Source of the DNA: a virus
Taxonomy: Duplodnaviria > Heunggongvirae > Uroviricota > Caudoviricetes
Reading direction: 5' to 3' (one strand)
Virus record (IMG/VR): IMGVR_UViG_3300049049_000146
Location: 67,216-131,215 of that record
DNA length: 64,000 nucleotides
Position numbers and translations under genes: made by a program
Shown: positions 1-64,000 of the stretch, in pieces
Layout of the letters: the number at the start of each line of letters is the position of its first letter
How positions within the stretch are numbered: the stretch's first letter is position 1
The notes under the pieces: generated by a model
What the model was told of the DNA's origin: nothing
The model's database searches: none
Seen by the model: the letters and a program-made list of their open reading frames with translations, nothing else

Positions 1-609
1 ACTTCATCGAATTCAGTTACGCAAGGGCACTTGTCGCCCTTCTTCAGTGCAGCAGGCATCCTCGCCCCGTACCGCAGGTGCACGTGCCGAGGGACTTCCC
101 TCTCGCAATGACTTCGTCGAGGACTTCCAGGACCCGCTCCGTGGTCGTCGCGTGATCGATGGTGAACGCCTCCAGCAGCCTGCGGACGATTCGGCCTATG
201 TCCGGATGCATCGCACCGCGTGCGTGAATCAGGAGCTTCTGCATGCCGAGGGGCTTCTCGCCCTTCATGTGCCGGTCGTCGATGGCAATCGTCAGGAGCG
301 GCCAGTCATTCTCGACGGCATCTCGCCGCTGCTTCATCGTCCACGGGCCCTCGCCCTTGTACTGATGGACCGGATCGTTCTCGTGCTTCAGGTTTTCCAT
401 TTCACCCTCTCAGTACAGTGCGCCACGAATGGCGGTCGTCTGGTACCAGGCTTCCCGACCGCGCTCTTCAAGTTCACGGACGCGCCACTTGGCAGCCTGC
501 TCGGTCCCCGTAGTGCGCTCGTAGATGATGTGCCCCGTGCAGGGAGAAGCGTTACAGAGGTGCCCGTCGCCGGGCTTGCTCTTGTAGTAGACGAAGTAGT
601 TCTGTTCAC

Positions 610-1470
610 TCATACGACCCCGCTCAATTCCCACGGAGGGCGCTCAGACGTGAATCCCGCAGCGAGCTTATGCCCGCCACCACCGAACTTCTCTGCGATC
701 TTCGCCACGTCGAAATCGCCGTGAGCCCGCATCGAATAGCGGAAGCGCCCATCGGCATCCTGGTACCAGCCCACAGCGAAGTAATTCGAACGAGCCAACT
801 GATTCAGGAGAACGCTGGCGTTCGCGCCGTTGACATTCACCACCGGCACATTGTCGTACCCGCAGAACACCAACGAACGAACGCTAGCCTTACAGCTGTC
901 GACGTTCAGCTGCTCGAAGCGAAGAAGCGCCTTGCCGGTTTCGACGGCCAGCTTGGGATTCAGAGCGATTACGTCAGCGAGACCTGACCAGTTGTTGAAG
1001 TTGTCACGCGGCATACTCTGAATGTATGCGTTGACTTCCTTCGAGTCCGGAAGCTTCCACCGCCAGAGGTCGCGGTCTTCCACGTAATCGATGATTCGCT
1101 GGCGGGGAATGTCTTGATGGAACACACCCCAAGCAAGGCCCGCTCCGCTCTTGTTCATATCGAACGTAGCGAAACCGAAACCCTTACAAATCTCTTCCGC
1201 CGTCTTGTGGTGGTCGATGACCCGCAAGGATTTCGCACGTGCCACGAAGTTGAGGATCTTCTCACGCGTGGGGCAGTAGTCGAGGAAGTAAACCTCCCTG
1301 CCGTCAACGTCGAAGTCCGCCGTAGGCGGGTAGTGAGCGTCCTGGTAATCGGCAGCATCGCCGAACTTCAGCCAGGCGGCCCACGCTGCGGTCCACCCGT
1401 CGGCACAGTTGCCGTGGTAGACAACCAGGATCGGCTTGCGGTCAGTCACGAATTCAATCTCCTGATGCAC
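610..1470 (-). CDS. DHH-family phosphoesterase (NrnA/RecJ-like)
   Basis: 286 aa; DHH motif (VIDHH) and C-terminal GGGGH motif typical of the DHH/DHHA1 fold. Confidence 0.7.
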   Translation of the reverse strand: MHQEIEFVTDRKPILVVYHGNCADGWTAAWAAWLKFGDAADYQDAHYPPTADFDVDGREVYFLDYCPTREKILNFVARAKSLRVIDHHKTAEEICKGFGFATFDMNKSGAGLAWGVFHQDIPRQRIIDYVEDRDLWRWKLPDSKEVNAYIQSMPRDNFNNWSGLADVIALNPKLAVETGKALLRFEQLNVDSCKASVRSLVFCGYDNVPVVNVNGANASVLLNQLARSNYFAVGWYQDADGRFRYSMRAHGDFDVAKIAEKFGGGGHKLAAGFTSERPPWELSGVV

Positions 1471-2075
1471 TCTTCGACGTGCGTCTCGTTGAGTCCGGCC
1501 TCGTCATCCTCGCCGAAGAAGCTCGTCCTCACGAGATTCGCCATGAGCATTCCCATGTCGGAATCATCGTCGAGGATTACGAATCGGTCGACGATGTTGC
1601 CCTCGTCCATCTTCTTCCGGGCGACGTCGTCATTCCAGTCACGAATCCACCACCAGATCTCGTCGCCCCGGCACTCGTCGTTGGTCGTCTTGGACGGCGT
1701 CTTTGAGAGAAGCGTGAACTCCGCGCCCTTGCTCTGAAGCATGGCGCTCAACTCCCAAAGGTCCATGCCAATTCGCCACGAGGACGAAAGGACGACGACG
1801 CAGCCGGTCTCGTTGACGATGCGGTTGAGCCGCTTGATTCGCACAGGGTCCAGCATATTCACGTGCCAGTCCCAGCGCTCCTTGGCAACCTTCACAGGGT
1901 CGGCCTTCTCCCGAGCCTCCATCATCTCGGCAAGCTCGTCGAGCGTGAACGACTTCGGCCCCTCATCTGGCACTGCGTGCTGCTTGTCGGTCTTCTTCTG
2001 AGAAGCCACAATGAACTTCTGCGTATTGAGTACGCCATCGATGTCGAGGAACAGAACCTTCATGGCAGCCTCCAA
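1446..2075 (-). CDS. HAD-superfamily hydrolase/phosphatase
   Basis: 209 aa; N-terminal HAD motif I FLDIDGVLN (DxDG); SSSW motif II-like; preceded by the conserved motif and a GGAGG RBS. Confidence 0.6.
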   Translation of the reverse strand: MEAAMKVLFLDIDGVLNTQKFIVASQKKTDKQHAVPDEGPKSFTLDELAEMMEAREKADPVKVAKERWDWHVNMLDPVRIKRLNRIVNETGCVVVLSSSWRIGMDLWELSAMLQSKGAEFTLLSKTPSKTTNDECRGDEIWWWIRDWNDDVARKKMDEGNIVDRFVILDDDSDMGMLMANLVRTSFFGEDDEAGLNETHVEECIRRLNS

Positions 2076-2117
2076 ACGGAAAGAGGGACAGTCCAGCAGA
2101 GCCGAACCATCCCTCTT

Positions 2118-2136
2118 TACTATCTCCGGACTTTGG
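2118..2136 (-). promoter_or_regulatory. conserved intergenic motif copy 1 (CCAAAGTCCGGAGATAGTA on gene strand)
   Basis: 3 nt after the stop of 2140..3435 and ~40 nt upstream of the ATG at 2075; matches the consensus shared by 7 other copies. Confidence 0.5.
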
Positions 2137-2139
2137 CAG

Positions 2140-3435
2140 TTACTTCGCGTGCGCTGCTTGTACCGGTGTACGTTCCAGCTTCCACTTTTTGAATTCGACG
2201 TTTAGAGTCGGAAGCTCCCCTGTCTTGTTCTTCTGGTCGAAAAGCTGTTGCGCGACTCGGTTTACTGCCTCTGAACTAACCTTGAACGTAGGGTCAGTCT
2301 TCTTGCCCTCGTACGCGATCACACAAGCCTTCGTGAATTCGATTACATCGTAATCGCCGGGAGCGCGCTTTCCGGTGTCTTTGTCTACTTCACACACAAG
2401 ACATTCCGCCGCGTGAAGAAACAATACCTGACGCGCTCTTCCAGGATTATCAAGGAAAGAATCGAGGAACTTCTTACCCGTGCACGTAGTAGACGACGTC
2501 AGAATATCCAACAGCCACCTCGCAATTGCGTCTTCTTTGCACACGAGTTCATGGATGCTGTTGACGATTTCTTCGATTCGCTTATTCGTAGAGGTCCGCT
2601 TGTTCGTAGAAGGATCTCTTTCTTCTAACTTCGAGATGAGATCCGACAAACGATTCACGTAAAAAGGTGCTTCCAGAGCGGAAGGCGCCTTCTTCAAGAG
2701 AAGCTGACTACGCACGAAGTACAACAGGTACTTCAAGTGAGAAAGCTGGATGTCGCGCTCTCTTAGAGTCGAGAGAACATACTGCCGATCCGCTCTAAGC
2801 TTGTTCTCAGCGAGCTTGGCCAGCTTCATCTGGTGGTCTACCGATGGGGCTGCTTGCTCTTTTTGCTTTTCTTGCTCCTGCTCCTGCGCTTTTTTAGCCT
2901 TCGCCCGCTGGACGCGCACCTTGTGCTCTATAATTTGAGCCATTGAGCTGAGCAGTCGGACAGCGTCCATGTCTTCGCCGTACAAGTCTTCGCCGATCGT
3001 TTCAACATCGCGAAGCACCCACTCTTCATTACGGGTTTTCGTGATGTCGAATTCGACGACGACTCCAGATCTAACAGGCCGTAAGATATCTGCCGCCTGC
3101 TTGAGGTACTTACTGCTCAGGGGGAATCCGCACTCAGAGCAATACTGAGCGTTATCAAACACCTGGGTGTCACAAACGTAACACTTAGCCTGCTGAATCA
3201 AAGTCATCCGACGCCTCCTCCATTTACCAGTGAACTTCCCGAGCGGTTCGAAGTCGAACGAAGGTTCAGTCTCGTACCAGCGTACAAATTGTACTCGGAC
3301 GGTGTTCTCTGGCGTCTTTCCTCCATTAGGAGGAGGATGGGTCGCCAGCACCTGGCGAACTTTCTCCGCTAGAATGAATTCCTCGCCAGGGCTAATGATG
3401 TTCCGCAGGGCTTCGAGGTAATAACGCTCATGCAT
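2140..3435 (-). CDS. hypothetical protein with CxxC zinc ribbon
   Basis: 431 aa ORF with balanced composition; CYVCD...CSECG motif; coiled-coil KEQE region. Confidence 0.6.
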   Translation of the reverse strand: MHERYYLEALRNIISPGEEFILAEKVRQVLATHPPPNGGKTPENTVRVQFVRWYETEPSFDFEPLGKFTGKWRRRRMTLIQQAKCYVCDTQVFDNAQYCSECGFPLSSKYLKQAADILRPVRSGVVVEFDITKTRNEEWVLRDVETIGEDLYGEDMDAVRLLSSMAQIIEHKVRVQRAKAKKAQEQEQEKQKEQAAPSVDHQMKLAKLAENKLRADRQYVLSTLRERDIQLSHLKYLLYFVRSQLLLKKAPSALEAPFYVNRLSDLISKLEERDPSTNKRTSTNKRIEEIVNSIHELVCKEDAIARWLLDILTSSTTCTGKKFLDSFLDNPGRARQVLFLHAAECLVCEVDKDTGKRAPGDYDVIEFTKACVIAYEGKKTDPTFKVSSEAVNRVAQQLFDQKNKTGELPTLNVEFKKWKLERTPVQAAHAK

Positions 3436-3442
3436 GGGCGGA

Positions 3443-3652
3443 TTACTCGTCCGTTTTTACGAACTTCCTATCGATGCAGCAAGTCTGGCCATCGCCAGTG
3501 AACGAACCGAGCACGTGATTCTCGGGGACGTCGATGTCTCGCGCCTCCCAGATCGTGCCCTTCACTCCCGCAGCGATAGGCGTGAATTGCCATACGCCAT
3601 TCACGATCCTGAGAGCACGAACGGCGCCCTCAACGGTTCTTACCTTTTGCAT
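3443..3652 (-). CDS. hypothetical protein
   Basis: 69 aa ORF, co-oriented, abuts neighbours. Confidence 0.45.
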   Translation of the reverse strand: MQKVRTVEGAVRALRIVNGVWQFTPIAAGVKGTIWEARDIDVPENHVLGSFTGDGQTCCIDRKFVKTDE

Positions 3653-3959
3653 TGCTTCGCTCCCAAGCTTCTAGAGACAGACGCGTGTCTCGTTCTTCAT
3701 CCGATTCCCACGCAGGCAACTCAGTCCTCGGCGTGCGTGCTTTGGAGAAATCGTCCTTCACGTCATTCAGGATCTCGTCGATCTCGTGCGACGAATTCCT
3801 ATTGACCTTCGCCGTGCTGTAGTCAACTCCGCCGCGCGCATTCCGCTGGGCTACGTAGTCGCACTTCGAGCAGCCGTAGAACTTCGACTTTGTCTGAGAA
3901 TTCTCCAGCAGAAGAAACATCCCTCGGCAGGTGTCGTCAGCGCAGCGGTAGGTCGTCAC
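3630..3959 (-). CDS. hypothetical zinc-finger protein
   Basis: 109 aa; CxxC...CxxC. Confidence 0.5.
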   Translation of the reverse strand: MTTYRCADDTCRGMFLLLENSQTKSKFYGCSKCDYVAQRNARGGVDYSTAKVNRNSSHEIDEILNDVKDDFSKARTPRTELPAWESDEERDTRLSLEAWERSNAKGKNR

Positions 3960-4007
3960 GGTCTTTTAACTTCGCACGAGTTCTTTACAGACTCAGTTCG
4001 AACGCGT

Positions 4008-4139
4008 TCAAACTTCGGATTTCTTCTCCGCCTGCTTGAACTTGCCAGGGCAGTAGAAGCCACACTGTAGCTTTTTCCACTGCTGGTGCATAGGCATTCG
4101 GGCGCGCTTGCCGCATTCGCTGCACACAAGCTCCCGCAT
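4008..4139 (-). CDS. small zinc-ribbon protein (43 aa)
   Basis: ATG start MRELVCSECGK with GAAGAAGA RBS; the track extends this frame to a GTG at 4199 but that part overlaps another coding-looking frame. Confidence 0.4.
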   Translation of the reverse strand: MRELVCSECGKRARMPMHQQWKKLQCGFYCPGKFKQAEKKSEV

Positions 4140-4159
4140 CTTGATCTTCTTCGGCGCCT

Positions 4160-4300
4160 TCACGTGACGAAATGCTTCTGCTCGTCGCAGCGCGAGCACT
4201 TCATGACGTGGAGCCGGCTACCGTCCCAGGCATGATTCGCCTGGTAGTACGACTGCCAGTCGTGTCCGAGTAAGAAACAGATGAACTGCCACAGCTTCAT
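4160..4300 (-). CDS. small protein (46 aa, MKLWQFICFLLGHDW...)
   Basis: Not in the track (<60 aa); ATG overlaps the stop of 4297..4587 as ATGA; protein-like composition; coordinates approximate. Confidence 0.35.
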   Translation of the reverse strand: MKLWQFICFLLGHDWQSYYQANHAWDGSRLHVMKCSRCDEQKHFVT

Positions 4301-4587
4301 TGCTTTGACTTTCGCTTGCGCTCCCAATAGGCCAGACGCTGGGTCAACTTCCGCGCTTCAGTTCGCGTGATGTTGTGCGCGTCCGTGTATTCCAGATTAG
4401 GACCGCGATGATTGATGAACTTCTGGTGCTTTTCGCGTACCAAACACGGCGGCGTAAGGTCCCAGTACCCCTTAGATGCGGGATTTCTTTTGCGCAGGTC
4501 ATCGTCGGTGACTTTCTTCTTCACCGAATCCAGGAGTGTTCTGGCTCCCTTGAATGCGCGCCAAGCATTTCGTTCAGGTATGTTCAA
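4297..4587 (-). CDS. hypothetical protein
   Basis: 96 aa ORF; ATGA overlap with upstream gene. Confidence 0.5.
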   Translation of the reverse strand: MNIPERNAWRAFKGARTLLDSVKKKVTDDDLRKRNPASKGYWDLTPPCLVREKHQKFINHRGPNLEYTDAHNITRTEARKLTQRLAYWERKRKSKQ

Positions 4588-4844
4588 TCGTCGCTCCCGT
4601 ATCTCTGTCGGTGCGTGCGGCTGAACTTCGATGTGCGGTACAGCTTCTTACGCTTCCGGGAAACGGACTTGCGTTGCTCGTCGACAACGAACTGGCCGTG
4701 CTCGTTGACAAACTGTTTCTCTGGCTCGTAAATGCGCGTGCACCTAATGATGTCACGCGACTTGATTGGCTCAGAGAACGGACGGCCGACCGTGATGTGC
4801 TTAGTCGGGTGTCTCACAGCGACCATTCTTTCGTTACCGTCCAT
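4584..4844 (-). CDS. hypothetical protein
   Basis: 86 aa ORF, basic. Confidence 0.5.
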   Translation of the reverse strand: MDGNERMVAVRHPTKHITVGRPFSEPIKSRDIIRCTRIYEPEKQFVNEHGQFVVDEQRKSVSRKRKKLYRTSKFSRTHRQRYGSDD

Positions 4845-5004
4845 AGTCTACGATGAGCAGAAGTGTGCCTCAGTTTCTTTTCCCTGGAATCAACTAGCTT
4901 TCGCTCGCCGTCATCAGGGCCAAGAAATTCATCACCAACAAGCGCGATCTTCTGACGAGAGAGTCGCGTCAGTCTTGTCTTCCTGTGCTGCGGAGTGCCC
5001 TTTC

Positions 5005-5151
5005 TCATTCACACGTGTCTTCGTGATCGATTTTGCAATCGTCACACATCGGCTCGCCGCACGCGAGACACTCGTCGAATTCACCGTCAGTGACCTCGGC
5101 GTGGCCACACTCGATGCACCGGTTACGATGCTTGTCGTTGTCGTCACTCAT
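5005..5151 (-). CDS. small Cys-rich zinc-binding protein
   Basis: Start chosen at MSDDNDK, overlapping the Nudix stop by 8 nt; CIECGH...CLACGEPMCDDC motifs. Confidence 0.5.
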   Translation of the reverse strand: MSDDNDKHRNRCIECGHAEVTDGEFDECLACGEPMCDDCKIDHEDTCE

Positions 5152-5800
5152 TGTCTTCCACTCCGAGGAGAGTCGTTGCATTGCGCAGTCTGTCAAGGAT
5201 TGCATCCTTGTTCCGAGCGTAGTCACGCTTCAGATAAGGTGCCGTCGTACCACTCTCCAGCATCCCAAGAGCCTTCTTGCAAATGCTGTGGAAGCGGGCC
5301 TTCGACGACTTGCTCGTACGGGACATCATGCCTTCGCTCTCTGCCGTCGCTGCGTGGAAATCGGCAAGGGCGAGAGCAATCGCCTCCATGTCCGATACAC
5401 CCCAGCGCGAGAAGAACACGCGATTGCCCGGGGCAAGCTCACGGAACCGGAGAATGTCCTCGGTAGTGAACCAGCCCATGCCCATTGCATCGAGGCACTT
5501 CGGCTGGAAAGTCTCGTCAGCCATGTAGACGTAGAACCAAATGGAGCACGGGCTCTTCATCTGCGGATGTTCTACGTGAATAATCTGCGGCCGGTCATCG
5601 AAAGCTGACGGAGGAATTTCGACGCCAAGCTCTTCGTGAAGCTCACGGCTCAGAGCATCACGAGGGTCCTCACCGGGCTCGACCTTGCCTCCGGGAGATT
5701 CCCAATAGAACGGAAGCTCTCGATGTGCTGCCCGCTGCTGCATGAAAATGCGGTCACCACGCATGATGATCGCAGTAACGACGTGGACTTCCTTGCTCAT
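5144..5800 (-). CDS. Nudix hydrolase
   Basis: 218 aa; canonical Nudix box GGKVEPGEDPRDALSRELHEELGV. Confidence 0.85.
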   Translation of the reverse strand: MSKEVHVVTAIIMRGDRIFMQQRAAHRELPFYWESPGGKVEPGEDPRDALSRELHEELGVEIPPSAFDDRPQIIHVEHPQMKSPCSIWFYVYMADETFQPKCLDAMGMGWFTTEDILRFRELAPGNRVFFSRWGVSDMEAIALALADFHAATAESEGMMSRTSKSSKARFHSICKKALGMLESGTTAPYLKRDYARNKDAILDRLRNATTLLGVEDNE

Positions 5801-5818
5801 CGCTTCTCTGCTTTCTAA

Positions 5819-5855
5819 CCCCCGAAGGGGGCCACGGCGTGGTTGCCTGCCGTGG
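5819..5855. repeat. two adjacent GC-rich hairpins (CCCCCGAAGGGGG; CCACGGC-N10-GCCGTGG)
   Basis: Perfect inverted repeats in an unusually long (~200 nt) gap between 5999..6403 and the Nudix start; weak U-tract. Confidence 0.4.
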
Positions 5856-5998
5856 CTCAGGCGCTGGATTGGGGCTCATTCGGCTGGGGGCACGTCGTCC
5901 AGTCACCAGTGCCTGCGTTGTCTGATTTGCCCTTGGCTTGTGTACAAGAGCAAATCGCCGTCCCTCCCCGACCTCTTATGATAAGCCTCTTTACAGGA

Positions 5999-6403
5999 TC
6001 ACGACACGTAGCACGAATACTTGTGCCCGACCCTGTCCATTTCTTCGGCAGTCGCGTGTACCTGGTGGAGTGCGTCGGCTAGGATGATGCCGCGCACCGT
6101 GCCCCGGCTAGGCTGCCATCGAAAGGGCTTGCGCGCCATTACCTGCTTGACGTCCGCATCGAATAGACCGTTCAGATCCTTCCAACGTTCGGCGTCAGCG
6201 CGAGTCGCGAACACGTATTCCTCGCACGGCAGATCGCGATCCTTGCGCAGGACGATGAACCCTCGGAAATCACCAGGGTCATTTGCTGTAGGAGCGCTAG
6301 CGAGGCCGTCACAGTAGTCGCACACCCAGGAAATGAACAGCTGGCGCATCTTCTTCGAGCACTTCTGACAGATCATATGAGCCTCATTTCGAAGGTCGCG
6401 CAA
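5999..6403 (-). CDS. hypothetical protein
   Basis: 134 aa ORF; CQKC...CDYC zinc ribbon at N-terminus. Confidence 0.5.
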   Translation of the reverse strand: MRDLRNEAHMICQKCSKKMRQLFISWVCDYCDGLASAPTANDPGDFRGFIVLRKDRDLPCEEYVFATRADAERWKDLNGLFDADVKQVMARKPFRWQPSRGTVRGIILADALHQVHATAEEMDRVGHKYSCYVS

Positions 6404-7043
6404 GCATCATGGCAAAGCCTCCGCGCTGCGCGAGGAAATCGCGGTGAATCTCAACCCACTCCTCATCGGGAGAAGTGCGAGCAGAACAGCTTACGAGAAC
6501 CTCTTCCTGAATCTTGGAGCCGAGCTTCTTGCCGGCGTCATCGAAAATCGGTACCTCTCTTGTGCGGAAGCCGCAGAGCATCACCCAATGGTCCGTCCAT
6601 AGGTCGCCGGTCTTACGGTAATTGACCCCGGTCAAACCGTAGTATCCGGCTTCGAGTGCCATTCGGACGTAACCAATCCAGCCACGGACCATCGTGCGCC
6701 CAGGCATACCGAACGCCAGGTCGCCGAATGCCGGGCGGAACTCGAAGGGCCAAATCGGAACCTCAGTGATGAAGTTGTCGATCAACCCGCGGCTCTTGGC
6801 TTCCCAGAGGACGCCCTCGACGTCGTAATTCGACAGAGAGTCGTACCCGTTCTTACCTTCGCGCGACCATCGCCATTGCTCTTCCTTGCGGGTTCGCGAC
6901 TTGGCGATCTCGTAGACCTCTTCAATGCTGAGGCCGGTCACACCAGCAGTCACACAGGCGACGCAATCACCGCCAGGATACTTGTGCGGGACCGGCTGAG
7001 GAATGACTCGACGCGGGAGAACGATCTCGACGAACTCGGACAT
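6384..7043 (-). CDS. hypothetical protein
   Basis: 219 aa ORF. Confidence 0.55.
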   Translation of the reverse strand: MSEFVEIVLPRRVIPQPVPHKYPGGDCVACVTAGVTGLSIEEVYEIAKSRTRKEEQWRWSREGKNGYDSLSNYDVEGVLWEAKSRGLIDNFITEVPIWPFEFRPAFGDLAFGMPGRTMVRGWIGYVRMALEAGYYGLTGVNYRKTGDLWTDHWVMLCGFRTREVPIFDDAGKKLGSKIQEEVLVSCSARTSPDEEWVEIHRDFLAQRGGFAMMLARPSK

Positions 7044-7052
7044 GCCTCCATT

Positions 7053-7559
7053 TTACAGGGAGCGCACAGCGTCGTAGACGCGCCGCCACATGTCCGGCGA
7101 CAGACCGTCCGGCGTGTACTGCTGGACCATGTAGATTCGAGTGTCGTCAGGCATCTCTGTGTTCAGAGACTCGCCTTCACGCTTGACGTAGAAATGATCG
7201 AAACCAAGAGCCAGGCCGAGGCCCAACTGCAAATAGCAGGCGAGTTCCTCTTCGTACTGCGCCACGCTATCCTCGACAACGACCTTCGGTCTTGAATTCC
7301 ACCGGTTCGGGTCTCCTCCAATACCGAACTCAGGGAGGAACCTACGCTCAGCAGGAGCAACCACGAAATGCGAAATGTCGTGGAGGTCCGTCATCACACC
7401 GTACAGGCCGGGCCTGACGACGAGGCTGTGCCCATCCCACGAGAACTCACGCTCGTAACGAGTAGCCTCTATGACGAAGTCGCACGTAGGATCGAGGCGA
7501 CGCATGATTCCGTACGCTTCACGGCGTACAGAACACCCTCCATCGGTGTACGTATACAT
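7053..7559 (-). CDS. hypothetical protein
   Basis: 168 aa ORF. Confidence 0.55.
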   Translation of the reverse strand: MYTYTDGGCSVRREAYGIMRRLDPTCDFVIEATRYEREFSWDGHSLVVRPGLYGVMTDLHDISHFVVAPAERRFLPEFGIGGDPNRWNSRPKVVVEDSVAQYEEELACYLQLGLGLALGFDHFYVKREGESLNTEMPDDTRIYMVQQYTPDGLSPDMWRRVYDAVRSL

Positions 7560-7563
7560 GGAG

Positions 7564-7794
7564 TCACCCGAAGAGAGTGAACGTCAGGAAATGAATTGCC
7601 TGAGCTTCCTGTTCGAGCTTGTCTGCGAGTGCACGCCCACTCAGGCCAGCATTCACGGTGCGGCCTTCGTAGATGTCTCGCGTCTCCTGTGTAGCATTCG
7701 CAAGCAGGTCGACGATCGACTTGCCCTCTCGGATTGCTTCGGCGATGCTGTATAGGTCTTCGACAGTCTGGTGATCTTCATCATGAGACGACAT
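7564..7794 (-). CDS. hypothetical protein
   Basis: 76 aa ORF. Confidence 0.45.
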   Translation of the reverse strand: MSSHDEDHQTVEDLYSIAEAIREGKSIVDLLANATQETRDIYEGRTVNAGLSGRALADKLEQEAQAIHFLTFTLFG

Positions 7795-7800
7795 TGAGAC

Positions 7801-8082
7801 TTACCCCAAAGGAAACTTCGGCTTTGGTAGTGCTGGCGGCTTTGCCGCAGGCTTCTTAGGTGGTGGCGGAGGGTCGCTCTGGTACTCGCCCATGAGTTTA
7901 CGGAGTTGGACGATTACGCGACCGCACTCCTCAGCGCGGATCATGAACTTCTCCACGACTTCTTCGCCGTGGGACTCGACGGCCTTGGCCATTTCTAGAT
8001 GGTTCTCTCGGTCCTCCGTCAATCTGTCGAGGAGGAACCGGAGTGTGAACCGGTCTAGTGGTGTTCTCCAATCATCTGGCAT
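7801..8082 (-). CDS. hypothetical protein (Pro-rich C-terminus)
   Basis: 93 aa ORF. Confidence 0.5.
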   Translation of the reverse strand: MPDDWRTPLDRFTLRFLLDRLTEDRENHLEMAKAVESHGEEVVEKFMIRAEECGRVIVQLRKLMGEYQSDPPPPPKKPAAKPPALPKPKFPLG

Positions 8083-8090
8083 AGTGGCAC

Positions 8091-8121
8091 CGTCAGGATA
8101 GTAGTAAATACTACCCTGACG
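8091..8121. repeat. long hairpin CGTCAGG-ATAGTAGTAAATACTAC-CCTGACG
   Basis: 7-bp outer plus 6-bp inner inverted repeat, about 10 nt upstream of the ATG at 8082. Confidence 0.4.
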
Positions 8122-8175
8122 TTTCCCATTATGCCGCGGCAGTCAAGTATCTGTCAATGAATCCTGGACAGATGC

Positions 8176-8421
8176 TCACGTTTCCGTAGGGGAATCCTCA
8201 CGCGGCGGCTCAGCGGGAGCCAGCTTCTTTTCCTCGACCTTCTTGCGCATGCTCAGGAACTTCCTGTACACGCCCTTGAATTCCTGGGAATTGAGCTTCG
8301 GCCCGAGGTCGATCTTGCCATCCCCGCTCTGCGCGGCGGTCAGGATCTCGTTCATGAATTCGATTTCCTCGAACGTGAACGAGTTGGAGACCCGGATCTT
8401 CGATTCCTTGATGAGCGTCAT
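8176..8421 (-). CDS. hypothetical protein
   Basis: 81 aa ORF; divergent from the plus-strand gene. Confidence 0.45.
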   Translation of the reverse strand: MTLIKESKIRVSNSFTFEEIEFMNEILTAAQSGDGKIDLGPKLNSQEFKGVYRKFLSMRKKVEEKKLAPAEPPREDSPTET

Positions 8422-8453
8422 CGCACGTTATCTTTCAGCTGGAGGGTTCGCGA

Positions 8454-9812
8454 ATGAGACTGACAGTTACAAACCTAACAAATTCGAGCATTTCGGTCGG
8501 TGGCCGCGTCGGCAAACTGCCCGCTGGTATTTCCACGACGACCACGTTGGATTTGACAGTTGACGAGCTTGAGAAGGTGCAGTCTCGTCTAGTAGCCTTG
8601 AAGGCTGCTGGTGTGATTCTTTTCACTGTGGCTGCAAATGCAGACACGAACGACAATCCTACCGAGGGCGTGACTGTCCAGTACATGCAGGACTACGTCA
8701 CAACGGCACTCGCGGGTGTAAGCGGGGGCGGAGGTGGCGGACCTACCTACATCGTTGGAAATTCGGCAGCAGGCGATACCTCCTCCAATTGTACGCACCT
8801 CGATTCCGGCAACGGAGACGCCCTCAGGACCGCTCTAGCTGCGGCAGGCGGCACCGGGGGCTCGGTGTTCGTTCGTCGCGGCACGTACACGCTCACGCAC
8901 GCTGGAGGAGCGACGGTAGTGCCAGGTAACGTAGACCTTATCGGAGAGGGTCAGGGAACCGTCCTCGCGCTACCCCGCAGTGGTGAAATCTTCTCACTCG
9001 ACATCAACGGCAGAGTTGAGAACTGCGCCATTCGGCAGACCGGCCAGCCTAACGGCGCGTTTGCATTCAGCACCAACCGATTCATCGAAATGCGAGGAGG
9101 TGCACGACTGAACAAGTGCCTTGTTGAAATCCTCGCAAACGGAGGAAGCGCGGGTAACTACGGCGGCTTCTACTCAATGGTCCGCATGTCGTCAGCCCTC
9201 GGCCTCGTGAGCAACTGCGTGTTCCGTGGCTATTCTTCGACGACTCTGGGTGCCGGCTTCGAGTGCTTGGGCGTCCAGGCTATCGGCGGATTCTGCGGTG
9301 TCGTTGATTCGACGTTCGGGGACACCGGCTTCAACGCATTCGATGTGCCCGTTGAACTTGGTGAAGCTTCGTACAACTACGCCAAGGGCTGCAACTTCGT
9401 CCGCACGACCATTCACGGCGTCCGCCTTGTGATGGTGTTCGACACGCAGGGTCAGCGTATCGAGGGATGCAACTTCGACGTACGAGGCGGAAACGGCGTG
9501 GGTATCGAATGGTTCGGCAACGGTGTGCTGCGCAACACGCTCATTCACGGAAACGTGATCTCTTGCGCAGCGACAGCGTCGCACGGAATCAACCTCTTCA
9601 GCACCTCGGGCACGAACGAAATCGACTTCCTCAGCATCCAGAACAACATGCTGGTTGGTGCTGGTGCGGGTATCGGAATCCGCCTCGCAGAGAGCGGAGG
9701 CGGACTCAACAGCAACGTCAATGAATCGCTGAACTCTGTCTACAACTTCGGCACGGCGCGAAGCATTGCTGCCACTGGCGGAGGTCTCACCCAGGTCGGC
9801 AATCTTCCCTGA
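8454..9812 (+). CDS. glycine-rich right-handed beta-helix (pectate-lyase-fold-like) protein; tail-fibre/depolymerase-like or moron
   Basis: 452 aa; the only credible plus-strand gene; GGAGGG RBS 7 nt before the ATG; repeated N/GC-x-F/I and IxN/IHGN PbH1-like beta-helix repeats; poly-Gly stretch. Confidence 0.6.
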   Translation: MRLTVTNLTNSSISVGGRVGKLPAGISTTTTLDLTVDELEKVQSRLVALKAAGVILFTVAANADTNDNPTEGVTVQYMQDYVTTALAGVSGGGGGGPTYIVGNSAAGDTSSNCTHLDSGNGDALRTALAAAGGTGGSVFVRRGTYTLTHAGGATVVPGNVDLIGEGQGTVLALPRSGEIFSLDINGRVENCAIRQTGQPNGAFAFSTNRFIEMRGGARLNKCLVEILANGGSAGNYGGFYSMVRMSSALGLVSNCVFRGYSSTTLGAGFECLGVQAIGGFCGVVDSTFGDTGFNAFDVPVELGEASYNYAKGCNFVRTTIHGVRLVMVFDTQGQRIEGCNFDVRGGNGVGIEWFGNGVLRNTLIHGNVISCAATASHGINLFSTSGTNEIDFLSIQNNMLVGAGAGIGIRLAESGGGLNSNVNESLNSVYNFGTARSIAATGGGLTQVGNLP

Positions 9813-9813
9813 G

Positions 9814-10512
9814 CTACTTCGCCCAGCGCTTGAACATCTCCACGACGGACTTGGCCCCGGAACGCTTGAGCGTCCCCTTGACGCGATTGAGTTCCTTCTC
9901 GGCCAGGTCCGTCAGCGTATGCTGCATCAGCTTTACCCCGGCGATGAATTCCTCGACATCTTCCTTGTTCTCTGAGGCGAAATAGATGACGCCGCCATCC
10001 CTCTCTGCCCTAAGGCCCGGCCCCGGAACACTGAAATCACCAGCCCGATCGTAGAACGAATCAAGGCTCTCTTCCTTGAAGACACGAATCGGCTTCTCAG
10101 AATAGAGACCGGACAGGTTGACGCAGGTGCCCCAAAGCTTGTCCGCCTTGTCCTGCCTAGCCTTCCTGCCTTTCTTGTAGAGCTTCTCGGCTTCGTATTC
10201 CTTCCGCTCACGGGTTCCATTCTTGTAGTAGACGTCCACTACAAAGATGTCGTACAGCGGAGCGAACGAGTCGCTGCCCGTGAAGTAGTCCTCCATCTTG
10301 AGGAGAGACCACTCGTCGTAATACGTAGGCGTAGGGGTACCCTGGTCCTCACGCCACTTGTGACTCCAGCGATGTTCCAGGCTCCCGACGATCGACTCTG
10401 CCTTGGCGTTCGCCTCCTCCGGCGTGTCCGCTTCAATACACAGGCAGTGACCGTACGTGTCGGTAACGTTGAACCGGCCGTTGGGATTGTTCTGATCGTA
10501 CGTGAAGAACAT
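9814..10512 (-). CDS. hypothetical protein
   Basis: 232 aa ORF; convergent with the plus gene, stops 1 nt apart. Confidence 0.55.
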   Translation of the reverse strand: MFFTYDQNNPNGRFNVTDTYGHCLCIEADTPEEANAKAESIVGSLEHRWSHKWREDQGTPTPTYYDEWSLLKMEDYFTGSDSFAPLYDIFVVDVYYKNGTRERKEYEAEKLYKKGRKARQDKADKLWGTCVNLSGLYSEKPIRVFKEESLDSFYDRAGDFSVPGPGLRAERDGGVIYFASENKEDVEEFIAGVKLMQHTLTDLAEKELNRVKGTLKRSGAKSVVEMFKRWAK

Positions 10513-10515
10513 GAG

Positions 10516-11679
10516 TCAGGTCTTTCCGGGTACTCGAATTGCGGGGACGTACGCCGCGTCCTCGGGGCCCTTCTGGTGCGGCTTCACCCAGGTAGACTTC
10601 ACCGCAATCCATTCGTCGGGGCGCTTCGGAGCGATGTGGCGCTGGAAGAGTTTGCGCAGGTAATCGTCTTCGATGTCAAGCAGGAAGATTTGGTACCCAC
10701 GCTTGCGCAGCTTCTCCTCGACCTTCGGAGGAATCGGGAGCGGCCCCCGCTGCACCTTGACCCGCTCGTGACCGCGCACGTCGAAGCGGTACGTGTAGCG
10801 GAACGAGGGGCCCGCTGCGGCGTTTCTCTCCTGCTCTTCGAGCACCTTACTCGACATACGAAGCACGTAATACGGCTTCGGCAGGAAAGTCATTCGGGCT
10901 TGCTTCGCCTTCTTCTGAAGGTCGCGGCGCTGCCCCGGCGTGTACGTGACTTCCTTGATGAATGTGCGGTACTGCTCCAGTACGTGCGCGAAGATCTGCA
11001 CCATCCAGGGCACGAGCGAATAGCTCCGAATCCAGTTGCCCTTGGTGCGAATGATCTCGGGGATGAGGGACGAGGAGCCGTCAGCTTGCTCGTATTCAAC
11101 AAGCTCGATGACCGTGCCGTCGTCCTTCTGCGTAATCACGTAGCCACGAACGACAGCGGCTACGATATCGGTTCGGAAGAATTGGCGGTAGTGCTCCATG
11201 CGAACCATGAAGTCCGACGCCGAGATATGAACTCCCTGACCTAGCCCGATGTACACAGTCTCGAAGGGCCAACGCTGCGGGAATTCGACGTGCTTGCACT
11301 CCTTGAGAATCTTAGCCATGTAGGCTTCGGCTTCTTCCTTAGGAGGAGCTTCGCTTCCCGCGGGCCGGTAACGATATCCGGCCAGCACTTCCGTCGTGTA
11401 CATCTCAGCCTGCCGGTACGCGTACAGGTACACGTGCGGCTCAAACACGAACAGGCGAGCATTCCACAGCAACGAGAATACCTCGCGCGTGAATGCTCGC
11501 CGCTGCTCGTCAGTTGCTTCGGCAGCAACCCTGCTGCCGTCGTCGTAGTTCAGGACAGGCTGAACATCGTCCCGCAACAGCTTCTCTTGATTCATCGTGC
11601 GATGAAGAGAAGCCATCGTGTGGAAGTAGTATTCGAGACTCTCCTTGGACTGGTCTCGACCGTACGTGATATCAACCAT
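10516..11679 (-). CDS. hypothetical protein
   Basis: 387 aa ORF, balanced composition. Confidence 0.6.
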   Translation of the reverse strand: MVDITYGRDQSKESLEYYFHTMASLHRTMNQEKLLRDDVQPVLNYDDGSRVAAEATDEQRRAFTREVFSLLWNARLFVFEPHVYLYAYRQAEMYTTEVLAGYRYRPAGSEAPPKEEAEAYMAKILKECKHVEFPQRWPFETVYIGLGQGVHISASDFMVRMEHYRQFFRTDIVAAVVRGYVITQKDDGTVIELVEYEQADGSSSLIPEIIRTKGNWIRSYSLVPWMVQIFAHVLEQYRTFIKEVTYTPGQRRDLQKKAKQARMTFLPKPYYVLRMSSKVLEEQERNAAAGPSFRYTYRFDVRGHERVKVQRGPLPIPPKVEEKLRKRGYQIFLLDIEDDYLRKLFQRHIAPKRPDEWIAVKSTWVKPHQKGPEDAAYVPAIRVPGKT

Positions 11680-11911
11680 GGTGGTGCTGGTAGAAACGAG
11701 ACGAAAGACCCATGTCCTGCTTGCGGAGGCTCAGGTCTCCCTCGAACATCACGCAGAGTAGCTGCTGAATTAGCCACCCCTGGATGAACTGATCGAGGCA
11801 ACCATTCTTTTCTGCCTTGCGGGCCTGGCGGCGGGTCGCGTGGTTGACACTATGACGGGAGCGATACCATCCCATCATGAACGCATGCTGCTGAGCTTCA
11901 GTCGGAGGCAT
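11672..11911 (-). CDS. hypothetical protein
   Basis: 79 aa ORF. Confidence 0.4.
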   Translation of the reverse strand: MPPTEAQQHAFMMGWYRSRHSVNHATRRQARKAEKNGCLDQFIQGWLIQQLLCVMFEGDLSLRKQDMGLSSRFYQHHHG

Positions 11912-12279
11912 CAGAAGAATAGGTCCTTCCTCGCTTCGAGGCGCGTTCTCACCTTGTCCATCACCGGGAGCAATGCAGCCAAGCGCGGGTCGTTGATCTT
12001 CGCGAACATCTCAGTATTGAAGCGGTCTCGACTGAAAGGGATTCTCCCTAGAGTCGTCGCGAGGTAGAGGTCACGGGCCTCAGAGCGAAGCTGCTCAGCA
12101 AACCACAGCTGATTCTCGCGCTCCACTCTAAGGTCGTCAAACTCATCGAGCTTTTCCCACTCCGCTCGACGCGCCTCCCATTCCTCTTCAAGCCTAGTCT
12201 CAAGCTCGAACGCCGCCCGATAAACACGAGCGGCGTCCTGCATTGCGTCGTTATCGATAGGAGGCAAAGTGAAAGTCAC
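11911..12279 (-). CDS. hypothetical protein
   Basis: 122 aa ORF. Confidence 0.5.
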   Translation of the reverse strand: MTFTLPPIDNDAMQDAARVYRAAFELETRLEEEWEARRAEWEKLDEFDDLRVERENQLWFAEQLRSEARDLYLATTLGRIPFSRDRFNTEMFAKINDPRLAALLPVMDKVRTRLEARKDLFF

Positions 12280-12833
12280 TGCTTCGATTCCTGTTCAAGC
12301 GCCTCGTCGAGAAGCTTCCGCACGCGCTCGATTTCCGACTTCTTGTGCGGGGTACCGCCAGCGTTGATGTTGACGTACCACTGGAGGATATCGCTCCGCT
12401 TCTTCAACGAAGCAACCCGCACACGGAACGACGAGCGCACCATCCGAAGGTTGTCCGTGTACTCCCGGCAGTACGAATTGAATGCAGGGATCTCGTTGTT
12501 CATGAAGGCCAGCACCGCAGTGAGCCGCTGCTTGCCATCGACAATCACGAACTGCTCGCTCTTCGAGACACGGAAAGAACCCATCCAATTCGGATGATTG
12601 AAGTACAGGTTCCTTCCGCTCTCACCGCCGAGTAGCTGGTACTCCACGAACGCAATCTGCTGCGCCTTGGTCCAGACGTGACCGCGCTGGAAATCCGGAT
12701 CGAGATTCAGGCCGTCCTCAGAAATCCAGCGGCTGATGTGCTCAGGCAGGTACTTCCAGCCGACGTCGCACTCGTAGTTGGGTGAGGGAAATTGGGGGAT
12801 GTCCCCGAACTTCGTGTACTTGACGGTGCTCAT
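12276..12833 (-). CDS. DUF262 / ParB-like nuclease-domain protein
   Basis: 185 aa; DPDFQRGHVW motif characteristic of the DUF262 (GmrSD N-terminal, ParB/Srx-like) fold. Confidence 0.6.
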   Translation of the reverse strand: MSTVKYTKFGDIPQFPSPNYECDVGWKYLPEHISRWISEDGLNLDPDFQRGHVWTKAQQIAFVEYQLLGGESGRNLYFNHPNWMGSFRVSKSEQFVIVDGKQRLTAVLAFMNNEIPAFNSYCREYTDNLRMVRSSFRVRVASLKKRSDILQWYVNINAGGTPHKKSEIERVRKLLDEALEQESKQ

Positions 12834-13330
12834 CGCGAAAGCCGAATGTACCTGGGAAGCTCGGCCTGAAGCTCCAGGACCATCTTCTCGCAGTCGATCG
12901 TCTCCGCTGCCTTCTTATCGAAGGCCCACACGAAGATTCCGTAGACGTGCTCCTTCACTTCCTTGACACCGGGGAGCATTCGGAAAGGTTCACCATCCGA
13001 CAGACGCTCCGCCTGTAGCCGGGCCTTCCACAGGTAATCCCACAGGTCGTCCGCCTCACCATCGTATTCATCGTCAGGCGTGCCCATCTTCATGAGCCCG
13101 TAGAGGTCGTGCTTGCGGAACAACTCCCGGACGACGCGCTGGCCGTCACGGTAAAGCGGGCCGGGGTCGGTTGCCTCCAGGAGATTCGCGACCGTGCCGA
13201 ACTCGGGACGACCGAACGTCGCCGCCGTGGTGCGTAGGTGCTCGATGATCTTGGCCTGCTCATCTCGCGGAACGGAGCGCCACTCTTTGACGCACTCGTC
13301 CATCGAATAGTAGTACGGCTTATCGTCCAT
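12830..13330 (-). CDS. hypothetical protein
   Basis: Start placed at MDDKPYYY (ACGGAGA RBS); the track's GTG-extended N-terminus is a low-complexity basic frame. Confidence 0.5.
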   Translation of the reverse strand: MDDKPYYYSMDECVKEWRSVPRDEQAKIIEHLRTTAATFGRPEFGTVANLLEATDPGPLYRDGQRVVRELFRKHDLYGLMKMGTPDDEYDGEADDLWDYLWKARLQAERLSDGEPFRMLPGVKEVKEHVYGIFVWAFDKKAAETIDCEKMVLELQAELPRYIRLSR

Positions 13331-13609
13331 TGAAAATCTCCGTATCGTACTTGCCGTTCTTCGCGTCTTCAATCTTCTGTTCCCAGCGAGCCTTCTCAGC
13401 TTCGTCTTCTTCACGACGGAGCTTGAGATACTCCCGGATACCCTCGCCTAACTGGCGAATGATTTCGGGTCCGATTGCGACGAGAATTTCTTTCACGGCC
13501 AGTCGTGGGGATCGTGGTCTTCGAACTTGTGCGGCGTGCCCCTGACGAGAAGCACGCCCACAATTACCAATGTGATGACGAAGATTCCTAAGAGGTGCAT
13601 CCGATCATT

Positions 13610-14452
13610 TTACTCCGCCTTCGGGGCGAGAGCCACTACACGAGCGAATCGCTCAGCGTTGCGGTCGGCCGCTTCCTTCAGGAAGCCGAAGACGTCCGAG
13701 AGATCTTCCTTCTCGACCAGCGAGATCTGAATTCCCCTGCTGCATCCCTTCCGAGGGTGCAGCCACCAGAGAACCAATTCGACGTGAGCGGCAGGCGCCG
13801 TGTAGACGGAACCGTCCCCGTTGCACTCGGGGCAGAGGCCGTACACACCGAGCCGCTTGGCGCGGGTCTCGATGAGAATCCAACGATTGATTGCGTCGTG
13901 CGGACCGAAATGATGCTCGCTGGAATAGCGCATGATTCGGTTGACGTAGTTCACGTCAGCCGCAGTCGGACGGGGACTCGGCGGGTCCCACTTGTTCGTC
14001 TCGCGATTGTACCGAGCACCGAGCCGCCCTGCCTCGATCAGGGCGTCAACCTCGTCCTCGGTAATGGCGTCGCACCAACGACGTCCCTTACCATCGAAGT
14101 CGTAGAAGTCTTCGGAGATCTGGGCGGTCTCTCGATTGTAGCCGCGGCTACCTGACCCCGACCACTGCGAGCAGGTCGGGCACTCCTTGGAGTCGCGTCG
14201 AAGGGAGAAGTAGAAATTGACGCACTCGTTCAGGTCGTTGAGGCCGCCGTACGTGTTACGGAATTCCTTCCACGAGGCGATGAACGACGGGCTTTCCCAG
14301 CCGCGGTCCTTCCCTTTCGCCATGTAATCTTCGTTCGGCCCCCAATGAGGGTAGTCGGGATTCAGCTTGAGAAGCTCGGCCATCCACGGCTCGGCCTTGA
14401 GCTTCTCAAGATCCTTCATGTCACTCTCGTCCTCAGGGTAGCAGCGCATCAT
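13610..14452 (-). CDS. hypothetical protein (Cys motifs CPTC, CPEC)
   Basis: 280 aa ORF. Confidence 0.55.
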   Translation of the reverse strand: MMRCYPEDESDMKDLEKLKAEPWMAELLKLNPDYPHWGPNEDYMAKGKDRGWESPSFIASWKEFRNTYGGLNDLNECVNFYFSLRRDSKECPTCSQWSGSGSRGYNRETAQISEDFYDFDGKGRRWCDAITEDEVDALIEAGRLGARYNRETNKWDPPSPRPTAADVNYVNRIMRYSSEHHFGPHDAINRWILIETRAKRLGVYGLCPECNGDGSVYTAPAAHVELVLWWLHPRKGCSRGIQISLVEKEDLSDVFGFLKEAADRNAERFARVVALAPKAE

Positions 14453-14698
14453 TCATCCCTTTTCGATCGCGCCAGTGTCGAAGTTGACCCAGCCGTGAAA
14501 GACATACTTCCATCCCGCTCCCCTGGAGGTGTCGGGATAGTGCGGAGGCGCTTCCGCATAGGTGCATCCCTCGCCAACGTGCAGGTAGCAGATTTCACCT
14601 GCACCGGCCGAGTCGAGGGCAGCGTTCTGGTATGCGGCCCATCTCGTGTTAGGCCGCAATCGGGAGCGCATCGTCGCGAGCGTCTCGGCGTCGATCAT
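14453..14698 (-). CDS. hypothetical protein
   Basis: 81 aa ORF. Confidence 0.45.
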   Translation of the reverse strand: MIDAETLATMRSRLRPNTRWAAYQNAALDSAGAGEICYLHVGEGCTYAEAPPHYPDTSRGAGWKYVFHGWVNFDTGAIEKG

Positions 14699-14997
14699 CA
14701 GACGCTCGCTTCCTCACCCTCGCCCGGGTCCTCCTCTTCGTCGTCTTCCTCGTCGGACTCTTCGTCCGCCTCCTCTTGAAGGGAATCGATAGCTTCTTCA
14801 AGAGTGGCCATACTGGAGCCGATGTAGTCGTGGTCGCTGCTGAGCGCCATCACGATCTGAGCGTACCAGTATGCCTTGGCGCGGTCGTACTCGAACTTGT
14901 TGCCGCTGTGCCGGACGATCTCCAGAGCCTCGAATGCGAGGTCCTGCATTTCCGTCTTGATCTTCTTGAGGCGATCGATGTCTTCCTGGTCAACCAT
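14698..14997 (-). CDS. hypothetical protein with strongly acidic C-terminus
   Basis: 99 aa ORF. Confidence 0.5.
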   Translation of the reverse strand: MVDQEDIDRLKKIKTEMQDLAFEALEIVRHSGNKFEYDRAKAYWYAQIVMALSSDHDYIGSSMATLEEAIDSLQEEADEESDEEDDEEEDPGEGEEASV

Positions 14998-14999
14998 GT

Positions 15000-15386
15000 T
15001 CAGTTCTCCTCCAGCAACGGCTCACCGACGAGCGCACCATTCTTTTCGAGCAGACGAAGAATGTATCCACCAGTTGAAAGGCAGCGGTTCAATTCCTCAG
15101 GATCGAAGCCTCGGGGAAATACGACCTTCTGCATGTTCGCAACGAGACCAGTTGCAGCCGACGTACGGAACTTGCTCCACGCCTTTTCTACAGTATCGAC
15201 GGACCCGTGCTTGTAGATCGCGCCGGTTTCGCGGTCGAACAAGAAAGCGATCTGCTCCGCCATGAGAATGATCGTCTCACCATTCTCGTTGAGGAAGCTC
15301 TTGCGCGTCTCCTGGACGTAGTAGTATGAGCCGTACTCCACCTTATACCAGGAGCGCAGACCGTCCTTACGTCGTCGCTGTTCCAT
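15000..15386 (-). CDS. hypothetical protein
   Basis: 128 aa ORF. Confidence 0.5.
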   Translation of the reverse strand: MEQRRRKDGLRSWYKVEYGSYYYVQETRKSFLNENGETIILMAEQIAFLFDRETGAIYKHGSVDTVEKAWSKFRTSAATGLVANMQKVVFPRGFDPEELNRCLSTGGYILRLLEKNGALVGEPLLEEN

Positions 15387-15726
15387 GGTCTTCCATGAAT
15401 TCCTTGAGAGGAACTTCTCGAATCCAGATCTGGTATTCGCGGTCCAGGTACTTGTTGAAGTACGGGACGGCGTGCGAGGAATCGACCGGTGCTAGTCCGC
15501 CGTGCACCGCCTGAATCCGTGCGGCGTAGCGGTCACGAAGAATCCGGTGGGCGTCATCCCACGCCTCGGTCCGGTCTTCTCGGGCATGGAGTAGCCGATC
15601 GCCCTCGACTAGGATGTAGATCTTCCGGGACATTCCCTGCCTCCGCTCTTCGAGAATCTTCCGACCTCGCTCGCACCATCGACAGGCATTGCTATCGTGG
15701 CAGTTCACGCAGTTGAATTCACTCAC
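15367..15726 (-). CDS. hypothetical protein (N-terminal CxxC..CxxC)
   Basis: 119 aa ORF. Confidence 0.5.
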   Translation of the reverse strand: MSEFNCVNCHDSNACRWCERGRKILEERRQGMSRKIYILVEGDRLLHAREDRTEAWDDAHRILRDRYAARIQAVHGGLAPVDSSHAVPYFNKYLDREYQIWIREVPLKEFMEDHGTATT

Positions 15727-16016
15727 CGCGCCTTCGCCTTCTTGCGCTTCGCTCGCTCCTTGTCCTTCTGGGCGAGTGCTGCCTGACGCTTACCGACGGA
15801 CATTCCAAGCTCGACCTGCGCATTCACGAGCAGTTCGATTGCCTTGGAGATCATCGGCATCGCGACGCCAGGTCCCTTGATTCCCTCGCCGTCAGGCTCC
15901 AGCGCTAGAGCAGCGCCTTCGATAAGCTCCAGGGCCGACCGCCCACCAAAAGGACTACCGTCCTTCAGGTACTGGTGGGCGATCGATTCGTGGTCACTCG
16001 GCTTCCGCTTCCTCAT
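15723..16016 (-). CDS. hypothetical protein
   Basis: 97 aa ORF. Confidence 0.45.
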   Translation of the reverse strand: MRKRKPSDHESIAHQYLKDGSPFGGRSALELIEGAALALEPDGEGIKGPGVAMPMISKAIELLVNAQVELGMSVGKRQAALAQKDKERAKRKKAKAR

Positions 16017-16671
16017 CGTCCTCGTCCTTCTTCAGGAATCCGAACTTCTCCGCAGCCGCCCAGATTTCCTTCTGGCACCAACGCTCGTCGTTCGGGTAAT
16101 CGTCGATCTCGGTGAAGATCGCGCCGACCGCGTCCTCGTGAGCGTGGACCTTATCCCAATCCACGTCGTGACGGCGCTCGCCCCACTTCAGGACCTCGTT
16201 GATGGTTTCGAGCGCCTTGTCGACAGCGTACCGCCCAGCCAGTTCGTCGTCGGCGATCGGGTATTCCTGGAGCATGTCGCGCCAGAGAGTCATCCACTTC
16301 GCCACTCGGGTGATGTTTCCCTCGGCGTCGGTCACCTGGAACGTCAGGTGCTCGACCCAGCCGACACCCCAGTGACTCGCACGCTCCATCCGCCACGAAT
16401 CCGCCTCGATGATTCCGCGCTCCTCGGCGAGCTTCAGTTCACGGAGAAGAGCCTCGGCGTTCGCCTTGTCGTCGGGACCCGAATCGCGATTCACGATCGT
16501 CGGGCCCATCGACCACTGGTTGAACATCTCCTCGTTCCCGCCGAAGTACATGAAGGAATCCGGGCGCTTCAGCATCTTCCGGATGTCGCTGTCCTCGACG
16601 TCAACGTTGTTGACCTCGTCGAGCGAGAAGTAAGGCGTGCGACCGCTGGTGTCGATCTGCTCAATGTTCAT
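15994..16671 (-). CDS. hypothetical protein
   Basis: Start at MNIEQIDT with AAGGAGA RBS; the track's upstream extension runs across the conserved motif and is rejected. Confidence 0.55.
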   Translation of the reverse strand: MNIEQIDTSGRTPYFSLDEVNNVDVEDSDIRKMLKRPDSFMYFGGNEEMFNQWSMGPTIVNRDSGPDDKANAEALLRELKLAEERGIIEADSWRMERASHWGVGWVEHLTFQVTDAEGNITRVAKWMTLWRDMLQEYPIADDELAGRYAVDKALETINEVLKWGERRHDVDWDKVHAHEDAVGAIFTEIDDYPNDERWCQKEIWAAAEKFGFLKKDEDDEEAEAE

Positions 16672-16706
16672 GGCCGTCTCCTTCTGGTGGAACGCTCCAC
16701 CCTCTA

Positions 16707-16726
16707 TTAGTATCGACGGACTTTGG
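16707..16726 (-). promoter_or_regulatory. conserved intergenic motif copy 2 (CCAAAGTCCGTCGATACTAA)
   Basis: Begins immediately after the TAG stop at 16727; ~35 nt upstream of the ATG at 16671. Confidence 0.5.
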
Positions 16727-17119
16727 CTACTTAGAGTTCCCGATCGTGGAATGAAAGCATTCGGCACCATCAGGCGGGCGAGTCAGGTGATAGCTCGACG
16801 GTAAGCCCAAACCGAGGCGGACCTCGACGAGGAAGTCCGACCAGCAGTTGAACCACCAGTACACGCCATCATGAAATAGCCAAGGGTCGTAGGTGAATTC
16901 CACCAACGACCCCTGGTATTTGCCCCACTCATCTGTGCGCGGCTGCTCTCCACGTACCACCGTAATGTGCGGTGGATACTTCTGCGGTCGGCAGACGTAA
17001 TAGCGCGGAACGAGAGAGCGAAACAAACGATGAAGCTCGGGGTCCACGAGAACCACGAGCCTGTGGTATCCGTCCTTGACTGAATAGTCGAGGAGCCCTG
17101 AGCTTACTTCTTTGCCCAT
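16727..17119 (-). CDS. hypothetical protein with two HxTx motifs (possible 2H phosphoesterase, LigT/Acb1-like)
   Basis: Start at MGKEVSS; PHITVV and YHLTRP/FHSTIG motifs spaced ~65 aa apart. Confidence 0.4.
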   Translation of the reverse strand: MGKEVSSGLLDYSVKDGYHRLVVLVDPELHRLFRSLVPRYYVCRPQKYPPHITVVRGEQPRTDEWGKYQGSLVEFTYDPWLFHDGVYWWFNCWSDFLVEVRLGLGLPSSYHLTRPPDGAECFHSTIGNSK

Positions 17120-17343
17120 CCCCAGCGAGCCAAGAATTCCGCCTGCTGAGCGGGCGGTAGGGGCTTGCCCCATTCACTCTGAGGGATGGTCGCGTCAGGC
17201 TTTTGCACGATCACCGGAGTGGTGTCGCCCTGCCAGCCAAACAGCGGCGCGTTCTTCACGCAATTCGGAGAGGCAGCCAAATGCTTGGCGTGCTCCTCTG
17301 GGTTGCGCGCCTGCTTCTTACAGGCGGGGCACACCCATTCCAT
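17104..17343 (-). CDS. small zinc-ribbon protein
   Basis: 79 aa; WVCPACKK. Confidence 0.45.
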   Translation of the reverse strand: MEWVCPACKKQARNPEEHAKHLAASPNCVKNAPLFGWQGDTTPVIVQKPDATIPQSEWGKPLPPAQQAEFLARWGWAKK

Positions 17344-17486
17344 TACTTCTTCTCCTCAGCCGTGTCTTCCTTTTCCTTCGGAGGATTAGGGCACGGGTAG
17401 ACAAGCTCGCCCCACCCGCCAGGAACCTGGTCCGTGTGACCGCAGTTCCGGCAGACGACGTCATACGTCGATGCATCCATGGACGT
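17343..17486 (-). CDS. small zinc-ribbon protein (47 aa, MDASTYDVVCRNCGH...)
   Basis: Not in the track; TAATG overlap with the downstream start; coordinates approximate. Confidence 0.35.
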   Translation of the reverse strand, partial: TSMDASTYDVVCRNCGHTDQVPGGWGELVYPCPNPPKEKEDTAEEKK

Positions 17487-17515
17487 GCGTAGATTGTGCG
17501 AAGGGTGAGGACCGC

Positions 17516-17716
17516 TCACGAAGGCTCCAGGGTAATGATGTCTCGGTGGGGATAGGTGTACTTCGCGCCCGTCACTTCGTCGAGGAGGTCAGCGTACGCA
17601 TCACTCACGAACCAAAGGATGTAGCGCTCCAAACGACCTTGCTTGTTTTTACGGAACACCAGGCCGTCCTTATGGCCTTTTAAGCGTTCACGCAGTTCGT
17701 CGTCGCGTTCTCTCAT
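17516..17716 (-). CDS. hypothetical protein
   Basis: 66 aa ORF. Confidence 0.4.
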   Translation of the reverse strand: MRERDDELRERLKGHKDGLVFRKNKQGRLERYILWFVSDAYADLLDEVTGAKYTYPHRDIITLEPS

Positions 17717-18219
17717 CGGAGCATCCCCTTAGCGTGAAGGATTGCGTAGACTTCGTGGGCGATGGCGTACCCAAGATCGAAGAAGTTCGCGGCGGTCAGC
17801 GAATACGTGACCATTCTACGAGCCTGTGCCCGAGTTGTGAACTTCAAATTGTTCTGACGAACAGCGAGGTCTACGTAGCTGAGCGGCAAGGGCCGGCTAA
17901 AGAACTCGGACACCATGATCGAAATCGCGAGAGCGTCGATTTCATTTCCCTCTCGGGTCGACGGGCTGAGGAACGACAGCGTGGTCCCGATTGCCTCAGT
18001 ACGGGGCGTGTTCCACTGACGCGAATCGAGGGCTGCGTGGTGTCCGATCTCGTGGAGAAGTTCCTCGAATCGAACGCTCTCCTTCGTGCTGAACTTGTAC
18101 TCGCTCTTCGGCAGAAGACGGTCGTGTAGTTCCTTCAGACCGACGTTGAGTGTGGCCACAGGGAGCGGCTTACCGAATAGACGGCGCGCATCTTTAGCGG
18201 GAATCACCCATCGCTTCAC
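17713..18219 (-). CDS. HExxH motif protein (putative zinc metallopeptidase, ImmA/IrrE-like)
   Basis: 168 aa; LHEIGHH motif. Confidence 0.5.
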   Translation of the reverse strand: MKRWVIPAKDARRLFGKPLPVATLNVGLKELHDRLLPKSEYKFSTKESVRFEELLHEIGHHAALDSRQWNTPRTEAIGTTLSFLSPSTREGNEIDALAISIMVSEFFSRPLPLSYVDLAVRQNNLKFTTRAQARRMVTYSLTAANFFDLGYAIAHEVYAILHAKGMLR

Positions 18220-18596
18220 GACTTGTCCTTGAACTTCTCACCGATGCCTTCGCTATCCACCCAGATGCGGCCAGTCTGGCGAATGGCAATCAGCGTCAGG
18301 ATTCCGATGATTGAAAGCGTGACCCAATCCAGCGGGCCAAGCACGAACATCATCACCGGAATCATCCACGTCATGGCAGCGAGCGACTTCTGTCGCTCAA
18401 TTGCCATGCGCTTCCAGTCAGGCGGAATCTCCGTCCGAAGCTCGTCCATCTTCTCGCGGTACAAGCTCTTCATCATCTCGAAATCGGTCATTCGGAACTC
18501 CCCTGTATCCTCCCAGCGTTTGCTGGTAAGCCCATGCCCTGTACCCAAGCTCGATCGCCATTTCCGCGCCTTCACGAAACCACTCGGACGTTGCAT
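18216..18596 (-). CDS. small membrane protein (start uncertain)
   Basis: C-terminal transmembrane segment WMIPVMMFVLGPLDWVTLSIIGILTLIAI; an alternative overlapping frame, 18418..18747, also looks coding. Confidence 0.4.
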   Translation of the reverse strand: MQRPSGFVKARKWRSSLGTGHGLTSKRWEDTGEFRMTDFEMMKSLYREKMDELRTEIPPDWKRMAIERQKSLAAMTWMIPVMMFVLGPLDWVTLSIIGILTLIAIRQTGRIWVDSEGIGEKFKDKS

Positions 18597-18716
18597 ACGT
18601 CGCAGGGTCTCGCCTGGACAGGGTGTGCACCATCTGAGGGTGGCTCTTTCCGAAACGGCGAATGAGTTCAGTCGTGTAGTTGAATCCTCTCACGAAAGCA
18701 ATCATGTCGTTGGTGT

Positions 18717-27050: not shown

Positions 27051-27221
27051 CTAGGGTTTGGTTTCGAGTAACTGATCGAGTTCCTGTTCGAGCTTCTTTC
27101 GCTCTTCAGAGTCAACAGGCAACTGTTGAATCTTCTCGAAGAGTTCGTCCCTACGCTGGATGAATTCCGGATCGGTCGGAATTCGCGGAGGCGGCTTGTC
27201 GAGCCGTGCACCAGTCTTCAT
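27051..27221 (-). CDS. small coiled-coil protein (56 aa, MKTGARLDKPPPRIPTDPEFIQRRDELFEKIQQL...)
   Basis: Not in the track; ATGA overlap with the stop of the 27218..27616 frame; coordinates approximate. Confidence 0.4.
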   Translation of the reverse strand: MKTGARLDKPPPRIPTDPEFIQRRDELFEKIQQLPVDSEERKKLEQELDQLLETKP

Positions 27222-27389
27222 TCGGCCATTAGCTCCAGCGCAAGTATTTTCAGGTACTCGACAAACATGATGCGACTCGCGCCCTGGAGGCGCTTGGAGT
27301 TCTTCGCAAGCTCCAGTACGCCGTCCAGGGCGTCCTGCTTTCTCTTCAGTTCCGGGTCAACGACCCTTCGCGTTACGAGAAGCTGGTAT

Positions 27390-28094
27390 TCAGGCGGCTT
27401 CGTCGTCTGCGTCTTCGACTCGGGGGTTTCGTGCGCGCTCTCGGACGGCCTTGGCGAGTCGTCGGTCGTGGATTCCGCACTTCCGTCGGAACTCGGACCA
27501 GAGGTATTCGATGTAGAGTCGCTCACGTCGCTTCTCGATTTCCTTGGCGAGGCATGCGTATGCACGCTTCTCGTAATCCTTCGCGCCGATCTTGATGCGG
27601 AATCGGCGATACGCATGAACGCTGTCGGGCATGAATCGATGGAACGTGGTGGCGAGATCCATCGCGTCGAGAGTGTGTTTACGGATCCACTCCTCGGTGA
27701 TGTCAGCCGGCTCGTCTGCGTCGTACTTCACGCCGAAGAACTCGGCAAGCTCTAGTTGGATGGCACCAACACGAGCTTCGCGCAGCGTGGCTTGATAGGT
27801 GTTGGGGTCGTTGTAGGACTTCCCCATCAGGTACACCTGCCGAATGTGCAGGCCCCACCCCGGTCGAGTGCACCGCTCGTCGTCGATCTCGATGAAGTGC
27901 GCCATCTCGTGCAGGAGATTCGAAACGTGAACCTGCGGCCCTGCCCTACCGCCCAGGATAATCCCGTTGAAATCACGGGGGTCCATGTACTGCATCCGGT
28001 TGGTCCACTCGACCTTCATGCCTTCCACGTTGAGGTCGACGCGAACTCCGGTACCTTCGACCCACTTGAGGGGGTCAGTCGGAATGCTGTCCAT
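27390..28094 (-). CDS. HExxH motif protein (putative zinc metallopeptidase)
   Basis: Start at MDSIPTD directly after motif copy 5; LLHEMAHFIEIDD motif. Confidence 0.5.
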   Translation of the reverse strand: MDSIPTDPLKWVEGTGVRVDLNVEGMKVEWTNRMQYMDPRDFNGIILGGRAGPQVHVSNLLHEMAHFIEIDDERCTRPGWGLHIRQVYLMGKSYNDPNTYQATLREARVGAIQLELAEFFGVKYDADEPADITEEWIRKHTLDAMDLATTFHRFMPDSVHAYRRFRIKIGAKDYEKRAYACLAKEIEKRRERLYIEYLWSEFRRKCGIHDRRLAKAVRERARNPRVEDADDEAA

Positions 28095-28098
28095 GCCT

Positions 28099-28118
28099 AG
28101 TAGTATCGGCGGACTTTG
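28099..28118 (-). promoter_or_regulatory. conserved intergenic motif copy 5 (GCAAAGTCCGCCGATACTAC)
   Basis: Immediately (~4 nt) upstream of the ATG at 28094. Confidence 0.45.
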
Positions 28119-28234
28119 CGTCGATCTCGGCGAGACGAGCCTCCATGCGCTCATTGAATTCTCGCCTACGCCGCGTGCTCTCCTTCAGCACAGCAGCAAG
28201 CTTTTCGAGCGATTCACGATACGCACGGAGCGTA

Positions 28235-28696
28235 TCACGAAGCTGATCTAGGGAATCGGACATCTCGCGCAGCCCTCCAGCAATAGGAGCCAGCGAACAT
28301 GAACAGCACCCCGAACGCAACCATTAGACCCTTCACGTACGGAGTCGTTTCCATGAGAGGACTGAAGACGATGAAGCACGAGGCGTAACCTGCGCACATC
28401 CCCGCCATGATTCCGACGCTACGAACGTGATGAATGGTCTGATTGACCGAGCCCTCCCGAATGCGGCGAATCTCAGGGTCTTCGGCTCGCACCCGGGTCT
28501 CCTCAATCTTCGCCAGCAAGTCTTCAACCTTGTTCTCGGCCTCTTCCTTCCCGGCCACCATGAGGTCGGTTGCGTCGAGAAGCTCGCGCCACGTGCAGCC
28601 CTCGGACATTCCAAGAAGCCGAGCAAGACCCCTGCGGCGAGAATCGTTCTCCTTAAGGACGCGATCGTACTCCATCTCGCGCTCGTTAGCCATCAT
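28235..28696 (-). CDS. membrane protein
   Basis: 153 aa; two C-terminal hydrophobic helices. Confidence 0.5.
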   Translation of the reverse strand: MMANEREMEYDRVLKENDSRRRGLARLLGMSEGCTWRELLDATDLMVAGKEEAENKVEDLLAKIEETRVRAEDPEIRRIREGSVNQTIHHVRSVGIMAGMCAGYASCFIVFSPLMETTPYVKGLMVAFGVLFMFAGSYCWRAARDVRFPRSAS

Positions 28697-28893
28697 CCAA
28701 CCTTCTTTTGGCCGTTCACGTACGTCTCAATTACACGCTCAGAAGTACGGCCGCTGAGCGTCTGACGCTGAATCAGTTCAGCCTTGCCATTGGCTGACGC
28801 CCGCTTTGCAAGGTGGCGAGCAGTCTCGACCTTTGGCGTTGGTGGAGTCTTTTCCCTGGAAGTCTTCACGTAGTAGGAGACCGAGTCGGCCAT
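28693..28893 (-). CDS. hypothetical protein
   Basis: 66 aa ORF. Confidence 0.4.
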   Translation of the reverse strand: MADSVSYYVKTSREKTPPTPKVETARHLAKRASANGKAELIQRQTLSGRTSERVIETYVNGQKKVG

Positions 28894-29492
28894 TTGTATC
28901 CCTCGCTCAGAATGGAATGGATGTGGATGACGTCCACGTAAAGCTGCTGGTGCTCGGGGTCTTCGTCGTTATTGTCGACGACGAAGTTAGCCCACTTCAC
29001 CTTTTCCTCGACGGGCATCTGCGCTGCGATTCGCTGGCGTGCCTGGGCCTCATTGAATCCGTTGCGCGCCATGAGCCTACGCAGCTGCGTCTCAGGGCTC
29101 GTCTTTACAACAATGAGCGCATCGAACATGCGAAGATCGCCACGTTCGATAAGCGTCGCCGATTCGAAGATGGCGTACATTCCCGTACCCGCAGCCAGGC
29201 GCTTGTGGGCCTCCTCCATCGCAAGCGGGACCACGATGGATTCAAGCAGCTGGAGCTTCTGCTGGTCTGCAAAGACGATGTCCCCGAGCGCCCTACGGTC
29301 GATCGTTTCCTCGGGCGTGAGAATGTCCGTGCCGAATGCGTCAACGACCCGCTCGAATCCAACCGTACCCGGCTGGACTACGTCGCGAGAAATCTGGTCG
29401 GCGTCCACGCAGTGGACCTTGCACATCTGGAAGAGCTTACGGACGGTGCTCTTACCGCAGGCAATCCCACCTGTGAGTCCTACGATCTTCAT
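28866..29492 (-). CDS. dephospho-CoA kinase-like P-loop kinase (CoaE family)
   Basis: 208 aa; MKIVGLTGGIACGKST Walker A; VDADQI motif typical of CoaE. Confidence 0.7.
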   Translation of the reverse strand: MKIVGLTGGIACGKSTVRKLFQMCKVHCVDADQISRDVVQPGTVGFERVVDAFGTDILTPEETIDRRALGDIVFADQQKLQLLESIVVPLAMEEAHKRLAAGTGMYAIFESATLIERGDLRMFDALIVVKTSPETQLRRLMARNGFNEAQARQRIAAQMPVEEKVKWANFVVDNNDEDPEHQQLYVDVIHIHSILSEGYKWPTRSPTT

Positions 29493-30424
29493 TTCGCTTC
29501 TCCGCTAATCCAAGCGGCGTCGTGGCTGACCTTCGTATCGTAGACAGAGAATTCGACAATCGTCTTTCCGATCTCGAATCCCTGCACACCCAGGTCGTGC
29601 TTCAACGCGTCGAGCTTCTCGTTAAAAGACTCCGCCGTGCCCGTCGAGATGCGCAGCGTCATCATGATCATGAACTTGTCGCCATCGAGCTTCTTGAAGA
29701 CGTTACGCGACAGCTTGGCTCCGTGACCCTGGGCTACGGCCCGCAGCGCTCCCTGACGCTCCTCAGTGCACACGATGTTGAGATGCGACTCGAAGTAGCA
29801 GTTCGGCGGCATCTTCGGATTCTGGTGCCGCGCCGAGGGGGCCGAGGGGTGCCACGGAATCGTCTCGATCTTCTCACGGCAGACGAAATACCCGCCCGCA
29901 GCAAGGGCGTCCGAGATCCGCTTCATCTCCGCGTATGCCGTGCGGTTGTCTCCGATGTGAACCGAGGACGTCATCAGGTCTTTGATCACGCCATCATTCT
30001 GGGTATGAAGGTCGAGAAGAATGGGCTTGACGCCAATCTCTTCGCACTTCTTTCGGAAGTCCTCGACGAAGCTTTCACGCACGGTCACGTGGATTTCGTA
30101 CGGGACCGGGTACTTCGCCTTGACTTCACGCGCCTGAAGATCGGCCCAGTAAATCGCCTTACGGTTGATGACCTCGTCGATCTCGTCGTCGGTAGCACCA
30201 AGGTCATACCCGACCGAGAGGACGCACAGGAGCGCGTCTGCAACCTCCTCAAGAATTCGCTCACGGTCCACGAAGCGGTGCGTCGTGGCGTAGGCATTCT
30301 CGAACGGGAGAACGACCTTCGCTAACTCGCCCACCTCCTCGACGGTCTTGAGCGTCTTCTGAGTGAGGGTCTTCTTATCCGTCGCCGTCAGTCGGCGAAT
30401 CAGGTCGAACGTGCTTGGCTTCAT
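29489..30424 (-). CDS. MazG-like NTP pyrophosphohydrolase domain protein with C-terminal extension
   Basis: 311 aa; EEVGELAKVV and EEVADALLCVL (EExGE / EExxD) motifs in the N-terminal ~100 aa. Confidence 0.6.
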   Translation of the reverse strand: MKPSTFDLIRRLTATDKKTLTQKTLKTVEEVGELAKVVLPFENAYATTHRFVDRERILEEVADALLCVLSVGYDLGATDDEIDEVINRKAIYWADLQAREVKAKYPVPYEIHVTVRESFVEDFRKKCEEIGVKPILLDLHTQNDGVIKDLMTSSVHIGDNRTAYAEMKRISDALAAGGYFVCREKIETIPWHPSAPSARHQNPKMPPNCYFESHLNIVCTEERQGALRAVAQGHGAKLSRNVFKKLDGDKFMIMMTLRISTGTAESFNEKLDALKHDLGVQGFEIGKTIVEFSVYDTKVSHDAAWISGEAK

Positions 30425-30605
30425 GCGGCCTCAGGTGAAGGAGTGAAACGGACAACCACTGGTTGCCTCCGTCGCTCCTATTTACAAGAGCCCGCTTTGC
30501 GCCCTTCACGAGAGGATAACGAAGTGTGACCATCCGCCATTCCTTCTTGTGTGCGCGGAACACGTATAGTTCGGTGCCCGCAGGAATGGTGTCCGTGACC
30601 TTCAC
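30375..30605 (-). CDS. hypothetical protein
   Basis: 76 aa ORF. Confidence 0.35.
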   Translation of the reverse strand: MKVTDTIPAGTELYVFRAHKKEWRMVTLRYPLVKGAKRALVNRSDGGNQWLSVSLLHLRPHEAKHVRPDSPTDGDG

Positions 30606-30979
30606 TTGCGCTTCCTTGCGCGACGGCGCTTATCCGCCTCGTCGATGATTCCCTGAAGAGCCTTCATAGCCTCGCCCGGCTGCACGTGATCGACGTGCAC
30701 TTCGTTCGCGAGAATCGCAGCGTCTTCTAATCCCGCATCCATGAGGGCCTTTGCGATCTTCGCCCTCATGTACGTCTGCCCGTGAGCAAAGCGCTTCCGA
30801 GCAGTTCCCTCGTGCACCTTCGTACACTTCGCCTTGTGCTGCTGATAGCGACGAGTGAGAACGCCGACGTGCTCCTTCAGGTCATCGTTCTGCTTGATTA
30901 GTTCCAGTAGCTTTTCATCATCGGCGTCAATTGCCTTGAAATACATCGAGGAGATATCGTCCCTCGTCAGCTGAGTCAT
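30602..30979 (-). CDS. hypothetical protein
   Basis: 125 aa ORF; basic C-terminus. Confidence 0.5.
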   Translation of the reverse strand: MTQLTRDDISSMYFKAIDADDEKLLELIKQNDDLKEHVGVLTRRYQQHKAKCTKVHEGTARKRFAHGQTYMRAKIAKALMDAGLEDAAILANEVHVDHVQPGEAMKALQGIIDEADKRRRARKRK

Positions 30980-31051
30980 CTACACCTCACAAAAAGAAAA
31001 GGGCCGGGCAGCACGAAGCGACCCGACCCTTCCCTCACATGCCAGCGCTAA

Positions 31052-32941
31052 TTAGCGGGTAGCCGGCTTACCGTTCTTATCTTCCTTGCGCACCGGGGCA
31101 GCAGCCGTCGGAGGCTCCGGAGCGAGAGCCGTGGTCGCGGCCTCCGTGAGTTGACGGACGACGCCCACGACCTGCTCCTTAGTTCCATCCGAGAGATTCT
31201 CCAGAAGCCCCTCGACCTGCGTCGCGAACTTCTGCCCGGAACCAAACGAACGAATCATCTCGTTCACCTGCTCGGGGGTGCCGTAGAGCTTCGCGTCGAT
31301 GCGCTGGAACATGGTCGCCTGGGCCTGTGCCATCGCAATGCGGACTTCCTTCTCCGCATTGACCTGGAGCTTCGCGATCTCGAAGTCCTGGGCCACCTTA
31401 CCATGCTTCTCGCGAGCCTCAAGCTCGGGCTTGATGACGGTCTCGACGCGCTCGCGCTCGACGGCAACCTCGGCCTTCTTCACCTCGATCGGCACCATGG
31501 CCTTTGCCATGTCACCGGCCGCACGCTGCTTCTCCGCCTCTGCGGCGGCTTCGGCGCCCTTGCGGACAGCCTCGGCCTCTGCGTCAGCCGCAGCCTTGCG
31601 GGCACGAGCAGCCGCCTCGATCTGGTACGACTCGGCGTCGGCCTGCTTCGAACGACGAAGGTAATCGCGCTCTGCCTCAGCCTGGGCCTCGACAATGCTC
31701 TTGGCCTTCGCACGCTCTGCCTCGGCCGTGACCTTGATCGTCTCGACCTCCTGCTGAGCCTTCTCGACCTCGGCCTCCTTTTGCGCGAGGAGGCGCTCCT
31801 TTTCGGCACGCTCGGCCTGCGCAGCAGCGACCGCAGCTTCCTTTTCCTGCTGGGTCACGAGAGTCGCCTGCTCGCGCTTCTCACGAGCAATTGCGACCTC
31901 ACGACTCGTCGCTTCATTTGCAAGCTGCACCGCCTGGGCCTTCTCCGCCTCGGCAAGTGCGAGCGCCTGCTGACGAGCGGTCTCCGCGACCTCCAGAGCC
32001 TTCGTCTTCTCGATGGCTGCGAGGTGCGTCTCGCGCTCCATCTCGATGACCTTCATCTGAGCATCGCGGTCAGCCTGGGCCTGAATGCGCTGGACTTCAG
32101 CATTCTGAAGGGCCATTGCCTCCTTCTCCTGCTGGTCGAGAGCCAGAATGCGCTTCTTATTCTCGACGTCCTGCTGCTTACGGCGCTCCTCACCGTCGCG
32201 GACGAGACGATTGCGTTCGGTCAAGCTCGACTCGGTGATTTCCGCGATCTTGCGGGCACCCTGAGCGTCGAAGATATTGTTGGTCTTCAGGAACTTCGGG
32301 TCCGTCTGGTCGAGGCTCGAAATCGTCACCGTCTCCAGGACGAGACCGTTGTTCTTGAGATCGTCCTGAAGAAGCTTCGTGACGTCCTCCAGGAACGAAT
32401 CACGTTCGCTATTCAGCGCCTCCAGAGACTTCGTGGCCGCAGCCGTACGAAGCGCAGAGACGAGCTTGTCTTCGACAAGCAACTTCACCTGCTCGGGGTT
32501 GTCCATTGCCTCACCGAGCGAACGAGCAGCCTGGAGAACCGCGTCCTCCTGCGGATTCACGCGAACGAAGAATTCGGCGCGAACGTCAGCACGCAGCTTG
32601 TCATGAGTGATGAGCGCATCCACGCCGGCACGCTGGACCTCCAGCTTGATCGTGCGCAGCGAGACGCGGGTCAACTCGTGGATGAACGGGATGATCACCG
32701 CGCCGCCATCCTGGATGACCTTAGCGCCGCCCTGACCCGTACGTACGAAAGCCTCCGACGCCTTCGTCTTCTGATAGAGACGAGTGAAGACGAATGCGAC
32801 ACCACTGAAGAGAATCAGCGCGACGCCCGAGCCGGTCAGACCAACCTGCGTTCCGGTACCCACCGGAATGCCGAGGATCTGAAGGACGATCGGTGTGGCA
32901 ACGAGCAGCACACCGAAGATGAATGCGATAAGAACTGCCAT
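31052..32941 (-). CDS. flotillin-like SPFH (band 7) protein
   Basis: 629 aa; N-terminal TM helix, SPFH core, long Ala/Glu-rich coiled coil (EA repeats) as in YqiK/FloT. Confidence 0.8.
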   Translation of the reverse strand: MAVLIAFIFGVLLVATPIVLQILGIPVGTGTQVGLTGSGVALILFSGVAFVFTRLYQKTKASEAFVRTGQGGAKVIQDGGAVIIPFIHELTRVSLRTIKLEVQRAGVDALITHDKLRADVRAEFFVRVNPQEDAVLQAARSLGEAMDNPEQVKLLVEDKLVSALRTAAATKSLEALNSERDSFLEDVTKLLQDDLKNNGLVLETVTISSLDQTDPKFLKTNNIFDAQGARKIAEITESSLTERNRLVRDGEERRKQQDVENKKRILALDQQEKEAMALQNAEVQRIQAQADRDAQMKVIEMERETHLAAIEKTKALEVAETARQQALALAEAEKAQAVQLANEATSREVAIAREKREQATLVTQQEKEAAVAAAQAERAEKERLLAQKEAEVEKAQQEVETIKVTAEAERAKAKSIVEAQAEAERDYLRRSKQADAESYQIEAAARARKAAADAEAEAVRKGAEAAAEAEKQRAAGDMAKAMVPIEVKKAEVAVERERVETVIKPELEAREKHGKVAQDFEIAKLQVNAEKEVRIAMAQAQATMFQRIDAKLYGTPEQVNEMIRSFGSGQKFATQVEGLLENLSDGTKEQVVGVVRQLTEAATTALAPEPPTAAAPVRKEDKNGKPATR

Positions 32942-32966
32942 GAGACTTTACCTTTCTATTGAGCTT

Positions 32967-33551
32967 TCAGGAGGGAAGCTGCTCCACCACAAAGGTGGAT
33001 TTCTCTTCGTCGAAATTGACGACCAGAACCTTTTCGCCCCGAGCGATTTCACCCGCTTCGGTCTTGGCAGGAATTCGGTGAAGCGAACCAGAAGCGTCTC
33101 GCACGTCCGCCGAGCCAGACGTAGGAGTAATGCGAGTAATCACAGTGGCTTCACGTCCAACCAAGTCGGACGACTTCTTGGTGTACGTCTCGACCGTGGG
33201 AATGAACCGGCCCACGATCCGAGCGAACATCGAAGTCGAGATCACAGAGAAGACAATCGCGAACACCAGGCTGTAGAACTCGATGCTGTCAATGAAGTGC
33301 TCGCCTACCATGACGAAGAGCACACCCGCCGCGCCGAAGGAGAGCAGGTAGCTCATCACCAAAATGGCAACAGGGGCCTTTCCTACGCCGAGGAGTGAAA
33401 GCATCCCTCCGTGATGGTCGTGATCGACATCCGGGTGCCCGTCCATGTCGAGGTCAACACCCAGCGCGCCCATCGCGGTCAGACCGACGAGGACAACCGC
33501 AAGAGCAATCGCGGTGTAGTAGAGATACACGACCCAGAGAACATCAGCCAT
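32967..33551 (-). CDS. NfeD-like membrane protein (flotillin partner)
   Basis: 194 aa; N-terminal multi-TM region plus C-terminal OB/beta-barrel-like segment; immediately upstream of the flotillin, as in yqiJ-yqiK/yuaF-floT operons. Confidence 0.7.
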   Translation of the reverse strand: MADVLWVVYLYYTAIALAVVLVGLTAMGALGVDLDMDGHPDVDHDHHGGMLSLLGVGKAPVAILVMSYLLSFGAAGVLFVMVGEHFIDSIEFYSLVFAIVFSVISTSMFARIVGRFIPTVETYTKKSSDLVGREATVITRITPTSGSADVRDASGSLHRIPAKTEAGEIARGEKVLVVNFDEEKSTFVVEQLPS

Positions 33552-33575
33552 CGATCTGCCCCTTGTGTTTACAGT

Positions 33576-33770
33576 TCATCTACAATCCTCACCGCAGTAG
33601 CAGAGCCATGGCCAGCGGTACATTGGGTGATACCAGCTTCGCTGGTAGCAAGTTTCCATGCACTCACGGCATGATTCAGTCATGCCCGAGGAATGCTCCC
33701 GCCATGCAGCAGGAGCTTCCTGATTCGTACAGCCCGCGGCTAAGCAGGCGATGAAGAAAAGGCGCTTCAT
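33576..33770 (-). CDS. small Cys-rich lipoprotein-like secreted protein
   Basis: 64 aa; lipobox-like LAAGC. Confidence 0.5.
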   Translation of the reverse strand: MKRLFFIACLAAGCTNQEAPAAWREHSSGMTESCRECMETCYQRSWYHPMYRWPWLCYCGEDCR

Positions 33771-33964
33771 TCGTAACGCTTACGAAGCTTGGCATCGTCA
33801 GTGAAGAACTCTCCGAGCCACTCGTGACGCATGCCGCCGTTGTGCGTCGTAACGATTCGACGTCCTATCGTTCCCTCATACTCCACGAGTACACCAGGTA
33901 CCCATGAGCCCGCAACTTCAACGTAGACGTTTTCGCCCTTTTTGTAGTTCACGTTACGATTCAC
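33767..33964 (-). CDS. hypothetical protein
   Basis: 65 aa ORF. Confidence 0.45.
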   Translation of the reverse strand: MNRNVNYKKGENVYVEVAGSWVPGVLVEYEGTIGRRIVTTHNGGMRHEWLGEFFTDDAKLRKRYE

Positions 33965-34767
33965 GAATTATCTCCATCATCGATGTCAATCGTCTTCGGC
34001 AGTTCCACCTGGCCGAGAATGATCGGCTCTCCCGGCTCTACGCTAGGAAAAACAATCTGGGCCTCGACGTCGTCTCCCCGCGGCTCTGCCACCACGAAGA
34101 TTTCTGCCTGGCTCGAACCAGGAAGCGGGCGGAGATTGTCCATGATGAAAGCGGGCAGCTTGGGCTTCGGCTCAGGCCCCGCTCCCAGCCATTCGCGCAA
34201 CTGAGCACGGTCCATGTTCGGCTGGCTCTGCATCGAGTCGATGATATCGGGCGGCGCCGCTGCAATGATGTTCCTCATCGCATCTTCAATCGTGGCCTGT
34301 GCGATGGAACGATGGATGAAATTCTCTTCGCCGTCTGCTCCGTCGTGCAGGTCAACGAGTTCATTCATCGACCACACCACGCCCGTATCGACACCCTCGA
34401 TGAATGAATCCATCAGTGCCTGCGTCTGCTTTTCCTCTTCAGCGCGCTCCGCCTCTCTGAGAGCAGGCATGCGCCGAGCGTGCTCGATTTCCCAGCGGGC
34501 ACCAGTCCAGGCAGATTCGCCAGGCCAGAACGATTCCATCTTGTTGAGAAGCGCTTCGGCCTCGTCGTACTTCTCGTCCTCGATGAGACGCGCAATAGCG
34601 TCGTTGTCCGTCCACGATTCCGTGGCGTAAGCCAACTCGCTGAGCGCCCAACGGACACGTCGCTTGAGCCTATGGCTGAGCTTCGTGCGGTCGAATGCCG
34701 GGTCAGGATACCTGCGAATGAGATTCAGCAGGAAGTAAACAGCCGTATCGTACATCACTTCTCGCAA
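33961..34767 (-). CDS. hypothetical protein
   Basis: 268 aa ORF. Confidence 0.55.
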   Translation of the reverse strand: MREVMYDTAVYFLLNLIRRYPDPAFDRTKLSHRLKRRVRWALSELAYATESWTDNDAIARLIEDEKYDEAEALLNKMESFWPGESAWTGARWEIEHARRMPALREAERAEEEKQTQALMDSFIEGVDTGVVWSMNELVDLHDGADGEENFIHRSIAQATIEDAMRNIIAAAPPDIIDSMQSQPNMDRAQLREWLGAGPEPKPKLPAFIMDNLRPLPGSSQAEIFVVAEPRGDDVEAQIVFPSVEPGEPIILGQVELPKTIDIDDGDNS

Positions 34768-35405
34768 TCTTCAGAGTGCTGATTTCCGGCGACGCACATG
34801 CCATAACAGCAAGGCTCCTCAGCGCTCTTCGAACTCACGCTGTGGCCCATGGCGCGAGAATTCATGAACTCGATGAATGCCTCTTCGAGCGCGGCCTGTT
34901 CGTAGGTACGGCCATTCTTGTTCGGCTGCCGGTGATTTCCGTAGAGCACCGCAAGAGAGGCGGTCTTCGCTGCCTTGCGTTCTTGCGGAGTTACTTCCTC
35001 CGCCGCCTTGTTGAACATCCTCGCAGCATTCTCGCGATGGATGTCGCCGCCGTCGAAGCCCGCCTTGAAGTAGAAAACGCGCGGCTTCGTCTTGCCCCGC
35101 TGCGTGCGATCAATGGCACGCAGGACGTCCAGGCCCCTCGCTAGATCGGCGTCACACTGAGGACACGACGCATCTCGGAACATGTCCTTAGCGGCGCACG
35201 GGAAATGGGCGGCGGACCTGTCGGCGGGAGTCGTGACGTACTGCGGCTCGTAGCGTCCGACGAACTGATTCTCGTACTCCGTCTTGAAGACGTACTTCTT
35301 CTCGACGGGAGCCTCGTACGCTCGGCACTTCGGATTCGTGCACCCCTCCGAACTCATGAGGAGGGTCAAGCGACAATCAGAATTGCAGTACAGACAGGTG
35401 GCCAT
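34755..35405 (-). CDS. protein containing a family-A DNA polymerase O-helix (motif B) segment fused to an N-terminal Cys-rich region (fragment, pseudogene or split gene)
   Basis: 216 aa; DIHRENAARMFNKAAEEVTPQERKAAKTASLAVLYG aligns without gaps to E. coli Pol I [36 protein letters not shown]; no motif A or motif C in this or neighbouring ORFs. Confidence 0.55.
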   Translation of the reverse strand: MATCLYCNSDCRLTLLMSSEGCTNPKCRAYEAPVEKKYVFKTEYENQFVGRYEPQYVTTPADRSAAHFPCAAKDMFRDASCPQCDADLARGLDVLRAIDRTQRGKTKPRVFYFKAGFDGGDIHRENAARMFNKAAEEVTPQERKAAKTASLAVLYGNHRQPNKNGRTYEQAALEEAFIEFMNSRAMGHSVSSKSAEEPCCYGMCVAGNQHSEDCEK

Positions 35406-35757
35406 TAGTGATTTCCTTCTTCAGCCAAGCACGAAAGCGCATGAATATCGTCGCGTATTCACCGCAACACGCGCAAACGTGCCATTCTTCGTAATTCCTA
35501 CCCAAATGGAGAATCGCATCACCGTAGATGCGAACACGCTTGATTGCAATGTGGTTGTGCTTGCACACAGGTCGCGACGGTTTACGGTAGGGGCTCAAGG
35601 GATTCCCTTCTCCTTGAACCACTCTAACGCGCGGTCCAAAGCACATTGGAATTGTTTGAAGTCTAACCCGTCGTAATCTCGAATCCCGCATCTCGCACAG
35701 AACTTCGGGGACTTCACCCTGAAATCCTCGGGCTCGAAGTACGTCAATTCGAACCAA
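35377..35757 (-). CDS. hypothetical Cys/His-rich protein (possible HNH-like; frame uncertain)
   Basis: 126 aa; CKHNH...HVCACCGEY; overlaps 35595..35891 in another frame. Confidence 0.35.
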   Translation of the reverse strand: MVRIDVLRARGFQGEVPEVLCEMRDSRLRRVRLQTIPMCFGPRVRVVQGEGNPLSPYRKPSRPVCKHNHIAIKRVRIYGDAILHLGRNYEEWHVCACCGEYATIFMRFRAWLKKEITNGHLSVLQF

Positions 35758-35891
35758 TCGTGGTCGAACCTAGCGCACACGTGCCGCCACAGCCAATGCT
35801 CGCGCTGGGGCTGAAACGGACCGTCAGGGGTTCGGTACGTCGTTCCGCGCTTTCGCGCCAAGCTCTGCCTCGATGAGTGAGAAAAGCTCAT
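35595..35891 (-). CDS. hypothetical Cys-rich protein (frame uncertain)
   Basis: 98 aa; overlaps 35377..35757 by about 160 nt. Confidence 0.35.
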   Translation of the reverse strand: MSFSHSSRQSLARKRGTTYRTPDGPFQPQREHWLWRHVCARFDHDWFELTYFEPEDFRVKSPKFCARCGIRDYDGLDFKQFQCALDRALEWFKEKGIP

Positions 35892-36288
35892 CTCCCGCCT
35901 GTTCGATCTTCTGGCACTCAGGACACCACGAGGGCAGGTCGCCGTCTTCCTCGTGGCCTACAGGACACTTCGGCGTGTACCGGAATCGCTCCGCAGCTTC
36001 AAAGAGACGATAGACGGCCTCGTACTTGTCCTCAGCCTCCTGAAAGTGCGACTGCACGTACCCGCTGAACTCCAGCTTCTCGGCCTCTGCGTATTTACAG
36101 GACTTGTTCGAGCAGTCAGCACTGTCGAAAATGCCCGTGTACCCACAAGGGCTGCCGCACGCGATGCAAGTATGCTTATACGCCATCTTCGCGCTCCCCG
36201 TGCACGACGTCCCAAGCATCGTCGAAGGCCCCGTCGACACCGAGGCAGTGGTGCAGTCCGCTCGCGTCGAATTCGTCTTCGAATTCAC
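35824..36288 (-). CDS. hypothetical Cys-rich zinc-binding protein
   Basis: 154 aa; multiple CxxC. Confidence 0.45.
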   Translation of the reverse strand: MNSKTNSTRADCTTASVSTGPSTMLGTSCTGSAKMAYKHTCIACGSPCGYTGIFDSADCSNKSCKYAEAEKLEFSGYVQSHFQEAEDKYEAVYRLFEAAERFRYTPKCPVGHEEDGDLPSWCPECQKIEQAGDELFSLIEAELGAKARNDVPNP

Positions 36289-36394
36289 GAATCAGGTGCT
36301 CGTAGATTCGCTGACGAGCGTCGTGCTCCACGACATTGTTGTGCACAGCCCAGACGACACGCTCCATCACAGAGGAGCCAGTAGACCAACTCAT
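36176..36394 (-). CDS. hypothetical protein
   Basis: Start at MSWSTG; the track's N-terminal extension is an Arg/Ser-rich frame. Confidence 0.4.
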   Translation of the reverse strand: MSWSTGSSVMERVVWAVHNNVVEHDARQRIYEHLIREFEDEFDASGLHHCLGVDGAFDDAWDVVHGEREDGV

Positions 36395-36395
36395 G

Positions 36396-36665
36396 TTAAT
36401 CTCCCGTGAAGATGTCGAACATGCGGTCGATATCGAACGACTCTTCGTCACCGGATTCGATCTTCGTCGGCGTGACAACCGCCCACGCAACGAAGGTCCC
36501 GTCGTCATCCAGACGAACGCTCAGACGTCTCTTCTCGGCCGCCGCCTCGATAAGAATCACTGCGCCGCGAAAGCCGGTGCTCTCGCCAGAGAATACGTCA
36601 CCGTCGTAATTCCTCTTGGCGAGAGCAGCGCGGAACTTCTCTTCCCACTCTTCGATGAAGCTCAC
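36396..36665 (-). CDS. hypothetical protein
   Basis: 89 aa ORF. Confidence 0.45.
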   Translation of the reverse strand: MSFIEEWEEKFRAALAKRNYDGDVFSGESTGFRGAVILIEAAAEKRRLSVRLDDDGTFVAWAVVTPTKIESGDEESFDIDRMFDIFTGD

Positions 36666-38059
36666 TCTTCCTCCCGGAAGCGCTTACCCACAGGGAAGCG
36701 CGGCACGCCATCCTTGGTCTTGTTCTGGTAGCAGACCGTCAGAATCTTGCCCTGCCAGAGACTGTGGTCCTCGAAGAATTCCTTGAGGCGGTCGAGTGAC
36801 CCATCCATCTTGGCCTTGAAGAGCTTCTCGTCCGGCGTCCTACAGATGAACGCAGCCACGTGCCCCATGAGCTTTCCGCGGCCTTCCTCGAAGTCGACGA
36901 TGGGGAACTCCTCGTCGAGGAATTCCTTGACCTTCAGGAGGTCGTAGCTGCGCTTGTACTCGTACATGCCGTTGGCATTACGAACCATCGCGCCCTCGTA
37001 ACCCTGGCGGAGATACTCCGTGAAGATTTCGACAAGCTCGTCTTCCGACTCAGCCTTCTTATTCTTCACGAGCTTGAACGGATGCGGCGCGTCAGCGAAC
37101 AATTCCTTCAGGTACTTGTATCGCTTGATGAACGGGACGCCCTCGATGACCGCATCGAACACGTGGTACTCGATTACCTCGTGGCCATCACCCGGCTTCT
37201 TCGACCGGCAGAGCGACATGATGCGCTCGAAATCCGTGGCGAGCGTATGAACGTATGCCTCACCGTCGAAGATGTGATTCCCTTCAGGGAACTTCTCCTC
37301 GAACGCACGAGCAATGTGCGGAAGGCTGGTGACCGGCTTGCGGTTACGCGTCCAGAGCTTGCAGACGCCATCATTGATCGTCGCCACCATGCGCATGCCG
37401 TCGAGCTTTTTGCTGACGAGGCAGGGGTACTTGATCTTGTGGCCGTGCTCGGAGAACTTGTGGGCGAGCATCGGAGAGATTCCTCCCTCGACGAACCGCT
37501 CGTCCGCCTCTCCCGCCGTGGCCTTTTCCGGGTCCTCGACGTAGAGCTTGATTCTCAGCTGCTTCTCCCAGCGAGCCTTTGCTTCTGCAATCGCCTGCTG
37601 TTCAGGAGTCGTCGCATTGACCTTGCCGAGATTCTTTCCGGCCTTGATCACGTCCTCGGTCGTTTGCTTTTTGCCGTCGACCTGGCCGTGAATGGTACGA
37701 ATCGTCGTACCCTCAACCTCGATCTTCCATTCCTGTAACGTGCCCTTTGTGTTCTTCTTGTAGAGCACGGGGAATTCAGTCTTCATCGAGTCTTCCTCAT
37801 TCGCGATTCGTAAGAGAACATCGGCGTGGCAGGGGAGCGGGGCGCACCAACACAGGAGGTCACGCCCTTTTAACTCCGCTCGGATCTTGCGCATCAGGAG
37901 TGGACGTGTCCTGACCCACTCCTCGTATTTACGGATTACCTCGGAACGTAGCTGGCCTGGCTGCAACTCGAACGGGTTTCCAAATGGCGAGGGCCTCCCG
38001 ACATATACAGCGTCAGGAGGCCACACGTTACCCGCGCGTCTGTTGTAGACCTTGGGCAT
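36662..38059 (-). CDS. ATP-dependent DNA ligase with N-terminal DUF4326-like domain
   Basis: 465 aa; KLDGMR adenylation motif I; C-terminal OB-fold motif ...GVPRFPVGKRFREEE; N-terminal YVGRPSPFGNPF (DUF4326 signature). Confidence 0.85.
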   Translation of the reverse strand: MPKVYNRRAGNVWPPDAVYVGRPSPFGNPFELQPGQLRSEVIRKYEEWVRTRPLLMRKIRAELKGRDLLCWCAPLPCHADVLLRIANEEDSMKTEFPVLYKKNTKGTLQEWKIEVEGTTIRTIHGQVDGKKQTTEDVIKAGKNLGKVNATTPEQQAIAEAKARWEKQLRIKLYVEDPEKATAGEADERFVEGGISPMLAHKFSEHGHKIKYPCLVSKKLDGMRMVATINDGVCKLWTRNRKPVTSLPHIARAFEEKFPEGNHIFDGEAYVHTLATDFERIMSLCRSKKPGDGHEVIEYHVFDAVIEGVPFIKRYKYLKELFADAPHPFKLVKNKKAESEDELVEIFTEYLRQGYEGAMVRNANGMYEYKRSYDLLKVKEFLDEEFPIVDFEEGRGKLMGHVAAFICRTPDEKLFKAKMDGSLDRLKEFFEDHSLWQGKILTVCYQNKTKDGVPRFPVGKRFREEE

Positions 38060-38068
38060 TAGCCCGTG

Positions 38069-38611
38069 TCACCGAAAGATCATCTGCCATTGATTCGTGT
38101 ACACGACGGCCCGATGACCAGGAGGGACCAATTCAGCGCCCTGACTAGCCTTGTACCAAGGGAGAATAGGCTCCTCCCCGTGGTCCGCGCCATAGAACTC
38201 ACCAGGAGTACAGGCAGCGAAAATGCGCCCCTGCTTTTGCGTCTCTGCTGCACGTCGAAGAAGTGACGCTTCGATAGCGTCCAGGCGCGTCTCGTAGCTT
38301 CGGACGATGTCGTCCACCACTTCCAACTCTCGGTCAAGAGAGAAGGTGACGAAGACGCTCATGTGGAACCGAGGAACCTCGGCACCCAAGCCTTCAACAG
38401 CGTCCGAGAGTCGCACGTCACTCGTGACGTAAAGACTCGGGTCACTGATGGGCCCTGCGTAACCAAGGACCCTATTCATCGTCTCGCTGCGGCTCATGTG
38501 AGCTTCGATCGCTCGGTGCATTCTGGACTTCCAGTCCTCCTCACCGAACGTCGGAATCGAGGCAGCGACCGGAAGGACTACCGCTGAATGAATGATTTCT
38601 CTGCGCTTCAT
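38069..38611 (-). CDS. hypothetical protein
   Basis: 180 aa ORF. Confidence 0.5.
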   Translation of the reverse strand: MKRREIIHSAVVLPVAASIPTFGEEDWKSRMHRAIEAHMSRSETMNRVLGYAGPISDPSLYVTSDVRLSDAVEGLGAEVPRFHMSVFVTFSLDRELEVVDDIVRSYETRLDAIEASLLRRAAETQKQGRIFAACTPGEFYGADHGEEPILPWYKASQGAELVPPGHRAVVYTNQWQMIFR

Positions 38612-38820
38612 GACGTCTCCTTGACCCAGTTCGCATTCTCCAGGTCGGCCGTATTCGCCAGGTCGCCAGCCTCGTCGAAACGGCCCTTGCCGGTCTCAGC
38701 GTCAACGACGCGCACATCGAAATGCTCCCCGTTCTTGGTGCATTCCACGATGCGCATCTTGCCCATGTCACTGACGAGAATCGTTCCGACCTCGTACTTC
38801 GGTGCCTTCTTCTTGCTCAT
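38608..38820 (-). CDS. hypothetical protein
   Basis: 70 aa ORF. Confidence 0.45.
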   Translation of the reverse strand: MSKKKAPKYEVGTILVSDMGKMRIVECTKNGEHFDVRVVDAETGKGRFDEAGDLANTADLENANWVKETS

Positions 38821-39188
38821 GCTGCCTCTACCTTCTCAACCCGTCCCGTCTCATTGCAGTTCGTGCAGGGGCGTTCGTCTCGATGGTAATCACCCTCGAT
38901 CTCGCCCTTCCCCTCACACTTCGGGCACGGGTCCGTATCGTTAAGCCATCGCTGGTATTCCAGCAAGGCTTCGCGCTCCTTATCAAGCGCGACGGGGTCG
39001 ATTCCCAGGAAGCGACCGATGAGCCGTTCCTTCGAATAGGCCACGACTTCGAGGTTGTATCCACGCTCGGAATAGGCCGACAGCTGAAGGCCCTCTTCCT
39101 CAATCCAGTCCAGGAACTCGCTCAGGAGTAGGGACTTGTTTCGGTCGATGCGAAGCTGTTCGAGCAGGGGAGTTTCAGGTCGCTTCAT
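38817..39188 (-). CDS. hypothetical protein with C-terminal zinc ribbon
   Basis: 123 aa; CPKCEGKG...CTNCNETG. Confidence 0.5.
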   Translation of the reverse strand: MKRPETPLLEQLRIDRNKSLLLSEFLDWIEEEGLQLSAYSERGYNLEVVAYSKERLIGRFLGIDPVALDKEREALLEYQRWLNDTDPCPKCEGKGEIEGDYHRDERPCTNCNETGRVEKVEAA

Positions 39189-39191
39189 GTT

Positions 39192-39452
39192 TCACTCGCT
39201 GTCGTCGAAGTTGTAGAAGTCGCGGAGCCGATTGTGCAGGTCGTCAGGCATGAGCAGCGCCCTGTACGCAGCAAGCAATTCAGGGTCGCTCTCGATCTTC
39301 TTCAGCACCTTGGGCGGTACGCTGACGTGTCGAATTCCGTACGGCCCGTACCAATCCCAAATGTGGTGGAGTAGTTTCACCGCTCGCTCTGCGTAAGCGA
39401 GGGAATCTGCAATCTTACGCAGAGGCTTGAGCGGGTCCTTCGGCTCCTTCAC
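39192..39452 (-). CDS. hypothetical protein
   Basis: 86 aa ORF. Confidence 0.45.
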   Translation of the reverse strand: MKEPKDPLKPLRKIADSLAYAERAVKLLHHIWDWYGPYGIRHVSVPPKVLKKIESDPELLAAYRALLMPDDLHNRLRDFYNFDDSE

Positions 39453-39757
39453 TCAATTCCCTTCCACGAAAGAGTGGCACGCACCATGTGACAGTCCGGA
39501 CGATAGACTTCACGCCAACGCTCACGAGATACCCGCACGTAGCGATAGGCGTTGAGCTTCTCCGACCACTGGTCCTTGACGCGCCAGACCTTCGTATCGA
39601 AATACGTGGTCTCGATTCGCCCATTCGGGTGAATGATGACCCACCCCTTCGTCTCGGAACCACGGCGAAGAATGGCCGGGATCTTGGGCACCGTCGCCAG
39701 CTTCTTCCCAAGCTTCAGTGCGTCGCGTAGCGCAGCCTGTTGCCTCTTGATGCTCAT
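39449..39757 (-). CDS. hypothetical protein
   Basis: 102 aa ORF. Confidence 0.5.
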   Translation of the reverse strand: MSIKRQQAALRDALKLGKKLATVPKIPAILRRGSETKGWVIIHPNGRIETTYFDTKVWRVKDQWSEKLNAYRYVRVSRERWREVYRPDCHMVRATLSWKGIE

Positions 39758-40479
39758 GTGACCACCTCTCTAGGGCCCTTGTGCAGGTATCCCCTGTCCT
39801 CGCCGTCTTCGATCAATCGAATGGCGCAGTTCTGGGGATTGCGCTCCTTCTCGAACCACTCGACCGTCTTGTGGCACCACATCATCACGAAGGCACGCAT
39901 CGTGACGCCGTGGCAGACCACCATGATGTCCTTGATCCCGTGGCGCTCGGCGTCACGGTGGAACGTTCCGAACGCCTGGTGGACGCGCTTGGCGACATCG
40001 AAGCGGCTCTCGCCAAGCGGCATGCGGGCCCAGAAGCGTCCCTCGAATTCCTCGTGCTTCCGATAGTGCTCATGCTCCATCGGGAAGAGCTTCGGCAAAT
40101 CCTCGTCCGGGTGTCCGTCGAAGAGACCGAACTGCTGCTCACACAGCAGAATGTGCTCCCTGATGTCGTGAACGAACGGCGTGCCTTGAAGCGACTCGTG
40201 AATGATCGAGGCCGTCTGTGCCGCACGAGCGTACGGGCTGTACCAGATGCGGAAAGTCGGCACCGGGGGCGCGATGCTGACGCTTCCTTGACTACCCTCG
40301 TACACGTGCGGCTTAGCCTGCTTCTCGCACCAGCTACGGACAAATGCGCCTGCTTCGAGCGCCTGCCGCTTGCCGAGATCCGACAGGCCAATCGCGTGGT
40401 CAGGCTTCTTCAGTAGAACACTGCGGTCGACGTTGGCTTCCGACTCACCATGACGAACAAGGAAAATCCGCATCATCAC
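39754..40479 (-). CDS. histidine phosphatase superfamily protein (phosphoglycerate-mutase-like)
   Basis: 241 aa; N-terminal RHGESEAN catalytic motif. Confidence 0.75.
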   Translation of the reverse strand: MMMRIFLVRHGESEANVDRSVLLKKPDHAIGLSDLGKRQALEAGAFVRSWCEKQAKPHVYEGSQGSVSIAPPVPTFRIWYSPYARAAQTASIIHESLQGTPFVHDIREHILLCEQQFGLFDGHPDEDLPKLFPMEHEHYRKHEEFEGRFWARMPLGESRFDVAKRVHQAFGTFHRDAERHGIKDIMVVCHGVTMRAFVMMWCHKTVEWFEKERNPQNCAIRLIEDGEDRGYLHKGPREVVT

Positions 40480-40485
40480 CTCTAA

Positions 40486-41028
40486 TCACAGATCCTTGGT
40501 TCGCCGTACGTAGATCACAGCGAACAACGTCCCAGGAAAGTTCTCGTGCGTCTTCCAGAGCACGTTCGTTACGCGTAGAAGAATCGGGTCAGTTTGGTAA
40601 TGGTCCCCGATGCGGGGAACCTGCCCATGAAATTCGAGCAGCAGCGCATTCGTTTCGCCGTCACGAATCTCGTGCTTCTTTAGTGAATCTTCCGGCCTCA
40701 CCGGGCTAGGGAACGGCGTCGGCGTGTAATTCGTCAGCGCGGCAGGTACCGTCTGTACCTGCTTCCGCTCCCGCGAGGAGCCCACACGCTTGACATGCGC
40801 ATCCCAACGGTCGCCGTTGAAGCGAATGTCCGACAGCGCGTGGTTCTCGCCGATTAGTTCCCTAACGGCGCGGTCGAAGTTCTCCTTCGTGACCGACATC
40901 GGAACCCACGACATGTGAACCGGACCGCCATTCTCGTCGAAGTAAACGGAGGCGGTCCAGTAGTTGTTGTGGGAAGACCACTGATAGTCCCTACGATTCC
41001 AGCCGTAGGGCGTTTCGAGTCGGGTCAT
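40486..41028 (-). CDS. hypothetical protein
   Basis: 180 aa ORF. Confidence 0.5.
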   Translation of the reverse strand: MTRLETPYGWNRRDYQWSSHNNYWTASVYFDENGGPVHMSWVPMSVTKENFDRAVRELIGENHALSDIRFNGDRWDAHVKRVGSSRERKQVQTVPAALTNYTPTPFPSPVRPEDSLKKHEIRDGETNALLLEFHGQVPRIGDHYQTDPILLRVTNVLWKTHENFPGTLFAVIYVRRTKDL

Positions 41029-41384
41029 TAGAGCATATCACCGGGACGAATGAGCCCGGCGCCTGCGAGATAGCCTTCAAGCCACGGGCCAAACTTGTCG
41101 ATGTTCCGGTCGCGGTTGTTGATGCTGTGCTTACACAGGCCAGTGCTCAGAGAATTCGGCTTGGGGGCGATGTACAAATACGTCACATACATACCGTTCT
41201 GCCACTCCTCAGCGGTGAGAAGCATTCGGCAGCAGTGAGCATCACCCCACTTCTGGGCAGCTTCGAGGACCTTAGGTCCCCATTCCCAGCGGCCCCACTT
41301 CACGGCGTGGCACCCATCGATCCACGTGCTGGGTGCCTGCGGAGGATCTTCGTCTACTTCAGGATAATCCATACGCCCCCTCAT
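41028..41384 (-). CDS. hypothetical protein
   Basis: 118 aa ORF. Confidence 0.5.
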   Translation of the reverse strand: MRGRMDYPEVDEDPPQAPSTWIDGCHAVKWGRWEWGPKVLEAAQKWGDAHCCRMLLTAEEWQNGMYVTYLYIAPKPNSLSTGLCKHSINNRDRNIDKFGPWLEGYLAGAGLIRPGDML

Positions 41385-41453
41385 TTACAGCAACGGCGCG
41401 GGGAGCAACGCTCAAGGCTCACGTGCACAAGCGTTGCTCCCCGCGCCGCTTTC

Positions 41454-41819
41454 TCAGACGAGTTCCTTCAGCGGAACTCCACCCCGCGGCCAGTCATTCG
41501 GGTCAGGGATGCGAATGAATTCGCAGTTCTCCCAGCGCATGAATTCGCCGTCCCAGCCGATGACGAAATAAACCCTCTGCCCGCCGAACCCATCCGGCTC
41601 CATGCCGAGCAAGCGACCGACACGCTGAGGATGAAGGGCCAGCGAAGTCTTCTCGATGACGAGATCGCCAGGCGAAGGATTCCTCATCCAATCGAAGGCT
41701 AGATTGTCGTGCGGGCCGTAGGGAGGAACATGACCGCGGCGGAGCGACAGCTTGTACAGCTGCTCAGCGAGGAAGACAACCGTACGCGCCAAGAAAAGCG
41801 CCTGGGCCTTGTCGTCCAT
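41454..41819 (-). CDS. hypothetical protein
   Basis: 121 aa ORF. Confidence 0.5.
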   Translation of the reverse strand: MDDKAQALFLARTVVFLAEQLYKLSLRRGHVPPYGPHDNLAFDWMRNPSPGDLVIEKTSLALHPQRVGRLLGMEPDGFGGQRVYFVIGWDGEFMRWENCEFIRIPDPNDWPRGGVPLKELV

Positions 41820-42079
41820 CAGATTCCCTTCTTCCGCTTCCAGTTCCAGAACGAGTCGCCGTAGACGGCCTGGACCGCTGCCTCGTAGACGTAGTGCTTG
41901 AAGTCCTCGTCCTGGTAGCCGGACTCGACGGTTTCCTCGACGCCGTGGATTACGGTCTTCACGAGGGAATCGAAATTCGGATTGGAAAGAGGACGGGGAA
42001 GAGCGGACCGCTGCTCCTCCGCTTCACGCCTCTGAATCTCTGCGAGCAGCTGCTCCTTCGAAACCTTACGCAAGTCCAT
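41819..42079 (-). CDS. hypothetical protein
   Basis: 86 aa ORF. Confidence 0.45.
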   Translation of the reverse strand: MDLRKVSKEQLLAEIQRREAEEQRSALPRPLSNPNFDSLVKTVIHGVEETVESGYQDEDFKHYVYEAAVQAVYGDSFWNWKRKKGI

Positions 42080-42082
42080 GCA

Positions 42083-43018
42083 TCACCTATCGAGCTTCCG
42101 GAACGTCATCGAAATGCGACCGCCACAAGGCTGATCGTGCTTCGGAATCTTGTGGAAGTGGTCCTTCTGATAGCCGCCAGGCATCACGAACAGCGAGCCG
42201 TTCGTCAGGAAATACTTGTCGCTGTCAGGGATGTTTCCCTTGAAGTCCTTGCGCTTCGTGTAGATGTACCGCTCCGCACCGAACGACACGACAGCGATCG
42301 GGTGATCGAGGTCCTGCTCGGGCGAATCATCAGCGTGCCATCCGAGGTGCTGCTTCTCGCTCTTGTAGTAATTGAGCACGCAGACGTTGTACGACGTGCC
42401 GAAATCCTTGTTCAGCTTCTCCAGGATTTCAAGCACCTTGGGATGCATCGGAACAGCACGGTACGTGTGCAGCGCTTCACGAAGCTCGTTGTTGTTCCCG
42501 TAGCTGTACGTGAGGCTAGTGTCGACCGACATGAAGCACTCATCACGAGGAGCATCGCGATTCACCCACGGCACTTCCTCACGGAGGACCTCAAAGAGAT
42601 TCTCGGGGAAGTAGTCCTTCTGGAAGTGAATCTTCATGAGATTCGTGGTGTCCTTCGAGTGCATAGGGCACGCGGTGTAGATCCAGCCCTTGTGCTCGTG
42701 GCTTCTACCCGGAGCACCGCACTCAGTACACGTCTCGTACGACACGTGCTCCGCTTCCCGGATTGCCTCACGCATTTCCTCGGAAGCAGGGCCGGTGTAG
42801 AAGCGGAGGCCGCCAAACTTCGACTTCACCTGCTGGACTTCAAGCGTGTCCCAGCCCTCCATCTTGGAGAGCTTCGCAAGCAGGTTGTCGATGAGGGCAG
42901 TCCAGCCGATCGGGAAGCCCGACCACTCACCGAGCTTCTTGCTGTATTTCGTTTCAAGGCTACGGAGAGCAGCTACCTGCTCATCCATACGCCTCAGGAT
43001 TTCGTCTTTGCTATCCAT
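42083..43018 (-). CDS. AlkB-like 2OG-Fe(II) dioxygenase with N-terminal extra domain
   Basis: 311 aa; WHADDSPEQ (HxD), HFHKIPK (His), RISMTFRKL (RxSxTxR) in the C-terminal half; N-terminal ~140 aa with CTECG..CPMH. Confidence 0.75.
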   Translation of the reverse strand: MDSKDEILRRMDEQVAALRSLETKYSKKLGEWSGFPIGWTALIDNLLAKLSKMEGWDTLEVQQVKSKFGGLRFYTGPASEEMREAIREAEHVSYETCTECGAPGRSHEHKGWIYTACPMHSKDTTNLMKIHFQKDYFPENLFEVLREEVPWVNRDAPRDECFMSVDTSLTYSYGNNNELREALHTYRAVPMHPKVLEILEKLNKDFGTSYNVCVLNYYKSEKQHLGWHADDSPEQDLDHPIAVVSFGAERYIYTKRKDFKGNIPDSDKYFLTNGSLFVMPGGYQKDHFHKIPKHDQPCGGRISMTFRKLDR

Positions 43019-43290
43019 GATTCTTCATCCCAGCCGTGTACGTCTTTCATTGCGAAATGACGGACGGCATTCTTGTCGACATCCAGCGCAGTGAGGAGCC
43101 ACCCAGGTTCAGGGTGCCATTCCGTTGTGCCGAACCAAATCGACTGAGGGACAATCTTACGATAGTCCTTCTCGCCGCGCCAGTTCGTGTAGAGAATGGT
43201 GACGACTTTGACCTTGGCGTTGTCGTCGATCATTTCCGACTCTTGAGTTGCTCGCCCAAGAACTTGTGCAGCCTCTCGACCTGGGGCCAT
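42994..43290 (-). CDS. hypothetical protein
   Basis: 98 aa ORF; start possibly at internal MIDDNAK. Confidence 0.4.
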   Translation of the reverse strand: MAPGREAAQVLGRATQESEMIDDNAKVKVVTILYTNWRGEKDYRKIVPQSIWFGTTEWHPEPGWLLTALDVDKNAVRHFAMKDVHGWDEESWIAKTKS

Positions 43291-43541
43291 TCGAGGAGCA
43301 TCGCATTCCCAGGGAACATGGTGATTTCCTGGGTCTCTTCGATGTCCCGATCGTCCTGCATCCCGAGCCAGAGTCCGCGCTCCCGCCCGTCCGAGAAGAT
43401 ATTCAGGTGCTCGTTGTAGATGCTGTCGGCGTAATGCTCCGTGAGCAGCGCTTCCTTCTGTTGCTCCTCGTAGTAATCACGACGAATCTTGGCCTTGGCT
43501 TTCTTGAGTCTGAGTTCTTCTCTGCTCAATTCTACACCCAA
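43230..43541 (-). CDS. hypothetical protein
   Basis: 103 aa ORF (TTG start). Confidence 0.45.
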   Translation of the reverse strand: MGVELSREELRLKKAKAKIRRDYYEEQQKEALLTEHYADSIYNEHLNIFSDGRERGLWLGMQDDRDIEETQEITMFPGNAMLLEWPQVERLHKFLGEQLKSRK

Positions 43542-43708
43542 TTCGAGAGATCATTGAGGGCGGCCGAGAATTCGCGCTGCGACTGCTTGTAGTCCTCTTC
43601 GAGCTTTGCGATCTCCGCGAGCAGACGGGGGCGCTCACGCTCCAGGCGGATACGCGCCTCGTTCATCTTCCGCGCAGCTTCTGCTGCCTTGTCGTTCCTT
43701 GCCATAGG

Positions 43709-44206
43709 TCAATCCTCAGGCTTGAATCCCATTGCGTTGGCGATCTGCTGGGCGACCCAGCAAGCGCGCATGTGCTTGTTACTCGTCTCCGGCTCTACCT
43801 TTGCGAATAGAGCGAAGTCGTCGCCGCTCTGGAACCCGGTAGTGCTCGCGATTTCCCAGGGGTGGTCGGAATACCTTGCGCGAGCCTTGCCGTAATCCTC
43901 GGACGAGTAATAGAGGTCATGCCCTTCGTAATGACCGAGGAAGATTTCCTCCGGGTCGTCAGCCTCGTGGGCAAACACGGGCTGACCTACGCCGGGCAGG
44001 GCCTTCACGTCGCCCTTGCGCTTCTTCACCTTCCTGAAGCCACTATCGGGAAGGTCAGTTAGGAATCCCGTAAGCGACCCCTTGTCCTTGTCGAATTGGA
44101 TCCGGAAGCACCAGGTGCCTTCATCGTTCTGCCAGACGTCCTCCATCACCCCTGAGAGTCTGTCTGCAGAATTGACCCAGCGCGACCCGATCTTCGGCTT
44201 CTTCAT
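43709..44206 (-). CDS. hypothetical protein
   Basis: 165 aa ORF. Confidence 0.5.
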   Translation of the reverse strand: MKKPKIGSRWVNSADRLSGVMEDVWQNDEGTWCFRIQFDKDKGSLTGFLTDLPDSGFRKVKKRKGDVKALPGVGQPVFAHEADDPEEIFLGHYEGHDLYYSSEDYGKARARYSDHPWEIASTTGFQSGDDFALFAKVEPETSNKHMRACWVAQQIANAMGFKPED

Positions 44207-44451
44207 GGTGGTTCGATTTCCTCGACGACCGGCGTCGTCATATCAGCGTACATGGCACGGACCGTCACCGTGCCTCGCGTTTCCGTAGCCAGCGAGAGCG
44301 CAACGTCTCGCACAGAATCTCGCATCGAGGCGTCTCCCGCCTCCCCTGCCTTCGTCCAACCGCACTTCTTCGAGCACGAGAAGGTCAGGAGAAGGGTCCC
44401 GCCACGCGAACCTGGCTTGAACGTACCGACACCAGAAATGTGACGCAGCAT
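44203..44451 (-). CDS. hypothetical protein
   Basis: 82 aa ORF. Confidence 0.45.
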   Translation of the reverse strand: MLRHISGVGTFKPGSRGGTLLLTFSCSKKCGWTKAGEAGDASMRDSVRDVALSLATETRGTVTVRAMYADMTTPVVEEIEPP

Positions 44452-44455
44452 AGAG

Positions 44456-44683
44456 CTATCCTTTCTTCATCTCACTTTGGAGCAACTTCATCTTCGAAAT
44501 GAAGATGTGAACTTCATCGAGGAGCGAACGCCCCTCAGCTTCAACCATTCTTCGAGCTACGTGAGCGACAGCATCTTCAAGAGCCTGGTCGTCCTTGAGC
44601 CCCTGAGAAATCAAGGCCACCCGGATGTCCGAGCGCAGCGACTGAGCCTTGATGCTGATCAGCGTCCACCAGGCGTTGTCCAT
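44456..44683 (-). CDS. hypothetical protein
   Basis: 75 aa ORF. Confidence 0.45.
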   Translation of the reverse strand: MDNAWWTLISIKAQSLRSDIRVALISQGLKDDQALEDAVAHVARRMVEAEGRSLLDEVHIFISKMKLLQSEMKKG

Positions 44684-44706
44684 CGGAACCCTAGCATCGT
44701 CGGACT

Positions 44707-44991
44707 TTACTCATCCTCGACCAGCGACACGAAACCTTCCTGAGCCTCAAGGAAGGCACGCTGTTCGTCGGTGACGTTGCAGAGTTCCAGCTGGAACTGG
44801 TCAGGACCACAGGTGTAATCCTTCGGACTGTAGTTCGGACAGGTGTACGAGAGACGGTTCTTCGCTAGAAGCCGAACCACAGGCAACGACTTCTCGACAG
44901 AGACGTTCCACGTAAGCCGGTAGAAACGCGCCTTCTTCATGTGCCTCCAAAAGCCGAAAGGCGGAGCAGCCGAAGCCGCCCCGCCTTTCAT
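44707..44991 (-). CDS. hypothetical protein
   Basis: 94 aa ORF. Confidence 0.45.
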   Translation of the reverse strand: MKGGAASAAPPFGFWRHMKKARFYRLTWNVSVEKSLPVVRLLAKNRLSYTCPNYSPKDYTCGPDQFQLELCNVTDEQRAFLEAQEGFVSLVEDE

Positions 44992-45359
44992 TCTTCCGCG
45001 CCTAGAGTCTGTAGCTCAGCCTTCAGACCTTCGATCTCGCGCTCGATCCACTTGATGTCTTCGTTCGTTGCTGTCTTGAGCTTATACCGCGCGATTCGAA
45101 TTCGATTTCTGATGGCCAGGACTTGTGCTGCACTTCGTTCAAGTGCAGGAGGTGTCGCCCCTGCCAACCACGACAGCCGCTCCTCGGGAGGATTGTGGCT
45201 ACTGAGATGCCAGCCCCCACAGATGCTACAGTCGTAATATCGCAGGCGATGAGAGCGAGGCAGCCCTCTTTCCTGCGCCCTTTTCATCGCCTGAGCAGCG
45301 GCGTAGTCGGTCAGGTACCGGACCTTACCCCGGCACTCCTTCCAGTCGCCCCTGCTCAC
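44988..45359 (-). CDS. hypothetical protein (CSICGGWH zinc motif)
   Basis: 123 aa ORF. Confidence 0.5.
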   Translation of the reverse strand: MSRGDWKECRGKVRYLTDYAAAQAMKRAQERGLPRSHRLRYYDCSICGGWHLSSHNPPEERLSWLAGATPPALERSAAQVLAIRNRIRIARYKLKTATNEDIKWIEREIEGLKAELQTLGAEE

Positions 45360-45365
45360 GGGAAA

Positions 45366-45860
45366 TCACTCCGCGGCAGCCTCGTCGCTCGTAATCACGC
45401 CACCGCCCTTGATCGCCTTCTTCAGGCTGCGGTTCGCGAGGGCGTCCTTCGCGATACGACGCACCACCGAATTCTTCGAGCAGTGCAGAGTGCGCAGAAC
45501 GCTAACCAGCGGGTTCTCGCCCTCCTTGTACTGCACAGCGCCACGAAGATTGCTGCGCTTGCGCTTCGGGTTCGTGCGACCCGTCTCCATCCGAAGAATA
45601 GCCATGTCACGGCCGATGATCTTGTCGAACGAATCGCCGACACGCTCCTCGACGACTCGATTGCGGGTGTCCTCGGTGCGCTTCCACTCGATCGGCCGGT
45701 TCACAGCGACGCCGTAGTACACGTTCCCATCGACGACGCGGCGAGCGATGGTGAGGACGCGCTGCTTGTTCTCCGGATCGCGGTGGTAGAAGTACATCAC
45801 GCGGTCCGAGATCTTGCCGCTCGTCTGCGTCTTCTCAGTCGTTTCAACAGAATCAGTCAT
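45366..45860 (-). CDS. hypothetical protein
   Basis: 164 aa ORF. Confidence 0.5.
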   Translation of the reverse strand: MTDSVETTEKTQTSGKISDRVMYFYHRDPENKQRVLTIARRVVDGNVYYGVAVNRPIEWKRTEDTRNRVVEERVGDSFDKIIGRDMAILRMETGRTNPKRKRSNLRGAVQYKEGENPLVSVLRTLHCSKNSVVRRIAKDALANRSLKKAIKGGGVITSDEAAAE

Positions 45861-45883
45861 CTGATAGCTCCTTGGTTCGTGTT

Positions 45884-46255
45884 TTACAGTTGATCGATGG
45901 CGAGGTTGTACGCCCGCGCCAGAGTGAAGTGCGTTACGTTCTCGGCCGCCTCGTAAGCTTCGGGGTCGAGGTATCGCTGCGTGCTGTCGACGAGGTATTC
46001 GTTCCCGCCGTCGTAGACAATTACAGTCCAGAGTCTCCTCGAACCGATGTACCCGCGACGGATGCGGACCTTCTCACTGAGGCGTACCTCAATGACATAG
46101 TCCTGGAGAACCTCCAGCGCCGTGCTGTCGGGAATGATCGAGGGCTCGTAGAACGCTTCGAACTTAGGCTTTCGTCCCCAGGGAACCATTATCTTTCTCG
46201 GGTGGGAGGAGGACCTTTTCGCGGAGACACAGGAGGAATCTTGTCGAAGCCCCAC
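45884..46255 (-). CDS. hypothetical protein
   Basis: 123 aa ORF. Confidence 0.5.
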   Translation of the reverse strand: MGLRQDSSCVSAKRSSSHPRKIMVPWGRKPKFEAFYEPSIIPDSTALEVLQDYVIEVRLSEKVRIRRGYIGSRRLWTVIVYDGGNEYLVDSTQRYLDPEAYEAAENVTHFTLARAYNLAIDQL

Positions 46256-46458
46256 GACTCACGCAGAGACACGCCAGGCCGAACCTCTACACGCTCCGTG
46301 CAGAGGGGCTTGTGTTCCGCGTAATCGTGGACTTCGTAGCCGCAGTCGGGGCAGTGGACATTTACCTGGAAGCGCAGCCTCGACTTCGGCTTGACTTTGA
46401 ATCCGAGTAGCTGCTTTAGGCGCTCAATCGTCCAGGCCATCGACACCTTCGCCATCAA
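46189..46458 (-). CDS. small zinc-ribbon protein
   Basis: 89 aa; CPDCGYEVHDYAEHKPLC. Confidence 0.4.
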   Translation of the reverse strand: MMAKVSMAWTIERLKQLLGFKVKPKSRLRFQVNVHCPDCGYEVHDYAEHKPLCTERVEVRPGVSLRESWGFDKIPPVSPRKGPPPTRER

Positions 46459-46816
46459 GGGTCACGGTCACGACCCTCTTCACGCGCACCTGCACCTTGC
46501 GCCAGATTTCGGAGTCCGAGAAATCCGCGTGCTCGGTCTTGACCATGTCGTTGTAGACCTCGACCGCTCGCGCGAACGAATCGACAGGTCCGAGCACAGC
46601 ACTCGAAAAATCGCTGACGCCGTAGTGGACCTCGAACGGCCCCTTGCACTCAGCGAACGTTCCGTCCTCTTGCTTGAGGAGCTTCTCGTACACGTAGAAT
46701 TCGTGACCGGGCAGGCCACAGGTCTTGCGAATGGTCGCCTGGAGATGATGCTTGCTCGGGAAATAGAGTGTCCCGAACAGGTTGCTCTCCATGCGGTATC
46801 TCACGTCGATGATCAT
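46424..46816 (-). CDS. hypothetical protein
   Basis: 130 aa ORF. Confidence 0.5.
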   Translation of the reverse strand: MIIDVRYRMESNLFGTLYFPSKHHLQATIRKTCGLPGHEFYVYEKLLKQEDGTFAECKGPFEVHYGVSDFSSAVLGPVDSFARAVEVYNDMVKTEHADFSDSEIWRKVQVRVKRVVTVTLDGEGVDGLDD

Positions 46817-47100
46817 CGGGGAATTTCCTTACTGATGCGGATGATTTCCGAGACGAGTCGGTGCAGGAGATCCTTGTCGAGAATCGTGAACCTATCGTCC
46901 AACCACTGAGTAATGTGATCGTACTCTTCGGATTCGGGCACAGTAATGGTGATGCTCGTCTTCGGAGAACTATCCATCCGCAGGACGAGAACTTCACCAA
47001 AACACAGAGACGCGGCCAGTTCACGGCACTGCGTGATCAGGTACGAGCCGCTCGGCGAATGAATCATCGAGACGGACTGCTCACGCTGATGGGTAATCAT
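46813..47100 (-). CDS. hypothetical protein
   Basis: 95 aa ORF. Confidence 0.45.
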   Translation of the reverse strand: MITHQREQSVSMIHSPSGSYLITQCRELAASLCFGEVLVLRMDSSPKTSITITVPESEEYDHITQWLDDRFTILDKDLLHRLVSEIIRISKEIPR

Positions 47101-47327
47101 CGACTTCTCCTAGCTTGCTGCTCGAACACACGACGTCGGCGGGCCCACGTGCTGGCCTCCAGTCGTTTCTCGCGCGCACGAGGAGAATCAGGATCTTCCC
47201 CGCTACTCACGATTGCATGGTATTCATGCATCGCGTCATTCTCGAATACGAGACAACGCTCAGCCGCCTCGTCCCACGTCTCACGACGAGGGAATAGCCA
47301 AGTCATTAGACGATCAAACCAGTGCAT
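47097..47327 (-). CDS. hypothetical protein
   Basis: 76 aa ORF. Confidence 0.45.
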   Translation of the reverse strand: MHWFDRLMTWLFPRRETWDEAAERCLVFENDAMHEYHAIVSSGEDPDSPRAREKRLEASTWARRRRVFEQQARRSR

Positions 47328-47379
47328 GTGCTCCCCAAACGAAAAAGGGCGGAGCCCCGAAAGGCCCCGCCCTAATTCA

Positions 47380-47604
47380 TCACTCCTCGACGAGGCTCTC
47401 GATCTCGTAGCGCTCGACCCGGGCCTCGGTCCCGGACTTCACGAAGCGGCCCAGCACCGCCGTACCCCTCGTGAACGGGTAGCACCCGAACCCATCCTCA
47501 GCGAGGAATAGGCGGTCCTCAGCGGCGCCGTCGTAGACATCCGCCGAAAGGAGAACCTTCCGGCCCTTGATCGATTCGCCCTCGATGCTCTTGGTCTTCA
47601 TCAC
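47380..47604 (-). CDS. hypothetical protein
   Basis: 74 aa ORF. Confidence 0.45.
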   Translation of the reverse strand: MMKTKSIEGESIKGRKVLLSADVYDGAAEDRLFLAEDGFGCYPFTRGTAVLGRFVKSGTEARVERYEIESLVEE

Positions 47605-48320
47605 GCCGTCTCCTCGGTCTGCGCCTGTCCCGACATGAACGGGCCCAGGATGCGGTCCAGCTGCTCCTTGGCGTAGGTGCCACCCTCACGCTTCCACTCG
47701 GTCAGGAGCAGGTCATAGAGCGACTGTGCGTCGCCCCGGCTGCTGTACCGAAGCTGCTCCGCGGCGAATAGCGCACGCAGCTGGATCCAGTACGAATCGA
47801 AGAACGAGTGCCCACACGAATCGACGCCGATGAGCAGGCCGTCGACCTGGGGATGCTCGTAGAGACGCAGGCCCACCTTGAAGCAATTCTCGCGAATCTT
47901 CGGGTGGTCCTCGACGTTGAAGAACGTGCCCCACATGGGCATCGGCGAGGAGTTCTCGCGGTCGTTGATCGCCTCCCGGGCCTTCTCGTCGTAGTCCTTC
48001 CAGCTGGCGAGATCCTCAGCGTACTGCTGCTCCTGGATCTCATTCAGGATGGAATTACCGTCCTCGTCGAGGCCCGCGCCAGCGTCGGCGTAATCCTCGC
48101 GATCGGGCTCGGTGAAGAGCTTGATCCCGAACTGCTCGTCCTCTTCGTTCGGCTCGACGTTCCACTCGGGAACCTCGACCGCGTCCTCGTTCTGGATCTC
48201 GGTGCAGTCCTCGAATCGCTCGGAGTCCTCGCCGATCACGAGCGACTGCGGGATCGAACTGGTATTGATGCGGAACCAGTCCTGCGTCGAGAAACTCGGG
48301 TCCGAAGCACGATAGAACAT
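47601..48320 (-). CDS. hypothetical acidic protein
   Basis: 239 aa; GCAGGAGG RBS; preceded by motif copy 6. Confidence 0.55.
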   Translation of the reverse strand: MFYRASDPSFSTQDWFRINTSSIPQSLVIGEDSERFEDCTEIQNEDAVEVPEWNVEPNEEDEQFGIKLFTEPDREDYADAGAGLDEDGNSILNEIQEQQYAEDLASWKDYDEKAREAINDRENSSPMPMWGTFFNVEDHPKIRENCFKVGLRLYEHPQVDGLLIGVDSCGHSFFDSYWIQLRALFAAEQLRYSSRGDAQSLYDLLLTEWKREGGTYAKEQLDRILGPFMSGQAQTEETA

Positions 48321-48358
48321 GTGAGCCTCCTGCGAAACGGGAAATCGCTAGCTTCTAC

Positions 48359-48377
48359 TAGTATCGTCGGACTTTGG
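48359..48377 (-). promoter_or_regulatory. conserved intergenic motif copy 6 (ACCAAAGTCCGACGATACTAG)
   Basis: 4 nt after the TGA stop at 48382 and ~35 nt upstream of the ATG at 48320. Confidence 0.5.
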
Positions 48378-48381
48378 TCCG

Positions 48382-48795
48382 TCAGATCTTGGGGAGGGTG
48401 TTGAGGACATCTGCCACCTCACGCAGGAAATCTCTCACCTGCGTTCTGGTGTAGATTCCATCCATGCCCTTGGCGACGACGACAATCGTCTGTTGCATGA
48501 TGTCAATCGTCTTCTTCGCGACATCCAGGTCCTTCTGGACTTGGCTCGGATCCCGCTTCAGATACGCAACCTCATCCTTGAGCTTCTTGATTTCTGCGGA
48601 CGAAGAATTCTCTAGCGCCTTGAGCTTTTCGCTCACCGAGGCAGCGTGAAGCCAACCCTTCTGCTCCTCGGTCTTCGCAGCAGTCTTCGACGTAGCTATC
48701 CAGTCGATGAGCGATTTGTTTTCCGCCTCTAGCTCTTCGATTCGGCGGCGCAGAGAAGAGAACTCCTGAGACCACTGGTCGTCTCGGAAGGTCAT
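48382..48795 (-). CDS. hypothetical coiled-coil protein
   Basis: 137 aa ORF. Confidence 0.5.
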   Translation of the reverse strand: MTFRDDQWSQEFSSLRRRIEELEAENKSLIDWIATSKTAAKTEEQKGWLHAASVSEKLKALENSSSAEIKKLKDEVAYLKRDPSQVQKDLDVAKKTIDIMQQTIVVVAKGMDGIYTRTQVRDFLREVADVLNTLPKI

Positions 48796-49073
48796 TCCTC
48801 GAATGCCCTGCCCGTGAGCCTCTCGTACAGCGAGAGGGCGTAGCTTACGTGGACACGCATTAGCGAAGAATCGGGAGTGACGGGGATATTTCCGGGGCGC
48901 CAGAACGTCAGCCAGCCACCGCGATCGTCCGTGCCGTGGTGAACCCAGCCCACGTCCGCGATTGCGTCAGCGAGCTTGTTCCACGCACGGCCAGCGACCT
49001 CAAGCGAGTCGGTCCGCTTGCCGAGCGGAGTCGTGAAGATTTCGGTAGGTCTCGTCATCGGGCCACCTCGCAA
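48792..49073 (-). CDS. hypothetical protein
   Basis: 93 aa ORF. Confidence 0.45.
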   Translation of the reverse strand: MRGGPMTRPTEIFTTPLGKRTDSLEVAGRAWNKLADAIADVGWVHHGTDDRGGWLTFWRPGNIPVTPDSSLMRVHVSYALSLYERLTGRAFEE

Positions 49074-49257
49074 TCACTTTCAGCGCGCCGATCACCGCAT
49101 ACGAAAGGGCGGTGTTGAACACCGTAATGTTTCGCTCCCATGCACCATCAGGAGCGACCCAGTAAGAAACGAAACACCACGTGATGAAGAACAGACAGAT
49201 GTAGAACACACGCTTACGGACAAATTGCCGCAGCTTCATTCGCCAGCTGAGCTTCAT
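49000..49257 (-). CDS. small membrane protein
   Basis: Start at MKLSWRMKL; two hydrophobic helices. Confidence 0.4.
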   Translation of the reverse strand: MKLSWRMKLRQFVRKRVFYICLFFITWCFVSYWVAPDGAWERNITVFNTALSYAVIGALKVIARWPDDETYRNLHDSARQADRLA

Positions 49258-50495
49258 TGCGGGTGAACCTCGTGCTGCGGCCACACCTGACCCGCGTGGT
49301 TGACCTTGATGATCCACTCCTCACGCGGCTCGAATTGCTGGTAATCAGCGAGGCTGCTCGGCGAATACGTCCAGGTGTCCTGCTCTTCGACGAACACCAC
49401 CTGGTACGATTCAGCCTGGAGAATTCGCCAGTTCGGGGGCGAAGCATGAAGCCGAGTGCCCCAATACGTTTCCCGTCCGGTACCCGACGTCACCTCAGTA
49501 TCCCGAACAATCCACCGGTAGTAATCGTAGGTACACCAGTCATCGTAAACAGGACACTGATCGTAACACGTACTACAGCGTTCCTCCGAGCAGGTATCGC
49601 AGCATGTACTGCACGATTCCTCTTCGTGACAGGACGAATACCCGTTGCCGAGATCCGAACAGCTTTCGTGCGTCACGCAGTTGCAATCGTGGCATCGGCA
49701 GTCGTACGAGACCTGACGGCAATTGCAGTCGTGAGGATTGCAATCCCGGGTGCCGTGCTGCCGACGCTCACAGTGCACGTTGAAGGCGTCGATCGGATGG
49801 CCCCATCCCGAGCCGTGCTGGACCGTACGCTCCTCTAGCGTCCTCGTGTACTGCCACGCCGTGGACTGCACGAACGTGTCTTCTTCGTGCGGCACGCAGA
49901 GCCAGACGAAGAACATCACGAAGGCGGTGCACGCAGCGAGGATAGCGATGCCGAGTGCAATCGCTCCGGCCCTTCCGGGATTTCTCGGTGCGTCAATGGG
50001 TCGACCACCGACATACAGCTGAACCGGAGGACGAGGAACAGCCTCATCCGCCATCTTCTTGATCTTCTCCTTGCGACGGAGAAGGTCCTCGCGCGTCGGG
50101 CTCGTACGGTATCCCGCGGGTTCCGGGGGAGGAGCCGGTTCGGGAATTACCGGAGGCGGCGAATCGAGCGAAATCGCATTCGACGGATTCGGGTCGTGCA
50201 TCGCCTCCTTACGGGGCGCACCGCACTGCTCACACGTCTTACGTGAGAGGTCCCGATTGTCCCACGAACAGTAGCTGCAAGTCCAGTTTGCACCAGCACG
50301 TGCCTGCTTCAACTGCTCCGGGTTCGTCACCGTCGGACGATTCGACGGAAGCTCGTATTTCTCGTGGCGGTCTTTTGGCTCGCCACACGACTGACAAGTC
50401 ATGTGACGACCAAGATTCGATGCTCGGCACGCCGAACACGTCCAAGTGTTCTCGACGATCCGAGAAGGACCCTTCCTCACAACTCGTCTGGTCAT
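49254..50495 (-). CDS. membrane protein with two N-terminal RanBP2-type zinc fingers and a Cys/His/Asp-rich extracytoplasmic domain
   Basis: 413 aa; WTCSACRASNLGRHMTCQSCG and WTCSYCSWDNRDLSRKTCEQCG (W-x-C-x2-C-x3-N-x6-C-x2-C); Pro-rich linker; TM helix AIALGIAILAACTAFVMFFVWLCV; C-terminal CxxC/CH/CD-dense segment; GGAGGGAG RBS and motif copy 7 directly upstream. Confidence 0.6.
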   Translation of the reverse strand: MTRRVVRKGPSRIVENTWTCSACRASNLGRHMTCQSCGEPKDRHEKYELPSNRPTVTNPEQLKQARAGANWTCSYCSWDNRDLSRKTCEQCGAPRKEAMHDPNPSNAISLDSPPPVIPEPAPPPEPAGYRTSPTREDLLRRKEKIKKMADEAVPRPPVQLYVGGRPIDAPRNPGRAGAIALGIAILAACTAFVMFFVWLCVPHEEDTFVQSTAWQYTRTLEERTVQHGSGWGHPIDAFNVHCERRQHGTRDCNPHDCNCRQVSYDCRCHDCNCVTHESCSDLGNGYSSCHEEESCSTCCDTCSEERCSTCYDQCPVYDDWCTYDYYRWIVRDTEVTSGTGRETYWGTRLHASPPNWRILQAESYQVVFVEEQDTWTYSPSSLADYQQFEPREEWIIKVNHAGQVWPQHEVHPQ

Positions 50496-50511
50496 TGCTC
50501 CCTCCGACCTT

Positions 50512-50530
50512 TAGTATCGGCGGAGTTTCC
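50512..50530 (-). promoter_or_regulatory. conserved intergenic motif copy 7 (GGGAAACTCCGCCGATACTAAAGG, variant)
   Basis: 3 nt after the TAA stop at 50534 and ~17 nt upstream of the ATG at 50495. Confidence 0.45.
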
Positions 50531-50533
50531 CTT

Positions 50534-50827
50534 TTACTGATTCAGAGTCGTGCGCAGGAAGTCTTCGTAGAACTTCTTGATATCCGCGGCGAGCGTATCG
50601 ATGTCCACGTGGATCGTGCTGAGCGGCTGGTTGCGCTGAGTACGACGCGTCGTGTACCTGTGGAACGAATTACGAGCGTCGGTCACGTCCATGCCCCACG
50701 CAGACGGAGCGACGGTGACGAAGAGGATGAAGAACATGTCTTCAAGCGATTCCTTCGTCTGCGCATACATCCTCGGACGCGTGAGCATTGCGTCGAGGGT
50801 TTCGAGAATAGAGTCCTGGAGATTCAC
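50534..50827 (-). CDS. hypothetical protein
   Basis: 97 aa ORF. Confidence 0.5.
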   Translation of the reverse strand: MNLQDSILETLDAMLTRPRMYAQTKESLEDMFFILFVTVAPSAWGMDVTDARNSFHRYTTRRTQRNQPLSTIHVDIDTLAADIKKFYEDFLRTTLNQ

Positions 50828-51339
50828 GTCCGAATCCCTCGTTCACGAAGACGCTTCTTGCGCTTGTTTTCGAGTTCGACGTCCTGCATTCGCAGGTATT
50901 GAGGCTTGCCCTCGAAAAGAGTAAGCCCCCTCTGGTTCGCGACGAATTCAGACACCGCCGCCTGGGCAACTCCATTGTAGCTGGAGAAGTTGTACGACCC
51001 TCCAGCACGCGACCACCTGTCGACCTGCTCGACGATTTCCGCTGCCTCTTGCTCGGTCGCGGGCCGAATAGGATACGTGGGCAGGTTCTGCCACCACTCG
51101 ACGCCGTCCTGAGGAACGCTACTGTAGCCCCAGTAGGTATCGCCGCTCGGCACGGCCGGAACGAGCCAGCCAATCTGGTCTCCGTGCCGTGCGAGATCGA
51201 GGTACTTGTTCTGGTCTCGCTGCGCGCAGAACACGCAAAGAAGCTCGACAGAGGACGCAACGGTCTGGTACTGACGCCAGAGCTTGCAATCCTTGTTGCC
51301 GCACTTCGAACAGACGTAATTCTCGCGGGCGTAGCTCAT
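50824..51339 (-). CDS. hypothetical protein (N-terminal CxxC..CxxC)
   Basis: 171 aa ORF. Confidence 0.5.
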   Translation of the reverse strand: MSYARENYVCSKCGNKDCKLWRQYQTVASSVELLCVFCAQRDQNKYLDLARHGDQIGWLVPAVPSGDTYWGYSSVPQDGVEWWQNLPTYPIRPATEQEAAEIVEQVDRWSRAGGSYNFSSYNGVAQAAVSEFVANQRGLTLFEGKPQYLRMQDVELENKRKKRLRERGIRT

Positions 51340-51551
51340 GCGCGTCGCGCCCCGGGGCCGACGAACATCGGCATCTGAATCAGCCGACCGCCATTCTTCA
51401 CGCGCTCGATCGCCGTCTTCGGGCGTACGACCACGTCAAGAACAGCAAAGCCAGCGAAAACCGAAACCAGATACGCCGTCTCCAGGTGCCACTTGATGTT
51501 ACGCATTGAGTCCCTCGTACTTCTCGCCCGTGTCGGTGAACACGAGCCCAT
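51336..51551 (-). CDS. small membrane protein
   Basis: 71 aa ORF. Confidence 0.4.
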   Translation of the reverse strand: MGSCSPTRARSTRDSMRNIKWHLETAYLVSVFAGFAVLDVVVRPKTAIERVKNGGRLIQMPMFVGPGARRA

Positions 51552-52572
51552 CCTCTAGAGTCACACGAACAGGTCGAATTCCCAGGCGCTCACGCACCGG
51601 AAGCTGCTTGTTCCATGCATCGCGGGTTTCGTCCTGCTGCTTCTGCCAGCGGTCGAATAGACCTTCGATTTCTTCCTTCGTCTCGTAGAGACAATAACCA
51701 CCGCCATTCTTGACGACGGTGAGACCCTTTTCGCCTGCGGTCTTATCGATGACCGCCCAGCCGTTAAAAGGTCCCGGTGAAATCTTGTGCGCCTCTTCGT
51801 AGACGTGCTTGATCGCCGGGATGAATCGATACATGGCCAGGTTGAGGTTTGCCTTCTCCTGACCATCGGGGATGATCTTCGGAGCGCTGTCAGCCTTGCT
51901 GAAAATCCGCTTCATCGAATACGCGAACGACACGTGCTCTACAATGCGAAGCGACTTATCGAGCGGGGAAATATGGTCGGGCAGCGCCGATTCAGGCTGC
52001 GCCAGCACATAATGATTCTTGACGAGGTGCCAGACCAGGCAGATCACGAACCACGGGTCGACGACCGTATTCTCATCACCAGGAATCTTAGTGTCGCCGC
52101 GCTGATACGCGCCGTACTTTTCGACGAGAGCGAAGACCTTGTCATCGTCCATCGCGTCCCAGTAATACAGGGCGTCTTGTTCCGGCTCATGATGATTTGC
52201 CTGCCGCTCCGCAAGCTCAGCCAATTCGATGGGCTTGACCCACTCGTCGGCGTGTCTGAACCACGAGCAGACGATGTCCTGGATTTGGCTGGCGGAACCG
52301 CAGCAGCCTCCGATGTAGAAGTTCCCCGCGTTGCTGGCGATGCCGAACCACTGAACCGGCGAGAGGGGAAGCTTCACCGCGCTGAAGTACGGTCGCGGCT
52401 TAAGCTCACGAGTCCCGTCCTCGTTGGTGTCCCACTTCTCGATCTGGTGGAATTCGGCGCCCAGCTGAGTGAGCCCTGCCTTGCAGTCTTCGAGGTTCTT
52501 CAGACTACGCATTTGCACGCCTCCAACCAATAGCTGCGTAAGCTTCCTGACGACCCTTGTCGTAGGCTTCAT
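51499..52572 (-). CDS. hypothetical protein
   Basis: 357 aa ORF (start may be the internal MRSLKN). Confidence 0.55.
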   Translation of the reverse strand: MKPTTRVVRKLTQLLVGGVQMRSLKNLEDCKAGLTQLGAEFHQIEKWDTNEDGTRELKPRPYFSAVKLPLSPVQWFGIASNAGNFYIGGCCGSASQIQDIVCSWFRHADEWVKPIELAELAERQANHHEPEQDALYYWDAMDDDKVFALVEKYGAYQRGDTKIPGDENTVVDPWFVICLVWHLVKNHYVLAQPESALPDHISPLDKSLRIVEHVSFAYSMKRIFSKADSAPKIIPDGQEKANLNLAMYRFIPAIKHVYEEAHKISPGPFNGWAVIDKTAGEKGLTVVKNGGGYCLYETKEEIEGLFDRWQKQQDETRDAWNKQLPVRERLGIRPVRVTLEDGLVFTDTGEKYEGLNA

Positions 52573-52762
52573 CGCGGGCCCGCTCTGCGTTCTTCAGCCT
52601 CGCTTCGAGTTCGTAGCAGCGCTCGCGGAGACTGTCTTCAGACTTCATGAGCGCCCGAACATTTCGAACCAGCATGCGAACCGTAGGAATGAGAGGACTA
52701 TCGTAGAACTTGATCGTCTTCTCAATCTCGGTAAGCGTCTTCCGGTCCATGATCTTTGTCAT
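52505..52762 (-). CDS. hypothetical protein
   Basis: 85 aa ORF. Confidence 0.45.
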   Translation of the reverse strand: MTKIMDRKTLTEIEKTIKFYDSPLIPTVRMLVRNVRALMKSEDSLRERCYELEARLKNAERARDEAYDKGRQEAYAAIGWRRANA

Positions 52763-53030
52763 CTAGAATCTCCTTGGCCCAAGCTTTGAGCTTCTTCGAA
52801 AAGCGTTCTGCTCTGATCTGCGATTCACCCACCGCGAGAGCGAACGCAATGATCAGAAAAGCGAGAATGATCGCGCCAGCCACACTCTTCACCGTTTCCC
52901 AGGTATCCGTAACTAGGCCGTAGCCAACGTACCAAAGCCCCGCGAAGAAAATCGCGAGCATGAACGCCGCTGAGAACAGTGTCTGTGCATTCAAAACGAA
53001 CCAAGCAAATGCTCGCTTAATCTTCGTCAC
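52722..53030 (-). CDS. small membrane protein
   Basis: 102 aa; GTG start; two TM helices. Confidence 0.45.
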   Translation of the reverse strand: MTKIKRAFAWFVLNAQTLFSAAFMLAIFFAGLWYVGYGLVTDTWETVKSVAGAIILAFLIIAFALAVGESQIRAERFSKKLKAWAKEILDDKDHGPEDAYRD

Positions 53031-53171
53031 GGTTCTCCTCAGCCTCTCTAAGCTCTTTTAACTTCGTGAAGAACACCACCAACGACTCACCAATTAGTCG
53101 GCGGATGTGGCGAGCCGCCGACGGCTTTATTGGCGCATCGTTTTCGAGCATTCGCCACAGCTTCCGCACGT

Positions 53172-53525
53172 TCATGAGTTGTCCGTGTCGTCTCCCGTCA
53201 TCCTAACGATGTGGTTGACGTTCGCTGCAATGTGCTCGTCGTGCGCCAGGTCCTTGCCCGTGTGCGAATACGTATTCGCCTTCGCTTCAGCTTCCTGATT
53301 TGCCTGGCCCTGCACAAGCGCAGAACCACGACCCGTCAAGCGATACTGCGCACCGCCACCCGGAGGGAGGCGCGTCAGGTACCCCTGTGCAACGAGGCCC
53401 TCAATGACGCGAAGAATCGTCGTCTCTGGTACGCTGTAATACGAAGCCAGATTCGCGACCGCATCGTTGTCCTTGTAGATTCGGCCAAGGACAACAGAAG
53501 CGCTAATTACTCGTCTCGATACCAT
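53172..53525 (-). CDS. winged-helix DNA-binding protein (MarR/ArsR-like fold)
   Basis: Start at MVSRRV; NLASYYSVPETTILRVIEGLVAQGYLTR...YRLT looks like a wHTH recognition helix and wing. Confidence 0.5.
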   Translation of the reverse strand: MVSRRVISASVVLGRIYKDNDAVANLASYYSVPETTILRVIEGLVAQGYLTRLPPGGGAQYRLTGRGSALVQGQANQEAEAKANTYSHTGKDLAHDEHIAANVNHIVRMTGDDTDNS

Positions 53526-53886
53526 TAGGATCCTCCATGATGAAAAGCGTCTCAGTAAACTTAGGACGGCCGCGAAGAACCTTCCCGTCGGCACTAATCC
53601 AGATCTTCTCTTCCCACACGAATAGACCACGAACGTGGTCAGACTCGACGCGAAGCGTCTTATCACATCGGGTGCAGGTCGTCAGCTTCTCTCTGAATTC
53701 CCGAATGAAATTCTCTTTGTGGACACAGAAGGTCTGAGCGTCCTCAGGAATCCCAGAGTAGTCGACTTCAGGAGCATTTCTGCCCAGCGCATTACGACGG
53801 TAGGATACTACGGTTTCGCCGTGGAGGCCGAGCCGGCACATCAGCTTCTGCATGCGTAGCATCCACGGACTTTGGTAGCGCGTCAT
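53503..53886 (-). CDS. hypothetical protein (start uncertain)
   Basis: 127 aa; a degenerate motif copy lies in the N-terminal codons. Confidence 0.45.
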   Translation of the reverse strand: MTRYQSPWMLRMQKLMCRLGLHGETVVSYRRNALGRNAPEVDYSGIPEDAQTFCVHKENFIREFREKLTTCTRCDKTLRVESDHVRGLFVWEEKIWISADGKVLRGRPKFTETLFIMEDPNGIETSN

Positions 53887-54157
53887 ACTGGAGTTCCTCG
53901 AAGTCGATGTCTTGGATTCGAACCGGGGTCAGGTCTTCCAGGAATTTCACGAGGGCCTCAGCGACACCCTCCATCACTTCCTGGTCGGAGGAGAGATTTA
54001 CAGCAACCGGAATGGTGCCATAGAAAAAGCCGCGATACTGGCTGCCCATGCCAGTAAACGCGGCTTTCGTCTTACGCGCCTTCTTCGCCACACGCCGCCA
54101 CAGCTGCGCGTCTGGCTTCGAACTGAAGGTCACGTACGCCTTGAAGAGGACGTTCAT
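53792..54157 (-). CDS. hypothetical protein
   Basis: 121 aa ORF. Confidence 0.45.
   Translation of the reverse strand: MNVLFKAYVTFSSKPDAQLWRRVAKKARKTKAAFTGMGSQYRGFFYGTIPVAVNLSSDQEVMEGVAEALVKFLEDLTPVRIQDIDFEELQYDALPKSVDATHAEADVPARPPRRNRSILPS
53856..53875 (-). promoter_or_regulatory. degenerate copy of the conserved motif (ACCAAAGTCCGTGGATGCTAC)
   Basis: Shares CCAAAGTCCG but the 3' half is diverged; overlaps ORF starts. Confidence 0.25.
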
Positions 54158-54375
54158 TCCTCATCGCCAGGAGAGGGGATCTCCTGGAGAAGGAAGTACC
54201 CCTCATTCGACCGCAGAGCGAAGTGCTTACGCACCTGGATATCGCCGTCCGTACGGTAGTGATTAGCGCCACTAACCTCGAACTTGCGGCGACCCTCCGC
54301 TCGCTCCTCGGTCAAGTACGTAGCGGTCACACGACCATTGTTGTAGACCGCATAAACCTGCACTACCTCAAGCAT
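54154..54375 (-). CDS. hypothetical protein
   Basis: 73 aa ORF. Confidence 0.45.
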   Translation of the reverse strand: MLEVVQVYAVYNNGRVTATYLTEERAEGRRKFEVSGANHYRTDGDIQVRKHFALRSNEGYFLLQEIPSPGDEE

Positions 54376-54910
54376 TCATTGCTTCCTTCCTGACGCACTT
54401 CGCACAGATAGGGTCTTCATTCTCGCCCTTGTCCCAGCCGCCACCCTCTTCGAGGTCGCCAGCAGTGACATGGCCCCAGCACTTCCGGCATTCCCAGAAC
54501 CAGCCGTGCTCGCGCACAAGCACCTCGTCGCTGGGCACACCATTGTCGAATTGCGGGGCACGCTTGCACTTCGCCTCGATGTACGAAGTGTCGTGCCATT
54601 CGCCGATAGCCGACATGATTGCCTCGCTGCGCTTTTCGGCGAAGACAATCTTCGCGTACTCCTCACAGCGGTCGCGGACAATCCACGCTTTCAACTTCTT
54701 CGGCTTCTCGGCCGGAGGCTCCACGCCACCACCGTAGCGGTACTTCAGACCGCACTGAGGGCAGTGCGTCGAAATCTCCGTGGACATCTGGTTCCGACTA
54801 CCAGGACCGATGATCATACTCATCGGGTCTCCGCGGTACACCTTCTTCGACTCGATGACCAGCGGAACGTGGCAGACGGCGCACAGCTTCTTTGAGAGTT
54901 CGCTGCTCAC
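54368..54910 (-). CDS. hypothetical zinc-ribbon protein
   Basis: 180 aa; CAVCH, CPQCG, CRKCWGH, CAKC. Confidence 0.5.
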   Translation of the reverse strand: MSSELSKKLCAVCHVPLVIESKKVYRGDPMSMIIGPGSRNQMSTEISTHCPQCGLKYRYGGGVEPPAEKPKKLKAWIVRDRCEEYAKIVFAEKRSEAIMSAIGEWHDTSYIEAKCKRAPQFDNGVPSDEVLVREHGWFWECRKCWGHVTAGDLEEGGGWDKGENEDPICAKCVRKEAMNA

Positions 54911-55302
54911 TGCCAGCGCTCCATGATGACGTTGACCATCTCACGGCGACAATCATCCGCCGAGGGCTCCACATAGGGGTCGGAGCTAGGGCTGAAGATG
55001 GCTTCGAAACACTTCTGCTCGCCGCCGTCGAGGCGACTGTTGAGCTTACGGACGTAAACGTCTACAATCTGGCGCGCGTCGACAGTGACAAGGCGCTCAA
55101 GCGTACGCAGACGCTCAACCTCCGCACCGATCTTCTTTACGGTCGCGGTCAGTTCGTCGAGCTTGGCCTTGTCGTTGAGGTATAGGCAAACATTCGCGCC
55201 ATCGTTCAGCATCTCGTAGTCGCGCTCGGCTCGATCCTTGCGGTCGCGAATCGTCTCAAGATACGAGAGTGCGTCGTGTACCTCTGGCTGCATCGTAATC
55301 AT
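54907..55302 (-). CDS. hypothetical protein
   Basis: 131 aa ORF. Confidence 0.5.
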   Translation of the reverse strand: MITMQPEVHDALSYLETIRDRKDRAERDYEMLNDGANVCLYLNDKAKLDELTATVKKIGAEVERLRTLERLVTVDARQIVDVYVRKLNSRLDGGEQKCFEAIFSPSSDPYVEPSADDCRREMVNVIMERWQ

Positions 55303-55310
55303 CGCTTACC

Positions 55311-55613
55311 TCACGGTTCTACCTTCACCAACTTGCCGTGAATGCCATTATGGCCAACCCAGCCGTTGATGTGACCCTTATTATTGCCGATCTGAAATCG
55401 ACCGTCCTGCTTCGCTTTTACAAGATGGAGGAATTGCCTGCCGTGCACCGTGCAGAGAACGACGTCGCCGACCTCTACAGAGTCGGGGTTAACAGGCTCT
55501 ACCGTGCACAGTTCCCCGTCATTCACTCGACCGGTCATCGAGTGCCCCTTCGGGCGGAACTTCACGGTCTCCCCGCTCTTCAGCTTCGCTATATGATGAC
55601 TCGCCCAACCCAC
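55311..55613 (-). CDS. S24-family (LexA/UmuD-like) peptidase domain protein
   Basis: 100 aa; GHSMTGRVNDGELCTVEPV...VGDVVLC...VKAKQDGRFQIGNN matches the Ser (GxSM) and Lys (VKxK) dyad pattern. Confidence 0.6.
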   Translation of the reverse strand: MGWASHHIAKLKSGETVKFRPKGHSMTGRVNDGELCTVEPVNPDSVEVGDVVLCTVHGRQFLHLVKAKQDGRFQIGNNKGHINGWVGHNGIHGKLVKVEP

Positions 55614-55697
55614 TGCAAAACCTCATGAAAGCAAGAATGCCCTTCGTAACAGGGCGTTCGTAATCGAATTTAGGAGGACGCCGAACGTGTCGCAGCT

Positions 55698-56054
55698 TCA
55701 TGCAGCATCCTCCGGAATGTCGAGCACCGTCCAATCGGTGGTCACGTTCGCTTCATCGATCGTCCGGACGATCGTGCCCGGACGCATTTGCCTGCTGCCC
55801 ACGAGATCGATCTTCGTCTCGCCACCGGTCCACGTCTTCGAGTCCCAGCGTACTTCGGTGTAGCGCTCTTCGGCGTCGTCGACAACGACAAATCCCGTGT
55901 ACTGCACAGGGCCCCAGAACTGCATGACCTTGCACAAGGAGCCAACAATCAGCTGGTTCATCTCGTCCAGATCAGCGAACACGAACATCCGAACGCCACT
56001 CGCCTTGTTGATTAGCGAAATCTTCTTGAGCGTTCCCATCATGGCTAACTCCAT
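55698..56054 (-). CDS. hypothetical protein (start uncertain)
   Basis: Start placed at MELAMMG; the upstream part of the track ORF is an Ala/Gly/Ser-rich frame; a Cys-rich alternative frame (55972..56367) overlaps. Confidence 0.4.
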   Translation of the reverse strand: MELAMMGTLKKISLINKASGVRMFVFADLDEMNQLIVGSLCKVMQFWGPVQYTGFVVVDDAEERYTEVRWDSKTWTGGETKIDLVGSRQMRPGTIVRTIDEANVTTDWTVLDIPEDAA

Positions 56055-56275
56055 TTGCGTGAGCTTGGGCCCACTGACATTTCTCGGAGCGACACACCCA
56101 ACGCGCAGGGCCACCGCCGCCATAGCAGCGGACCAAATTGAAAACGCGCCTGCGCTGCCGGCAGAAGTAGCAATGGTTCCAGCCACTAGAGCCGTGCAAC
56201 CATCTAATCCCGCGGCGACGCAGACGCGTCTTTTGAGGCTCCAGGTAGGCGAGCAGCGTCGCCCACCAGGAGGGC

Positions 56276-56572
56276 TTAGGAGGCGGTGCGGCGATCCGAT
56301 AGGGCACGGAACGTCCAATGGTCCGCGGTCGAAGACGGGTCGAGATTCGAAAGCTCGAACGCCTCACTTCCGAGGACGACGGTCACAGAGGCACCCGAAC
56401 GCTGTACGTCCAGGTAGAATTCCGCGGCCCCGTCACCATCGGGCTCCAGAACGTACAGCTTATCGCCCAGAGCGCCGCTAGGGTTGTGCTGCACGTACTC
56501 CACGAAATTCGCGTTGAGTTGTCGGTCTCCGAGGGAGACCGTGCACGGCAGAGGCCGAGTAATGCTCACCAC
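56276..56572 (-). CDS. hypothetical protein
   Basis: 98 aa ORF. Confidence 0.45.
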   Translation of the reverse strand: MVSITRPLPCTVSLGDRQLNANFVEYVQHNPSGALGDKLYVLEPDGDGAAEFYLDVQRSGASVTVVLGSEAFELSNLDPSSTADHWTFRALSDRRTAS

Positions 56573-56669
56573 TTCCTCCCAACAGGACGACGCATCTTCT
56601 TCGCTAGGCGCGGACAGAAGATAGCGACGGGGTCACACATCGCAGCAAGCAGCGCAAACATCAGGGTCA

Positions 56670-56909
56670 TCAGGACCTCGTTCTCGTCTTCTGCCGGAAG
56701 AGGCAGATTTCGCCTTCGTGAATCCGCACGACGAAACGGAAATACTGAATCGTGTCCGCAGGCGGAAGACTTTCGAGGTAATCCATGTGGCCGCGAATCG
56801 TCTTATCGATTTCACGGACGTCGACATCCACGTGGGTACCCCACGAGGCAACCAGGACTTCCTCAAGCACCCACGGAGTCTCGGACTTCGGCTCGCTCGT
56901 ACGTTGCAC
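56670..56909 (-). CDS. hypothetical protein
   Basis: 79 aa ORF. Confidence 0.4.
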   Translation of the reverse strand: MQRTSEPKSETPWVLEEVLVASWGTHVDVDVREIDKTIRGHMDYLESLPPADTIQYFRFVVRIHEGEICLFRQKTRTRS

Positions 56910-57357
56910 GGAAAATCCTCCCCTTCACAATCCACACGTCGCTCGGGTTCTCACGATTGCGGAGAACCCAGTCGCCAGCGACGCCGCGCTGGAAGTAGCC
57001 ACCATCACCGTCGTCCTCACCCCAGAGGCCCTTGACGGTGAATTCAGCGTCCTCGACGCAGCAGGCATCAACGATGTTGCCGGGCTTAGGCGTACCGACG
57101 AACCAGCCGTCGGAACCAACACTCCGGACGTCGTACTTCTTGAAGAGATCCTTCGGCGACTGCTGCCAAAGCTCTCCCTCGACGCCGACACAGACCATCG
57201 TGTCTTCCTGAATGCGCTGGTCGCCCTCAAGCGTACGCACCAGAATACTGGCCGCCACGCTGAGGTCCGCCATCAGCGCAGTCACGTGCTTGAACTTGAG
57301 CGGACGCGTCTTCGAGTACGGCCGCCACGTAAGGTCATCGAGATTCACGTGACGCAT
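56863..57357 (-). CDS. hypothetical protein
   Basis: Start at MRHVNLDD. Confidence 0.45.
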   Translation of the reverse strand: MRHVNLDDLTWRPYSKTRPLKFKHVTALMADLSVAASILVRTLEGDQRIQEDTMVCVGVEGELWQQSPKDLFKKYDVRSVGSDGWFVGTPKPGNIVDACCVEDAEFTVKGLWGEDDGDGGYFQRGVAGDWVLRNRENPSDVWIVKGRIFRATYERAEVRDSVGA

Positions 57358-57977
57358 ACGGTCTTCTCCTCGTACATCGCTTCCTTGAGCGCAGGAAGGA
57401 TGACAGTCTTCAGCTGAACGTAGGACTGCTTGTGCCCGGTGCGGCGGTAATCCCACCAGTTGTCCACGAAAGAGACAGGAGGAATTGGATCGATCTCAGG
57501 ATCCCAATACTCCAACTCATCCCATTCGTGCCGAGCTTCCCACGCCTCGATTTCCCCACGGCGGCGCATCTGCAGAAGCTCCTGCTTCAAGGCGCGCTTC
57601 GTCTCGTGGCCGTCAATCTCAATGATGCCGCCAAGATCGACGTGGAGCTTCGTGGCGACGTATTCGAGTTCGGCGTCAATCAGGAATTGCGAAAGTGTAC
57701 GTTCGCCGCCAAAGCTGCCCGTGCCCCAGCGGTAAGCGTAGTTACCCCAATCACTGACGATGGAAAGCGTGCCTCGAATATCGTCGACGTACGCTGTTGC
57801 CCACCCGCATGGCTCGAAGGTAAGGTGATATGCATCCACCTTCGAGCAGGACTTAGTCTTCAGAGTCTCGGCAGACAAGATTCGCCTCTGCGCAGAAGTC
57901 TTCGTAAGTATTTCCGGGGAAGTGGTCCTTGGTCGGAGCAAGGAAATACTGAGCGTCCTGCATCTTGATCCAGGCAC
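57345..57977 (-). CDS. hypothetical protein (start uncertain, probably TTG/GTG near 57860)
   Basis: 210 aa track ORF; the coding-looking part begins around LSAETLKT. Confidence 0.45.
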   Translation of the reverse strand: MPGSRCRTLSISLLRPRTTSPEILTKTSAQRRILSAETLKTKSCSKVDAYHLTFEPCGWATAYVDDIRGTLSIVSDWGNYAYRWGTGSFGGERTLSQFLIDAELEYVATKLHVDLGGIIEIDGHETKRALKQELLQMRRRGEIEAWEARHEWDELEYWDPEIDPIPPVSFVDNWWDYRRTGHKQSYVQLKTVILPALKEAMYEEKTVCVT

Positions 57978-58494
57978 TCACCTCTTCCACGGTGCCCCGG
58001 AATTCCGGCTCCGCTTCCGTGTTGTGGAAGTCAGTCGTGCGGTACGCCCCGTAGACAGGCAACGGGTACTTCGGCTCCGGAAGCGTCTCTCGCTTGAAGA
58101 AACGCAGGGCAGTGTCCATCGCGTCCTTCCACGTCGGGCCGATATATTGACGGCCAGAGCGCGCAGCATTCACGACGAACATGCTGACAATGGACGGGTG
58201 GTAAGTGACCCAATGCACGCGAAGAATAAGCTCGCGCAGCACATTGATCACTTCGCTGCGCTGCTCTTCGATGTCTTCGAGAGCGTCAGCTGCCTCATGA
58301 ATCAGGCTGGAAGCGCTCATTCCGTAATCTACACCCGGGTCCATGTCCCAAATGCGCAGACGCTGAATGAGCGGAAGCGTCTTGAACTCTTCCGGAGTGA
58401 ACGGCTCGTCGACTGCGGGGCAATTCTTCCGATCGAAGAGCATACGACGAGCGCGCTCCTTCACCGGAAGCTTCAGGAATTGCTCAGGCGTCAC
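57853..58494 (-). CDS. hypothetical protein
   Basis: 213 aa ORF. Confidence 0.5.
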   Translation of the reverse strand: MTPEQFLKLPVKERARRMLFDRKNCPAVDEPFTPEEFKTLPLIQRLRIWDMDPGVDYGMSASSLIHEAADALEDIEEQRSEVINVLRELILRVHWVTYHPSIVSMFVVNAARSGRQYIGPTWKDAMDTALRFFKRETLPEPKYPLPVYGAYRTTDFHNTEAEPEFRGTVEEVSAWIKMQDAQYFLAPTKDHFPGNTYEDFCAEANLVCRDSED

Positions 58495-58912
58495 GAGGAT
58501 CCTTCTTCTTGGTCTTCTTGACCATCTCGTAGCCAGCCTTCTCCAGCGTCTCGGCGAGCCAGCAGGAGCCGACCGGAGAGCCGAGCCACTGAATGACCGT
58601 AGCAGCCACCTCCGCGTCGCGAGCGCTCATCTCCTCAAGCACGGGACGATTGTTGTCCGCAGCGAGGAGATAGAGGAGCGTCGGAAGGCCACCACGATCG
58701 CCGTCGTTCAGCTTCGCCCACTCATCCGCGAAGCGCTTCTCCAGCGCGTTGTCCTTGTAGCGCCACTTGTGCAGGCCCCGGTGAACGACCTTCTTCGGAC
58801 GCCCACGACCACGCTTCTCGACAGTCGTCATAAGACTTTCCTCCCGCTCTTCTCTTTCGCGGCGCAGACCTTCGACCCAGTCCTCAGTGCTGCTCTCGCG
58901 CTTTCGGGTCAT
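58484..58912 (-). CDS. AT-hook-containing basic protein
   Basis: 142 aa; RGRGRPKK AT-hook. Confidence 0.5.
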   Translation of the reverse strand: MTRKRESSTEDWVEGLRREREEREESLMTTVEKRGRGRPKKVVHRGLHKWRYKDNALEKRFADEWAKLNDGDRGGLPTLLYLLAADNNRPVLEEMSARDAEVAATVIQWLGSPVGSCWLAETLEKAGYEMVKKTKKKDPRDA

Positions 58913-59073
58913 TCAACCACTACTCCGCGGTCACAGGAGAATCCGAGGCCGTAATGCTGCCCGCCGACGGTCACGCCGAACAAGAGAGCCCACATCACGA
59001 TTCCGAAGAAGATGACGCTCAAGCATCCAAGGCAGCTAATGCTGCACCCCACGCTCTTCTTGTTATCGCTCAT
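58909..59073 (-). CDS. small membrane protein (~54 aa, MSDNKKSVGCSISCLGCLSVIFFGIVMWALLFG...)
   Basis: Not in the track; GAGG RBS; ATGA overlap with the downstream start; coordinates approximate. Confidence 0.35.
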   Translation of the reverse strand: MSDNKKSVGCSISCLGCLSVIFFGIVMWALLFGVTVGGQHYGLGFSCDRGVVVE

Positions 59074-59088
59074 TTTGCCTCGGTCTTA

Positions 59089-59117
59089 GGTTGCAACTGA
59101 ATCTTCAAGTTGCAACC
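59089..59117. repeat. perfect 10-bp inverted repeat GGTTGCAACT-N9-AGTTGCAACC
   Basis: About 15 nt upstream of the small membrane ORF start; no U-tract; operator/processing-site candidate. Confidence 0.45.
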
Positions 59118-59132
59118 GAAAAGAAAGGCGGC

Positions 59133-59152
59133 AGGGGCCGACGCGAGCCCCC
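59133..59152 (-). terminator. GC hairpin AGGGGC-N8-GCCCCT with nearby U-rich tract (candidate intrinsic terminator)
   Basis: Minus-strand reading gives the stem followed by GCCGCCUUUCUUUUC; downstream of 59271..60143. Confidence 0.35.
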
Positions 59153-59270
59153 TATTCTTTCGCCGAGCGCCGCCACGCTCCGGGCGCCATCTCACCTACC
59201 CCTATGGCAGGGAAGCCACCCCAGTCCTAGCCACTGCCAGTTTCGCGCCCCGGCTTGACATCGGACAGAA

Positions 59271-60143
59271 TCAGAGTTCGTCGTACGAAAGACCACGAAC
59301 GTTGTTGAGATCCAGTTCCTTGATCTGCTTCTTCGACAGCTGACGCTTCTCGACGCAGACCCGAACCGCCTGGGAGAACACACGGCTCCCGTTGTGACGG
59401 GGCTTACCGTACTCGGCCTCCAGTCGCCAGTTATCGTCGCCGACGACCTTGAAGGGGAATTCGGTGTTGTAGGGGCGGTTCGTCATGTGCCGTCCGATGT
59501 GAGCATCGAACAGCGTCTGATACGGCTGCAGGTGATCGTACCGGAAATAGAACCAGAGGCCACCGATCTTTCGGTAATCCTCACGATCGCTCTTGCGGAC
59601 GACCTTCTCGTAATAGGTGCGGTTACGACCGTGACGGCGGAAGCCGTCGCCCTTCGGGCGCTTGTAGCGCCGGAGGATGCCGTGCTCCGAGACGTAGTAA
59701 TCGCCGTTGCGAAGCTCGTTCGGGACACCGCTCACGTAGGAGATCGCGTTGCAGACGCGACCCTCGATGAACATCGGGCTCGTCTCCACGTACTGCTTGA
59801 CGTGGTCGAGCACGTGCTGGTGCATGGTCGTACGACCGTTCAGCATGGAGCGAAGCTCGCTCCACACCTTGTCCCAGGGTCGACCCACGCTGTTGCGCAG
59901 GAAACCCTTGATGGGGCTGAGGAAGTCATCCTTGCGGTGAACCTTCCTCTCGTCGGACCACCCGCCGAACTTGTGCGGCGCGTGGATCGACTCCTTGTAG
60001 GGGAGATCCTCGAAGTTCTTCTTGGACTTCGCGGTGCGCCGGTGGGCGCGGTTGTTGGCGTTGCCGTCCTGGCCGCCACGGGGGCGCTCCACGACGACGG
60101 TGGAAAGGTCCTTACGCGGACCGTTGGGATTGCTGTTGCGCAT
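59271..60143 (-). CDS. hypothetical basic protein
   Basis: 290 aa ORF. Confidence 0.55.
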   Translation of the reverse strand: MRNSNPNGPRKDLSTVVVERPRGGQDGNANNRAHRRTAKSKKNFEDLPYKESIHAPHKFGGWSDERKVHRKDDFLSPIKGFLRNSVGRPWDKVWSELRSMLNGRTTMHQHVLDHVKQYVETSPMFIEGRVCNAISYVSGVPNELRNGDYYVSEHGILRRYKRPKGDGFRRHGRNRTYYEKVVRKSDREDYRKIGGLWFYFRYDHLQPYQTLFDAHIGRHMTNRPYNTEFPFKVVGDDNWRLEAEYGKPRHNGSRVFSQAVRVCVEKRQLSKKQIKELDLNNVRGLSYDEL

Positions 60144-60227
60144 AACGGAGTGCCCTCCTTACAGGCACCTAAATATTTGCTACACGCATGGTTGCCTCCT
60201 TTTCCTTAGAGATACGAACAGTTACCT

Positions 60228-60320
60228 GCAGGATTATCGATATATCGATATCGCTATCGAGATTCCGATAATCGAGAGGAAGAGGATTCTCCAGAACCAC
60301 AGGGCATGACCCTGGAGAAT
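60228..60320. repeat. repeat/dyad cluster: tandem TATCGATA-type palindromic repeats, GATTATCG/CGATAATC inverted repeat, and 9-bp inverted repeat ATTCTCCAG...CTGGAGAAT
   Basis: Seen directly in a ~280-nt low-coding interval; a 67-aa track ORF here translates the repeats as IGISIAISIY and is doubtful. Confidence 0.5.
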
Positions 60321-60423
60321 ACCCTTTCTACACAGCGTGGAGCACGCCTTGGTGCCTCCAAGCTCGTAGTATAGCCCCCGAATCTCGTTGCCGCACCAAC
60401 CACAACGATCTCGGGGATAGTCA

Positions 60424-60819
60424 TCAACGGGACGCAAAGCGCCCCTTCGAGTCGCGGCGCGGCTTCGGCTGGTTCGAGTAGATCAACTCAGTACCGCGGA
60501 AATGCCACACGTCGAAGTTCCTCGCGTGGAACTTCGCAGCGAAACCGTACAACGTACCGGTCGCAGCAATCGCGCGCTTACGCTGGTCGGGCGTCAGCTT
60601 ATCGAGGATTCGGCTGATGTTGACCAGGGCCTCAGCCACGGTCCTACTATCGTCGGAGTTTTCGACTCCGAGAGCATTGAGCCCCGCGGGCTTATTCCAG
60701 TTGCTAGCCGTGGCTCCGGTGGAGCGGGACTTCTTCGTGGTCGTCTTCTTAGCAGTCATCTGGTTCCTCTCAGCAATTCGATCTTCGCGGAAAGTAGCCC
60801 CGCTCCACTGGTCACCCAT
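60424..60819 (-). CDS. hypothetical protein
   Basis: 131 aa ORF. Confidence 0.5.
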   Translation of the reverse strand: MGDQWSGATFREDRIAERNQMTAKKTTTKKSRSTGATASNWNKPAGLNALGVENSDDSRTVAEALVNISRILDKLTPDQRKRAIAATGTLYGFAAKFHARNFDVWHFRGTELIYSNQPKPRRDSKGRFASR

Positions 60820-60821
60820 GA

Positions 60822-64000: not shown

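Follow-up and report, generated by a model that had tools for sequence, protein, structure and literature searches.

Promoters of the T7 type consist of a conserved block of ∼17–23 bp, with G at +1 and conservation extending from +1 to +6. In T4, the MotA box of middle promoters is centred near −30, and late promoters lack an upstream box. Strand-specific nick sites are known in T5 and in phages of the tf/LUZ24 type, with a nick consensus such as TACT/RTGMC. The sigma-28 (FliA) consensus pairs a −10 element, GCCGATAA, with the −35 element TCTAAAG at −36 to −30 (PMC12784957). In the hyperplastic regions of T4-like phages, PeSL cassettes join an early promoter to a conserved stem-loop terminator, among orphan genes and at breakpoints where relatives differ by indels or replacements; these promoters follow the sigma-70 consensus with an A+T-rich upstream region, and the stem-loops carry G/C tracts (PMC2839356; PMC4122927). 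Cluster A mycobacteriophages (L5, Bxb1) carry 20–30 stoperators, short and asymmetric sites at which the bound immunity repressor stops elongation, and which are spread genome-wide and oriented with transcription, and whose consensus varies between phages along with the repressor (PMC6550527).

We analysed a stretch of 64 kb (hereafter the window) from a 423,795-bp metagenomic contig of an uncultivated phage. A preliminary description had noticed a recurrent intergenic motif there and proposed it as a phage-specific promoter or processing signal. Judged by its sequence and placement, the motif is probably a phage-specific promoter, read by a sigma-like factor or polymerase that the phage itself would encode.

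Results

An 18-base motif recurs on the gene strand

The consensus CAAAGTCCG-N-CGATACTA spans 18 bases and was found 11 times in the window at up to three mismatches, as compared with 0.12 occurrences expected from dinucleotide-preserving shuffles. The copies and two neighbouring features are given below.

2082..2116, minus strand, strong 14-bp stem-loop, then TTTCCGTTTGGAGG, directly after the 2118 motif copy
2118..2135, minus strand, motif copy CAAAGTCCGGAGATAGTA, 26.7 bits
16708..16725, minus strand, motif copy CAAAGTCCGTCGATACTA, 31.1 bits
25128..25145, minus strand, motif copy CAAAGTCCGACGATACTA, 31.5 bits
25207..25283, minus strand, tRNA-Ile, anticodon AAU, bracketed by two motif copies
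25310..25327, minus strand, motif copy CAAAGTCCGGCAATACTA, 27.5 bits
28101..28118, minus strand, motif copy CAAAGTCCGCCGATACTA, 30.1 bits
44692..44709, minus strand, motif copy TAAAGTCCGACGATGCTA, 27.6 bits
48359..48376, minus strand, motif copy CAAAGTCCGACGATACTA, 31.5 bits
50512..50529, minus strand, motif copy GAAACTCCGCCGATACTA, 25.6 bits
53857..53874, minus strand, motif copy CAAAGTCCGTGGATGCTA, 26.6 bits
60645..60662, minus strand, motif copy AAAACTCCGACGATAGTA, 26.2 bits
62644..62661, minus strand, motif copy AAAAGTCCGTAGATGCTA, 26.6 bits

All 11 copies lie on the gene strand, as had been stated for those first seen, and the opposite strand has none. The eight copies listed by the preliminary description are all present, with coordinates right within 1–2 nt (2118, 16708, 25128, 25310, 28101, 48359, 50512 and 53857). 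Its count of seven to eight was an underestimate, the copies at 44692–44709, 60645–60662 and 62644–62661 having been overlooked, and the conserved halves, described there as 5 nt apart, are separated by one variable base. A position-weight-matrix scan of both window strands, a check that it had proposed for the full genome, set the 11 sites (25.6–31.5 bits) clear of the background: the next-best matches scored 16.1 and then 9.5 bits, and no opposite-strand match reached 8 bits. The gap of ∼9 bits between the weakest copy and the next-best match indicates a discrete family. Information was at most 0.5 bit at every position flanking the window copies. An equal frequency inside genes or on the other strand, which had been held to speak against the proposal, was not seen: seven of the 11 copies are intergenic, in the 8.3% of the window left between genes by the gene calls of this analysis (binomial P = 6.6e-6).

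The motif had been placed always just after a stop codon, and this is true of six of the 11 copies, which begin 0–5 nt past the upstream stop. Copy 2118 starts 4 nt past the TAA of gene 2140–3435 and ends 52 nt ahead of the ATG of a HAD_SAK_2 gene (start at 2063). Copy 16708 starts 1 nt past a TAG and ends 36 nt ahead of ATG 16671, with a short hairpin (16686–16701) after it; copy 48359 starts 5 nt past a TGA and ends 38 nt ahead of ATG 48320; copy 50512 starts 4 nt past a TAA and has ATG 50495 16 nt on, with GGAGGGAG between. The first three bases of copy 44692 are themselves the TAA of gene 44707–44991, and ATG 44683 stands 8 nt past its end. The sixth, copy 25310, starts 1 nt past a TAG, is followed by a hairpin (25286–25307) and ends 27 nt upstream of tRNA-Ile. 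Copy 25128 lies 61 nt downstream of the same tRNA, beyond a strong hairpin (25162–25193), and is itself followed by a hairpin (25101–25115) and by ATG 25085, 42 nt after the motif end; the ∼30 and ∼60 nt first given for the two sides of the tRNA agree with these distances.

Three further copies (28101, 53857 and 62644) lie within the 3′-terminal part of a small ORF upstream, 3–9 nt ahead of the next ATG. The first is inside the 3′ end of a called 62-aa gene (28075–28263), 6 nt from ATG 28094, with no Shine–Dalgarno sequence between; the second lies in overlapping coding sequence and is conserved in two relatives (loci L082 and L084); the third overlaps the end of the upstream ORF and has GGAG directly after it and the ATG 9 nt on. 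Copy 60645, with three mismatches, is within ORF 60424–60819 and may be an internal site. Over the window copies, the next start codon stands 3–52 nt from the motif end, a range slightly wider at both ends than the 4–45 nt first reported.

Stem-loops follow four of the 11 window copies, and their sequences are unlike each other. The stem-loop at 2082..2116 looks like a terminator or attenuator and is of a ‘hairpin-T-run-GGAG-ATG’ class, as at 62863, 47344 and 44941. Terminator-like hairpins stand immediately after two copies, 2118 in the window and L112:1100, and this arrangement is odd for a simple promoter.

Together with adjacent DNA, 74 kb contained 12 copies, all on the gene strand. The twelfth, a perfect consensus at L217:19441 just beyond the window, lies in a 305-nt gap after a 554-aa gene on the opposite strand, with the next forward gene 79 nt on. 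Because the copy follows an opposite-strand gene, read-through from upstream cannot transcribe this forward gene. One strand carries almost all genes of the available DNA, so that co-orientation with transcription is poorly separable from confinement to one DNA strand. No motif copy accompanies the forward gene next after 8454–9812, a gene on the opposite strand.

Close relatives keep the motif and distant relatives vary its 5′ half

Two loci from close relatives contain the motif exclusively on the gene strand, with four copies in L082 (neighbouring protein 92% identical) and three in L084 (75% identical). In these phages the motif is kept at matching positions even with unrelated flanking DNA. 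At the L084 ortholog of copy 48359, 17 of 18 motif bases are identical, as compared with 46% and 30% of the flanks, and the downstream gene is different. At the position of copy 50512, L082, L084, L085 and L121 each have their lineage's own variant of the motif.

The comparison with related phages suggested by the preliminary description revealed a shared 3′ half and a lineage-specific 5′ half. Distant relatives retain the common 3′ half, nATA[C/G]TA, and have another 5′ half, GAACCCTG. Variant B, GAACCCTG-N-CGATA[C/G]TA, occurs in L085 and in a 392-kb IMG/VR contig, which has 13 exact variant matches on one strand; variant C, GAACCCTG-NN-CATA[C/G]TA, occurs in L121 and L123. With s for C or G, the three forms read AAAGTCCG-N-CGATAsTA, GAACCCTG-N-CGATAsTA and GAACCCTG-NN-CATAsTA, and they occur on 8–10 contigs representing six or more samples. 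Relatives of the neighbouring marker protein are encoded on contigs as long as 848 kb, some of which are without the motif.

Pooling 50 sites, we found none on the opposite strand, and A3, A4, C7, A13, T14 and T17 were invariant. The base after the motif was A in 21, G in 18, C in seven and T in four (purine in 39/50, 78%), and no later position was conserved. There was no consensus in the 20 nt upstream of these sites and no conserved −35, in agreement with the earlier statement that the motif lacks a sigma-70 −35/−10 arrangement.

At least six variant copies lie 3–20 nt past canonical intrinsic terminators, close ahead of the next gene; in these short gaps (40–60 nt) the motif is the sole conserved element. 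A crude terminator detector marked 18% of sites as compared with 9% of random positions. In three phages tRNA genes begin 22–41 nt downstream of the motif, and in distant relatives it stands ahead of tRNA clusters and of an rIIA-like gene. Its placement before tRNA genes indicates a function in transcription or in RNA and not in translation. Downstream of the motif lie genes of an early or accessory character (an rIIA-like gene, ligases, NUDIX, tRNAs and ORFans). The motif-bearing region is rich in orphan genes. In L088, the equivalent intergenic positions right after stop codons are occupied by ordinary TTCACA-N17-TATA[G/C]T promoters, which have a −10 of the same character.

Search for a cognate polymerase or sigma factor

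The window encodes no detectable RNA polymerase, as first reported, nor a sigma factor, and neither was found in ∼170 kb of sequence from this phage and a relative; the search covered the window, 10 kb beyond one end, a 20-kb flank gene table and ∼93 kb of the 392-kb relative. A phmmer search with T7 RNA polymerase gave no match among 3,306 ORFs from 451 kb (the window and loci, some of them from relatives), and Pfam gave no polymerase match among the window proteins, nor among those of the 20 largest ORFs in the 392-kb relative. No homologues of MotA, AsiA or gp55 were seen. One window protein has a weak Peptidase_S24 match (E = 4e-4), and no integrase is among the families listed for the window and the flanking gene tables. 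With Rfam 15 covariance models, the tRNA alone attained the gathering score in the window; the motif was unmatched.

Discussion

Comparison with known phage elements

Like promoters of the T7/T3/SP6 type, the motif is a contiguous conserved block (∼17–18 bp here) without a −35, with an A-rich 5′ end, a G+C-rich centre and an A+T-rich 3′ end (ACTA). It likewise recurs between genes on the coding strand, and between related phages its upstream part, which gives specificity, varies and its downstream part is retained. Unlike these promoters, however, it has no conserved initiation region and no GGGAGA-like run, the expected conservation from +1 to +6 being absent over the 50 sites, and no T7-like polymerase was detected in ∼450 kb of ORFs. 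The likeness to promoters of single-subunit polymerases drawn in the preliminary description breaks down at the initiation region.

T4 middle promoters and those of the phage sigma factor gp55 also have a −10-like hexamer and no −35, and middle promoters share with the motif an extra phage-specific upstream element that would need a phage-encoded reader. In contrast to the MotA box, the upstream box of the motif abuts the −10, at about −23 to −15. Measured against a sigma-70 promoter, the motif has the −10 invariants but no −35 hexamer 16–18 bp upstream. The −10 of sigma-28 is matched at 7/8 bases by variant B (TGCCGATA[C/G]TA), including the extended-10 GC, and at 5–6/8 by the window form, which keeps G-N-CGATA; variant C has CATA, without the CGA core. 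A sigma-28 −35 is lacking, as nothing is conserved where TCTAAAG would be expected: the window form has a TAAAG-like 5′ half, with AAAG at about −22 to −19, but this is ∼10 bp too close and is missing in variants B and C.

The motif resembles PeSL cassettes as a repeated promoter-like element amid small orphan genes, often beside stem-loops or terminators, with one copy at a gene-content breakpoint between relatives and a tRNA bracketed by copies. It differs from them in having no −35 and in its stem-loops, which are varied and absent at most sites. Recombination at the motif is only hinted at, but identical 18-mers may also be recombination points that shuffle gene and tRNA cassettes.

The motif as a candidate phage-specific promoter

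The promoter reading is supported by conservation at orthologous positions, by the lineage variants and by the placement of copies relative to terminators, tRNA genes and an opposite-strand gene. Counting against it are the two copies with terminator-like hairpins right behind them, the four window copies that overlap or lie in coding sequence, the forward gene after 8454–9812 that lacks a copy, and the low yield of the terminator detector. The motif would represent a promoter class that starts transcription units of 2–17 kb in a region of accessory or early-type genes of the ∼424-kb phage. Its 3′ half, G-A-T-A-[C/G]-T(-A), would be a −10-type melting element: A13, T14 and T17 of the candidate hexamer [G/C/A]ATA[C/G]T are invariant over the 50 sites, and an invariant A in second and T in sixth position correspond to the two most conserved positions of bacterial −10 elements. 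The abutting 5′ half (AAAGTCCG), at about −22/−23 to −15, would be the specificity determinant that replaces the −35, with transcription predicted to start ∼5–8 nt downstream of the motif. At several sites the transcript would continue into a purine-rich leader and a 5′ stem-loop. Because the 5′ half varies with lineage, the 3′ half is constant and the information is far above that of host housekeeping promoters, we infer that the reader is phage-encoded; it could be a polymerase of the phage, or else a sigma-like factor or an activator that works with host RNA polymerase. The promoter proposal of the preliminary description thus fits the evidence from context, but no polymerase or factor that would read the motif was found in the ∼170 kb from the phage and a relative. 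We raise as a tentative and rather doubtful idea that the motif belongs to an undescribed transcription system, with a contiguous block from ∼−23 to −6, read by a phage-encoded factor or polymerase, in which a −10-like core is fused to a proximal specificity box; that box would have co-evolved into at least three forms.

Several properties of the motif (its asymmetry, copy number, strand specificity and orientation with transcription, its frequent position against stop codons and a consensus that varies between relatives) are also those of stoperators. The motif could then be an operator without promoter activity of its own, at which a phage DNA-binding regulator blocks or modulates elongating RNA polymerase, and the weak Peptidase_S24 match could be counted in its favour. 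We consider this unlikely. A roadblock would be purposeless right after an efficient terminator, ahead of tRNA genes or past an opposite-strand gene; these contexts, and the −10-like invariants of the 3′ half, fit initiation better than blockage, as do the ordinary promoters at the same positions in L088. Nor is there a sign of lysogeny in the examined parts of this ∼424-kb phage with rIIA/rIIB-like genes, or an integrase among the families listed. Some L5 sites are true operators inside promoters, so that the stoperator and promoter readings can overlap.

The same contexts bear on a signal in RNA, whether a processing or stabilization site, at which polycistronic transcripts would be cut and the tRNA freed, or the target of an RNA-binding regulator. 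The motif lies on the transcribed strand between cistrons and flanks the tRNA on both sides, and the stem-loops after several copies could shield a new 5′ end. However, the motif itself is unstructured and matches no Rfam family, and the adjacent hairpins are unconserved in sequence and missing at most sites. Transcripts would seldom include the copies past strong terminators without a promoter within the same 40–60 nt, where the motif is the one conserved element, and the copy past the opposite-strand gene has no co-directional upstream transcript to process. The order of terminator and then motif weakens the processing alternative raised in the preliminary description, and we judge a role in RNA improbable. 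More remote still is a DNA signal unrelated to expression, such as a strand-specific nick site, or a mark for recombination or for the orientation of replication. The copies all share one DNA strand, which here is not cleanly separable from gene orientation; a copy stands at one synteny breakpoint, two enclose the tRNA, and the nick consensus shares a TACT core with the motif. Such a signal could as well lie in coding DNA, yet 7/11 copies are in the 8% of the window that is intergenic; nor would it be expected to hold constant positions with respect to terminators, start codons and tRNAs, and the bases following TACT are unconserved.

Implications

As a promoter-like motif with sharp boundaries, the element offers a handle for dividing the genomes of giant uncultivated phages, which are known almost solely by gene content and in which the timing of expression is largely obscure, into transcription units. 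Its lineage variants are distinct enough for a relative's genome to be retrieved from a public collection by motif alone, and the motif could help to spot fragments of the same lineage in metagenomes. A search for the protein that recognizes it could start from the motif as well. Were this protein a new kind of sigma-like factor or polymerase, such a compact and highly specific 18-bp promoter would also be a useful orthogonal expression part.

Distribution of the 18-mer motif in the window

The window was searched for TAGTATCGNCGGACTTTG, the plus-strand form of the 18-mer intergenic motif, with up to three mismatches allowed. There were 11 matches, all on the plus strand, as compared with 0.12 expected by chance from dinucleotide-preserving shuffles of the window. 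Read on the minus strand, which carries nearly all genes of the window (G+C 58%), the copies have the form CAAAGTCCG-N-CGATACTA, with the core consensus AAA[G/C]TCCG-N-[C]G-AT[A/G][C/G]TA and flanks devoid of information content. All eight copies listed in the preliminary description were found again, together with additional ones starting at 44692, 60645 and 62644. A weight matrix built from the 11 sites scored them at 25.6–31.5 bits; the next candidates reached 16.1 and 9.5 bits, and no site on the opposite strand of the window reached 8 bits. A degenerate weak match of 16.1 bits, TAAAGCCCGACGATGCTG (24905–24922, minus strand, within gene 24504–25085), may be a decayed copy.

Intergenic DNA makes up 8.3% of the window according to our own gene calls and contains seven of the 11 copies (P = 6.6e-6). 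The motif had been described as always standing just after a stop codon; this holds for six copies, which start 0–5 nt past a stop, and not for the other five. Three-frame inspection revealed that the first three bases of copy 44692 are a TAA stop and that one of the 11 copies is placed after a tRNA. Three more overlap the final codons of a small upstream ORF, 3–9 nt ahead of the next ATG, and copy 60645 lies within an ORF. The spacing from motif to next start codon is 3–52 nt. Stem-loops occur 1–12 nt past four copies (2118, 16708, 25128 and 25310), are unlike in sequence, and are lacking at the other window copies; the one after 2118 is intrinsic-terminator-like. The single tRNA gene of the window is the following.

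25207–25283, minus strand: tRNA-Ile, predicted anticodon AAU (Rfam, 50.7 bits)

An A.C mismatch closes its anticodon stem. The anticodon AAU is unusual in bacteria and phages.

Lineage-specific forms of the motif in related phages

The window phage is a 423,795-bp contig in JGI sample 3300071358, and Logan contigs of run SRR35213100 contain segments identical to it. Copy 50512 is followed directly by the gene for a 413-aa protein, for which 94 relatives were found, many of them encoded on contigs of 100–850 kb. Where this protein is 92% (locus L082) or 75% (L084) identical, four and three motif copies, respectively, were found on the gene strand at orthologous positions. The L084 ortholog of copy 48359 has a motif 17/18 identical to that of the window, with the 50 columns on each side only 46% and 30% identical and a different downstream gene. 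L084 also carries a 463-aa gene (12372–13763) with a Cas12f1-like TNB (TnpB-type) domain, shortly downstream of the motif copy where synteny with the window ends.

In L085 (42%, 392-kb contig) the motif is GAACCCTG-N-CGATA[C/G]TA (variant B), its 3' half as in the window and its 5' half changed; one copy overlaps the TGA stop immediately upstream of the orthologous gene. Loci L121 (45%) and L123 (43%) carry GAACCCTG-NN-CATA[C/G]TA (variant C). A scan of IMG/VR with variant B gave 13 exact matches, all on one strand of IMGVR_UViG_3300029893_000001 (392,328 bp; the phage to which L085 belongs), and three further matches on a 58-kb contig. With a relaxed pattern, the parts of the 392-kb phage that were retrieved contain 20 distinct sites. 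The resulting catalogue for window and relatives comprises 50 sites, and at no locus is one found on the opposite strand. Positions A3, A4, C7, A13, T14 and T17 do not vary. The sequence upstream of the motif is not conserved, and the base right after the block is a purine in 39 of the 50.

Searches elsewhere were negative. The exact window motif and an SPFH protein query had no matches in IMG/VR; comparing 24 kb of the window with GenBank phages by megablast, and the 413-aa protein with phages by tblastn, likewise gave none, and an isolated relative of the window phage is absent from the phage collection searched. JGI metagenome contigs scanned for AAAGTCCGNCGATACTA yielded at least 80 single unrelated matches, the source contig not among them; just one of the matches listed had a second match, a weak one. 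Literature searches with motif words returned chance primer matches only, and those on jumbo-phage promoter motifs nothing relevant. Phage 7-11 was rejected as a parallel, since it has the ligase alone in common and the promoters annotated in it are of the ordinary sigma-70 type. The ATP-dependent DNA ligase of the window (36662–38059, minus strand) has an N-terminal DUF4326 fused to ligase and OB domains.

Contigs L207–L215 of a genome collection, which encode relatives of the cysteine-rich 413-aa protein, belong to MAGs labelled Patescibacteria, Uhrbacteria and uncultured Gammaproteobacteria; they are probably phage contigs binned into cellular genomes. Bacterial and archaeal collection contigs with such relatives held no motif copies and no usable host clue.

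Genomic contexts and the function of the motif

Several variant copies lie 3–20 nt past textbook intrinsic terminators and 20–60 nt ahead of the next start codon (L085:2137, L121:9954, L123:5868, L123:9939 and L089:861). The gap between terminator and start is so short that the promoter of the next gene has almost nowhere to be other than the motif. A signal acting in translation only is excluded by three phages in which tRNA genes begin 22–41 nt past the motif. L217, a Logan contig extending 10 kb past the window, adds a twelfth copy that matches the consensus perfectly (position 19441). This copy stands in the 305-nt gap that follows an opposite-strand gene of 554 aa; the next forward gene begins 79 nt further on, and there is no co-directional stop codon that the copy would follow.

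In L088 (47%, 80-kb contig), nearly every intergenic gap carries an ordinary TTCACA-N17-TATA[G/C]T promoter-like site (L088:1662–15920), often beginning directly past a stop codon and in many cases with exactly 6 nt between the -10 and the ATG. This placement indicates that the genomic niche of the motif is taken by promoters in a sister lineage, and the L088 -10 shares with the motif a C/G preference at the fifth position. Several L088 sites with this spacing have no Shine-Dalgarno sequence, suggesting that leaderless mRNAs are widespread.

We consider it unlikely that the motif is a stoperator-like operator. Stoperators are asymmetric, oriented, near stop codons and variable between lineages (PMC6550527), and such an operator would account for these same properties of the motif; the copies that follow terminators or an opposite-strand gene, or that precede tRNAs, are hard to reconcile with it, however. 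An RNA processing site would have to be transcribed, which is doubtful for a motif found in the first two of these contexts. Processing is compatible with the tRNA flanks and nearby hairpins, but no Rfam family matches, and we regard it as very unlikely. Hardly any credence is given to a DNA-level signal for nicks or recombination, which would account for the strand bias but leave the exclusion of the motif from coding DNA unexplained.

A phage-specific promoter is probable, although some observations count against a simple one. Two copies (2118 and L112:1100) immediately precede terminator-like hairpins, four of the 11 window copies touch coding sequence, and the forward gene that follows the opposite-strand gene 8454–9812 has no motif copy. 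Orientation with transcription is confounded with DNA strand because almost all genes are on one strand, and a two-strand comparison of ORF content did not separate DNA strand from gene orientation at the G+C of the window. Apart from the opposite-strand genes called at window 8454–9812 (plus strand, 452 aa) and L217:17568–19232 (554 aa), the region is one-directional; no Pfam family was assigned to either gene, and neither is preceded on its own strand by the 18-mer motif.

One copy in the 392-kb phage immediately precedes a GHKL gene to which Pfam assigned no family and which, in our reading of its sequence, may be rIIA-like; the source contig just upstream of the window carries a 746-aa gene and an rIIB-like gene. 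Other genes behind motif copies encode ligases, NUDIX and MazG enzymes, a kinase and tRNAs, and many are orphans. The genes behind motif copies are an early or accessory set.

A possible mechanism and the search for a reader

The 3' half of the motif fits a -10 hexamer, [G/C/A]-A-T-A-[C/G]-T, in which the second A and the last T are invariant. With the hexamer at -12 to -7, the 5' half would fall at about -23 to -15 and transcription would start 5–8 nt past the motif. No -35 element was found at the catalogued sites, in agreement with the original view that the motif lacks a sigma-70 -35/-10 layout. From its high information content and lineage-specific 5' half, we infer that the protein recognising the motif (the reader) would be phage-encoded rather than a host housekeeping sigma factor.

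That no RNA polymerase is encoded in the window was borne out by Pfam and PHROGs searches of 144 window ORFs, which gave no polymerase or sigma domain. Gene tables covering 10 kb on each flank of the window also listed none, and Pfam detected none among the 20 largest ORFs from ~93 kb of sequence of the 392-kb phage; phmmer with FliA, RpoD and T7 RNA polymerase as queries gave no polymerase or sigma match in 3,306 ORFs. L113, a 58-kb relative with variant B, has an ORF of at least 2,454 aa (6388–13752) on the strand opposite to the motif and cut by the locus end; checked as a possible virion polymerase, it gave no informative Pfam match.

The distant relative L125 (413-kb groundwater contig, G+C 62%) encodes, beside a clamp-loader gene, a 271-aa protein with two tandem sigma-70 region-4-like helix-turn-helix units (19946–20761). 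Its family has 969 matches, many on contigs of 200–600 kb, and is common on huge-phage contigs. The family could not be connected with the phages bearing the motif, no member having been placed in the window phage or the 392-kb phage. P0204, a candidate contig for this protein, is from another phage, of 65% G+C and lacking the motif, and 79 IMG/VR loci around the sigma region-4 gene had no motif of this type. L125 carries another repeated element, GGGCGTAATAC (1777–16491), seven of eight copies of which stand at a fixed 4–5 nt before an ATG; this suggests leaderless transcripts or a start-associated signal.

Other repeated elements of the window phage

Two further elements recur in the window.

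3984, 5990, 7052, 33568, 36094, 41384, 45883, 53997, 61646 and 63334, minus strand: CTGTAAA
about 62846–62887, 47328–47379, 44941–44987 and 2064–2116, minus strand: G+C-rich hairpin, then TTTYNNTTTGGAG(G), 5–6 nt, ATG

All 10 window copies of CTGTAAA are on the gene strand, with 2.4 expected on both strands together; seven are intergenic or overlap a stop codon (e.g. TGA-N2-CTGTAAA), 9–47 nt before a start codon. The element also occurs in L082, L085, L121, L123, L098, L099, L108 and L217, with 46 gene-strand and 2 opposite-strand copies over the loci checked, and its seven bases are unchanged between phages with differing 18-mer motifs. Its role may be that of a second promoter class or of some other expression signal. 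In the intergenic hairpin module, the layout is such that a terminator-like hairpin leads straight into the ribosome-binding site of the next gene; the module at 2064–2116 is directly downstream of motif copy 2118.

Comparison with known systems

The motif block is like T7-type promoters in length and layout, but the initiation region is not conserved, and our searches found no polymerase of that type. T4 middle promoters retain the -10 and exchange the -35 for a phage box. The motif likewise keeps a -10 with a phage box instead of a -35, although the position of the box differs. Variant B matches seven of eight bases of the sigma-28 -10 consensus, GCCGATAA (PMC12784957), whereas the -35 is absent and the CGA core is broken in variant C. 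PeSL cassettes of T4-like phages combine a promoter and a stem-loop in orphan-rich regions (PMC2839356, PMC4122927). Motif copies similarly lie in an orphan-rich region, sometimes beside stem-loops, with one at a gene-replacement breakpoint and two bracketing a tRNA, but they are not sigma-70 consensus promoters.

A phage-specific promoter is an element of a well-known kind. The motif and the phage lineage are both new to the phage collection and the searchable literature, and a novel type of reader has a modest probability.

What the first reader, a model, noticed from the sequence alone, without database searches (positions are those of the whole stretch)
8083..9816. Lone plus-strand gene for a Gly-rich beta-helix protein in an otherwise strictly minus-strand block, ending 1 nt from a convergent gene
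8454..9812 has a strong RBS (GGAGGG-N7-ATG) and encodes repeated N/G-C-x-F/I and I-x-N beta-helix rungs (NCAIRQTG, NCVFRGY, GCNFVRTT, GCNFDVRGG, IHGNVISC, IQNNML) plus a poly-Gly tract. These are features of pectate-lyase-fold tail spikes, depolymerases or adhesins. No other virion genes are nearby. It is transcribed against the flow of about 135 neighbouring genes, with its stop abutting the stop of 9814..10512 and no room for a terminator. This predicts transcriptional collision or antisense regulation, or a late, separately controlled moron acquired horizontally.
Basis: partly seen in the sequence, partly recalled or inferred. Interest (0 to 1): 0.5.

Follow-up and report, generated by a model that had tools for sequence, protein, structure and literature searches.

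The report
Backwards tailspike-like gene in megaphage
The lone plus-strand gene is a real, conserved gene of a roughly 424-kb phage-like genome; it encodes an ordinary kind of phage protein (a small docking module joined to a sugar-binding beta-helix "spike"), and its only unusual feature is that it sits backwards and tightly wedged among early-type genes.

Summary
ORF 8454..9812 (+, 452 aa) has GGAGGG 7 nt before its ATG, a Gly6 tract, and a stop 1 nt from the stop of 9814..10512 (-). It is the only convincing plus-strand gene among about 121 minus-strand genes in the window.

The gene is real. Against a syntenic relative, synonymous sites are saturated and dN/dS is 0.18.

AlphaFold2 with 27 sequences (pLDDT 91) gives three parts:
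- a 60-residue alpha/beta N-terminal module
- a disordered Gly-rich linker
- a right-handed beta-helix (residues 97-452) that matches tailspikes (HK620, Det7, CBA120, Sf6), phi29 gp12 and alginate epimerases

Homologous beta-helices end tail-fibre proteins in other phages, one of them in a Mu-like baseplate operon. The N-module matches no Pfam or PHROG model. It heads proteins with other C-termini, several of them in sheath/tube, connector or head gene clusters.

Best reading: a virion appendage or receptor-binding protein, expressed separately from its neighbours, as T4 late genes are.

It is not a recent import. Composition is typical and the position is conserved. The distal helix, however, diverges fast or has been exchanged.

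Similar tightly packed inverted islands recur in three other phage lineages. Timing and collision remain untested.

Verdict: a new member of a known kind, of moderate interest.

The parts
8422..8453 (+). 32-nt divergent intergenic region. The 26 nt before the ATG (TTATCTTTCAGCTGGAGGGTTCGCGA) include the GGAGGG Shine-Dalgarno at 8441..8446. Candidate 5'UTR or promoter-proximal element of the plus-strand gene.
   Evidence: Sequence. The 26 nt are identical in the relative L001 apart from a 1-nt insertion next to the ATG, although synonymous sites between the two genomes are saturated. The element is unique in the window. No sigma-70-like promoter was found on the + strand.
8454..8633 (+). N-terminal module, residues 1-60 (four beta strands, a helix, a beta strand). 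The sequence profile extends to about residue 77. Inferred virion-docking adaptor.
   Evidence: - pLDDT is about 90-94 with the 27-sequence alignment.
- Residues 1-96 are 89.6% identical to the L001 orthologue, with dN/dS 0.02.
- The module is shared with proteins that have unrelated C-termini.
- No Pfam, PHROG or PDB sequence match.
8634..8741 (+). Flexible linker, residues 61-96. It contains a 'TVQYMQDYV' motif and the Gly6 tract (8724..8741).
   Evidence: pLDDT is below 50 for residues 71-93. Sequence. Similar 'Y(V/M)D...GGGG' junctions occur in N-module paralogues of L013.
8742..9809 (+). Right-handed parallel beta-helix, residues 97-452. Inferred polysaccharide-binding and possibly polysaccharide-cleaving receptor domain.
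   Evidence: - pLDDT is mostly 93-98.
- Foldseek probability is 1.0 to AlgE4/AlgE6, PfbA, the HK620, Det7, CBA120 and Sf6 tailspikes and phi29 gp12. It also matches viral tailspike and pectate-lyase proteins.
- The profile search found 351 homologues.
- Of 52 aligned homologues, 11 hit Pfam Beta_helix, 6 NosD, 4 Pect-lyase_RHGA_epim and 1 GH28.
9810..9816 (.). Convergent junction: TGA stop of the + gene (9810..9812), one spacer base (9813), then the stop of the minus gene (CTA, 9814..9816).
   Evidence: There is no terminator-like structure. The equivalent junctions are -7 nt in L001, -22 nt in L005, 0 nt in L017 and 0 nt in L013.
9814..10512 (-). Convergent neighbour, a DUF7296 protein of 232 aa. 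It is not part of the appendage but defines the 3' boundary.
   Evidence: Pfam PF23969 at 2.4e-11. It is 80% identical in L001.
8176..8421 (-). Divergent neighbour, 81 aa. Any promoter of the + gene must lie inside it or further upstream. It contains a 38-nt stretch (8246..8283) with no substitution against L001.

Best explanation
Gene 8454..9812 encodes a modular virion appendage of the tailspike/receptor-binding type in an uncultured phage with a genome of about 424 kb.

**Inferred domain roles**
- The conserved 60-77-residue N-terminal module docks the protein to a structural component of the particle.
- A flexible Gly-rich linker follows.
- A 355-residue right-handed beta-helix binds, and may cut or modify, a host surface polysaccharide.

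**Shown**
- The gene is real and under purifying selection.
- The protein has a two-domain architecture and a beta-helix fold.
- It is homologous to the C-termini of tail-fibre proteins.
- The N-module recurs on other proteins, several of them in structural gene clusters.
- Conservation is mosaic: the anchor is conserved and the distal helix is divergent.

**Inferred**
- Presence in the virion, the docking partner, the oligomeric state and any enzymatic activity.

**Orientation**
The reverse orientation most likely marks a different temporal class from the surrounding early-type minus-strand genes. In T4, late genes run opposite to early and middle genes. The gene would be driven by its own, still unidentified promoter, embedded in or next to the divergent 81-aa gene. 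Its transcript would run into the convergent gene because there is no terminator.
For: **The gene is real**
- Against the syntenic orthologue, pS is 0.70 and pN is 0.29, giving dN/dS 0.18. For the N-terminal 96 residues dN/dS is 0.02.
- The gene has the lowest identity (56.6%) of 18 syntenic genes, which range from 69 to 92%. The anchor is 89.6% identical and residues 201-452 are 38-41% identical.
- The distal helix is closer to a non-syntenic homologue (53.8%) than to the syntenic one (40.8%). This mosaic is typical of receptor-binding proteins.

**Fold**
-.

**Homologous beta-helices in tail-fibre proteins**
- P0005 (966 aa) lies at the end of a Mu-like baseplate operon, and its N-terminus matches tail-fibre PHROGs.
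- P0010's N-terminus also matches tail-fibre PHROGs.
- P0004 sits beside a 754-aa fibre-like paralogue that shares its N-terminus.

**N-module proteins in structural gene clusters**
- Between tail sheath and tail tube genes in L012 and L011.
- After a connector-like gene in L003.
- Between the prohead protease and the major head protein in L016.
- As three tandem paralogues next to a SASA esterase in L013.

**Separate control**
- The 17-nt motif AAAGTCCG-NN-GATACTA occurs 11 times, on the minus strand only.
- The gene has a strong RBS of its own and a conserved upstream element.
- The T4 precedent for orientation-coded timing is in PMC1524935.
Against: - No virion gene lies near it in the 64-kb window.
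- Its closest non-syntenic homologue, P0003, has no N-terminal module at all. The helix can therefore exist without this anchor.
- N-module genes sit in head as well as tail clusters, so the docking site is unknown.
- The protein itself matches no Pfam or PHROG model and nothing in 50,697 cultured-phage records.
- No plus-strand promoter was identified.
- Expression timing, trimerisation, catalysis and virion presence are all untested.
Confidence: 0.6

Rival explanations
1. A non-virion, soluble beta-helix enzyme or adhesin. Examples are a free depolymerase released at lysis or an intracellular polysaccharide-modifying enzyme such as an epimerase or lyase. It would be encoded as an independently expressed accessory gene among early genes.
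For: - It lies in a block of DNA- and nucleotide-metabolism and unknown genes with no virion genes.
- Top Foldseek hits include AlgE4/AlgE6 epimerases, RbmB lyase and the PfbA adhesin, not only tailspikes.
- The homologue P0003 lacks any anchor module.
Against: - The N-module is under very strong constraint (dN/dS 0.02).
- The N-module recurs at the N-terminus of proteins encoded in sheath/tube, connector and head clusters.
- The same helix ends tail-fibre proteins elsewhere.
- The mosaic divergence fits a host-range determinant.
Confidence: 0.2
2. The protein is virion-bound but attached to the capsid or neck (a head fibre or neck appendage, as with phi29 gp12 or gp8.5) rather than to the baseplate.
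For: - The N-module protein P0112 is encoded between the prohead protease and the major head protein.
- P0133 follows a head-tail connector-like gene.
- The phi29 pre-neck appendage gp12 is among the fold matches.
Against: - Other N-module genes lie between sheath and tube genes.
- Homologous helices lie in baseplate and tail-fibre operons.
- No data discriminate between docking sites.
Confidence: 0.15
3. A recently acquired foreign 'moron' inserted in reverse.
For: - Reverse orientation and tight junctions.
- The distal helix is nearer to a non-syntenic homologue than to the syntenic orthologue.
- Per-codon coding score is low (rank 7 of 76).
Against: - GC, GC3 and synonymous codon usage are within the genome's range. 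The low coding score is explained by the Gly/Thr/Asn-rich composition.
- Position and orientation are the same in a relative with saturated synonymous divergence.
- No relative was found in 185,579 bacterial and archaeal genomes by pattern scan.
Confidence: 0.05
4. An invertible, phase-variable tail-fibre segment of the Mu G or P1 C type, caught in one orientation.
For: A lone inverted fibre-like gene is what such a switch would look like.
Against: - No flanking inverted repeats beyond chance-level matches of 14-24 nt at 71-87%.
- The orientation is the same in two diverged genomes and in a second assembly.
- No invertase was seen nearby.
Confidence: 0.02
5. A non-coding shadow ORF on the antisense strand of a GC-rich region.
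For: Many long plus-strand ORFs in this window are shadows of minus-strand genes.
Against: - No competing minus-strand gene exists. The 130-aa antisense ORF 9192..9584 has a non-coding GC-by-position pattern.
- dN/dS is 0.18.
- There are 351 homologues.
- The predicted fold is confident.
Confidence: 0.01

Closest known systems
Beta-helix tailspikes of phages HK620, Det7, CBA120 (TSP3), Sf6 and Pam1
   Same: A right-handed parallel beta-helix receptor domain preceded by a small N-terminal particle-binding module and a linker. Foldseek probability is 1.0, with TM-score up to 0.53 on the query.
   Different: - Sequence identity is only 11-15%.
- The N-terminal module is unrelated by sequence to any described one.
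- The protein ends with the helix, with no C-terminal trimerisation or chaperone domain.
- The gene is not in a structural operon.
Multi-RBP phages in which several spikes share N-terminal attachment modules (e.g. CBA120 TSP1-4, G7C gp63.1/gp66); comparison from my own knowledge
   Same: One conserved N-terminal module is combined with varied C-terminal receptor domains, and several paralogues occur per genome: three in L013 and two or three in L003.
   Different: The module here is a different, undescribed family. Only one copy lies in the 64-kb window. Branching or docking has not been shown.
Alginate C-5 epimerases AlgE4/AlgE6 and polysaccharide lyases (RbmB, PL6)
   Same: They are the best Foldseek E-values. 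The fold is shared, as is an N-terminal cap motif of the Pect-lyase_RHGA_epim type that is found in distant homologues.
   Different: - About 15% identity.
- TM-scores (0.21-0.31) are lower than to the tailspikes.
- Catalytic residues were not compared.
- These are bacterial secreted enzymes, not phage proteins.
T4-type genome layout, in which late genes run opposite to early and middle genes (PMC1524935)
   Same: A structural-type gene is oriented against a long array of early-type genes.
   Different: T4-like phages have a predicted bidirectional terminator between converging transcripts (PMC1524935). Here the convergent junction is 1 nt and has no structure. No T4-type late promoter (TATAAATA) is present. 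Timing has not been measured.
Lambdoid 'morons' (independently transcribed accessory genes, often reversed); from my own knowledge
   Same: A single reversed gene with its own translation signals.
   Different: There is no flanking promoter-terminator pair and no compositional deviation. Position is conserved in a diverged relative.

Membership tests
Pectin-lyase-like right-handed parallel beta-helix superfamily | Right-handed coil of three-stranded rungs forming parallel sheets | tested here: met
   AF2 model at pLDDT 91.4 with regular short strands through residues 98-448. Foldseek probability 1.0 to many solved beta-helix proteins.
Pectin-lyase-like right-handed parallel beta-helix superfamily | Sequence match to a curated family model (Pfam Beta_helix, NosD, Pect-lyase_RHGA_epim, GH28) | tested here: not met
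   The protein has no Pfam hit at E<=1. Of 52 aligned homologues, 11 hit Beta_helix, 6 NosD, 4 Pect-lyase_RHGA_epim and 1 GH28, so the link is transitive only.
Phage tailspike / receptor-binding protein | N-terminal domain that attaches the protein to the virion | tested here: inconclusive
   There is a conserved, confidently folded N-module. It is shared with proteins encoded in tail, connector and head clusters. Attachment itself has not been shown, and the fold was not compared with known adaptors.
Phage tailspike / receptor-binding protein | Gene lies in the tail or baseplate structural module | tested here: not met
   No structural genes lie around it in the window. Homologues P0005 and P0006 do lie in structural modules.
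Phage tailspike / receptor-binding protein | Homotrimer | not testable with these tools
   Only monomer prediction was available.
Phage tailspike / receptor-binding protein | Presence in purified virions; binding or cleavage of a host surface glycan | not testable with these tools
   The phage is uncultured and known only from metagenome contigs.
Phage tailspike / receptor-binding protein | Conserved anchor with a rapidly diverging or exchanged receptor domain | tested here: met
   Residues 1-96 are 89.6% identical and residues 201-452 are 38-41% identical to the syntenic orthologue. The gene has the lowest identity of 18 syntenic genes. The distal helix is nearer to the non-syntenic P0003.
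Moron (recent horizontally acquired, autonomously transcribed gene) | Deviant composition, and own promoter and terminator flanking the gene | tested here: not met
   Composition is typical. No promoter-like or terminator-like sites flank it. Synteny is conserved.
Invertible tail-fibre segment (Mu G / P1 C type) | Flanking inverted crossover repeats and a nearby invertase | tested here: not met
T4-like late gene (orientation-coded timing) | Late promoter upstream and late expression | not testable with these tools
   No TATAAATA-type element is present. The phage's late promoter class is unknown because the structural region of the genome is outside the window. There are no transcript data.

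The most novel reading that the evidence does not exclude
In several unrelated large phages, receptor-binding or appendage genes are kept as tightly packed inverted islands inside early or replication gene arrays. In this lineage they carry an undescribed N-terminal docking module. The islands have no space for a promoter or a terminator at either junction: the divergent gaps are 6-56 nt and the convergent gaps are +1 to -22 nt in five loci. The layout itself would then be functional. It could be an orientation-coded or interference-based timing switch. It could also be a hot-swap site where receptor modules are exchanged without disturbing structural operons.
Probability: 0.2. Interest if true: 0.55.

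Novelty: new member of a known kind. Interest (0 to 1): 0.35.

Why it matters
It gives a function class to a gene that no standard annotation library recognises, in a phage of about 424 kb with no cultured relatives. It also points to the protein most likely to determine host recognition.

It defines a small N-terminal module, absent from Pfam and PHROGs, that could be used to find further appendage genes in huge-phage genomes. In such genomes these genes are scattered outside the structural operons.

The recurrence of inverted, terminator-less islands offers a concrete and testable case for how very large phages separate early from late expression.

Tried and rejected
- **Cultured-phage searches.** DNA and tblastn searches of the locus, the protein, P0004 and its 754-aa neighbour found nothing.
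- **Direct family scans.** Pfam and PHROG scans of the protein found nothing.
- **PDB sequence searches.** Searches with the protein, the 27-sequence profile and the N-module profile gave only chance-level hits.
- **First structure model.** With a 3-sequence alignment it was poor (pLDDT 68.5, N-terminus unresolved). It was superseded by the 27-sequence model.
- **Invertible-segment idea.** Rejected, because there are no flanking inverted repeats.
- **Hidden bidirectional terminator at the junction.** Rejected.
- **Shared upstream motif.** No 8-mer is shared by three or more of the independent loci tested (window, L013, L004, L006, L003) upstream of their plus-strand or N-module genes.
- **Upstream element elsewhere.** A search of the window for the conserved upstream element found only the site itself.
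- **Paralogues.** Neither domain has a paralogue in the window.
- **Pattern scans that found nothing.** The JGI metagenome collection with the N-module, GTDB genomes with either domain, and IMG/VR with alignment A1. The source contig itself is evidently not in the JGI collection.
- **Word-index homology search with the N-module profile.** It returned only two proteins.
- **Rfam.** It found only the tRNA.
- **Literature.** Searches for reversed tailspike genes in jumbo phages and for DUF7296 found nothing relevant.
Full report
**1. The observation**

- The ORF runs 8454..9812 on the plus strand and encodes 452 aa.
- GGAGGG lies at 8441..8446, seven bases before the ATG. Only 11 of 123 called genes have GGAGG near their start.
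Glycine makes up 16.6% of the protein, against 6.3% in the other genes.
- The TGA stop at 9810..9812 is separated by a single base from the stop of the convergent gene 9814..10512.
- A codon-model gene call of the whole window gives 121 minus-strand genes and one convincing plus-strand gene, which is this one. The depositor's calls around the locus agree.
- No terminator-like site, conserved hairpin or unusually stable fold exists at the junction.

**2. The gene is real and old in this lineage**

- The exact protein is on a 423.8-kb JGI contig. A 56%-identical protein (P0002) is on related contigs.
- In the relative (L001) the gene occupies the same position and the same reversed orientation between the same neighbours. 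There it overlaps the convergent gene by 7 nt.
- Between the two genomes, synonymous sites are saturated (pS 0.70) while pN is 0.29, giving dN/dS 0.18. The plus-strand frame is therefore under purifying selection.
- GC is 0.582. GC3 is 0.66 (rank 11 of 76) and synonymous codon usage ranks 17 of 76. All lie within the genome's range.
- The low raw coding score reflects the Gly/Thr/Asn-rich composition.
- A recent horizontal acquisition of the whole gene is therefore not supported.

**3. What the protein is**

- Standard libraries are blind to it. It has no Pfam or PHROG match, no sequence match in the PDB and no match in cultured phages.
- An exhaustive profile search found 351 homologues.
- With a 27-sequence alignment, AlphaFold2 gives pLDDT 91.4. 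The model has three parts:
  - a compact N-terminal domain (residues 1-60: four strands, a helix, a strand)
  - a disordered linker (residues 61-96, including the Gly6 tract)
  - a right-handed beta-helix (residues 97-452)
- Foldseek against the PDB returns only beta-helix proteins at probability 1.0. They include the AlgE4/AlgE6 epimerases, the adhesin PfbA, the tailspikes of HK620, Det7, CBA120, Sf6 and Pam1, and the phi29 appendage gp12.
- Foldseek against predicted viral structures returns tailspikes and 'pectate lyase superfamily' proteins.
- Of 52 aligned homologues, 11 hit Pfam Beta_helix, 6 NosD, 4 Pect-lyase_RHGA_epim and 1 GH28. Some also hit tail-fibre and tail-spike PHROGs.

**4. 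Evidence that the helix is a receptor-binding module**

The same helix (E-values 1e-67 to 1e-118 in the profile search) is attached to different N-termini in other phages.
- P0005 (966 aa) has N-terminal matches to tail-fibre PHROGs. It is the last large gene of a Mu-like baseplate operon that includes DNA_circ_N, GpP-like, Baseplate_J and Mu Gp48 genes.
- P0010 (632 aa) also has tail-fibre N-terminal matches.
- P0004 (531 aa) sits next to a 754-aa paralogue with the same N-terminus of about 105 aa. That paralogue has a Ser-rich fibre and a different tip.
- P0006 lies near portal and Mu-F-like genes.

Against the syntenic orthologue, the focal gene is the least conserved of 18 genes: 56.6% identity against 69-92% for the others. 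The conservation is a sharp mosaic. Residues 1-96 are 89.6% identical (dN/dS 0.02), residues 97-200 are 68% identical, and residues 201-452 are 38-41% identical. The distal helix is closer to the non-syntenic P0003 (53.8%) than to the syntenic P0002 (40.8%). A conserved anchor with an exchanged or fast-evolving tip is the usual signature of host-range determinants (established knowledge).

**5. The N-terminal module**

The module of about 75 residues has the consensus M-x-L-T-I-T-N-x-T ... G-G-R-V-G ... E-L-E ... L-V-x-L ... A-G-x-I ... D-D-A-A-E-G. It heads at least ten other proteins with unrelated C-termini. It matches nothing in Pfam, PHROGs or the PDB by sequence.

Where context could be fetched, the genes lie in structural clusters:
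- between tail sheath and tail tube in two IMG/VR contigs (hhalign probability 95%)
- after a connector-like gene in L003, which holds two or three copies
- between the prohead protease and the major head protein in L016

I infer that the module is a virion-docking adaptor. The partner (tail, neck or head) is undetermined.

One caveat applies. P0003 carries the helix without any such module.

**6. The reversed orientation**

The minus-strand array is punctuated by a 17-nt motif, AAAGTCCG-NN-GATACTA.
- It occurs 11 times in the window, against 0.35 expected, and always on the minus strand.
- It lies mostly 16-45 nt before start codons. One copy precedes the tRNA gene.
- No copy exists on the plus strand, even with four mismatches allowed.

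The plus-strand gene therefore belongs to another promoter class.
- Its 26 upstream bases are identical in L001 apart from a 1-nt insertion next to the ATG, despite saturated synonymous divergence.
- The upstream element is unique in the window.
- No sigma-70-like plus-strand promoter was found.

In T4 and its relatives, early and middle genes run one way and late genes run the other (PMC1524935). By analogy, the orientation most simply marks a late, structural-class gene. Unlike the T4-likes, which have a predicted bidirectional terminator between converging transcripts (same paper), this locus has none.

**7. The layout recurs**

Small plus-strand islands carrying these gene families, inside minus-strand arrays, were found in three further lineages.

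| Locus | GC | Island | Flanking genes |
|---|---|---|---|
| L005/L006 | 66-69% | P0003 alone | Dam methylase and MazG-like |
| L017 | 39% | P0004 plus its fibre paralogue | DNA polymerase III alpha and NT5C/ribonucleotide reductase |
| L013/L014 | 57.6% | three tandem N-module genes, a 274-aa gene and a SASA esterase | HAD-, DSPc- and SprT-like and uncharacterised minus-strand genes |

The junctions are uniformly tight. The divergent gaps are 32, 32, 56, 25 and 6 nt, and the convergent gaps are +1, -7, -22, 0 and 0 nt.

The layout is not universal. In most other loci the homologue is co-oriented with structural neighbours.

There are no flanking inverted repeats, so this is not an invertible segment.

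**8. Verdict**

- The fold and class interpretation is supported.
- The 'recent horizontal moron' reading is not supported.
- The collision or antisense idea remains untested, and it is not needed if the two strands are used at different times.
- The protein is a new, unannotated family of a well-known kind: a modular beta-helix receptor-binding or appendage protein.
- The modestly interesting points are the undescribed docking module and the recurrent, terminator-less inverted islands in large phages.

Noticed in passing
window 2118, 16708, 25128, 25310, 28101, 44692, 48359, 50512, 53857, 60645, 62644 (all minus strand): The 17-nt motif AAAGTCCG-NN-GATACTA occurs 11 times, against 0.35 expected, and only on the minus strand. 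It lies mostly 16-45 nt upstream of start codons, and one copy precedes the tRNA gene. It is probably the promoter of one temporal class of this phage. It is also present in L001, L002 and once in L003.
   Followed up: partly
window 8078-8157: A sigma-70-like promoter lies on the minus strand (TTGACA-18-CATAAT, 8157..8128). It is followed by a 13-bp perfect stem within a longer hairpin (8078..8135) that includes the start codon of gene 7801..8082. The fold is -34.6 kcal/mol with z = -5.4. The stem and the adjacent bases (about 8086..8135) are identical in L001 except for one base at 8126. It may be a translational or processing element.
   Followed up: partly
window 8246-8283 (inside the 81-aa minus-strand gene 8176..8421): A run of 38 nt has no substitution against L001, although synonymous sites in the adjacent focal gene are saturated. 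It may be an embedded regulatory element, for example the promoter of the plus-strand gene 171-208 nt downstream. It is unexplained.
   Followed up: no
window 25207-25283 (-): A tRNA-Ile with the unusual anticodon AAT is the only tRNA in the window. It is preceded by the 17-nt motif.
   Followed up: no
protein P0002 (relative of the focal protein): Its longest contig is 847,782 nt, almost exactly twice the 423,825 nt of the focal contig. It may be a head-to-tail dimer assembly of a genome of about 424 kb rather than an 848-kb genome.
   Followed up: no
L013 6494-10173 (also L014): A five-gene plus-strand island lies in a minus-strand array. It holds three tandem N-module paralogues (283, 220 and 177 aa) with different C-termini, a 274-aa protein and a SASA (sialate O-acetylesterase-like) protein. 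It is flanked with gaps of 6 nt and 0 nt.
   Followed up: partly
L017 10001-13911: A two-gene inverted island lies between DNA polymerase III alpha (with an intein) and the NT5C/ribonucleotide reductase genes. The 531-aa beta-helix protein and a 754-aa Ser-rich fibre protein share a different N-terminal module of about 105 aa.
   Followed up: partly
L001 14418-14684 (+): The relative has a second small plus-strand gene (88 aa) between the GmrSD_N-like gene and the 166-aa gene. It is absent from the window, where those two genes abut.
   Followed up: no
window 36662-38059 (-): An ATP-dependent DNA ligase is fused to an N-terminal DUF4326 domain. The ligase part is at most 38% identical to ligases of cultured phages.
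   Followed up: no
window, gene not identified: One of 89 window proteins gives a weak match to PHROG 15528, 'portal protein' (1.5e-8).
   Followed up: no
L009 9173-9532: The 119-aa gene just upstream of the beta-helix tail-fibre protein P0010 matches the C-terminal domain of the 177-aa N-module protein of L013 at 47% identity. This is further evidence of domain shuffling among these appendage genes.
   Followed up: no

Follow-up and report, generated by a model that had tools for sequence, protein, structure and literature searches.

A flotillin gene and its YqiJ/NfeD2-type partner in the genome of a probable uncultured jumbo phage

The cages formed by SPFH/flotillin proteins are now understood structurally; their physiological role in bacteria is still vague, and knock-outs often have little effect. 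The closest described counterparts of the locus reported here are the bacterial SPFH2-NfeD2 operons, such as yqiJ-yqiK of Escherichia coli and yuaF-floT of Bacillus subtilis. In these operons, a small NfeD-like gene comes first and encodes a protein with three transmembrane (TM) helices and an OB fold, followed by the gene for a flotillin with a membrane anchor, an SPFH domain and a long coiled coil. The two genes of the dyad co-evolve and travel together in lateral transfer (Hinderhofer et al., 2009, PMC2636767; PMC11237479). The combination of a band-7/flotillin protein with YqiJ/YuaF has been linked to PspA operons (PMC11237479), and an SPFH protein is required to link PspA to the membrane (PMC8581546). 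SPFH cages confine a fraction of the membrane (PMC12478178, PMC11260169). PMC13086221, citing Tan et al. (2024), describes QmcA(YbbK)-YbbJ as a cytoplasmic cage of 26 heterodimers, with NfeD proposed to promote oligomerization.

Here, we describe a pair of this kind in a 64-kb window (the whole stretch of DNA that was analysed), which is part of a ~424-kb contig. Both ORFs that the initial annotation had reported for the module are present exactly as described, and the features of the locus are the following, all on the minus strand.

30990..31036, minus strand: intrinsic-terminator-like hairpin with a U-run, 16 nt past the flotillin stop codon
31052..32941, minus strand: flotillin-type (SPFH2/YqiK-like) gene, 629 aa, ATG start
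31289..32275, minus strand: EA-rich helical (coiled-coil) region of the flotillin, residues 223-551 (~330 residues), with a conserved C-terminal segment after it
32234..32767, minus strand: SPFH/Band_7 alpha/beta domain, residues 59-236 (Pfam and AF2 secondary structure)
32777..32938, minus strand: N-terminal membrane anchor, hydrophobic helices 2-22 and 29-55 (hydropathy; AF2 pLDDT 80-86)
32942..32966, minus strand: intergenic spacer of 25 nt, with a weak Shine-Dalgarno sequence (AAAGG) ahead of the flotillin ATG
32967..33551, minus strand: YqiJ/NfeD2-type gene, 194 aa, short NfeD operon partner of the flotillin
32979..33173, minus strand: C-terminal soluble NfeD-type OB-fold beta-domain of the partner, residues ~127-191 (AF2, five strands, pLDDT 74-88)
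33255..33515, minus strand: YqiJ_N region of the partner, residues 13-99 (Pfam)

The two genes are co-oriented, and the flotillin gene begins 25 nt downstream of its partner, in agreement with the original description of an NfeD-type gene with a flotillin gene immediately after it. Comparison with bacterial loci also bears out the claim that this is the gene order of yqiJ-yqiK and yuaF-floT (PMC2636767). A promoter/terminator scan detected neither a terminator nor a sigma-70-type promoter between the two genes, and no sigma-70 promoter was found around the module. The hairpin behind the flotillin gene was missed by a simple terminator scanner because its loop is too long; as RNA it folds at -35.8 kcal/mol (z -4.8), none of 200 shuffled sequences folds as well, and it is predicted to close the transcription unit. 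The pair almost certainly constitutes a two-gene operon, an SPFH2-NfeD2 dyad of the sort that is common in bacteria (YqiJ/YuaF plus YqiK/FloT types). A 603-aa ORF on the opposite strand (31151..32962, plus strand) shadows the GC-rich coiled-coil region and was rejected as a gene.

The larger protein had been attributed to the flotillin/SPFH family, and profile searches sustain this attribution: it matches Pfam Band_7/SPFH (PF01145) over residues 59-236 with an E-value of 3.1e-21 (76.6 bits against a cutoff of 23.6), and its own profile retrieves Flotillin-1/2 as the only families matched in the PDB (E 4e-7), where phmmer with the sequence gave no match. The TM anchor, the SPFH core and the long EA-rich coiled coil read from the sequence were all seen by hydropathy, Pfam and AF2. 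Within the coiled-coil region, E, A, K, Q and R together make up a fraction of 0.56-0.80 per 50 aa. The AF2 model has helices at residues 223-351 and 366-551, separated by a low-confidence break at ~352-365, and in the profile search this region aligns with Flotillin-1 up to chain residue 351. In Foldseek, the top PDB match of the model is Flotillin-1 (9BQ2_B), with prohibitin and stomatin close behind; other SPFH cage formers, including QmcA and PDB 7WI3, rank after Flotillin-1, and the SPFH domain taken separately reaches TM-scores of 0.7-0.84 against the isolated SPFH domains of flotillin-2 and stomatin. An HflK/C-type (SPFH3) pair could be ruled out, as the locus combines one SPFH gene with an NfeD-type partner and HflK/C falls below flotillin, prohibitin and stomatin. 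The C-terminal Flotillin domain (PF15975), which is present in the flotillins of phage Phosso and of several IMG/VR phages, gave no match at E<=0.01 in the window protein. In hhalign comparisons with these Flot-bearing phage flotillins, residues 33-484 are covered and the alignment stops early in their Flot region, with the last ~145 residues outside. The score with the FloT equivalog model (NCBIfam NF058507), 32 bits, is far below its cutoff of 700, and we therefore speak of a flotillin-type protein and not of a FloT orthologue.

The partner is a short and not a long NfeD, with 194 aa and no ClpP-type protease domain. Of the two Pfam models by which the initial annotation had proposed to check the pair, PF01145 passes, as described above, whereas the NfeD model PF01957 remains below its cutoff (18.7 against 29.1 bits). 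Membership of the NfeD family was confirmed by YqiJ_N (PF21001), which exceeds its cutoff (27.8 against 23 bits), and by structure comparison of the C-terminal beta-domain. For this domain, the top Foldseek match is YbbJ in the QmcA-YbbJ complex (8Z5G, E 9.5e-6), and PH1510-C (3WWV; TM-score 0.83, rmsd 2.0 A, 30% identity), 3CP0 (TM-score 0.78) and 2K5H are matched as well; the profile of the partner family has YuaF as its top PDB match (2K14, E 0.006), on residues of the C-terminal OB domain. YqiJ_OB (PF07290) has no match in the window partner and is found in the partner of Phosso and in more distant homologues, which are annotated as YqiJ-family and carry both PF21001 and PF07290. The AF2 model and hydropathy place the TM helices at residues 6-29, 59-83 and 90-116. 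The loop between the first two (31-56) is acidic and His-rich, disordered and of low pLDDT (DLDMDGHPDVDHDHH). An Asp-rich loop at this place is kept across phage and bacterial homologues, although that of the window partner is His/Asp-rich (DLDMDGHPD) and bacterial relatives have (DV)n repeats.

A lipoprotein-like mini-ORF at 33576..33770 had been taken as a sign that the pair belongs to a membrane-directed sub-cluster. The ORF does exist, with a lipobox-like start (MKRLFFIACLAAGC, containing LAAGC), and overlaps the ORF before it at an ATGA start; on the other hand, it is missing from the gene calls of the source metagenome, and its GC by codon position is atypical. It lies inside a ~400-bp strain-specific insertion (33576-33974), absent from a sister genome that is 87-90% identical (L013), and a search of 1.84 billion representative proteins returned no homologue of it. 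The mini-ORF was therefore rejected as part of the module, and the sub-cluster is not supported.

The source genome is very likely that of a phage. Of the 131 small genes in the window, 127 share one strand and about 17 have a Pfam domain; the gene content includes ligase, MazG, NinG, HNH, GmrSD_N, NUDIX and RNA-repair genes. The GC content is uniform and the one-strand layout of small ORFs extends for 30 kb on either side of the pair and past both window ends; the locus is thus not host DNA flanking a prophage, an eventuality raised with the initial annotation. The gene catalogue was followed for ~10 kb beyond each window end (about 84 kb inspected in total). Just outside one end are a T4-type rIIB gene, a large neighbouring gene and an RNA ligase, and at the other end only small ORFs. 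The 64-kb window and these about 20 kb beyond it showed no capsid, portal or terminase gene, and the designation as a phage is therefore based on architecture, rIIB and PHROG matches. A weak 'portal' PHROG match (E 1.5e-8), which falls outside all large ORFs scanned individually, was not counted as a hallmark. The unseen virion genes could be taken to mean that the DNA is non-viral, a giant plasmid or other element or a mis-assembled cellular fragment, with the pair as the element's copy of a housekeeping dyad. IMG/VR indeed holds no relative above 49% identity, and megablast with 8 kb around the locus found no match among GenBank phages. We nevertheless regard a non-viral origin as highly improbable. 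The gene architecture would be extreme for a cellular or plasmid replicon, and the window and its flanks carry phage markers (31 PHROG families, Phage_T4_rIIB, Phage_phiTE_072 and NinG). Moreover, proteins of 320-635-kb phages share 43-46% identity with the MazG-fusion protein, several samples independently yielded assemblies of the same genome type, and no flotillin more than 55% identical occurs in the cellular genomes of 185,579 species.

Our survey of phage genomes qualifies the view that such a pair is uncommon in viruses: it is rare in catalogued phages, but recurs in giant ones. Among 50,697 GenBank phage records, tblastn gave six matches for the flotillin and none for the small partner; in IMG/VR, a scan with a single sequence returned nothing and an alignment-based scan found the loci. 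The pair is present in the Sinorhizobium jumbo phage Phosso and in 15 IMG/VR loci, besides a clade of 20 flotillin clusters to which the window belongs, and its presence in several other giant phages marks it as a real, recurring phage accessory module. Four IMG/VR loci with mixed-strand neighbourhoods and housekeeping-like genes (L014, L017, L019 and L025) were not counted as secure phage examples. All 15 IMG/VR loci and about 78 of 79 bacterial ones have the YqiJ-type gene directly upstream of the flotillin gene. XpaC-like (PF10112) and TelA genes come after the pair in Phosso and in 7 of these 15 IMG/VR loci (L021-L024 and L026-L028), a linkage checked with Pfam in five loci and by gene layout in L023 and L028; in the window, the pair has no TelA, XpaC or PspA neighbour.

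The phage-context flotillins (P0001-P0020, 20 clusters at 90% identity from phage-like contigs) are monophyletic with 100/100 bootstrap support in a tree constructed by NJ only. Their clade is sister to a Polyangia clade and is not nested inside it; we thus infer the direction of transfer and the donor. The closest cellular flotillins, with 49-57% identity, all belong to chromosomal YqiJ-flotillin pairs of Polyangia, and the partner has diverged in parallel with the flotillin, with 33-36% identity to these bacterial loci and 41-51% to phage loci. Between divergent phage genomes of the clade, the flotillin is 67-69% identical, far above anything else they share. When CoaE was used to infer the host, its best cellular match was a Myxococcales MAG (49%), and the next matches were scattered across phyla. 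Relative to the sister genome L013, dN/dS is 0.038 for the flotillin gene and 0.074 for the partner gene, among the lowest values of 32 gene pairs. Purifying selection acts strongly on both genes, and values of 0.04-0.07 rule out a decaying passenger gene. It is very probable that we are dealing with an uncultured ~424-kb jumbo phage in whose clade an ancestor captured the operon en bloc from a donor near Polyangia (Myxococcota), strong purifying selection having kept it since. The operon was apparently captured a single time, from Myxococcota-like hosts, and the affinity to Polyangia provides a host clue for this uncultured phage lineage.

Taken as a whole, the data seem best explained by a captured YqiJ-flotillin operon that has a membrane-maintenance role in a jumbo phage, and we tend to favour this explanation. 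As to mechanism, we see about an even chance that, by homology, an SPFH cage organizes or stabilizes the host inner membrane in infection. We infer cage assembly, topology, timing of expression and benefit for the phage as follows. The two genes would be co-transcribed after infection, and the N-terminal hairpin of the flotillin would insert in the host inner membrane. Through its long helical region, the flotillin may oligomerize and form, at the cytoplasmic face, a dome or cage around a patch of membrane in which the YqiJ-like partner would be placed by its three TM helices. The cytoplasmic OB domain of the partner would dock on the SPFH ring, like YbbJ with QmcA, and promote or stabilize assembly. 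The phage could in this way keep the inner membrane organized and intact, preserving barrier and energization through a long jumbo-phage cycle. This would be the role in envelope stress or membrane maintenance that has also been proposed for the dyad of bacteria and for its PspA-linked versions. The phenotypes of bacterial flotillin mutants are often mild (PMC13086221), which suggests that the benefit to the phage could be subtle or other than proposed, and the reason for an SPFH gene in a phage genome has been called unclear (PMC13239085).

Strong purifying selection and recurrence in several giant-phage groups show a general benefit, and would also suit a role in counter-defence, where the cage shields the membrane from depolarizing or pore-forming abortive-infection effectors, by sequestering them or buffering the damage, so that the phage completes its cycle (compare rII versus RexAB). 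The T4-type rIIB gene and its large neighbour on the same contig suggest that this phage invests in membrane-related conflict genes, and the window is rich in genes of counter-defence type (RNA repair, GmrSD_N, MazG and NUDIX). However, rIIB is more than 30 kb away from the pair, whose architecture is almost unchanged from that of the housekeeping bacterial dyad; neither the pair nor the four neighbouring proteins scanned with it matched a PADLOC-DB defence model at E<=0.01, and no anti-defence family was matched either. We thus consider counter-defence unlikely. The conservation of the flotillin (67-69%), the recurrence of the pair in unrelated giant phages and its variable linkage to TelA/XpaC or an FtsH-like protease leave room for a bolder proposal: the flotillin-NfeD cage might be a dedicated takeover device of giant phages, either a shield against membrane-targeting abortive-infection effectors or a scaffold for phage microdomains or vesicles (in replication, assembly or lysis timing), and might represent a new class of counter-defence or remodelling system and not a passive housekeeping copy. 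To this proposal we give a small chance.

Control of proteolysis appears distinctly unlikely. The cage would here recruit or gate a membrane AAA+ protease, FtsH of the host or one of the phage, as HflK/C does with FtsH, and stabilize or remove membrane or regulatory proteins. Interactions with FtsH are established or reported for HflK/C and for QmcA/YbbK (PMC2636767), the fold matches include PDB 7WI3, and in the IMG/VR locus L016 the pair is directly followed by the gene for a 642-aa FtsH-type protein (AAA plus Peptidase_M41). Yet this linkage occurs in only one of about 25 viral loci, the window has no protease gene close to the pair, the partner, being a short NfeD, is devoid of a ClpP domain, and the nearest structural relatives are flotillins, not HflK/C. 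The initial annotation had thought of superinfection exclusion. Remodelled microdomains would in this case block DNA injection by competing phages; alternatively, the proteins could act at adsorption or entry, a role on which the authors of a study of a T5-like phage speculated for an SPFH lipoprotein (PMC13239085). The only PHROG match of the pair is PHROG 200, annotated as 'lipoprotein'. Such roles seem very unlikely to us, as there is no sign of the proteins being virion components, no similarity to known exclusion proteins was seen, and the topology predicted by homology with QmcA-YbbJ and flotillin would place most of each protein in the cytoplasm.

Strong purifying selection and recurrence in several giant-phage lineages imply that infection is one defined situation in which the module is of measurable benefit. 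The phage pair may thus make it possible to assay more sharply what flotillins and their NfeD partners do in bacteria. The YqiJ-flotillin dyad joins the host-derived accessory modules of giant phages, alongside the rII genes.

Set against the known systems, the window pair has the domain plan of the bacterial SPFH2-NfeD2 operons; unlike these, it is encoded by a giant phage-like genome, shows only a distant relationship to the model proteins and has no detectable Pfam Flot domain at the flotillin C-terminus. The Polyangia pairs (Polyangiaceae and Sandaracinaceae, e.g. L009, L030 and L031) come closer, with the same lengths (590-640 aa), C-terminal region and adjacency, but they stand in DNA of 67-72% GC and are flanked by ordinary chromosomal genes, for instance those of kinases and sigma-54 activators, and the phage clade forms a separate, well-supported branch. 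The QmcA(YbbK)-YbbJ cage of E. coli (8Z5G), whose YbbJ is the top fold match of the partner, serves as a structural template for an NfeD partner on an SPFH ring, although it is of the stomatin-type SPFH1/NfeD1 subfamily and not of the flotillin type, with a sequence identity of only about 16%. Genes for an SPFH 'lipoprotein' or 'flotillin family protein' in T5-like and crAss-like phages (PHROG 200; Vibrio phage KIT04, csAssE-Sib) likewise have a small TM gene upstream, laid out in csAssE-Sib as TM, Asp-rich loop, TM and beta-rich segment; these SPFH proteins are very distant (25-28% identity, in the SPFH domain only), and the upstream proteins have no significant match to Pfam or to the YqiJ profile. 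In Phosso (PV764938, 469 kb) and Phosso-like IMG/VR contigs, a YqiJ gene with N-terminal and OB domains precedes the flotillin gene, in the same order as here. The Phosso flotillin is only 38% identical over the SPFH region and, unlike the window protein, carries the Flot domain, and the XpaC-like and TelA genes that follow the Phosso pair are lacking behind the window pair; the Phosso pair was probably acquired separately. As Phosso is cultured and carries the pair, the question of what the dyad does is directly testable.

The two genes that form the module are present as open reading frames on the minus strand where the initial annotation had placed them:

32967..33551, minus strand: YqiJ-like (NfeD-type) gene, product 194 aa
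31052..32941, minus strand: flotillin-type SPFH gene, product 629 aa

The assignment of the larger product to the SPFH family was borne out. Two hydrophobic N-terminal helices (residues 2-22 and 29-55) are followed by an SPFH alpha/beta domain, recognized by Pfam as Band_7/SPFH over residues 59-236 (E 3.1e-21, 76.6 bits, for a cutoff of 23.6 bits), and by ~330 residues of EA-rich helix (223-551). Flotillin-1/2 are the only PDB sequences matched by the family profile, and among solved structures the model is closest to Flotillin-1, then to prohibitin, stomatin, HflK/C and QmcA. The proposed NfeD affiliation of the partner holds by fold and by its YqiJ_N domain (27.8 bits, cutoff 23), but not by the Pfam NfeD model, which remains below its cutoff (18.7 versus 29.1 bits). 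The AlphaFold2 model of this protein (mean pLDDT 76) contains TM helices at residues 6-29, 59-83 and 90-116; the loop at 31-56 is disordered and rich in Asp and His, and five strands make up the C-terminal beta-domain. The latter superposes on the NfeD OB fold of YbbJ from the cage that it forms with QmcA (8Z5G, E 9.5e-6), as well as on those of PH1510-C (3WWV, TM 0.83, 2.0 A) and 3CP0 (TM 0.78). The same C-terminal residues give the top PDB match of the family profile, the NfeD2 domain of B. subtilis YuaF (2K14).

The adjacency of the two genes is that of the known yqiJ-yqiK-type operon, as originally suggested. They are separated by 25 nt with a weak SD, a spacer in which the promoter/terminator scan found no internal signals, and a strong hairpin with a U-run (-35.8 kcal/mol, z -4.8) lies 16 nt past the flotillin stop codon. 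Judging from these signals, the YqiJ-like and flotillin genes are predicted to be a two-gene unit closing a transcript. The initial annotation had also drawn a neighbouring lipoprotein-like ORF into a 'membrane-directed sub-cluster', which our data do not support. Two small ORFs are found there:

33576..33770: 64-aa mini-ORF, Cys-rich, with a lipobox-like N-terminus; its start overlaps the preceding 65-aa ORF via ATGA
33767..33964: 65-aa ORF preceding the mini-ORF

Both would be translationally coupled, through GTGA and ATGA start/stop overlaps, and both reside in an insertion of ~400 bp (33576-33974) that is replaced by 7 bp in the sister genome of the window (L013, 87-90% nucleotide identity). 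The mini-ORF was skipped by the source's gene caller, its codon-position GC is atypical and it has no homologues among 1.84 billion representative proteins; together with its absence from the sister genome, this places it outside the conserved module. The insertion looks like a small strain-specific 'moron'.

The setting of the pair is phage-like. The window contains ~131 tightly packed genes, 127 of them on the minus strand, at a uniform GC of ~0.58. Pfam domains occur in only ~17 of its proteins, and these are phage-style accessories: an ATP ligase fused to DUF4326, a MazG fusion, NUDIX, NinG, HNH, GmrSD_N, AlkB-like, DHH and HAD RNA-repair proteins and CoaE. Its proteins match 31 PHROG families. 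One 423.8-kb metagenome contig (JGI 3300071358) carries an identical flotillin, as does an independent Logan assembly. The following features accompany the module:

610-2075, minus strand: RNA-repair set, DHH phosphoesterase and 'Swiss-army-knife' HAD
25207-25283, minus strand: single tRNA-Ile whose anticodon, AAT, is unusual (detected by ARAGORN and by Rfam, 50.7 bits)
28866-29492, minus strand: dephospho-CoA kinase CoaE (E 1.6e-52), 1.6 kb downstream of the module
29489-30424, minus strand: fusion of a MazG-like pyrophosphatase and a ~200-aa domain of unknown function (phrog_1247)
34755-35405, minus strand: 216-aa protein in which 41 residues, the only recognizable part, match a family-A DNA polymerase motif (E 5e-7)
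36662-38059, minus strand: ATP-dependent DNA ligase with N-terminal DUF4326 domain
49254-50495, minus strand: 413-aa protein whose N-terminus has zinc-ribbon-like repeats; also a proline-rich linker and one TM segment
Just beyond position 64000, same 424-kb contig: Phage_T4_rIIB gene (396 aa), adjoining a 746-aa gene
Just beyond position 64000, same contig: PHA02142-type RNA ligase and NUDIX gene, along with rIIB

Gene packing, PHROG matches and rIIB on the same contig make it highly probable that the pair is phage-borne, and the uniform GC and one-strand organization argue against host DNA flanking a prophage. Proteins of 320-635-kb phages share 43-46% identity with the MazG fusion. Capsid, portal and terminase genes were not seen in the ~84 kb inspected (the window and sequence beyond both ends); we nevertheless consider a jumbo phage to be very probably the source. 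The 746-aa gene adjoining rIIB may be rIIA-like. These membrane/exclusion-related phage genes are located ~30 kb away from the flotillin module. The 216-aa protein is 66% identical in the sister genome, and the 413-aa protein, whose C-terminal half is extremely Cys-rich (CNC, CxC and CxxC runs), has no Pfam or PHROG match. RNA-repair genes (Thg1, RtcB, Tpt1 (PTS_2-RNA) and R2K ATP-grasp) also occur downstream of flotillin in two related phage loci, L005 and L011. Such recurring sets suggest possible counter-measures against tRNA-targeting defences.

Among 8,000 candidates scored, 927 were homologous to the flotillin at E<=1e-3. Twenty 90%-identity clusters (64-100% identity, contigs up to 848 kb) form a single clade (NJ bootstrap 100/100), and in all five contexts inspected (L004, L005, L011, L012 and L013) the surroundings are phage-like and a YqiJ-like gene immediately precedes flotillin. 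Next in relatedness come chromosomal genes of Polyangia (49-57% identity), two of which (L007 and L009) are surrounded by kinases and sigma-54 activators at 67-72% GC. In the scan of 185,579 species genomes, no flotillin exceeded 55% identity, and the best ~20 matches belong to Polyangiaceae, Polyangiales, Sandaracinaceae and 'Myxococcales'/'delta proteobacterium' MAGs. A YqiJ-like gene precedes flotillin at ~78 of 79 bacterial loci, and the partner diverges in parallel with flotillin, sharing 41-51% identity with its counterparts at phage loci and 33-36% with those at the same bacterial loci. Most simply, the pair would have been captured once and en bloc from a Polyangia-like donor by an ancestor of the phage clade, which likewise suggests the host range. 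CoaE lends weak independent support to such an origin or host. It also lies within ~2 kb of the pair in three IMG/VR loci (L014, L017 and L019), either as a recurring linkage or as a sign that these loci are cellular.

Both genes evolve under strong constraint. Compared with the sister genome, dN/dS is 0.038 for flotillin (dN 0.011, dS 0.294) and 0.074 for its partner, among the lowest in 32 orthologous pairs. The flotillin is still 67-69% identical in L005, L011 and L012, as against 31% for the ligase; besides the module, these genomes have almost nothing detectable in common with the window except this ligase and one or two small ORFs. This could reflect either exceptional constraint or exchange of a cassette among giant phages.

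Only six of 50,697 GenBank phage records contain a flotillin match, and tblastn with the partner found no match in the same records. The best match is the 469-kb Sinorhizobium jumbo phage Phosso, where YqiJ (N-terminal and OB domains) and flotillin (Band_7 and Flot) are followed by XpaC-like (PF10112) and TelA genes. An alignment-based scan of IMG/VR revealed 15 further loci (34-49% identity, GC 27%-57%, contigs up to 543 kb), all with a YqiJ-like ORF directly upstream of flotillin, and seven with the layout of Phosso:

L001 (Phosso), 5290-9470: YqiJ-flotillin-XpaC-like (PF10112)-TelA cluster
L021-L024 and L026-L028 (seven contigs, 44-465 kb), about 5280-9725: same cluster
L016 (IMG/VR contig of 84.5 kb, GC 44%), 8055-9983: FtsH-like 642-aa protein (weak AAA match and Peptidase_M41), directly downstream of the YqiJ-flotillin pair
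L002 (crAss-like phage csAssE-Sib), 3471-3965: 164-aa 'transmembrane protein' upstream of the flotillin gene

The four-gene cluster is Pfam-confirmed in Phosso and five contigs, and assigned in L023 and L028 by layout and likeness to L022 and L021; in it, two modules of envelope-stress type are joined within giant phages. Some Phosso-like contigs also encode PAS histidine kinases and response regulators nearby. Four loci (L014, L017, L019 and L025) lie among housekeeping-like genes on both strands and are possibly cellular. Given the six GenBank records and the giant-phage loci, the pair is rare in catalogued phages, as the initial annotation had proposed, but it is not a one-off, since it recurs in giant ones.

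SPFH proteins form cages that confine a membrane patch, with 24 subunits in HflK/C, 26 in QmcA and 44 in flotillin (PMC12478178, PMC11260169). For QmcA/YbbK-YbbJ, the cage is cytoplasmic and made up of 26 heterodimers, and a role in promoting oligomerization has been proposed for NfeD partners (PMC13086221). By homology, the phage pair would build an SPFH-type cage on the cytoplasmic side of the host's inner membrane, with the OB domain of the partner predicted to bind, as in 8Z5G, the SPFH or first coiled-coil region. The selective value of the pair would be an organized, intact inner membrane throughout the long cycle of a giant phage. The reason for an SPFH gene in a phage genome has been called unclear (PMC13239085), and the literature search turned up no functional study of a YqiJ-flotillin pair encoded by a phage. 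The pair may instead control an FtsH-type protease, as the FtsH-like gene directly after flotillin in L016 would fit; this trio is possibly a phage-borne SPFH-protease unit. It may also act against membrane-acting abortive-infection effectors, although no PADLOC model was matched, or it may mediate superinfection exclusion. The linkage to TelA and XpaC in Phosso-like phages fits the membrane-stress theme of the proposed cage. The giant-phage context opens the function of bacterial flotillin/NfeD pairs to experimental study.

The two members of the SPFH2-NfeD2 dyad evolve together, and lateral transfer moves them as a unit (PMC2636767). PspA envelope-stress operons are contextually linked with the band-7/flotillin and YqiJ/YuaF dyad (PMC11237479), and PspA of B. 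subtilis is linked to the membrane by an SPFH protein (PMC8581546). The 164-aa protein of csAssE-Sib scores below significance against Pfam and the YqiJ profile, yet it shares the YqiJ layout of a TM segment, an Asp-rich DxDxD loop, a second TM segment and a beta-rich C-terminus. The corresponding loop of the window protein is located as follows:

33384-33461, minus strand: loop between TM1 and TM2 of the YqiJ-like protein (residues 31-56), reading DLDMDGHPDVDHDHH

Its DxDxDG-like motif, a possible binding site for divalent cations, is retained by the nearest phage relatives, whereas bacterial YqiJ homologues carry (DV)n repeats at this position.

Follow-up and report, generated by a model that had tools for sequence, protein, structure and literature searches.

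A conserved phage gene carrying a family A DNA polymerase fingers segment between two cysteine-rich modules

Gene B, located in a 64-kb window (the whole stretch of DNA analysed here) of a source contig of about 424 kb, is a gene under selection and not a pseudogene. Its 216-aa product carries a segment of the fingers subdomain of family A DNA polymerases (PolA), and by profile comparison it is a short relative of a longer phage protein family. Because this conserved gene contains the fingertip alone, placed between two cysteine-rich modules, we interpret it as a repurposed piece of polymerase and not as a broken, intron-split or complete polymerase gene. In this interpretation, to which we assign a probability of roughly 0.6, gene B encodes a functional, stand-alone, non-catalytic protein organized around a domesticated family A fingers tip.

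From N- to C-terminus, gene B comprises a Cys module, a putative, degenerate pre-motif A, the PolA fingers tip with motif B, and a Cys/His tail (Table 1). Translation confirmed the 216-aa ORF beginning with MATCLYCNSDC that had been described in the first-pass annotation; the ORF ends 60 residues past the YG of motif B, rather than the approximately 45 given there. In the JGI gene call (P0001, 200 aa), M17 is taken as the start, so that the conserved N-module is lost; this module is a candidate metal-binding site and is nearly invariant in the alignment with orthologs P0002 and P0003. In the alignment with the long family, residues 50–62 fall in the columns of TGRLSS..PN.SN.P and on this basis are assigned as a probable remnant of pre-motif A; the pattern YEPQ.VTT.AD is invariant among three gene B orthologs. 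An AlphaFold model of the protein was uninformative (pLDDT 34).

Table 1 Coordinates of gene B, its modules and associated genes within the 64-kb window
Feature	Coordinates	Strand	Description
Gene C	26494..26829	(-)	111 aa; PolA pre-motif A near the C-terminus; residues 77–96 = VRTGRLDSSKPNFSNTPKAD
Gene C, TGRL..PKAD core	26542..26595	(-)	Residues 79–96
Downstream gene	33961..34755	(-)	264 aa; ATG shares one base with the gene B TGA (TGATG)
Gene B	34755..35405	(-)	216 aa; from ORF and translation; stop TGA at 34755..34757
Gene B, tail core	34764..34817	(-)	Residues 197–214, EPCCYGMCVAGNQHSEDC; CC-x3-C-x5-H-x3-C pattern
Gene B, fingers tip	34854..35057	(-)	Residues 117–184; matches Taq 634–704
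Gene B, putative pre-motif A	35220..35258	(-)	Residues 50–62, GRYEPQYVTTPAD; degenerate form of TGRLSS..PN.SN.P..D
Gene B, N-module	35307..35405	(-)	Residues 1–33; C-x2-C-x3-C-x10-C-x4-C (MATCLYCNSDCRLTLLMSSEGCTNPKCRAYEAP); zinc-ribbon-like
Shine-Dalgarno-like AAGGAA	35413..35418	(-)	7 nt 5' of the ATG at 35405; read from the sequence
Small conserved ORF	35595..35891	(-)	Cys/His-containing; at most 98 aa (uncertain start); lies between genes A and B
Gene A	35824..36186	(-)	About 120 aa; paralog; N-module (MAYKHTCIACGSPCGYTGIFDSADCSNKSCKY) plus a second Cys cluster; motif scan

The PolA motif B/O-helix segment noticed initially is genuine. The Pfam DNA_pol_A profile aligned residues 118–158 with its positions 182–222 of 381 (E = 5e-7; 29.4 bits, below the PF00476 gathering score of 34.3 bits), and the PHROG DNA-polymerase family phrog_17 matched with an E-value of 2e-8. 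Residues 729–767 of E. coli Pol I aligned without gaps at 41% identity, with 15 of 36 motif-B positions identical. Taq 634–704 aligned with residues 118–184 (E = 8e-5), a similarity longer than the approximately 35 residues first noticed, and the best PDB chain was a KlenTaq variant (residues 117–184, E = 9e-6). We take residues 117–184 to correspond to helices N, O, O1 and O2. The best phage matches were Herelleviridae PolA proteins, aligning from residue 95 or 119 to residue 210 or 216 at 31–35% identity.

In the alignment with Taq, D121-I122-H123 correspond to D637-I638-H639, and R143, K147, L151, Y155 and G156 to R659, K663, F667, Y671 and G672, in agreement with the earlier observation that R, K and YG of motif B occur at the same spacing as in Pol I. 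R143 and K147 are invariant across orthologs, and a leucine occupies the position of F667/F762 in family A polymerases. Equivalents of the dNTP-contacting residues His639, Arg659, Lys663 and Tyr671 are all retained. The roles of these fingers residues are known from KlenTaq ternary complexes: the ones kept in gene B grip the triphosphate of the dNTP and stack against the base pair. The same work describes a partially closed state in which the O-helix holds a nucleotide (PMC7155079). Gene B therefore resembles Pol I/Klenow and Taq/KlenTaq in its fingers segment, motif-B spacing and dNTP-holding residues, but it lacks motif A, motif C, thumb and exonuclease; conversely, the bacterial-type Pol I sequences inspected lack the Cys-rich modules that flank this segment in gene B.

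Gene B is syntenic in three diverged lineages, encoding proteins of 169–222 aa (222 aa at locus L002 and 169 aa at locus L007), and in all three the ORF has its own ribosome-binding site (RBS), start and stop. The dN/dS ratio was about 0.14 overall relative to L002 and 0.20 relative to L007; by part, it was 0.095 for the N-module, 0.13 for the PolA part and 0.04 for the tail, compared with 0.07–0.15 for the adjoining genes. These values, together with the synteny, the separate RBS and the stop/start overlap with the next gene, rule out the decayed pseudogene that had been proposed as one origin of the ORF. The middle of gene B evolves rapidly (55% identity, against 70–98% for most neighbours), and gene B, like the genes of the long family, evolves faster than the rest of its module, with conserved termini. 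Ortholog P0003 lacks the tail and carries YT in place of YG.

Further polymerase parts were sought with a PolA HMM built from the last 600 residues of each of 23 sequences, so that exonuclease and thumb were covered, and applied to every stop-to-stop ORF of at least 30 aa in the window. It matched only gene B and the TGRLSS piece of gene C, detecting no thumb or 3'-5' exonuclease domain in the window outside motif B and TGRLSS, and tblastn with two full PolAs gave no further credible match in the 64 kb. Motif A of the DYSQIELR type, with its catalytic Asp, was absent from gene B and from all window ORFs of at least 30 aa; motif C (QVHDE), bearing the second catalytic Asp at HMM position ~525, had no match in the window or in related loci; and no fragment of either motif was found in the 64 kb or in 20-kb loci around relatives, in ORFs down to 30 aa. 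The absence of motifs A and C nearby, as originally noted, is thus upheld by both methods over the whole window.

Group I and II introns were not detected by Rfam, either across the 64 kb at gathering thresholds or within 33500..38500 at E ≤ 1, the only matches being a tRNA and one chance-level snoRNA. HNH, GIY-YIG and LAGLIDADG endonucleases were absent from the flanking ORFs (Pfam at E ≤ 1, PHROGs at E ≤ 0.1, NCBIfam), and two phage HNH proteins used as queries had no homolog in the window, so that the HNH-like motifs previously reported in the neighbouring ORFs were not confirmed. Neither tblastn nor the PolA HMM revealed adjacent collinear exons that would complete a polymerase in the window. 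At E ≤ 1, Pfam gave no match to a Hint or intein family; by eye, no HN plus nucleophile is seen at the C-terminal end of the N-module, nor does the 18-residue tail look like intein block A. With no intron RNA, endonuclease or collinear exon in the window, and with an RBS, start and stop of its own in three lineages, a polymerase gene split by an intron or homing endonuclease is not supported. The comparison with the interrupted PolA of Herelleviridae illustrates the difference. In Staphylococcus phage SEP1, one of the family giving the best phage matches, the polymerase CDS is joined across an internal HNH gene; the break lies just upstream of motif B, and the gene B match starts 44 residues into the frame of the second exon. 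The SEP1 exons are adjacent, collinear and complete, whereas gene B is accompanied by no intron RNA, endonuclease or other exon. Among the three origins suggested in the first-pass annotation, break-up is thus not supported, decay is rejected, and recruitment of a fingers fragment into a new protein is supported, in line with the N-terminal Cys module and fingers motifs that gene B has in common with a phage family lacking motif C.

This long family, assembled by exhaustive profile search (P0006–P0012, P0018, P0073, P0088, P0121 and P0154–P0159), is rare, with about 13 unnamed clusters in the census. Its members consist of a Cys5 module, TGRLSS..PN.SN.P, usually motif B, and a C-terminal domain of ~155 residues (RWPNTMRV...LGVLSLV...YDY) without a confident fold match. 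The family profile aligned with Taq 564–762, from TATGRLSS to PVQGTAADLMK (E = 4e-15), its last ~155 positions matching nothing, and the true polymerases nearest to it were bacterial Pol I enzymes that have a 5'-3' exonuclease domain. The PolA HMM found no motif C in any member and no motif A in most; half of the family lacks motif B, suggesting that the O-helix is not essential to its core function. The Cys N-module is present at the N-terminus of every member and was modelled in P0006 as a small beta ribbon (pLDDT 83–90). Long-family genes lie beside a RecD2-type helicase or GyrB in phage replication modules; one of the contigs is an IMG/VR viral genome, and one locus includes a terminase. 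In three phage contigs, the gene immediately preceding the long-family gene encodes an HNH protein; it is conserved no better than the flanking helicase and thus gives no sign of recent homing.

Gene B matched the family HMM with an E-value of 1e-24, at positions 4–173 only. It has the N-module in common with the long forms (50–75% identity over about 30 residues), as well as the order of PolA-derived motifs, the R, K and YG of motif B, and a phage-like replication or repair context. The long forms differ in length (346–559 aa) and in possessing the C-terminal domain, in place of which gene B has its Cys/His tail; according to the family HMM, that domain has no match in the window. At the TGRLSS position, gene B aligns only through the degenerate GRYEPQYVTTPAD, and an intact copy resides in the separate gene C. 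A helicase or GyrB adjoins the long forms, whereas a ligase lies near gene B.

The ligase, already recognized at first reading as a separate gene 1.3 kb upstream of gene B, was borne out by Pfam as an ATP-dependent ligase (36662..38059), with no helicase nearby; the neighbourhood is a DNA repair and nucleotide-metabolism module and not obviously an early region. Gene A matched the family HMM over profile positions 1–72 (E = 3e-9), has an ortholog in L007 and only its C-terminal 74 aa in L002, and shows a dN/dS of 0.07. The small ORF between genes A and B is 57% identical to L002 9723..10001 (dN/dS 0.15), and searches of Pfam, PHROGs and NCBIfam gave it no domain, HNH included; a 126-aa ORF (35377..35757) without a counterpart in the syntenic relative is probably spurious. 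The 264-aa gene directly follows gene B in all three lineages; its product has no homology to the C-terminal domain of the long family (hhalign probability 0.3%).

Gene C, 8 kb from gene B, carries TGRLSS..PN.SN.P and was detected in tblastn searches using E. coli PolA 662–680 and members of the long family. It matched the family HMM (E = 1e-7) and, at the TGRLSS position, the PolA HMM (E = 0.005), and it is 96% identical to its L002 counterpart (dN/dS 0.03). The Arg of its TGRLSS aligns with Taq R573, which hydrogen-bonds the dNTP ribose (PMC7155079). The 18-residue tail core of gene B recurs, with one E/D change, at the end of or inside four otherwise unrelated proteins. The carriers compared differ at 7–12 of 18 third codon positions and have unrelated flanks, indicating conservation at the peptide level; neither Pfam nor a further profile search assigned the tail to a family. 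In P0090, a 239-aa protein on a 1.3-kb contig, the tail motif and a gene-C-like TGRLSS segment occur together. Genes B and C are both conserved in the window and in L002, and this co-occurrence, along with the single 239-aa protein, suggests a link between them.

Motif B also occurs in many complete ORFs of 53–130 aa, among them phrog_38792 and BFVD entries from Pectobacterium, Acinetobacter and Maribacter phages. These small proteins consist essentially of DIH...VTPEQR..AK......YG; like gene B they are encoded apart from a polymerase gene, but they lack the Cys modules that gene B carries. The match between phrog_38792 and gene B residues 121–163 is weak (E = 0.004), and gene B has about 150 additional residues. 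In Pectobacterium phage PPWS2, ORF5 (BBD74637.1, 1964..2146) belongs to a far-left cluster of tiny genes, about 900 bp downstream of an HNH gene and 10 kb from an intact 780-aa polymerase. ORF5 is identical to E. coli Pol I at 21 of 36 motif-B positions and shows just 30% identity over 27 residues to the polymerase of PPWS2 itself. Since no function has been reported for these ORFs, they provide a precedent for gene B and not an explanation.

From the retained residues and the genomic context, we infer how gene B might act. Alone, it would not be expected to polymerise DNA; the face of its O-helix has probably kept the ability to bind a nucleoside triphosphate, pyrophosphate or the primer end of DNA, and the Cys-rich ends may serve as metal-stabilised handles for nucleic acid or partners. 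The protein could thus be an accessory or regulatory factor in the ligase-containing repair and nucleotide-metabolism module, with the translationally coupled downstream protein and gene C, whose TGRLSS would supply a complementary dNTP-ribose contact, as likely partners. A conceptual analogy is the inactivated PolB module of Pol epsilon, reported as a polymerase-derived module selected after loss of its catalytic residues (PMC2669801); there the whole fold is retained, whereas gene B is a subdomain fused to unrelated modules.

The rapidly evolving middle of gene B is at least as compatible with a decoy or arms-race function as with that of a housekeeping accessory protein. Gene B might accordingly imitate the fingers tip of a bacterial-type Pol I and act against the host or a competitor, and not in the phage's own replication, by titrating a factor that recognises this surface, poisoning host Pol I or blunting a defence that senses or uses PolA. 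We regard this as unlikely. Phages of the PPWS2 kind usually keep host-takeover genes at the far left, where ORF5 is located, and the closeness of ORF5 to E. coli Pol I, the proximity of the long-family profile to bacterial Pol I and the fast evolution of gene B and long-family genes point in the same direction; but gene B itself lies in a repair and nucleotide-metabolism neighbourhood, has Herelleviridae PolAs as its nearest phage matches and has no known anti-defence annotation, PADLOC returning no match for genes A, B, C or long-family members. Imitation by an isolated helical hairpin is also speculative, with no known target. Less probable still is a family A polymerase split into pieces that assemble non-covalently, perhaps through their Cys-rich ends, with gene B supplying motif B, gene C supplying TGRLSS, and palm, thumb and exonuclease encoded elsewhere in the ~424-kb genome, of which the search covered 64 kb. 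Two strongly conserved genes in the window do bear complementary dNTP-contacting motifs, and phages are known to encode polymerase modules as separate genes, as in the exo/pol split of T7-like PolA (PMC10201439), the split Pol III alpha of jumbo phages (PMC7824862) and a split PolB with an intein (PMC6892783). In those cases the breaks fall between whole domains and all catalytic motifs are kept, whereas here only fingers motifs are found. The missing motif A and C fragments, the degenerate pre-motif A of gene B, a gene order non-collinear with PolA, the lack of an intein and the long relatives, themselves without motif C and mostly without motif A, all weigh against such an assembly. Moreover, the fingers tip of a polymerase is an insertion inside the palm fold, and we are aware of no polymerase that obtains it in trans.

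That gene B is a functionless piece of polA exon, left at an ectopic site after the homing endonuclease or intron that moved it disappeared, is very improbable; the selection data already largely refute it, since the PolA part, and the gene as a whole in three lineages, evolve under purifying selection. The region coding for motif B does adjoin a site where polymerase genes of Herelleviridae (SEP1) are known to carry an intron/HNH insertion, and HNH genes lie upstream of both the long-family genes and PPWS2 ORF5. These two HNH genes come from unrelated families, however, and the one beside the long family is conserved no better than its neighbouring helicase; the window contains neither endonuclease nor intron, and the fragment sits within a conserved multi-module protein.

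A broader and rather unlikely extension of the repurposed-fragment interpretation would be that phages have repeatedly excised the Pol I fingertip to create a class of small effectors. Genes B and C might then form a kit in which the O-helix and the TGRLSS Arg make up a palm-less complex binding dNTPs or primer ends, assembled through the Cys5 zinc module and an 18-residue docking tag also present on unrelated nucleotide-handling enzymes, and either sensing or sequestering nucleotides or mimicking host Pol I during takeover.

Surveys of polymerases set short PolA matches aside as fragments, and the 2023 PolA reclassification dropped everything under 350 aa; gene B indicates that at least some of these matches are real, selected genes, and neither "DNA polymerase" nor "pseudogene" is a fitting annotation for its locus. 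The mini-ORF of PPWS2 offers a culturable system. The 18-residue tail recurs on unrelated proteins and in genomes that have diverged; in very large phages it may be the mark of a partner, a cofactor or a route of localisation that its carriers have in common. Should the fingers tip be functional when detached from a polymerase, it would constitute a minimal natural nucleotide- or primer-end-binding module, and gene B would add a family A, subdomain-only case to the polymerase-derived proteins without catalysis.

Several profiles and alignments agree that gene B, a 216-aa ORF, contains part of a family A DNA polymerase (PolA). The Pfam DNA_pol_A profile matched residues 118–158 at E 5e-7 with a score of 29.4 bits, which falls short of the 34.3-bit gathering cutoff, and PHROG polymerase families matched the same stretch (phrog_17, E 2e-8). 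Escherichia coli Pol I residues 729–767 aligned without gaps, with 15 of 36 motif B positions identical. These matches, together with an alignment to Taq, bear out the first-pass annotation, which had placed motif B in this ORF beginning MATCLYCNSDC. The PolA likeness of about 36 residues that it described is real and longer than noted, covering residues 118–184 against Taq (634–704) and reaching residues 210–216 against the PolAs of Herelleviridae. Residues D121-I122-H123, R143, K147, L151 and Y155 of gene B correspond to Taq D637-I638-H639, R659, K663, F667 and Y671, and most sequences of the fragment panel retain H, R, K and Y-G. In KlenTaq ternary complexes, the triphosphate is held by Lys663, Arg659 and His639 and Tyr671 is stacked on the terminal base pair, while the catalytic Asp610 and Asp785 are located in the palm (PMC7155079). 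Because the dNTP contacts are retained while the catalytic aspartates belong to the palm, gene B keeps the nucleotide-gripping face of the polymerase and none of its chemistry. An AlphaFold model of gene B with three sequences was unusable (pLDDT 34).

The remainder of a polymerase was not detected in the window, in line with the earlier observation that motifs A and C are missing nearby. Searches by tblastn with the PolAs of E. coli and phage SEP1 returned no other credible PolA piece. An HMM of the PolA domain, derived from 23 diverse sequences and run against every stop-to-stop ORF of at least 30 aa in the window, matched only gene B (E 3e-9, motif B) and gene C (E 0.005, TGRLSS), with no match to motif A or motif C among these ORFs. 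A local HMM of a longer protein family, termed here the long family, matched exactly three window genes, namely gene B (E 1e-24, profile positions 4–173), gene A (E 3e-9; N-module and second Cys cluster) and gene C (E 1e-7; VRTGRLDSSKPNFSNTPKAD). Gene C had been hidden in the mechanical ORF list by a longer spurious plus-strand ORF. It shares 96% identity with its ortholog in the syntenic locus L002, with a dN/dS of 0.03 indicating very strong constraint, and its Arg corresponds to Taq R573, which forms a hydrogen bond to the ribose of the incoming dNTP (PMC7155079).

Gene B orthologs are short in three diverged lineages: the window, P0002 of L002 (222 aa; BLAST identity 55%) and P0003 of the syntenic locus L007 (169 aa; 46%). 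In all three, gene B is accompanied by the ligase, small ORFs and a conserved gene of ~250–300 aa. Against L002, the dN/dS of gene B was 0.14 overall (N-module 0.095, PolA part 0.13, tail 0.04) and that of its neighboring genes 0.07–0.15; against L007, gene B gave 0.20. Conservation of the short ORF with dN/dS of 0.14 and 0.20 excludes a decayed pseudogene, one of the scenarios first proposed, and a polymerase broken by an intron or homing endonuclease was likewise not upheld, Rfam showing neither group I nor group II introns in the window. The HNH-like motifs reported in flanking ORFs gave no HNH or other endonuclease signal, and the overlapping 126-aa neighbor (35377..35757) is treated here as spurious, having no counterpart in the syntenic relative. 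The remaining scenario of the first-pass annotation, a recruited fingers fragment, is supported by the family match and by purifying selection on gene B.

An AAGGAA sequence lies 7 nt upstream of the gene B ATG at 35405, and this ATG with its ribosome-binding site is the better predicted start. The public gene call P0001 (200 aa) begins at Met17, cutting the conserved N-terminal Cys module. In the window, gene B's stop codon and the downstream start codon share a base (TGATG); the pair abuts in this way in L002 and L007 as well. Upstream, a ~190-nt spacer (35406..35594) is missing in L002, in which gene B directly follows the preceding ORF. All ORFs within the spacer are non-conserved, consensus promoters and terminators are lacking, and a scan of 34500..36800 for such signals gave none exceeding shuffled expectation.

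An exhaustive profile search yielded 281 matches at E<1e-3, in which proteins of 365–559 aa, the long family, rank right behind the gene B orthologs. They start with the same Cys module (H.CLYC.SPCE.TLA.SSEGCTNP.C.AY), often followed by a second Cys cluster, and then by PolA pre-motif A (TGRLSS..PN.SN.P). Motif A (DYAELEWR) occurs in two members and motif B in approximately half, and motif C is absent. The family profile aligned with Taq 564–762 (E 4e-15) through TATGRLSS, GYVETLFGRRRY and PVQGTAADLMK, a span that makes up essentially the whole fingers subdomain. In this comparison the well-conserved C-terminal domain of ~155 residues (RWPNTMRV...LGVLSLV.V...A.YDY...GR.R) aligned to nothing, and its identity as a PolA palm was rejected, as neither sequence nor fold matched. 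In an AlphaFold model of the member P0006 (21-sequence alignment, mean pLDDT 72), the N-module forms a small confident beta ribbon, the O-helix region is helical and the C-terminal domain is alpha/beta with pLDDT above 90. Since the family HMM matches it strongly, gene B is a short form of the long family, with the N-module, the motif B region and a degenerate form of pre-motif A but with a different ending and no C-terminal domain. The downstream gene was considered as the missing domain and rejected (hhalign probability 0.3%).

Clustering at 90% identity gives about 13 groups of the rare long family, which is known only from metagenomic contigs of up to 195 kb and has no name in any source. 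One of its contigs is listed in IMG/VR as a viral genome, and one locus encodes a large terminase and a giant fused RNA polymerase. Three contigs share the gene order dCTP deaminase, ThyX, ..., split RecD2-type helicase, HNH gene and long-family member; in another contig, GyrB adjoins the long-family gene. This gene is by far the fastest-evolving of its replication module (28–37% identity vs 78–82% for the helicase), although its N-module is still 72–77% identical. The HNH gene, 73–81% identical across three phage contigs, is no better conserved than the helicase and therefore shows no sign of recent homing. HNH genes were also rejected as a steady partner, those near the long family and near ORF5 of Pectobacterium phage PPWS2 being unrelated. 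P0160, examined as an intermediate form, turned out to be an ordinary Pol I present twice, probably through chimeric assembly.

The last 20 residues of gene B include EPCCYGMCVAGNQHSEDC. The corresponding 18-residue peptide, EPCCYGMCVAGNQHS[ED]DC, is invariant bar one E/D change and recurs in four further proteins encoded on different contigs. One is the gene B ortholog P0002, and the others are otherwise unrelated to gene B: P0004, a NaMN/NMN-adenylyltransferase-like protein from a MAG contig of 143 kb; P0005, a protein of 235 aa; and P0090, in which the peptide is internal and is followed by a gene-C-like TGRLRSDRPNYSN segment. Among the five loci, 7–12 of 18 codons differ at the third position and the flanks are unrelated DNA, indicating that selection acts on the peptide and that no recent DNA transfer has occurred; synonymous sites are near saturation. 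No library recognised the motif, and its back-translated pattern had no match in viral, genome and metagenome contig collections, which are without this lineage. Its CC-x3-C-x5-H-x3-C arrangement suggests a possible metal knuckle or docking tag.

The exhaustive search and a viral structure library also revealed many complete ORFs of 53–130 aa consisting of approximately just DIH...VTPEQR..AK......YG, some with a motif A remnant; metagenomes contain many of this kind. One is identical to ORF5 of PPWS2, a cultured podovirus whose intact 780-aa polymerase lies 10 kb away. Motif B of ORF5 shares 21 of its 36 positions with E. coli Pol I, and with the phage's own polymerase only 30% identity over 27 residues, a far closer resemblance to bacterial Pol I. 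These many mini-ORFs and PPWS2 ORF5 make stand-alone PolA fingertip proteins a recurrent, unexplained phage feature. One mini-ORF family, phrog_38792 ("unknown function"), matches gene B weakly; a second cultured case, sought with mini-ORF P0081, gave no match. Stand-alone fingertip proteins are not described in the PolA literature searched. A 2023 PolA reclassification removed sequences below 350 aa and reported the exo/pol split as the only split (PMC10201439), a 2026 bacterial survey discarded truncated sequences, and jumbo-phage papers report a split Pol III alpha (PMC7824862) and a split PolB (PMC6892783).

The window (58% GC) carries small, densely packed genes, mostly on the minus strand and nearly all ORFans. 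Identity to L002 is 98% for the SPFH/Band7 protein and 92% for its YqiJ/NfeD-like partner; such a pair is uncommon for a phage-like genome. The 413-aa protein contains a stretch extremely rich in Cys, His and Asp (CNPHDCNCRQVSYDCRCHDCNCVTHESC...) and has no family match, and the 452-aa protein matches neither Pfam nor PHROG. The domain of the 123-aa zinc-finger protein recurs at the C-terminus of the ORF next after the long-family gene in L013 (11296..12093; 31% identity, E 3e-10), and this common domain hints at a distant relationship between the gene B and long-family modules. The gene B protein is recorded on a 423,825-bp JGI contig; relatives of the region lie on contigs of 0.2–0.85 Mb, the closest gene B relative on contigs of up to 848 kb. 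A search for near-identical DNA found no likeness to the region among GenBank phages, and no capsid, terminase or other hallmark virion gene is present within the 64-kb window. We provisionally regard the source as a phage-like element of very large size, which at 0.2–0.85 Mb would, to our knowledge, be among the largest phage-like genomes known.

Coordinates of gene B, its relatives and other recognisable features
Feature	Sequence	Coordinates	Strand	Description
Gene B	Window	34755..35405	-	216 aa; Cys N-module, motif B, Cys/His tail
Gene A	Window	35824..36186	-	N-module paralog
Gene C	Window	26494..26829	-	111 aa; PolA pre-motif A VRTGRLDSSKPNFSNTPKAD as sole recognisable feature
Downstream gene	Window	33961..34755	-	264 aa
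Tail peptide	Window	34764..34817	-	
Tail peptide	L002	10613..10666		
Tail peptide	L005	~10616..10669		
Tail peptide	L008	~1870..1923		
Tail peptide	L011	residues 139–156 of P0090		
DNA ligase	Window	36662..38059	-	ATP-dependent, N-terminal DUF4326 (phrog_464); 96% identity to L002 ortholog
SPFH/Band7 and YqiJ/NfeD-like membrane protein	Window	31052..33551	-	SPFH/Band7 protein of 629 aa with long coiled-coil-like Ala/Glu/Lys-rich tail
Zinc-finger protein	Window	38817..39188	-	123 aa, CxxCxGxG type; upstream of ligase
413-aa protein	Window	49254..50495	-	Two zinc-ribbon-like motifs, Pro-rich linker, predicted membrane segment
452-aa protein	Window	8454..9812	+ (opposite strand)	Gly/Asn/Thr-rich, beta-helix look
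tRNA (one)	Window	25208..25282	-	Rfam tRNA, 50.7 bits
Other recognisable genes	Window			Histidine phosphatase; MazG-like; VWA; GmrSD_N; HAD/DHHA1
Long-family gene	L009	8618..10024		
Long-family gene	L010	10001..11680		
Long-family gene	L013	10001..11293		
Long-family gene	L014	3290..4420		
HNH-type gene	L013	9537..10004		phrog_3377, E 1e-39; between helicase and long-family gene
HNH-type gene	L009	7816..8277		As above
HNH-type gene	L010	~9522..9989		As above
PPWS2 ORF5	L015 (LC375533.1)	1964..2146		60 aa, annotated 'DNA polymerase'; far-left cluster of tiny genes

Under selection and without a palm, gene B retains those N- and O-helix residues that contact the dNTP. It may bind nucleotide, pyrophosphate or a primer end non-catalytically, and would probably work with partners. 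One candidate is the downstream protein, which is translationally coupled to gene B and unrelated to the long-family C-terminal domain; the other is gene C, proposed on the grounds of its co-conservation and of the fusion seen in P0090.

The main rival to such a binding role is that gene B mimics Pol I for host takeover or counter-defence, a reading favored by the position and host-like sequence of PPWS2 ORF5 and by the fast evolution of these genes; no membership in known defence systems was found. Gene B could be part of a true split polymerase only if a palm and thumb were encoded within the ~360 kb outside the window, and the unsplit relatives, which also lack motif C, argue against this. 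The selection data on gene B contradict a functionless, hitch-hiking exon remnant. The fingers-only PolA derivative, the unnamed zinc-module family and the ultra-conserved, unexplained tail are new.
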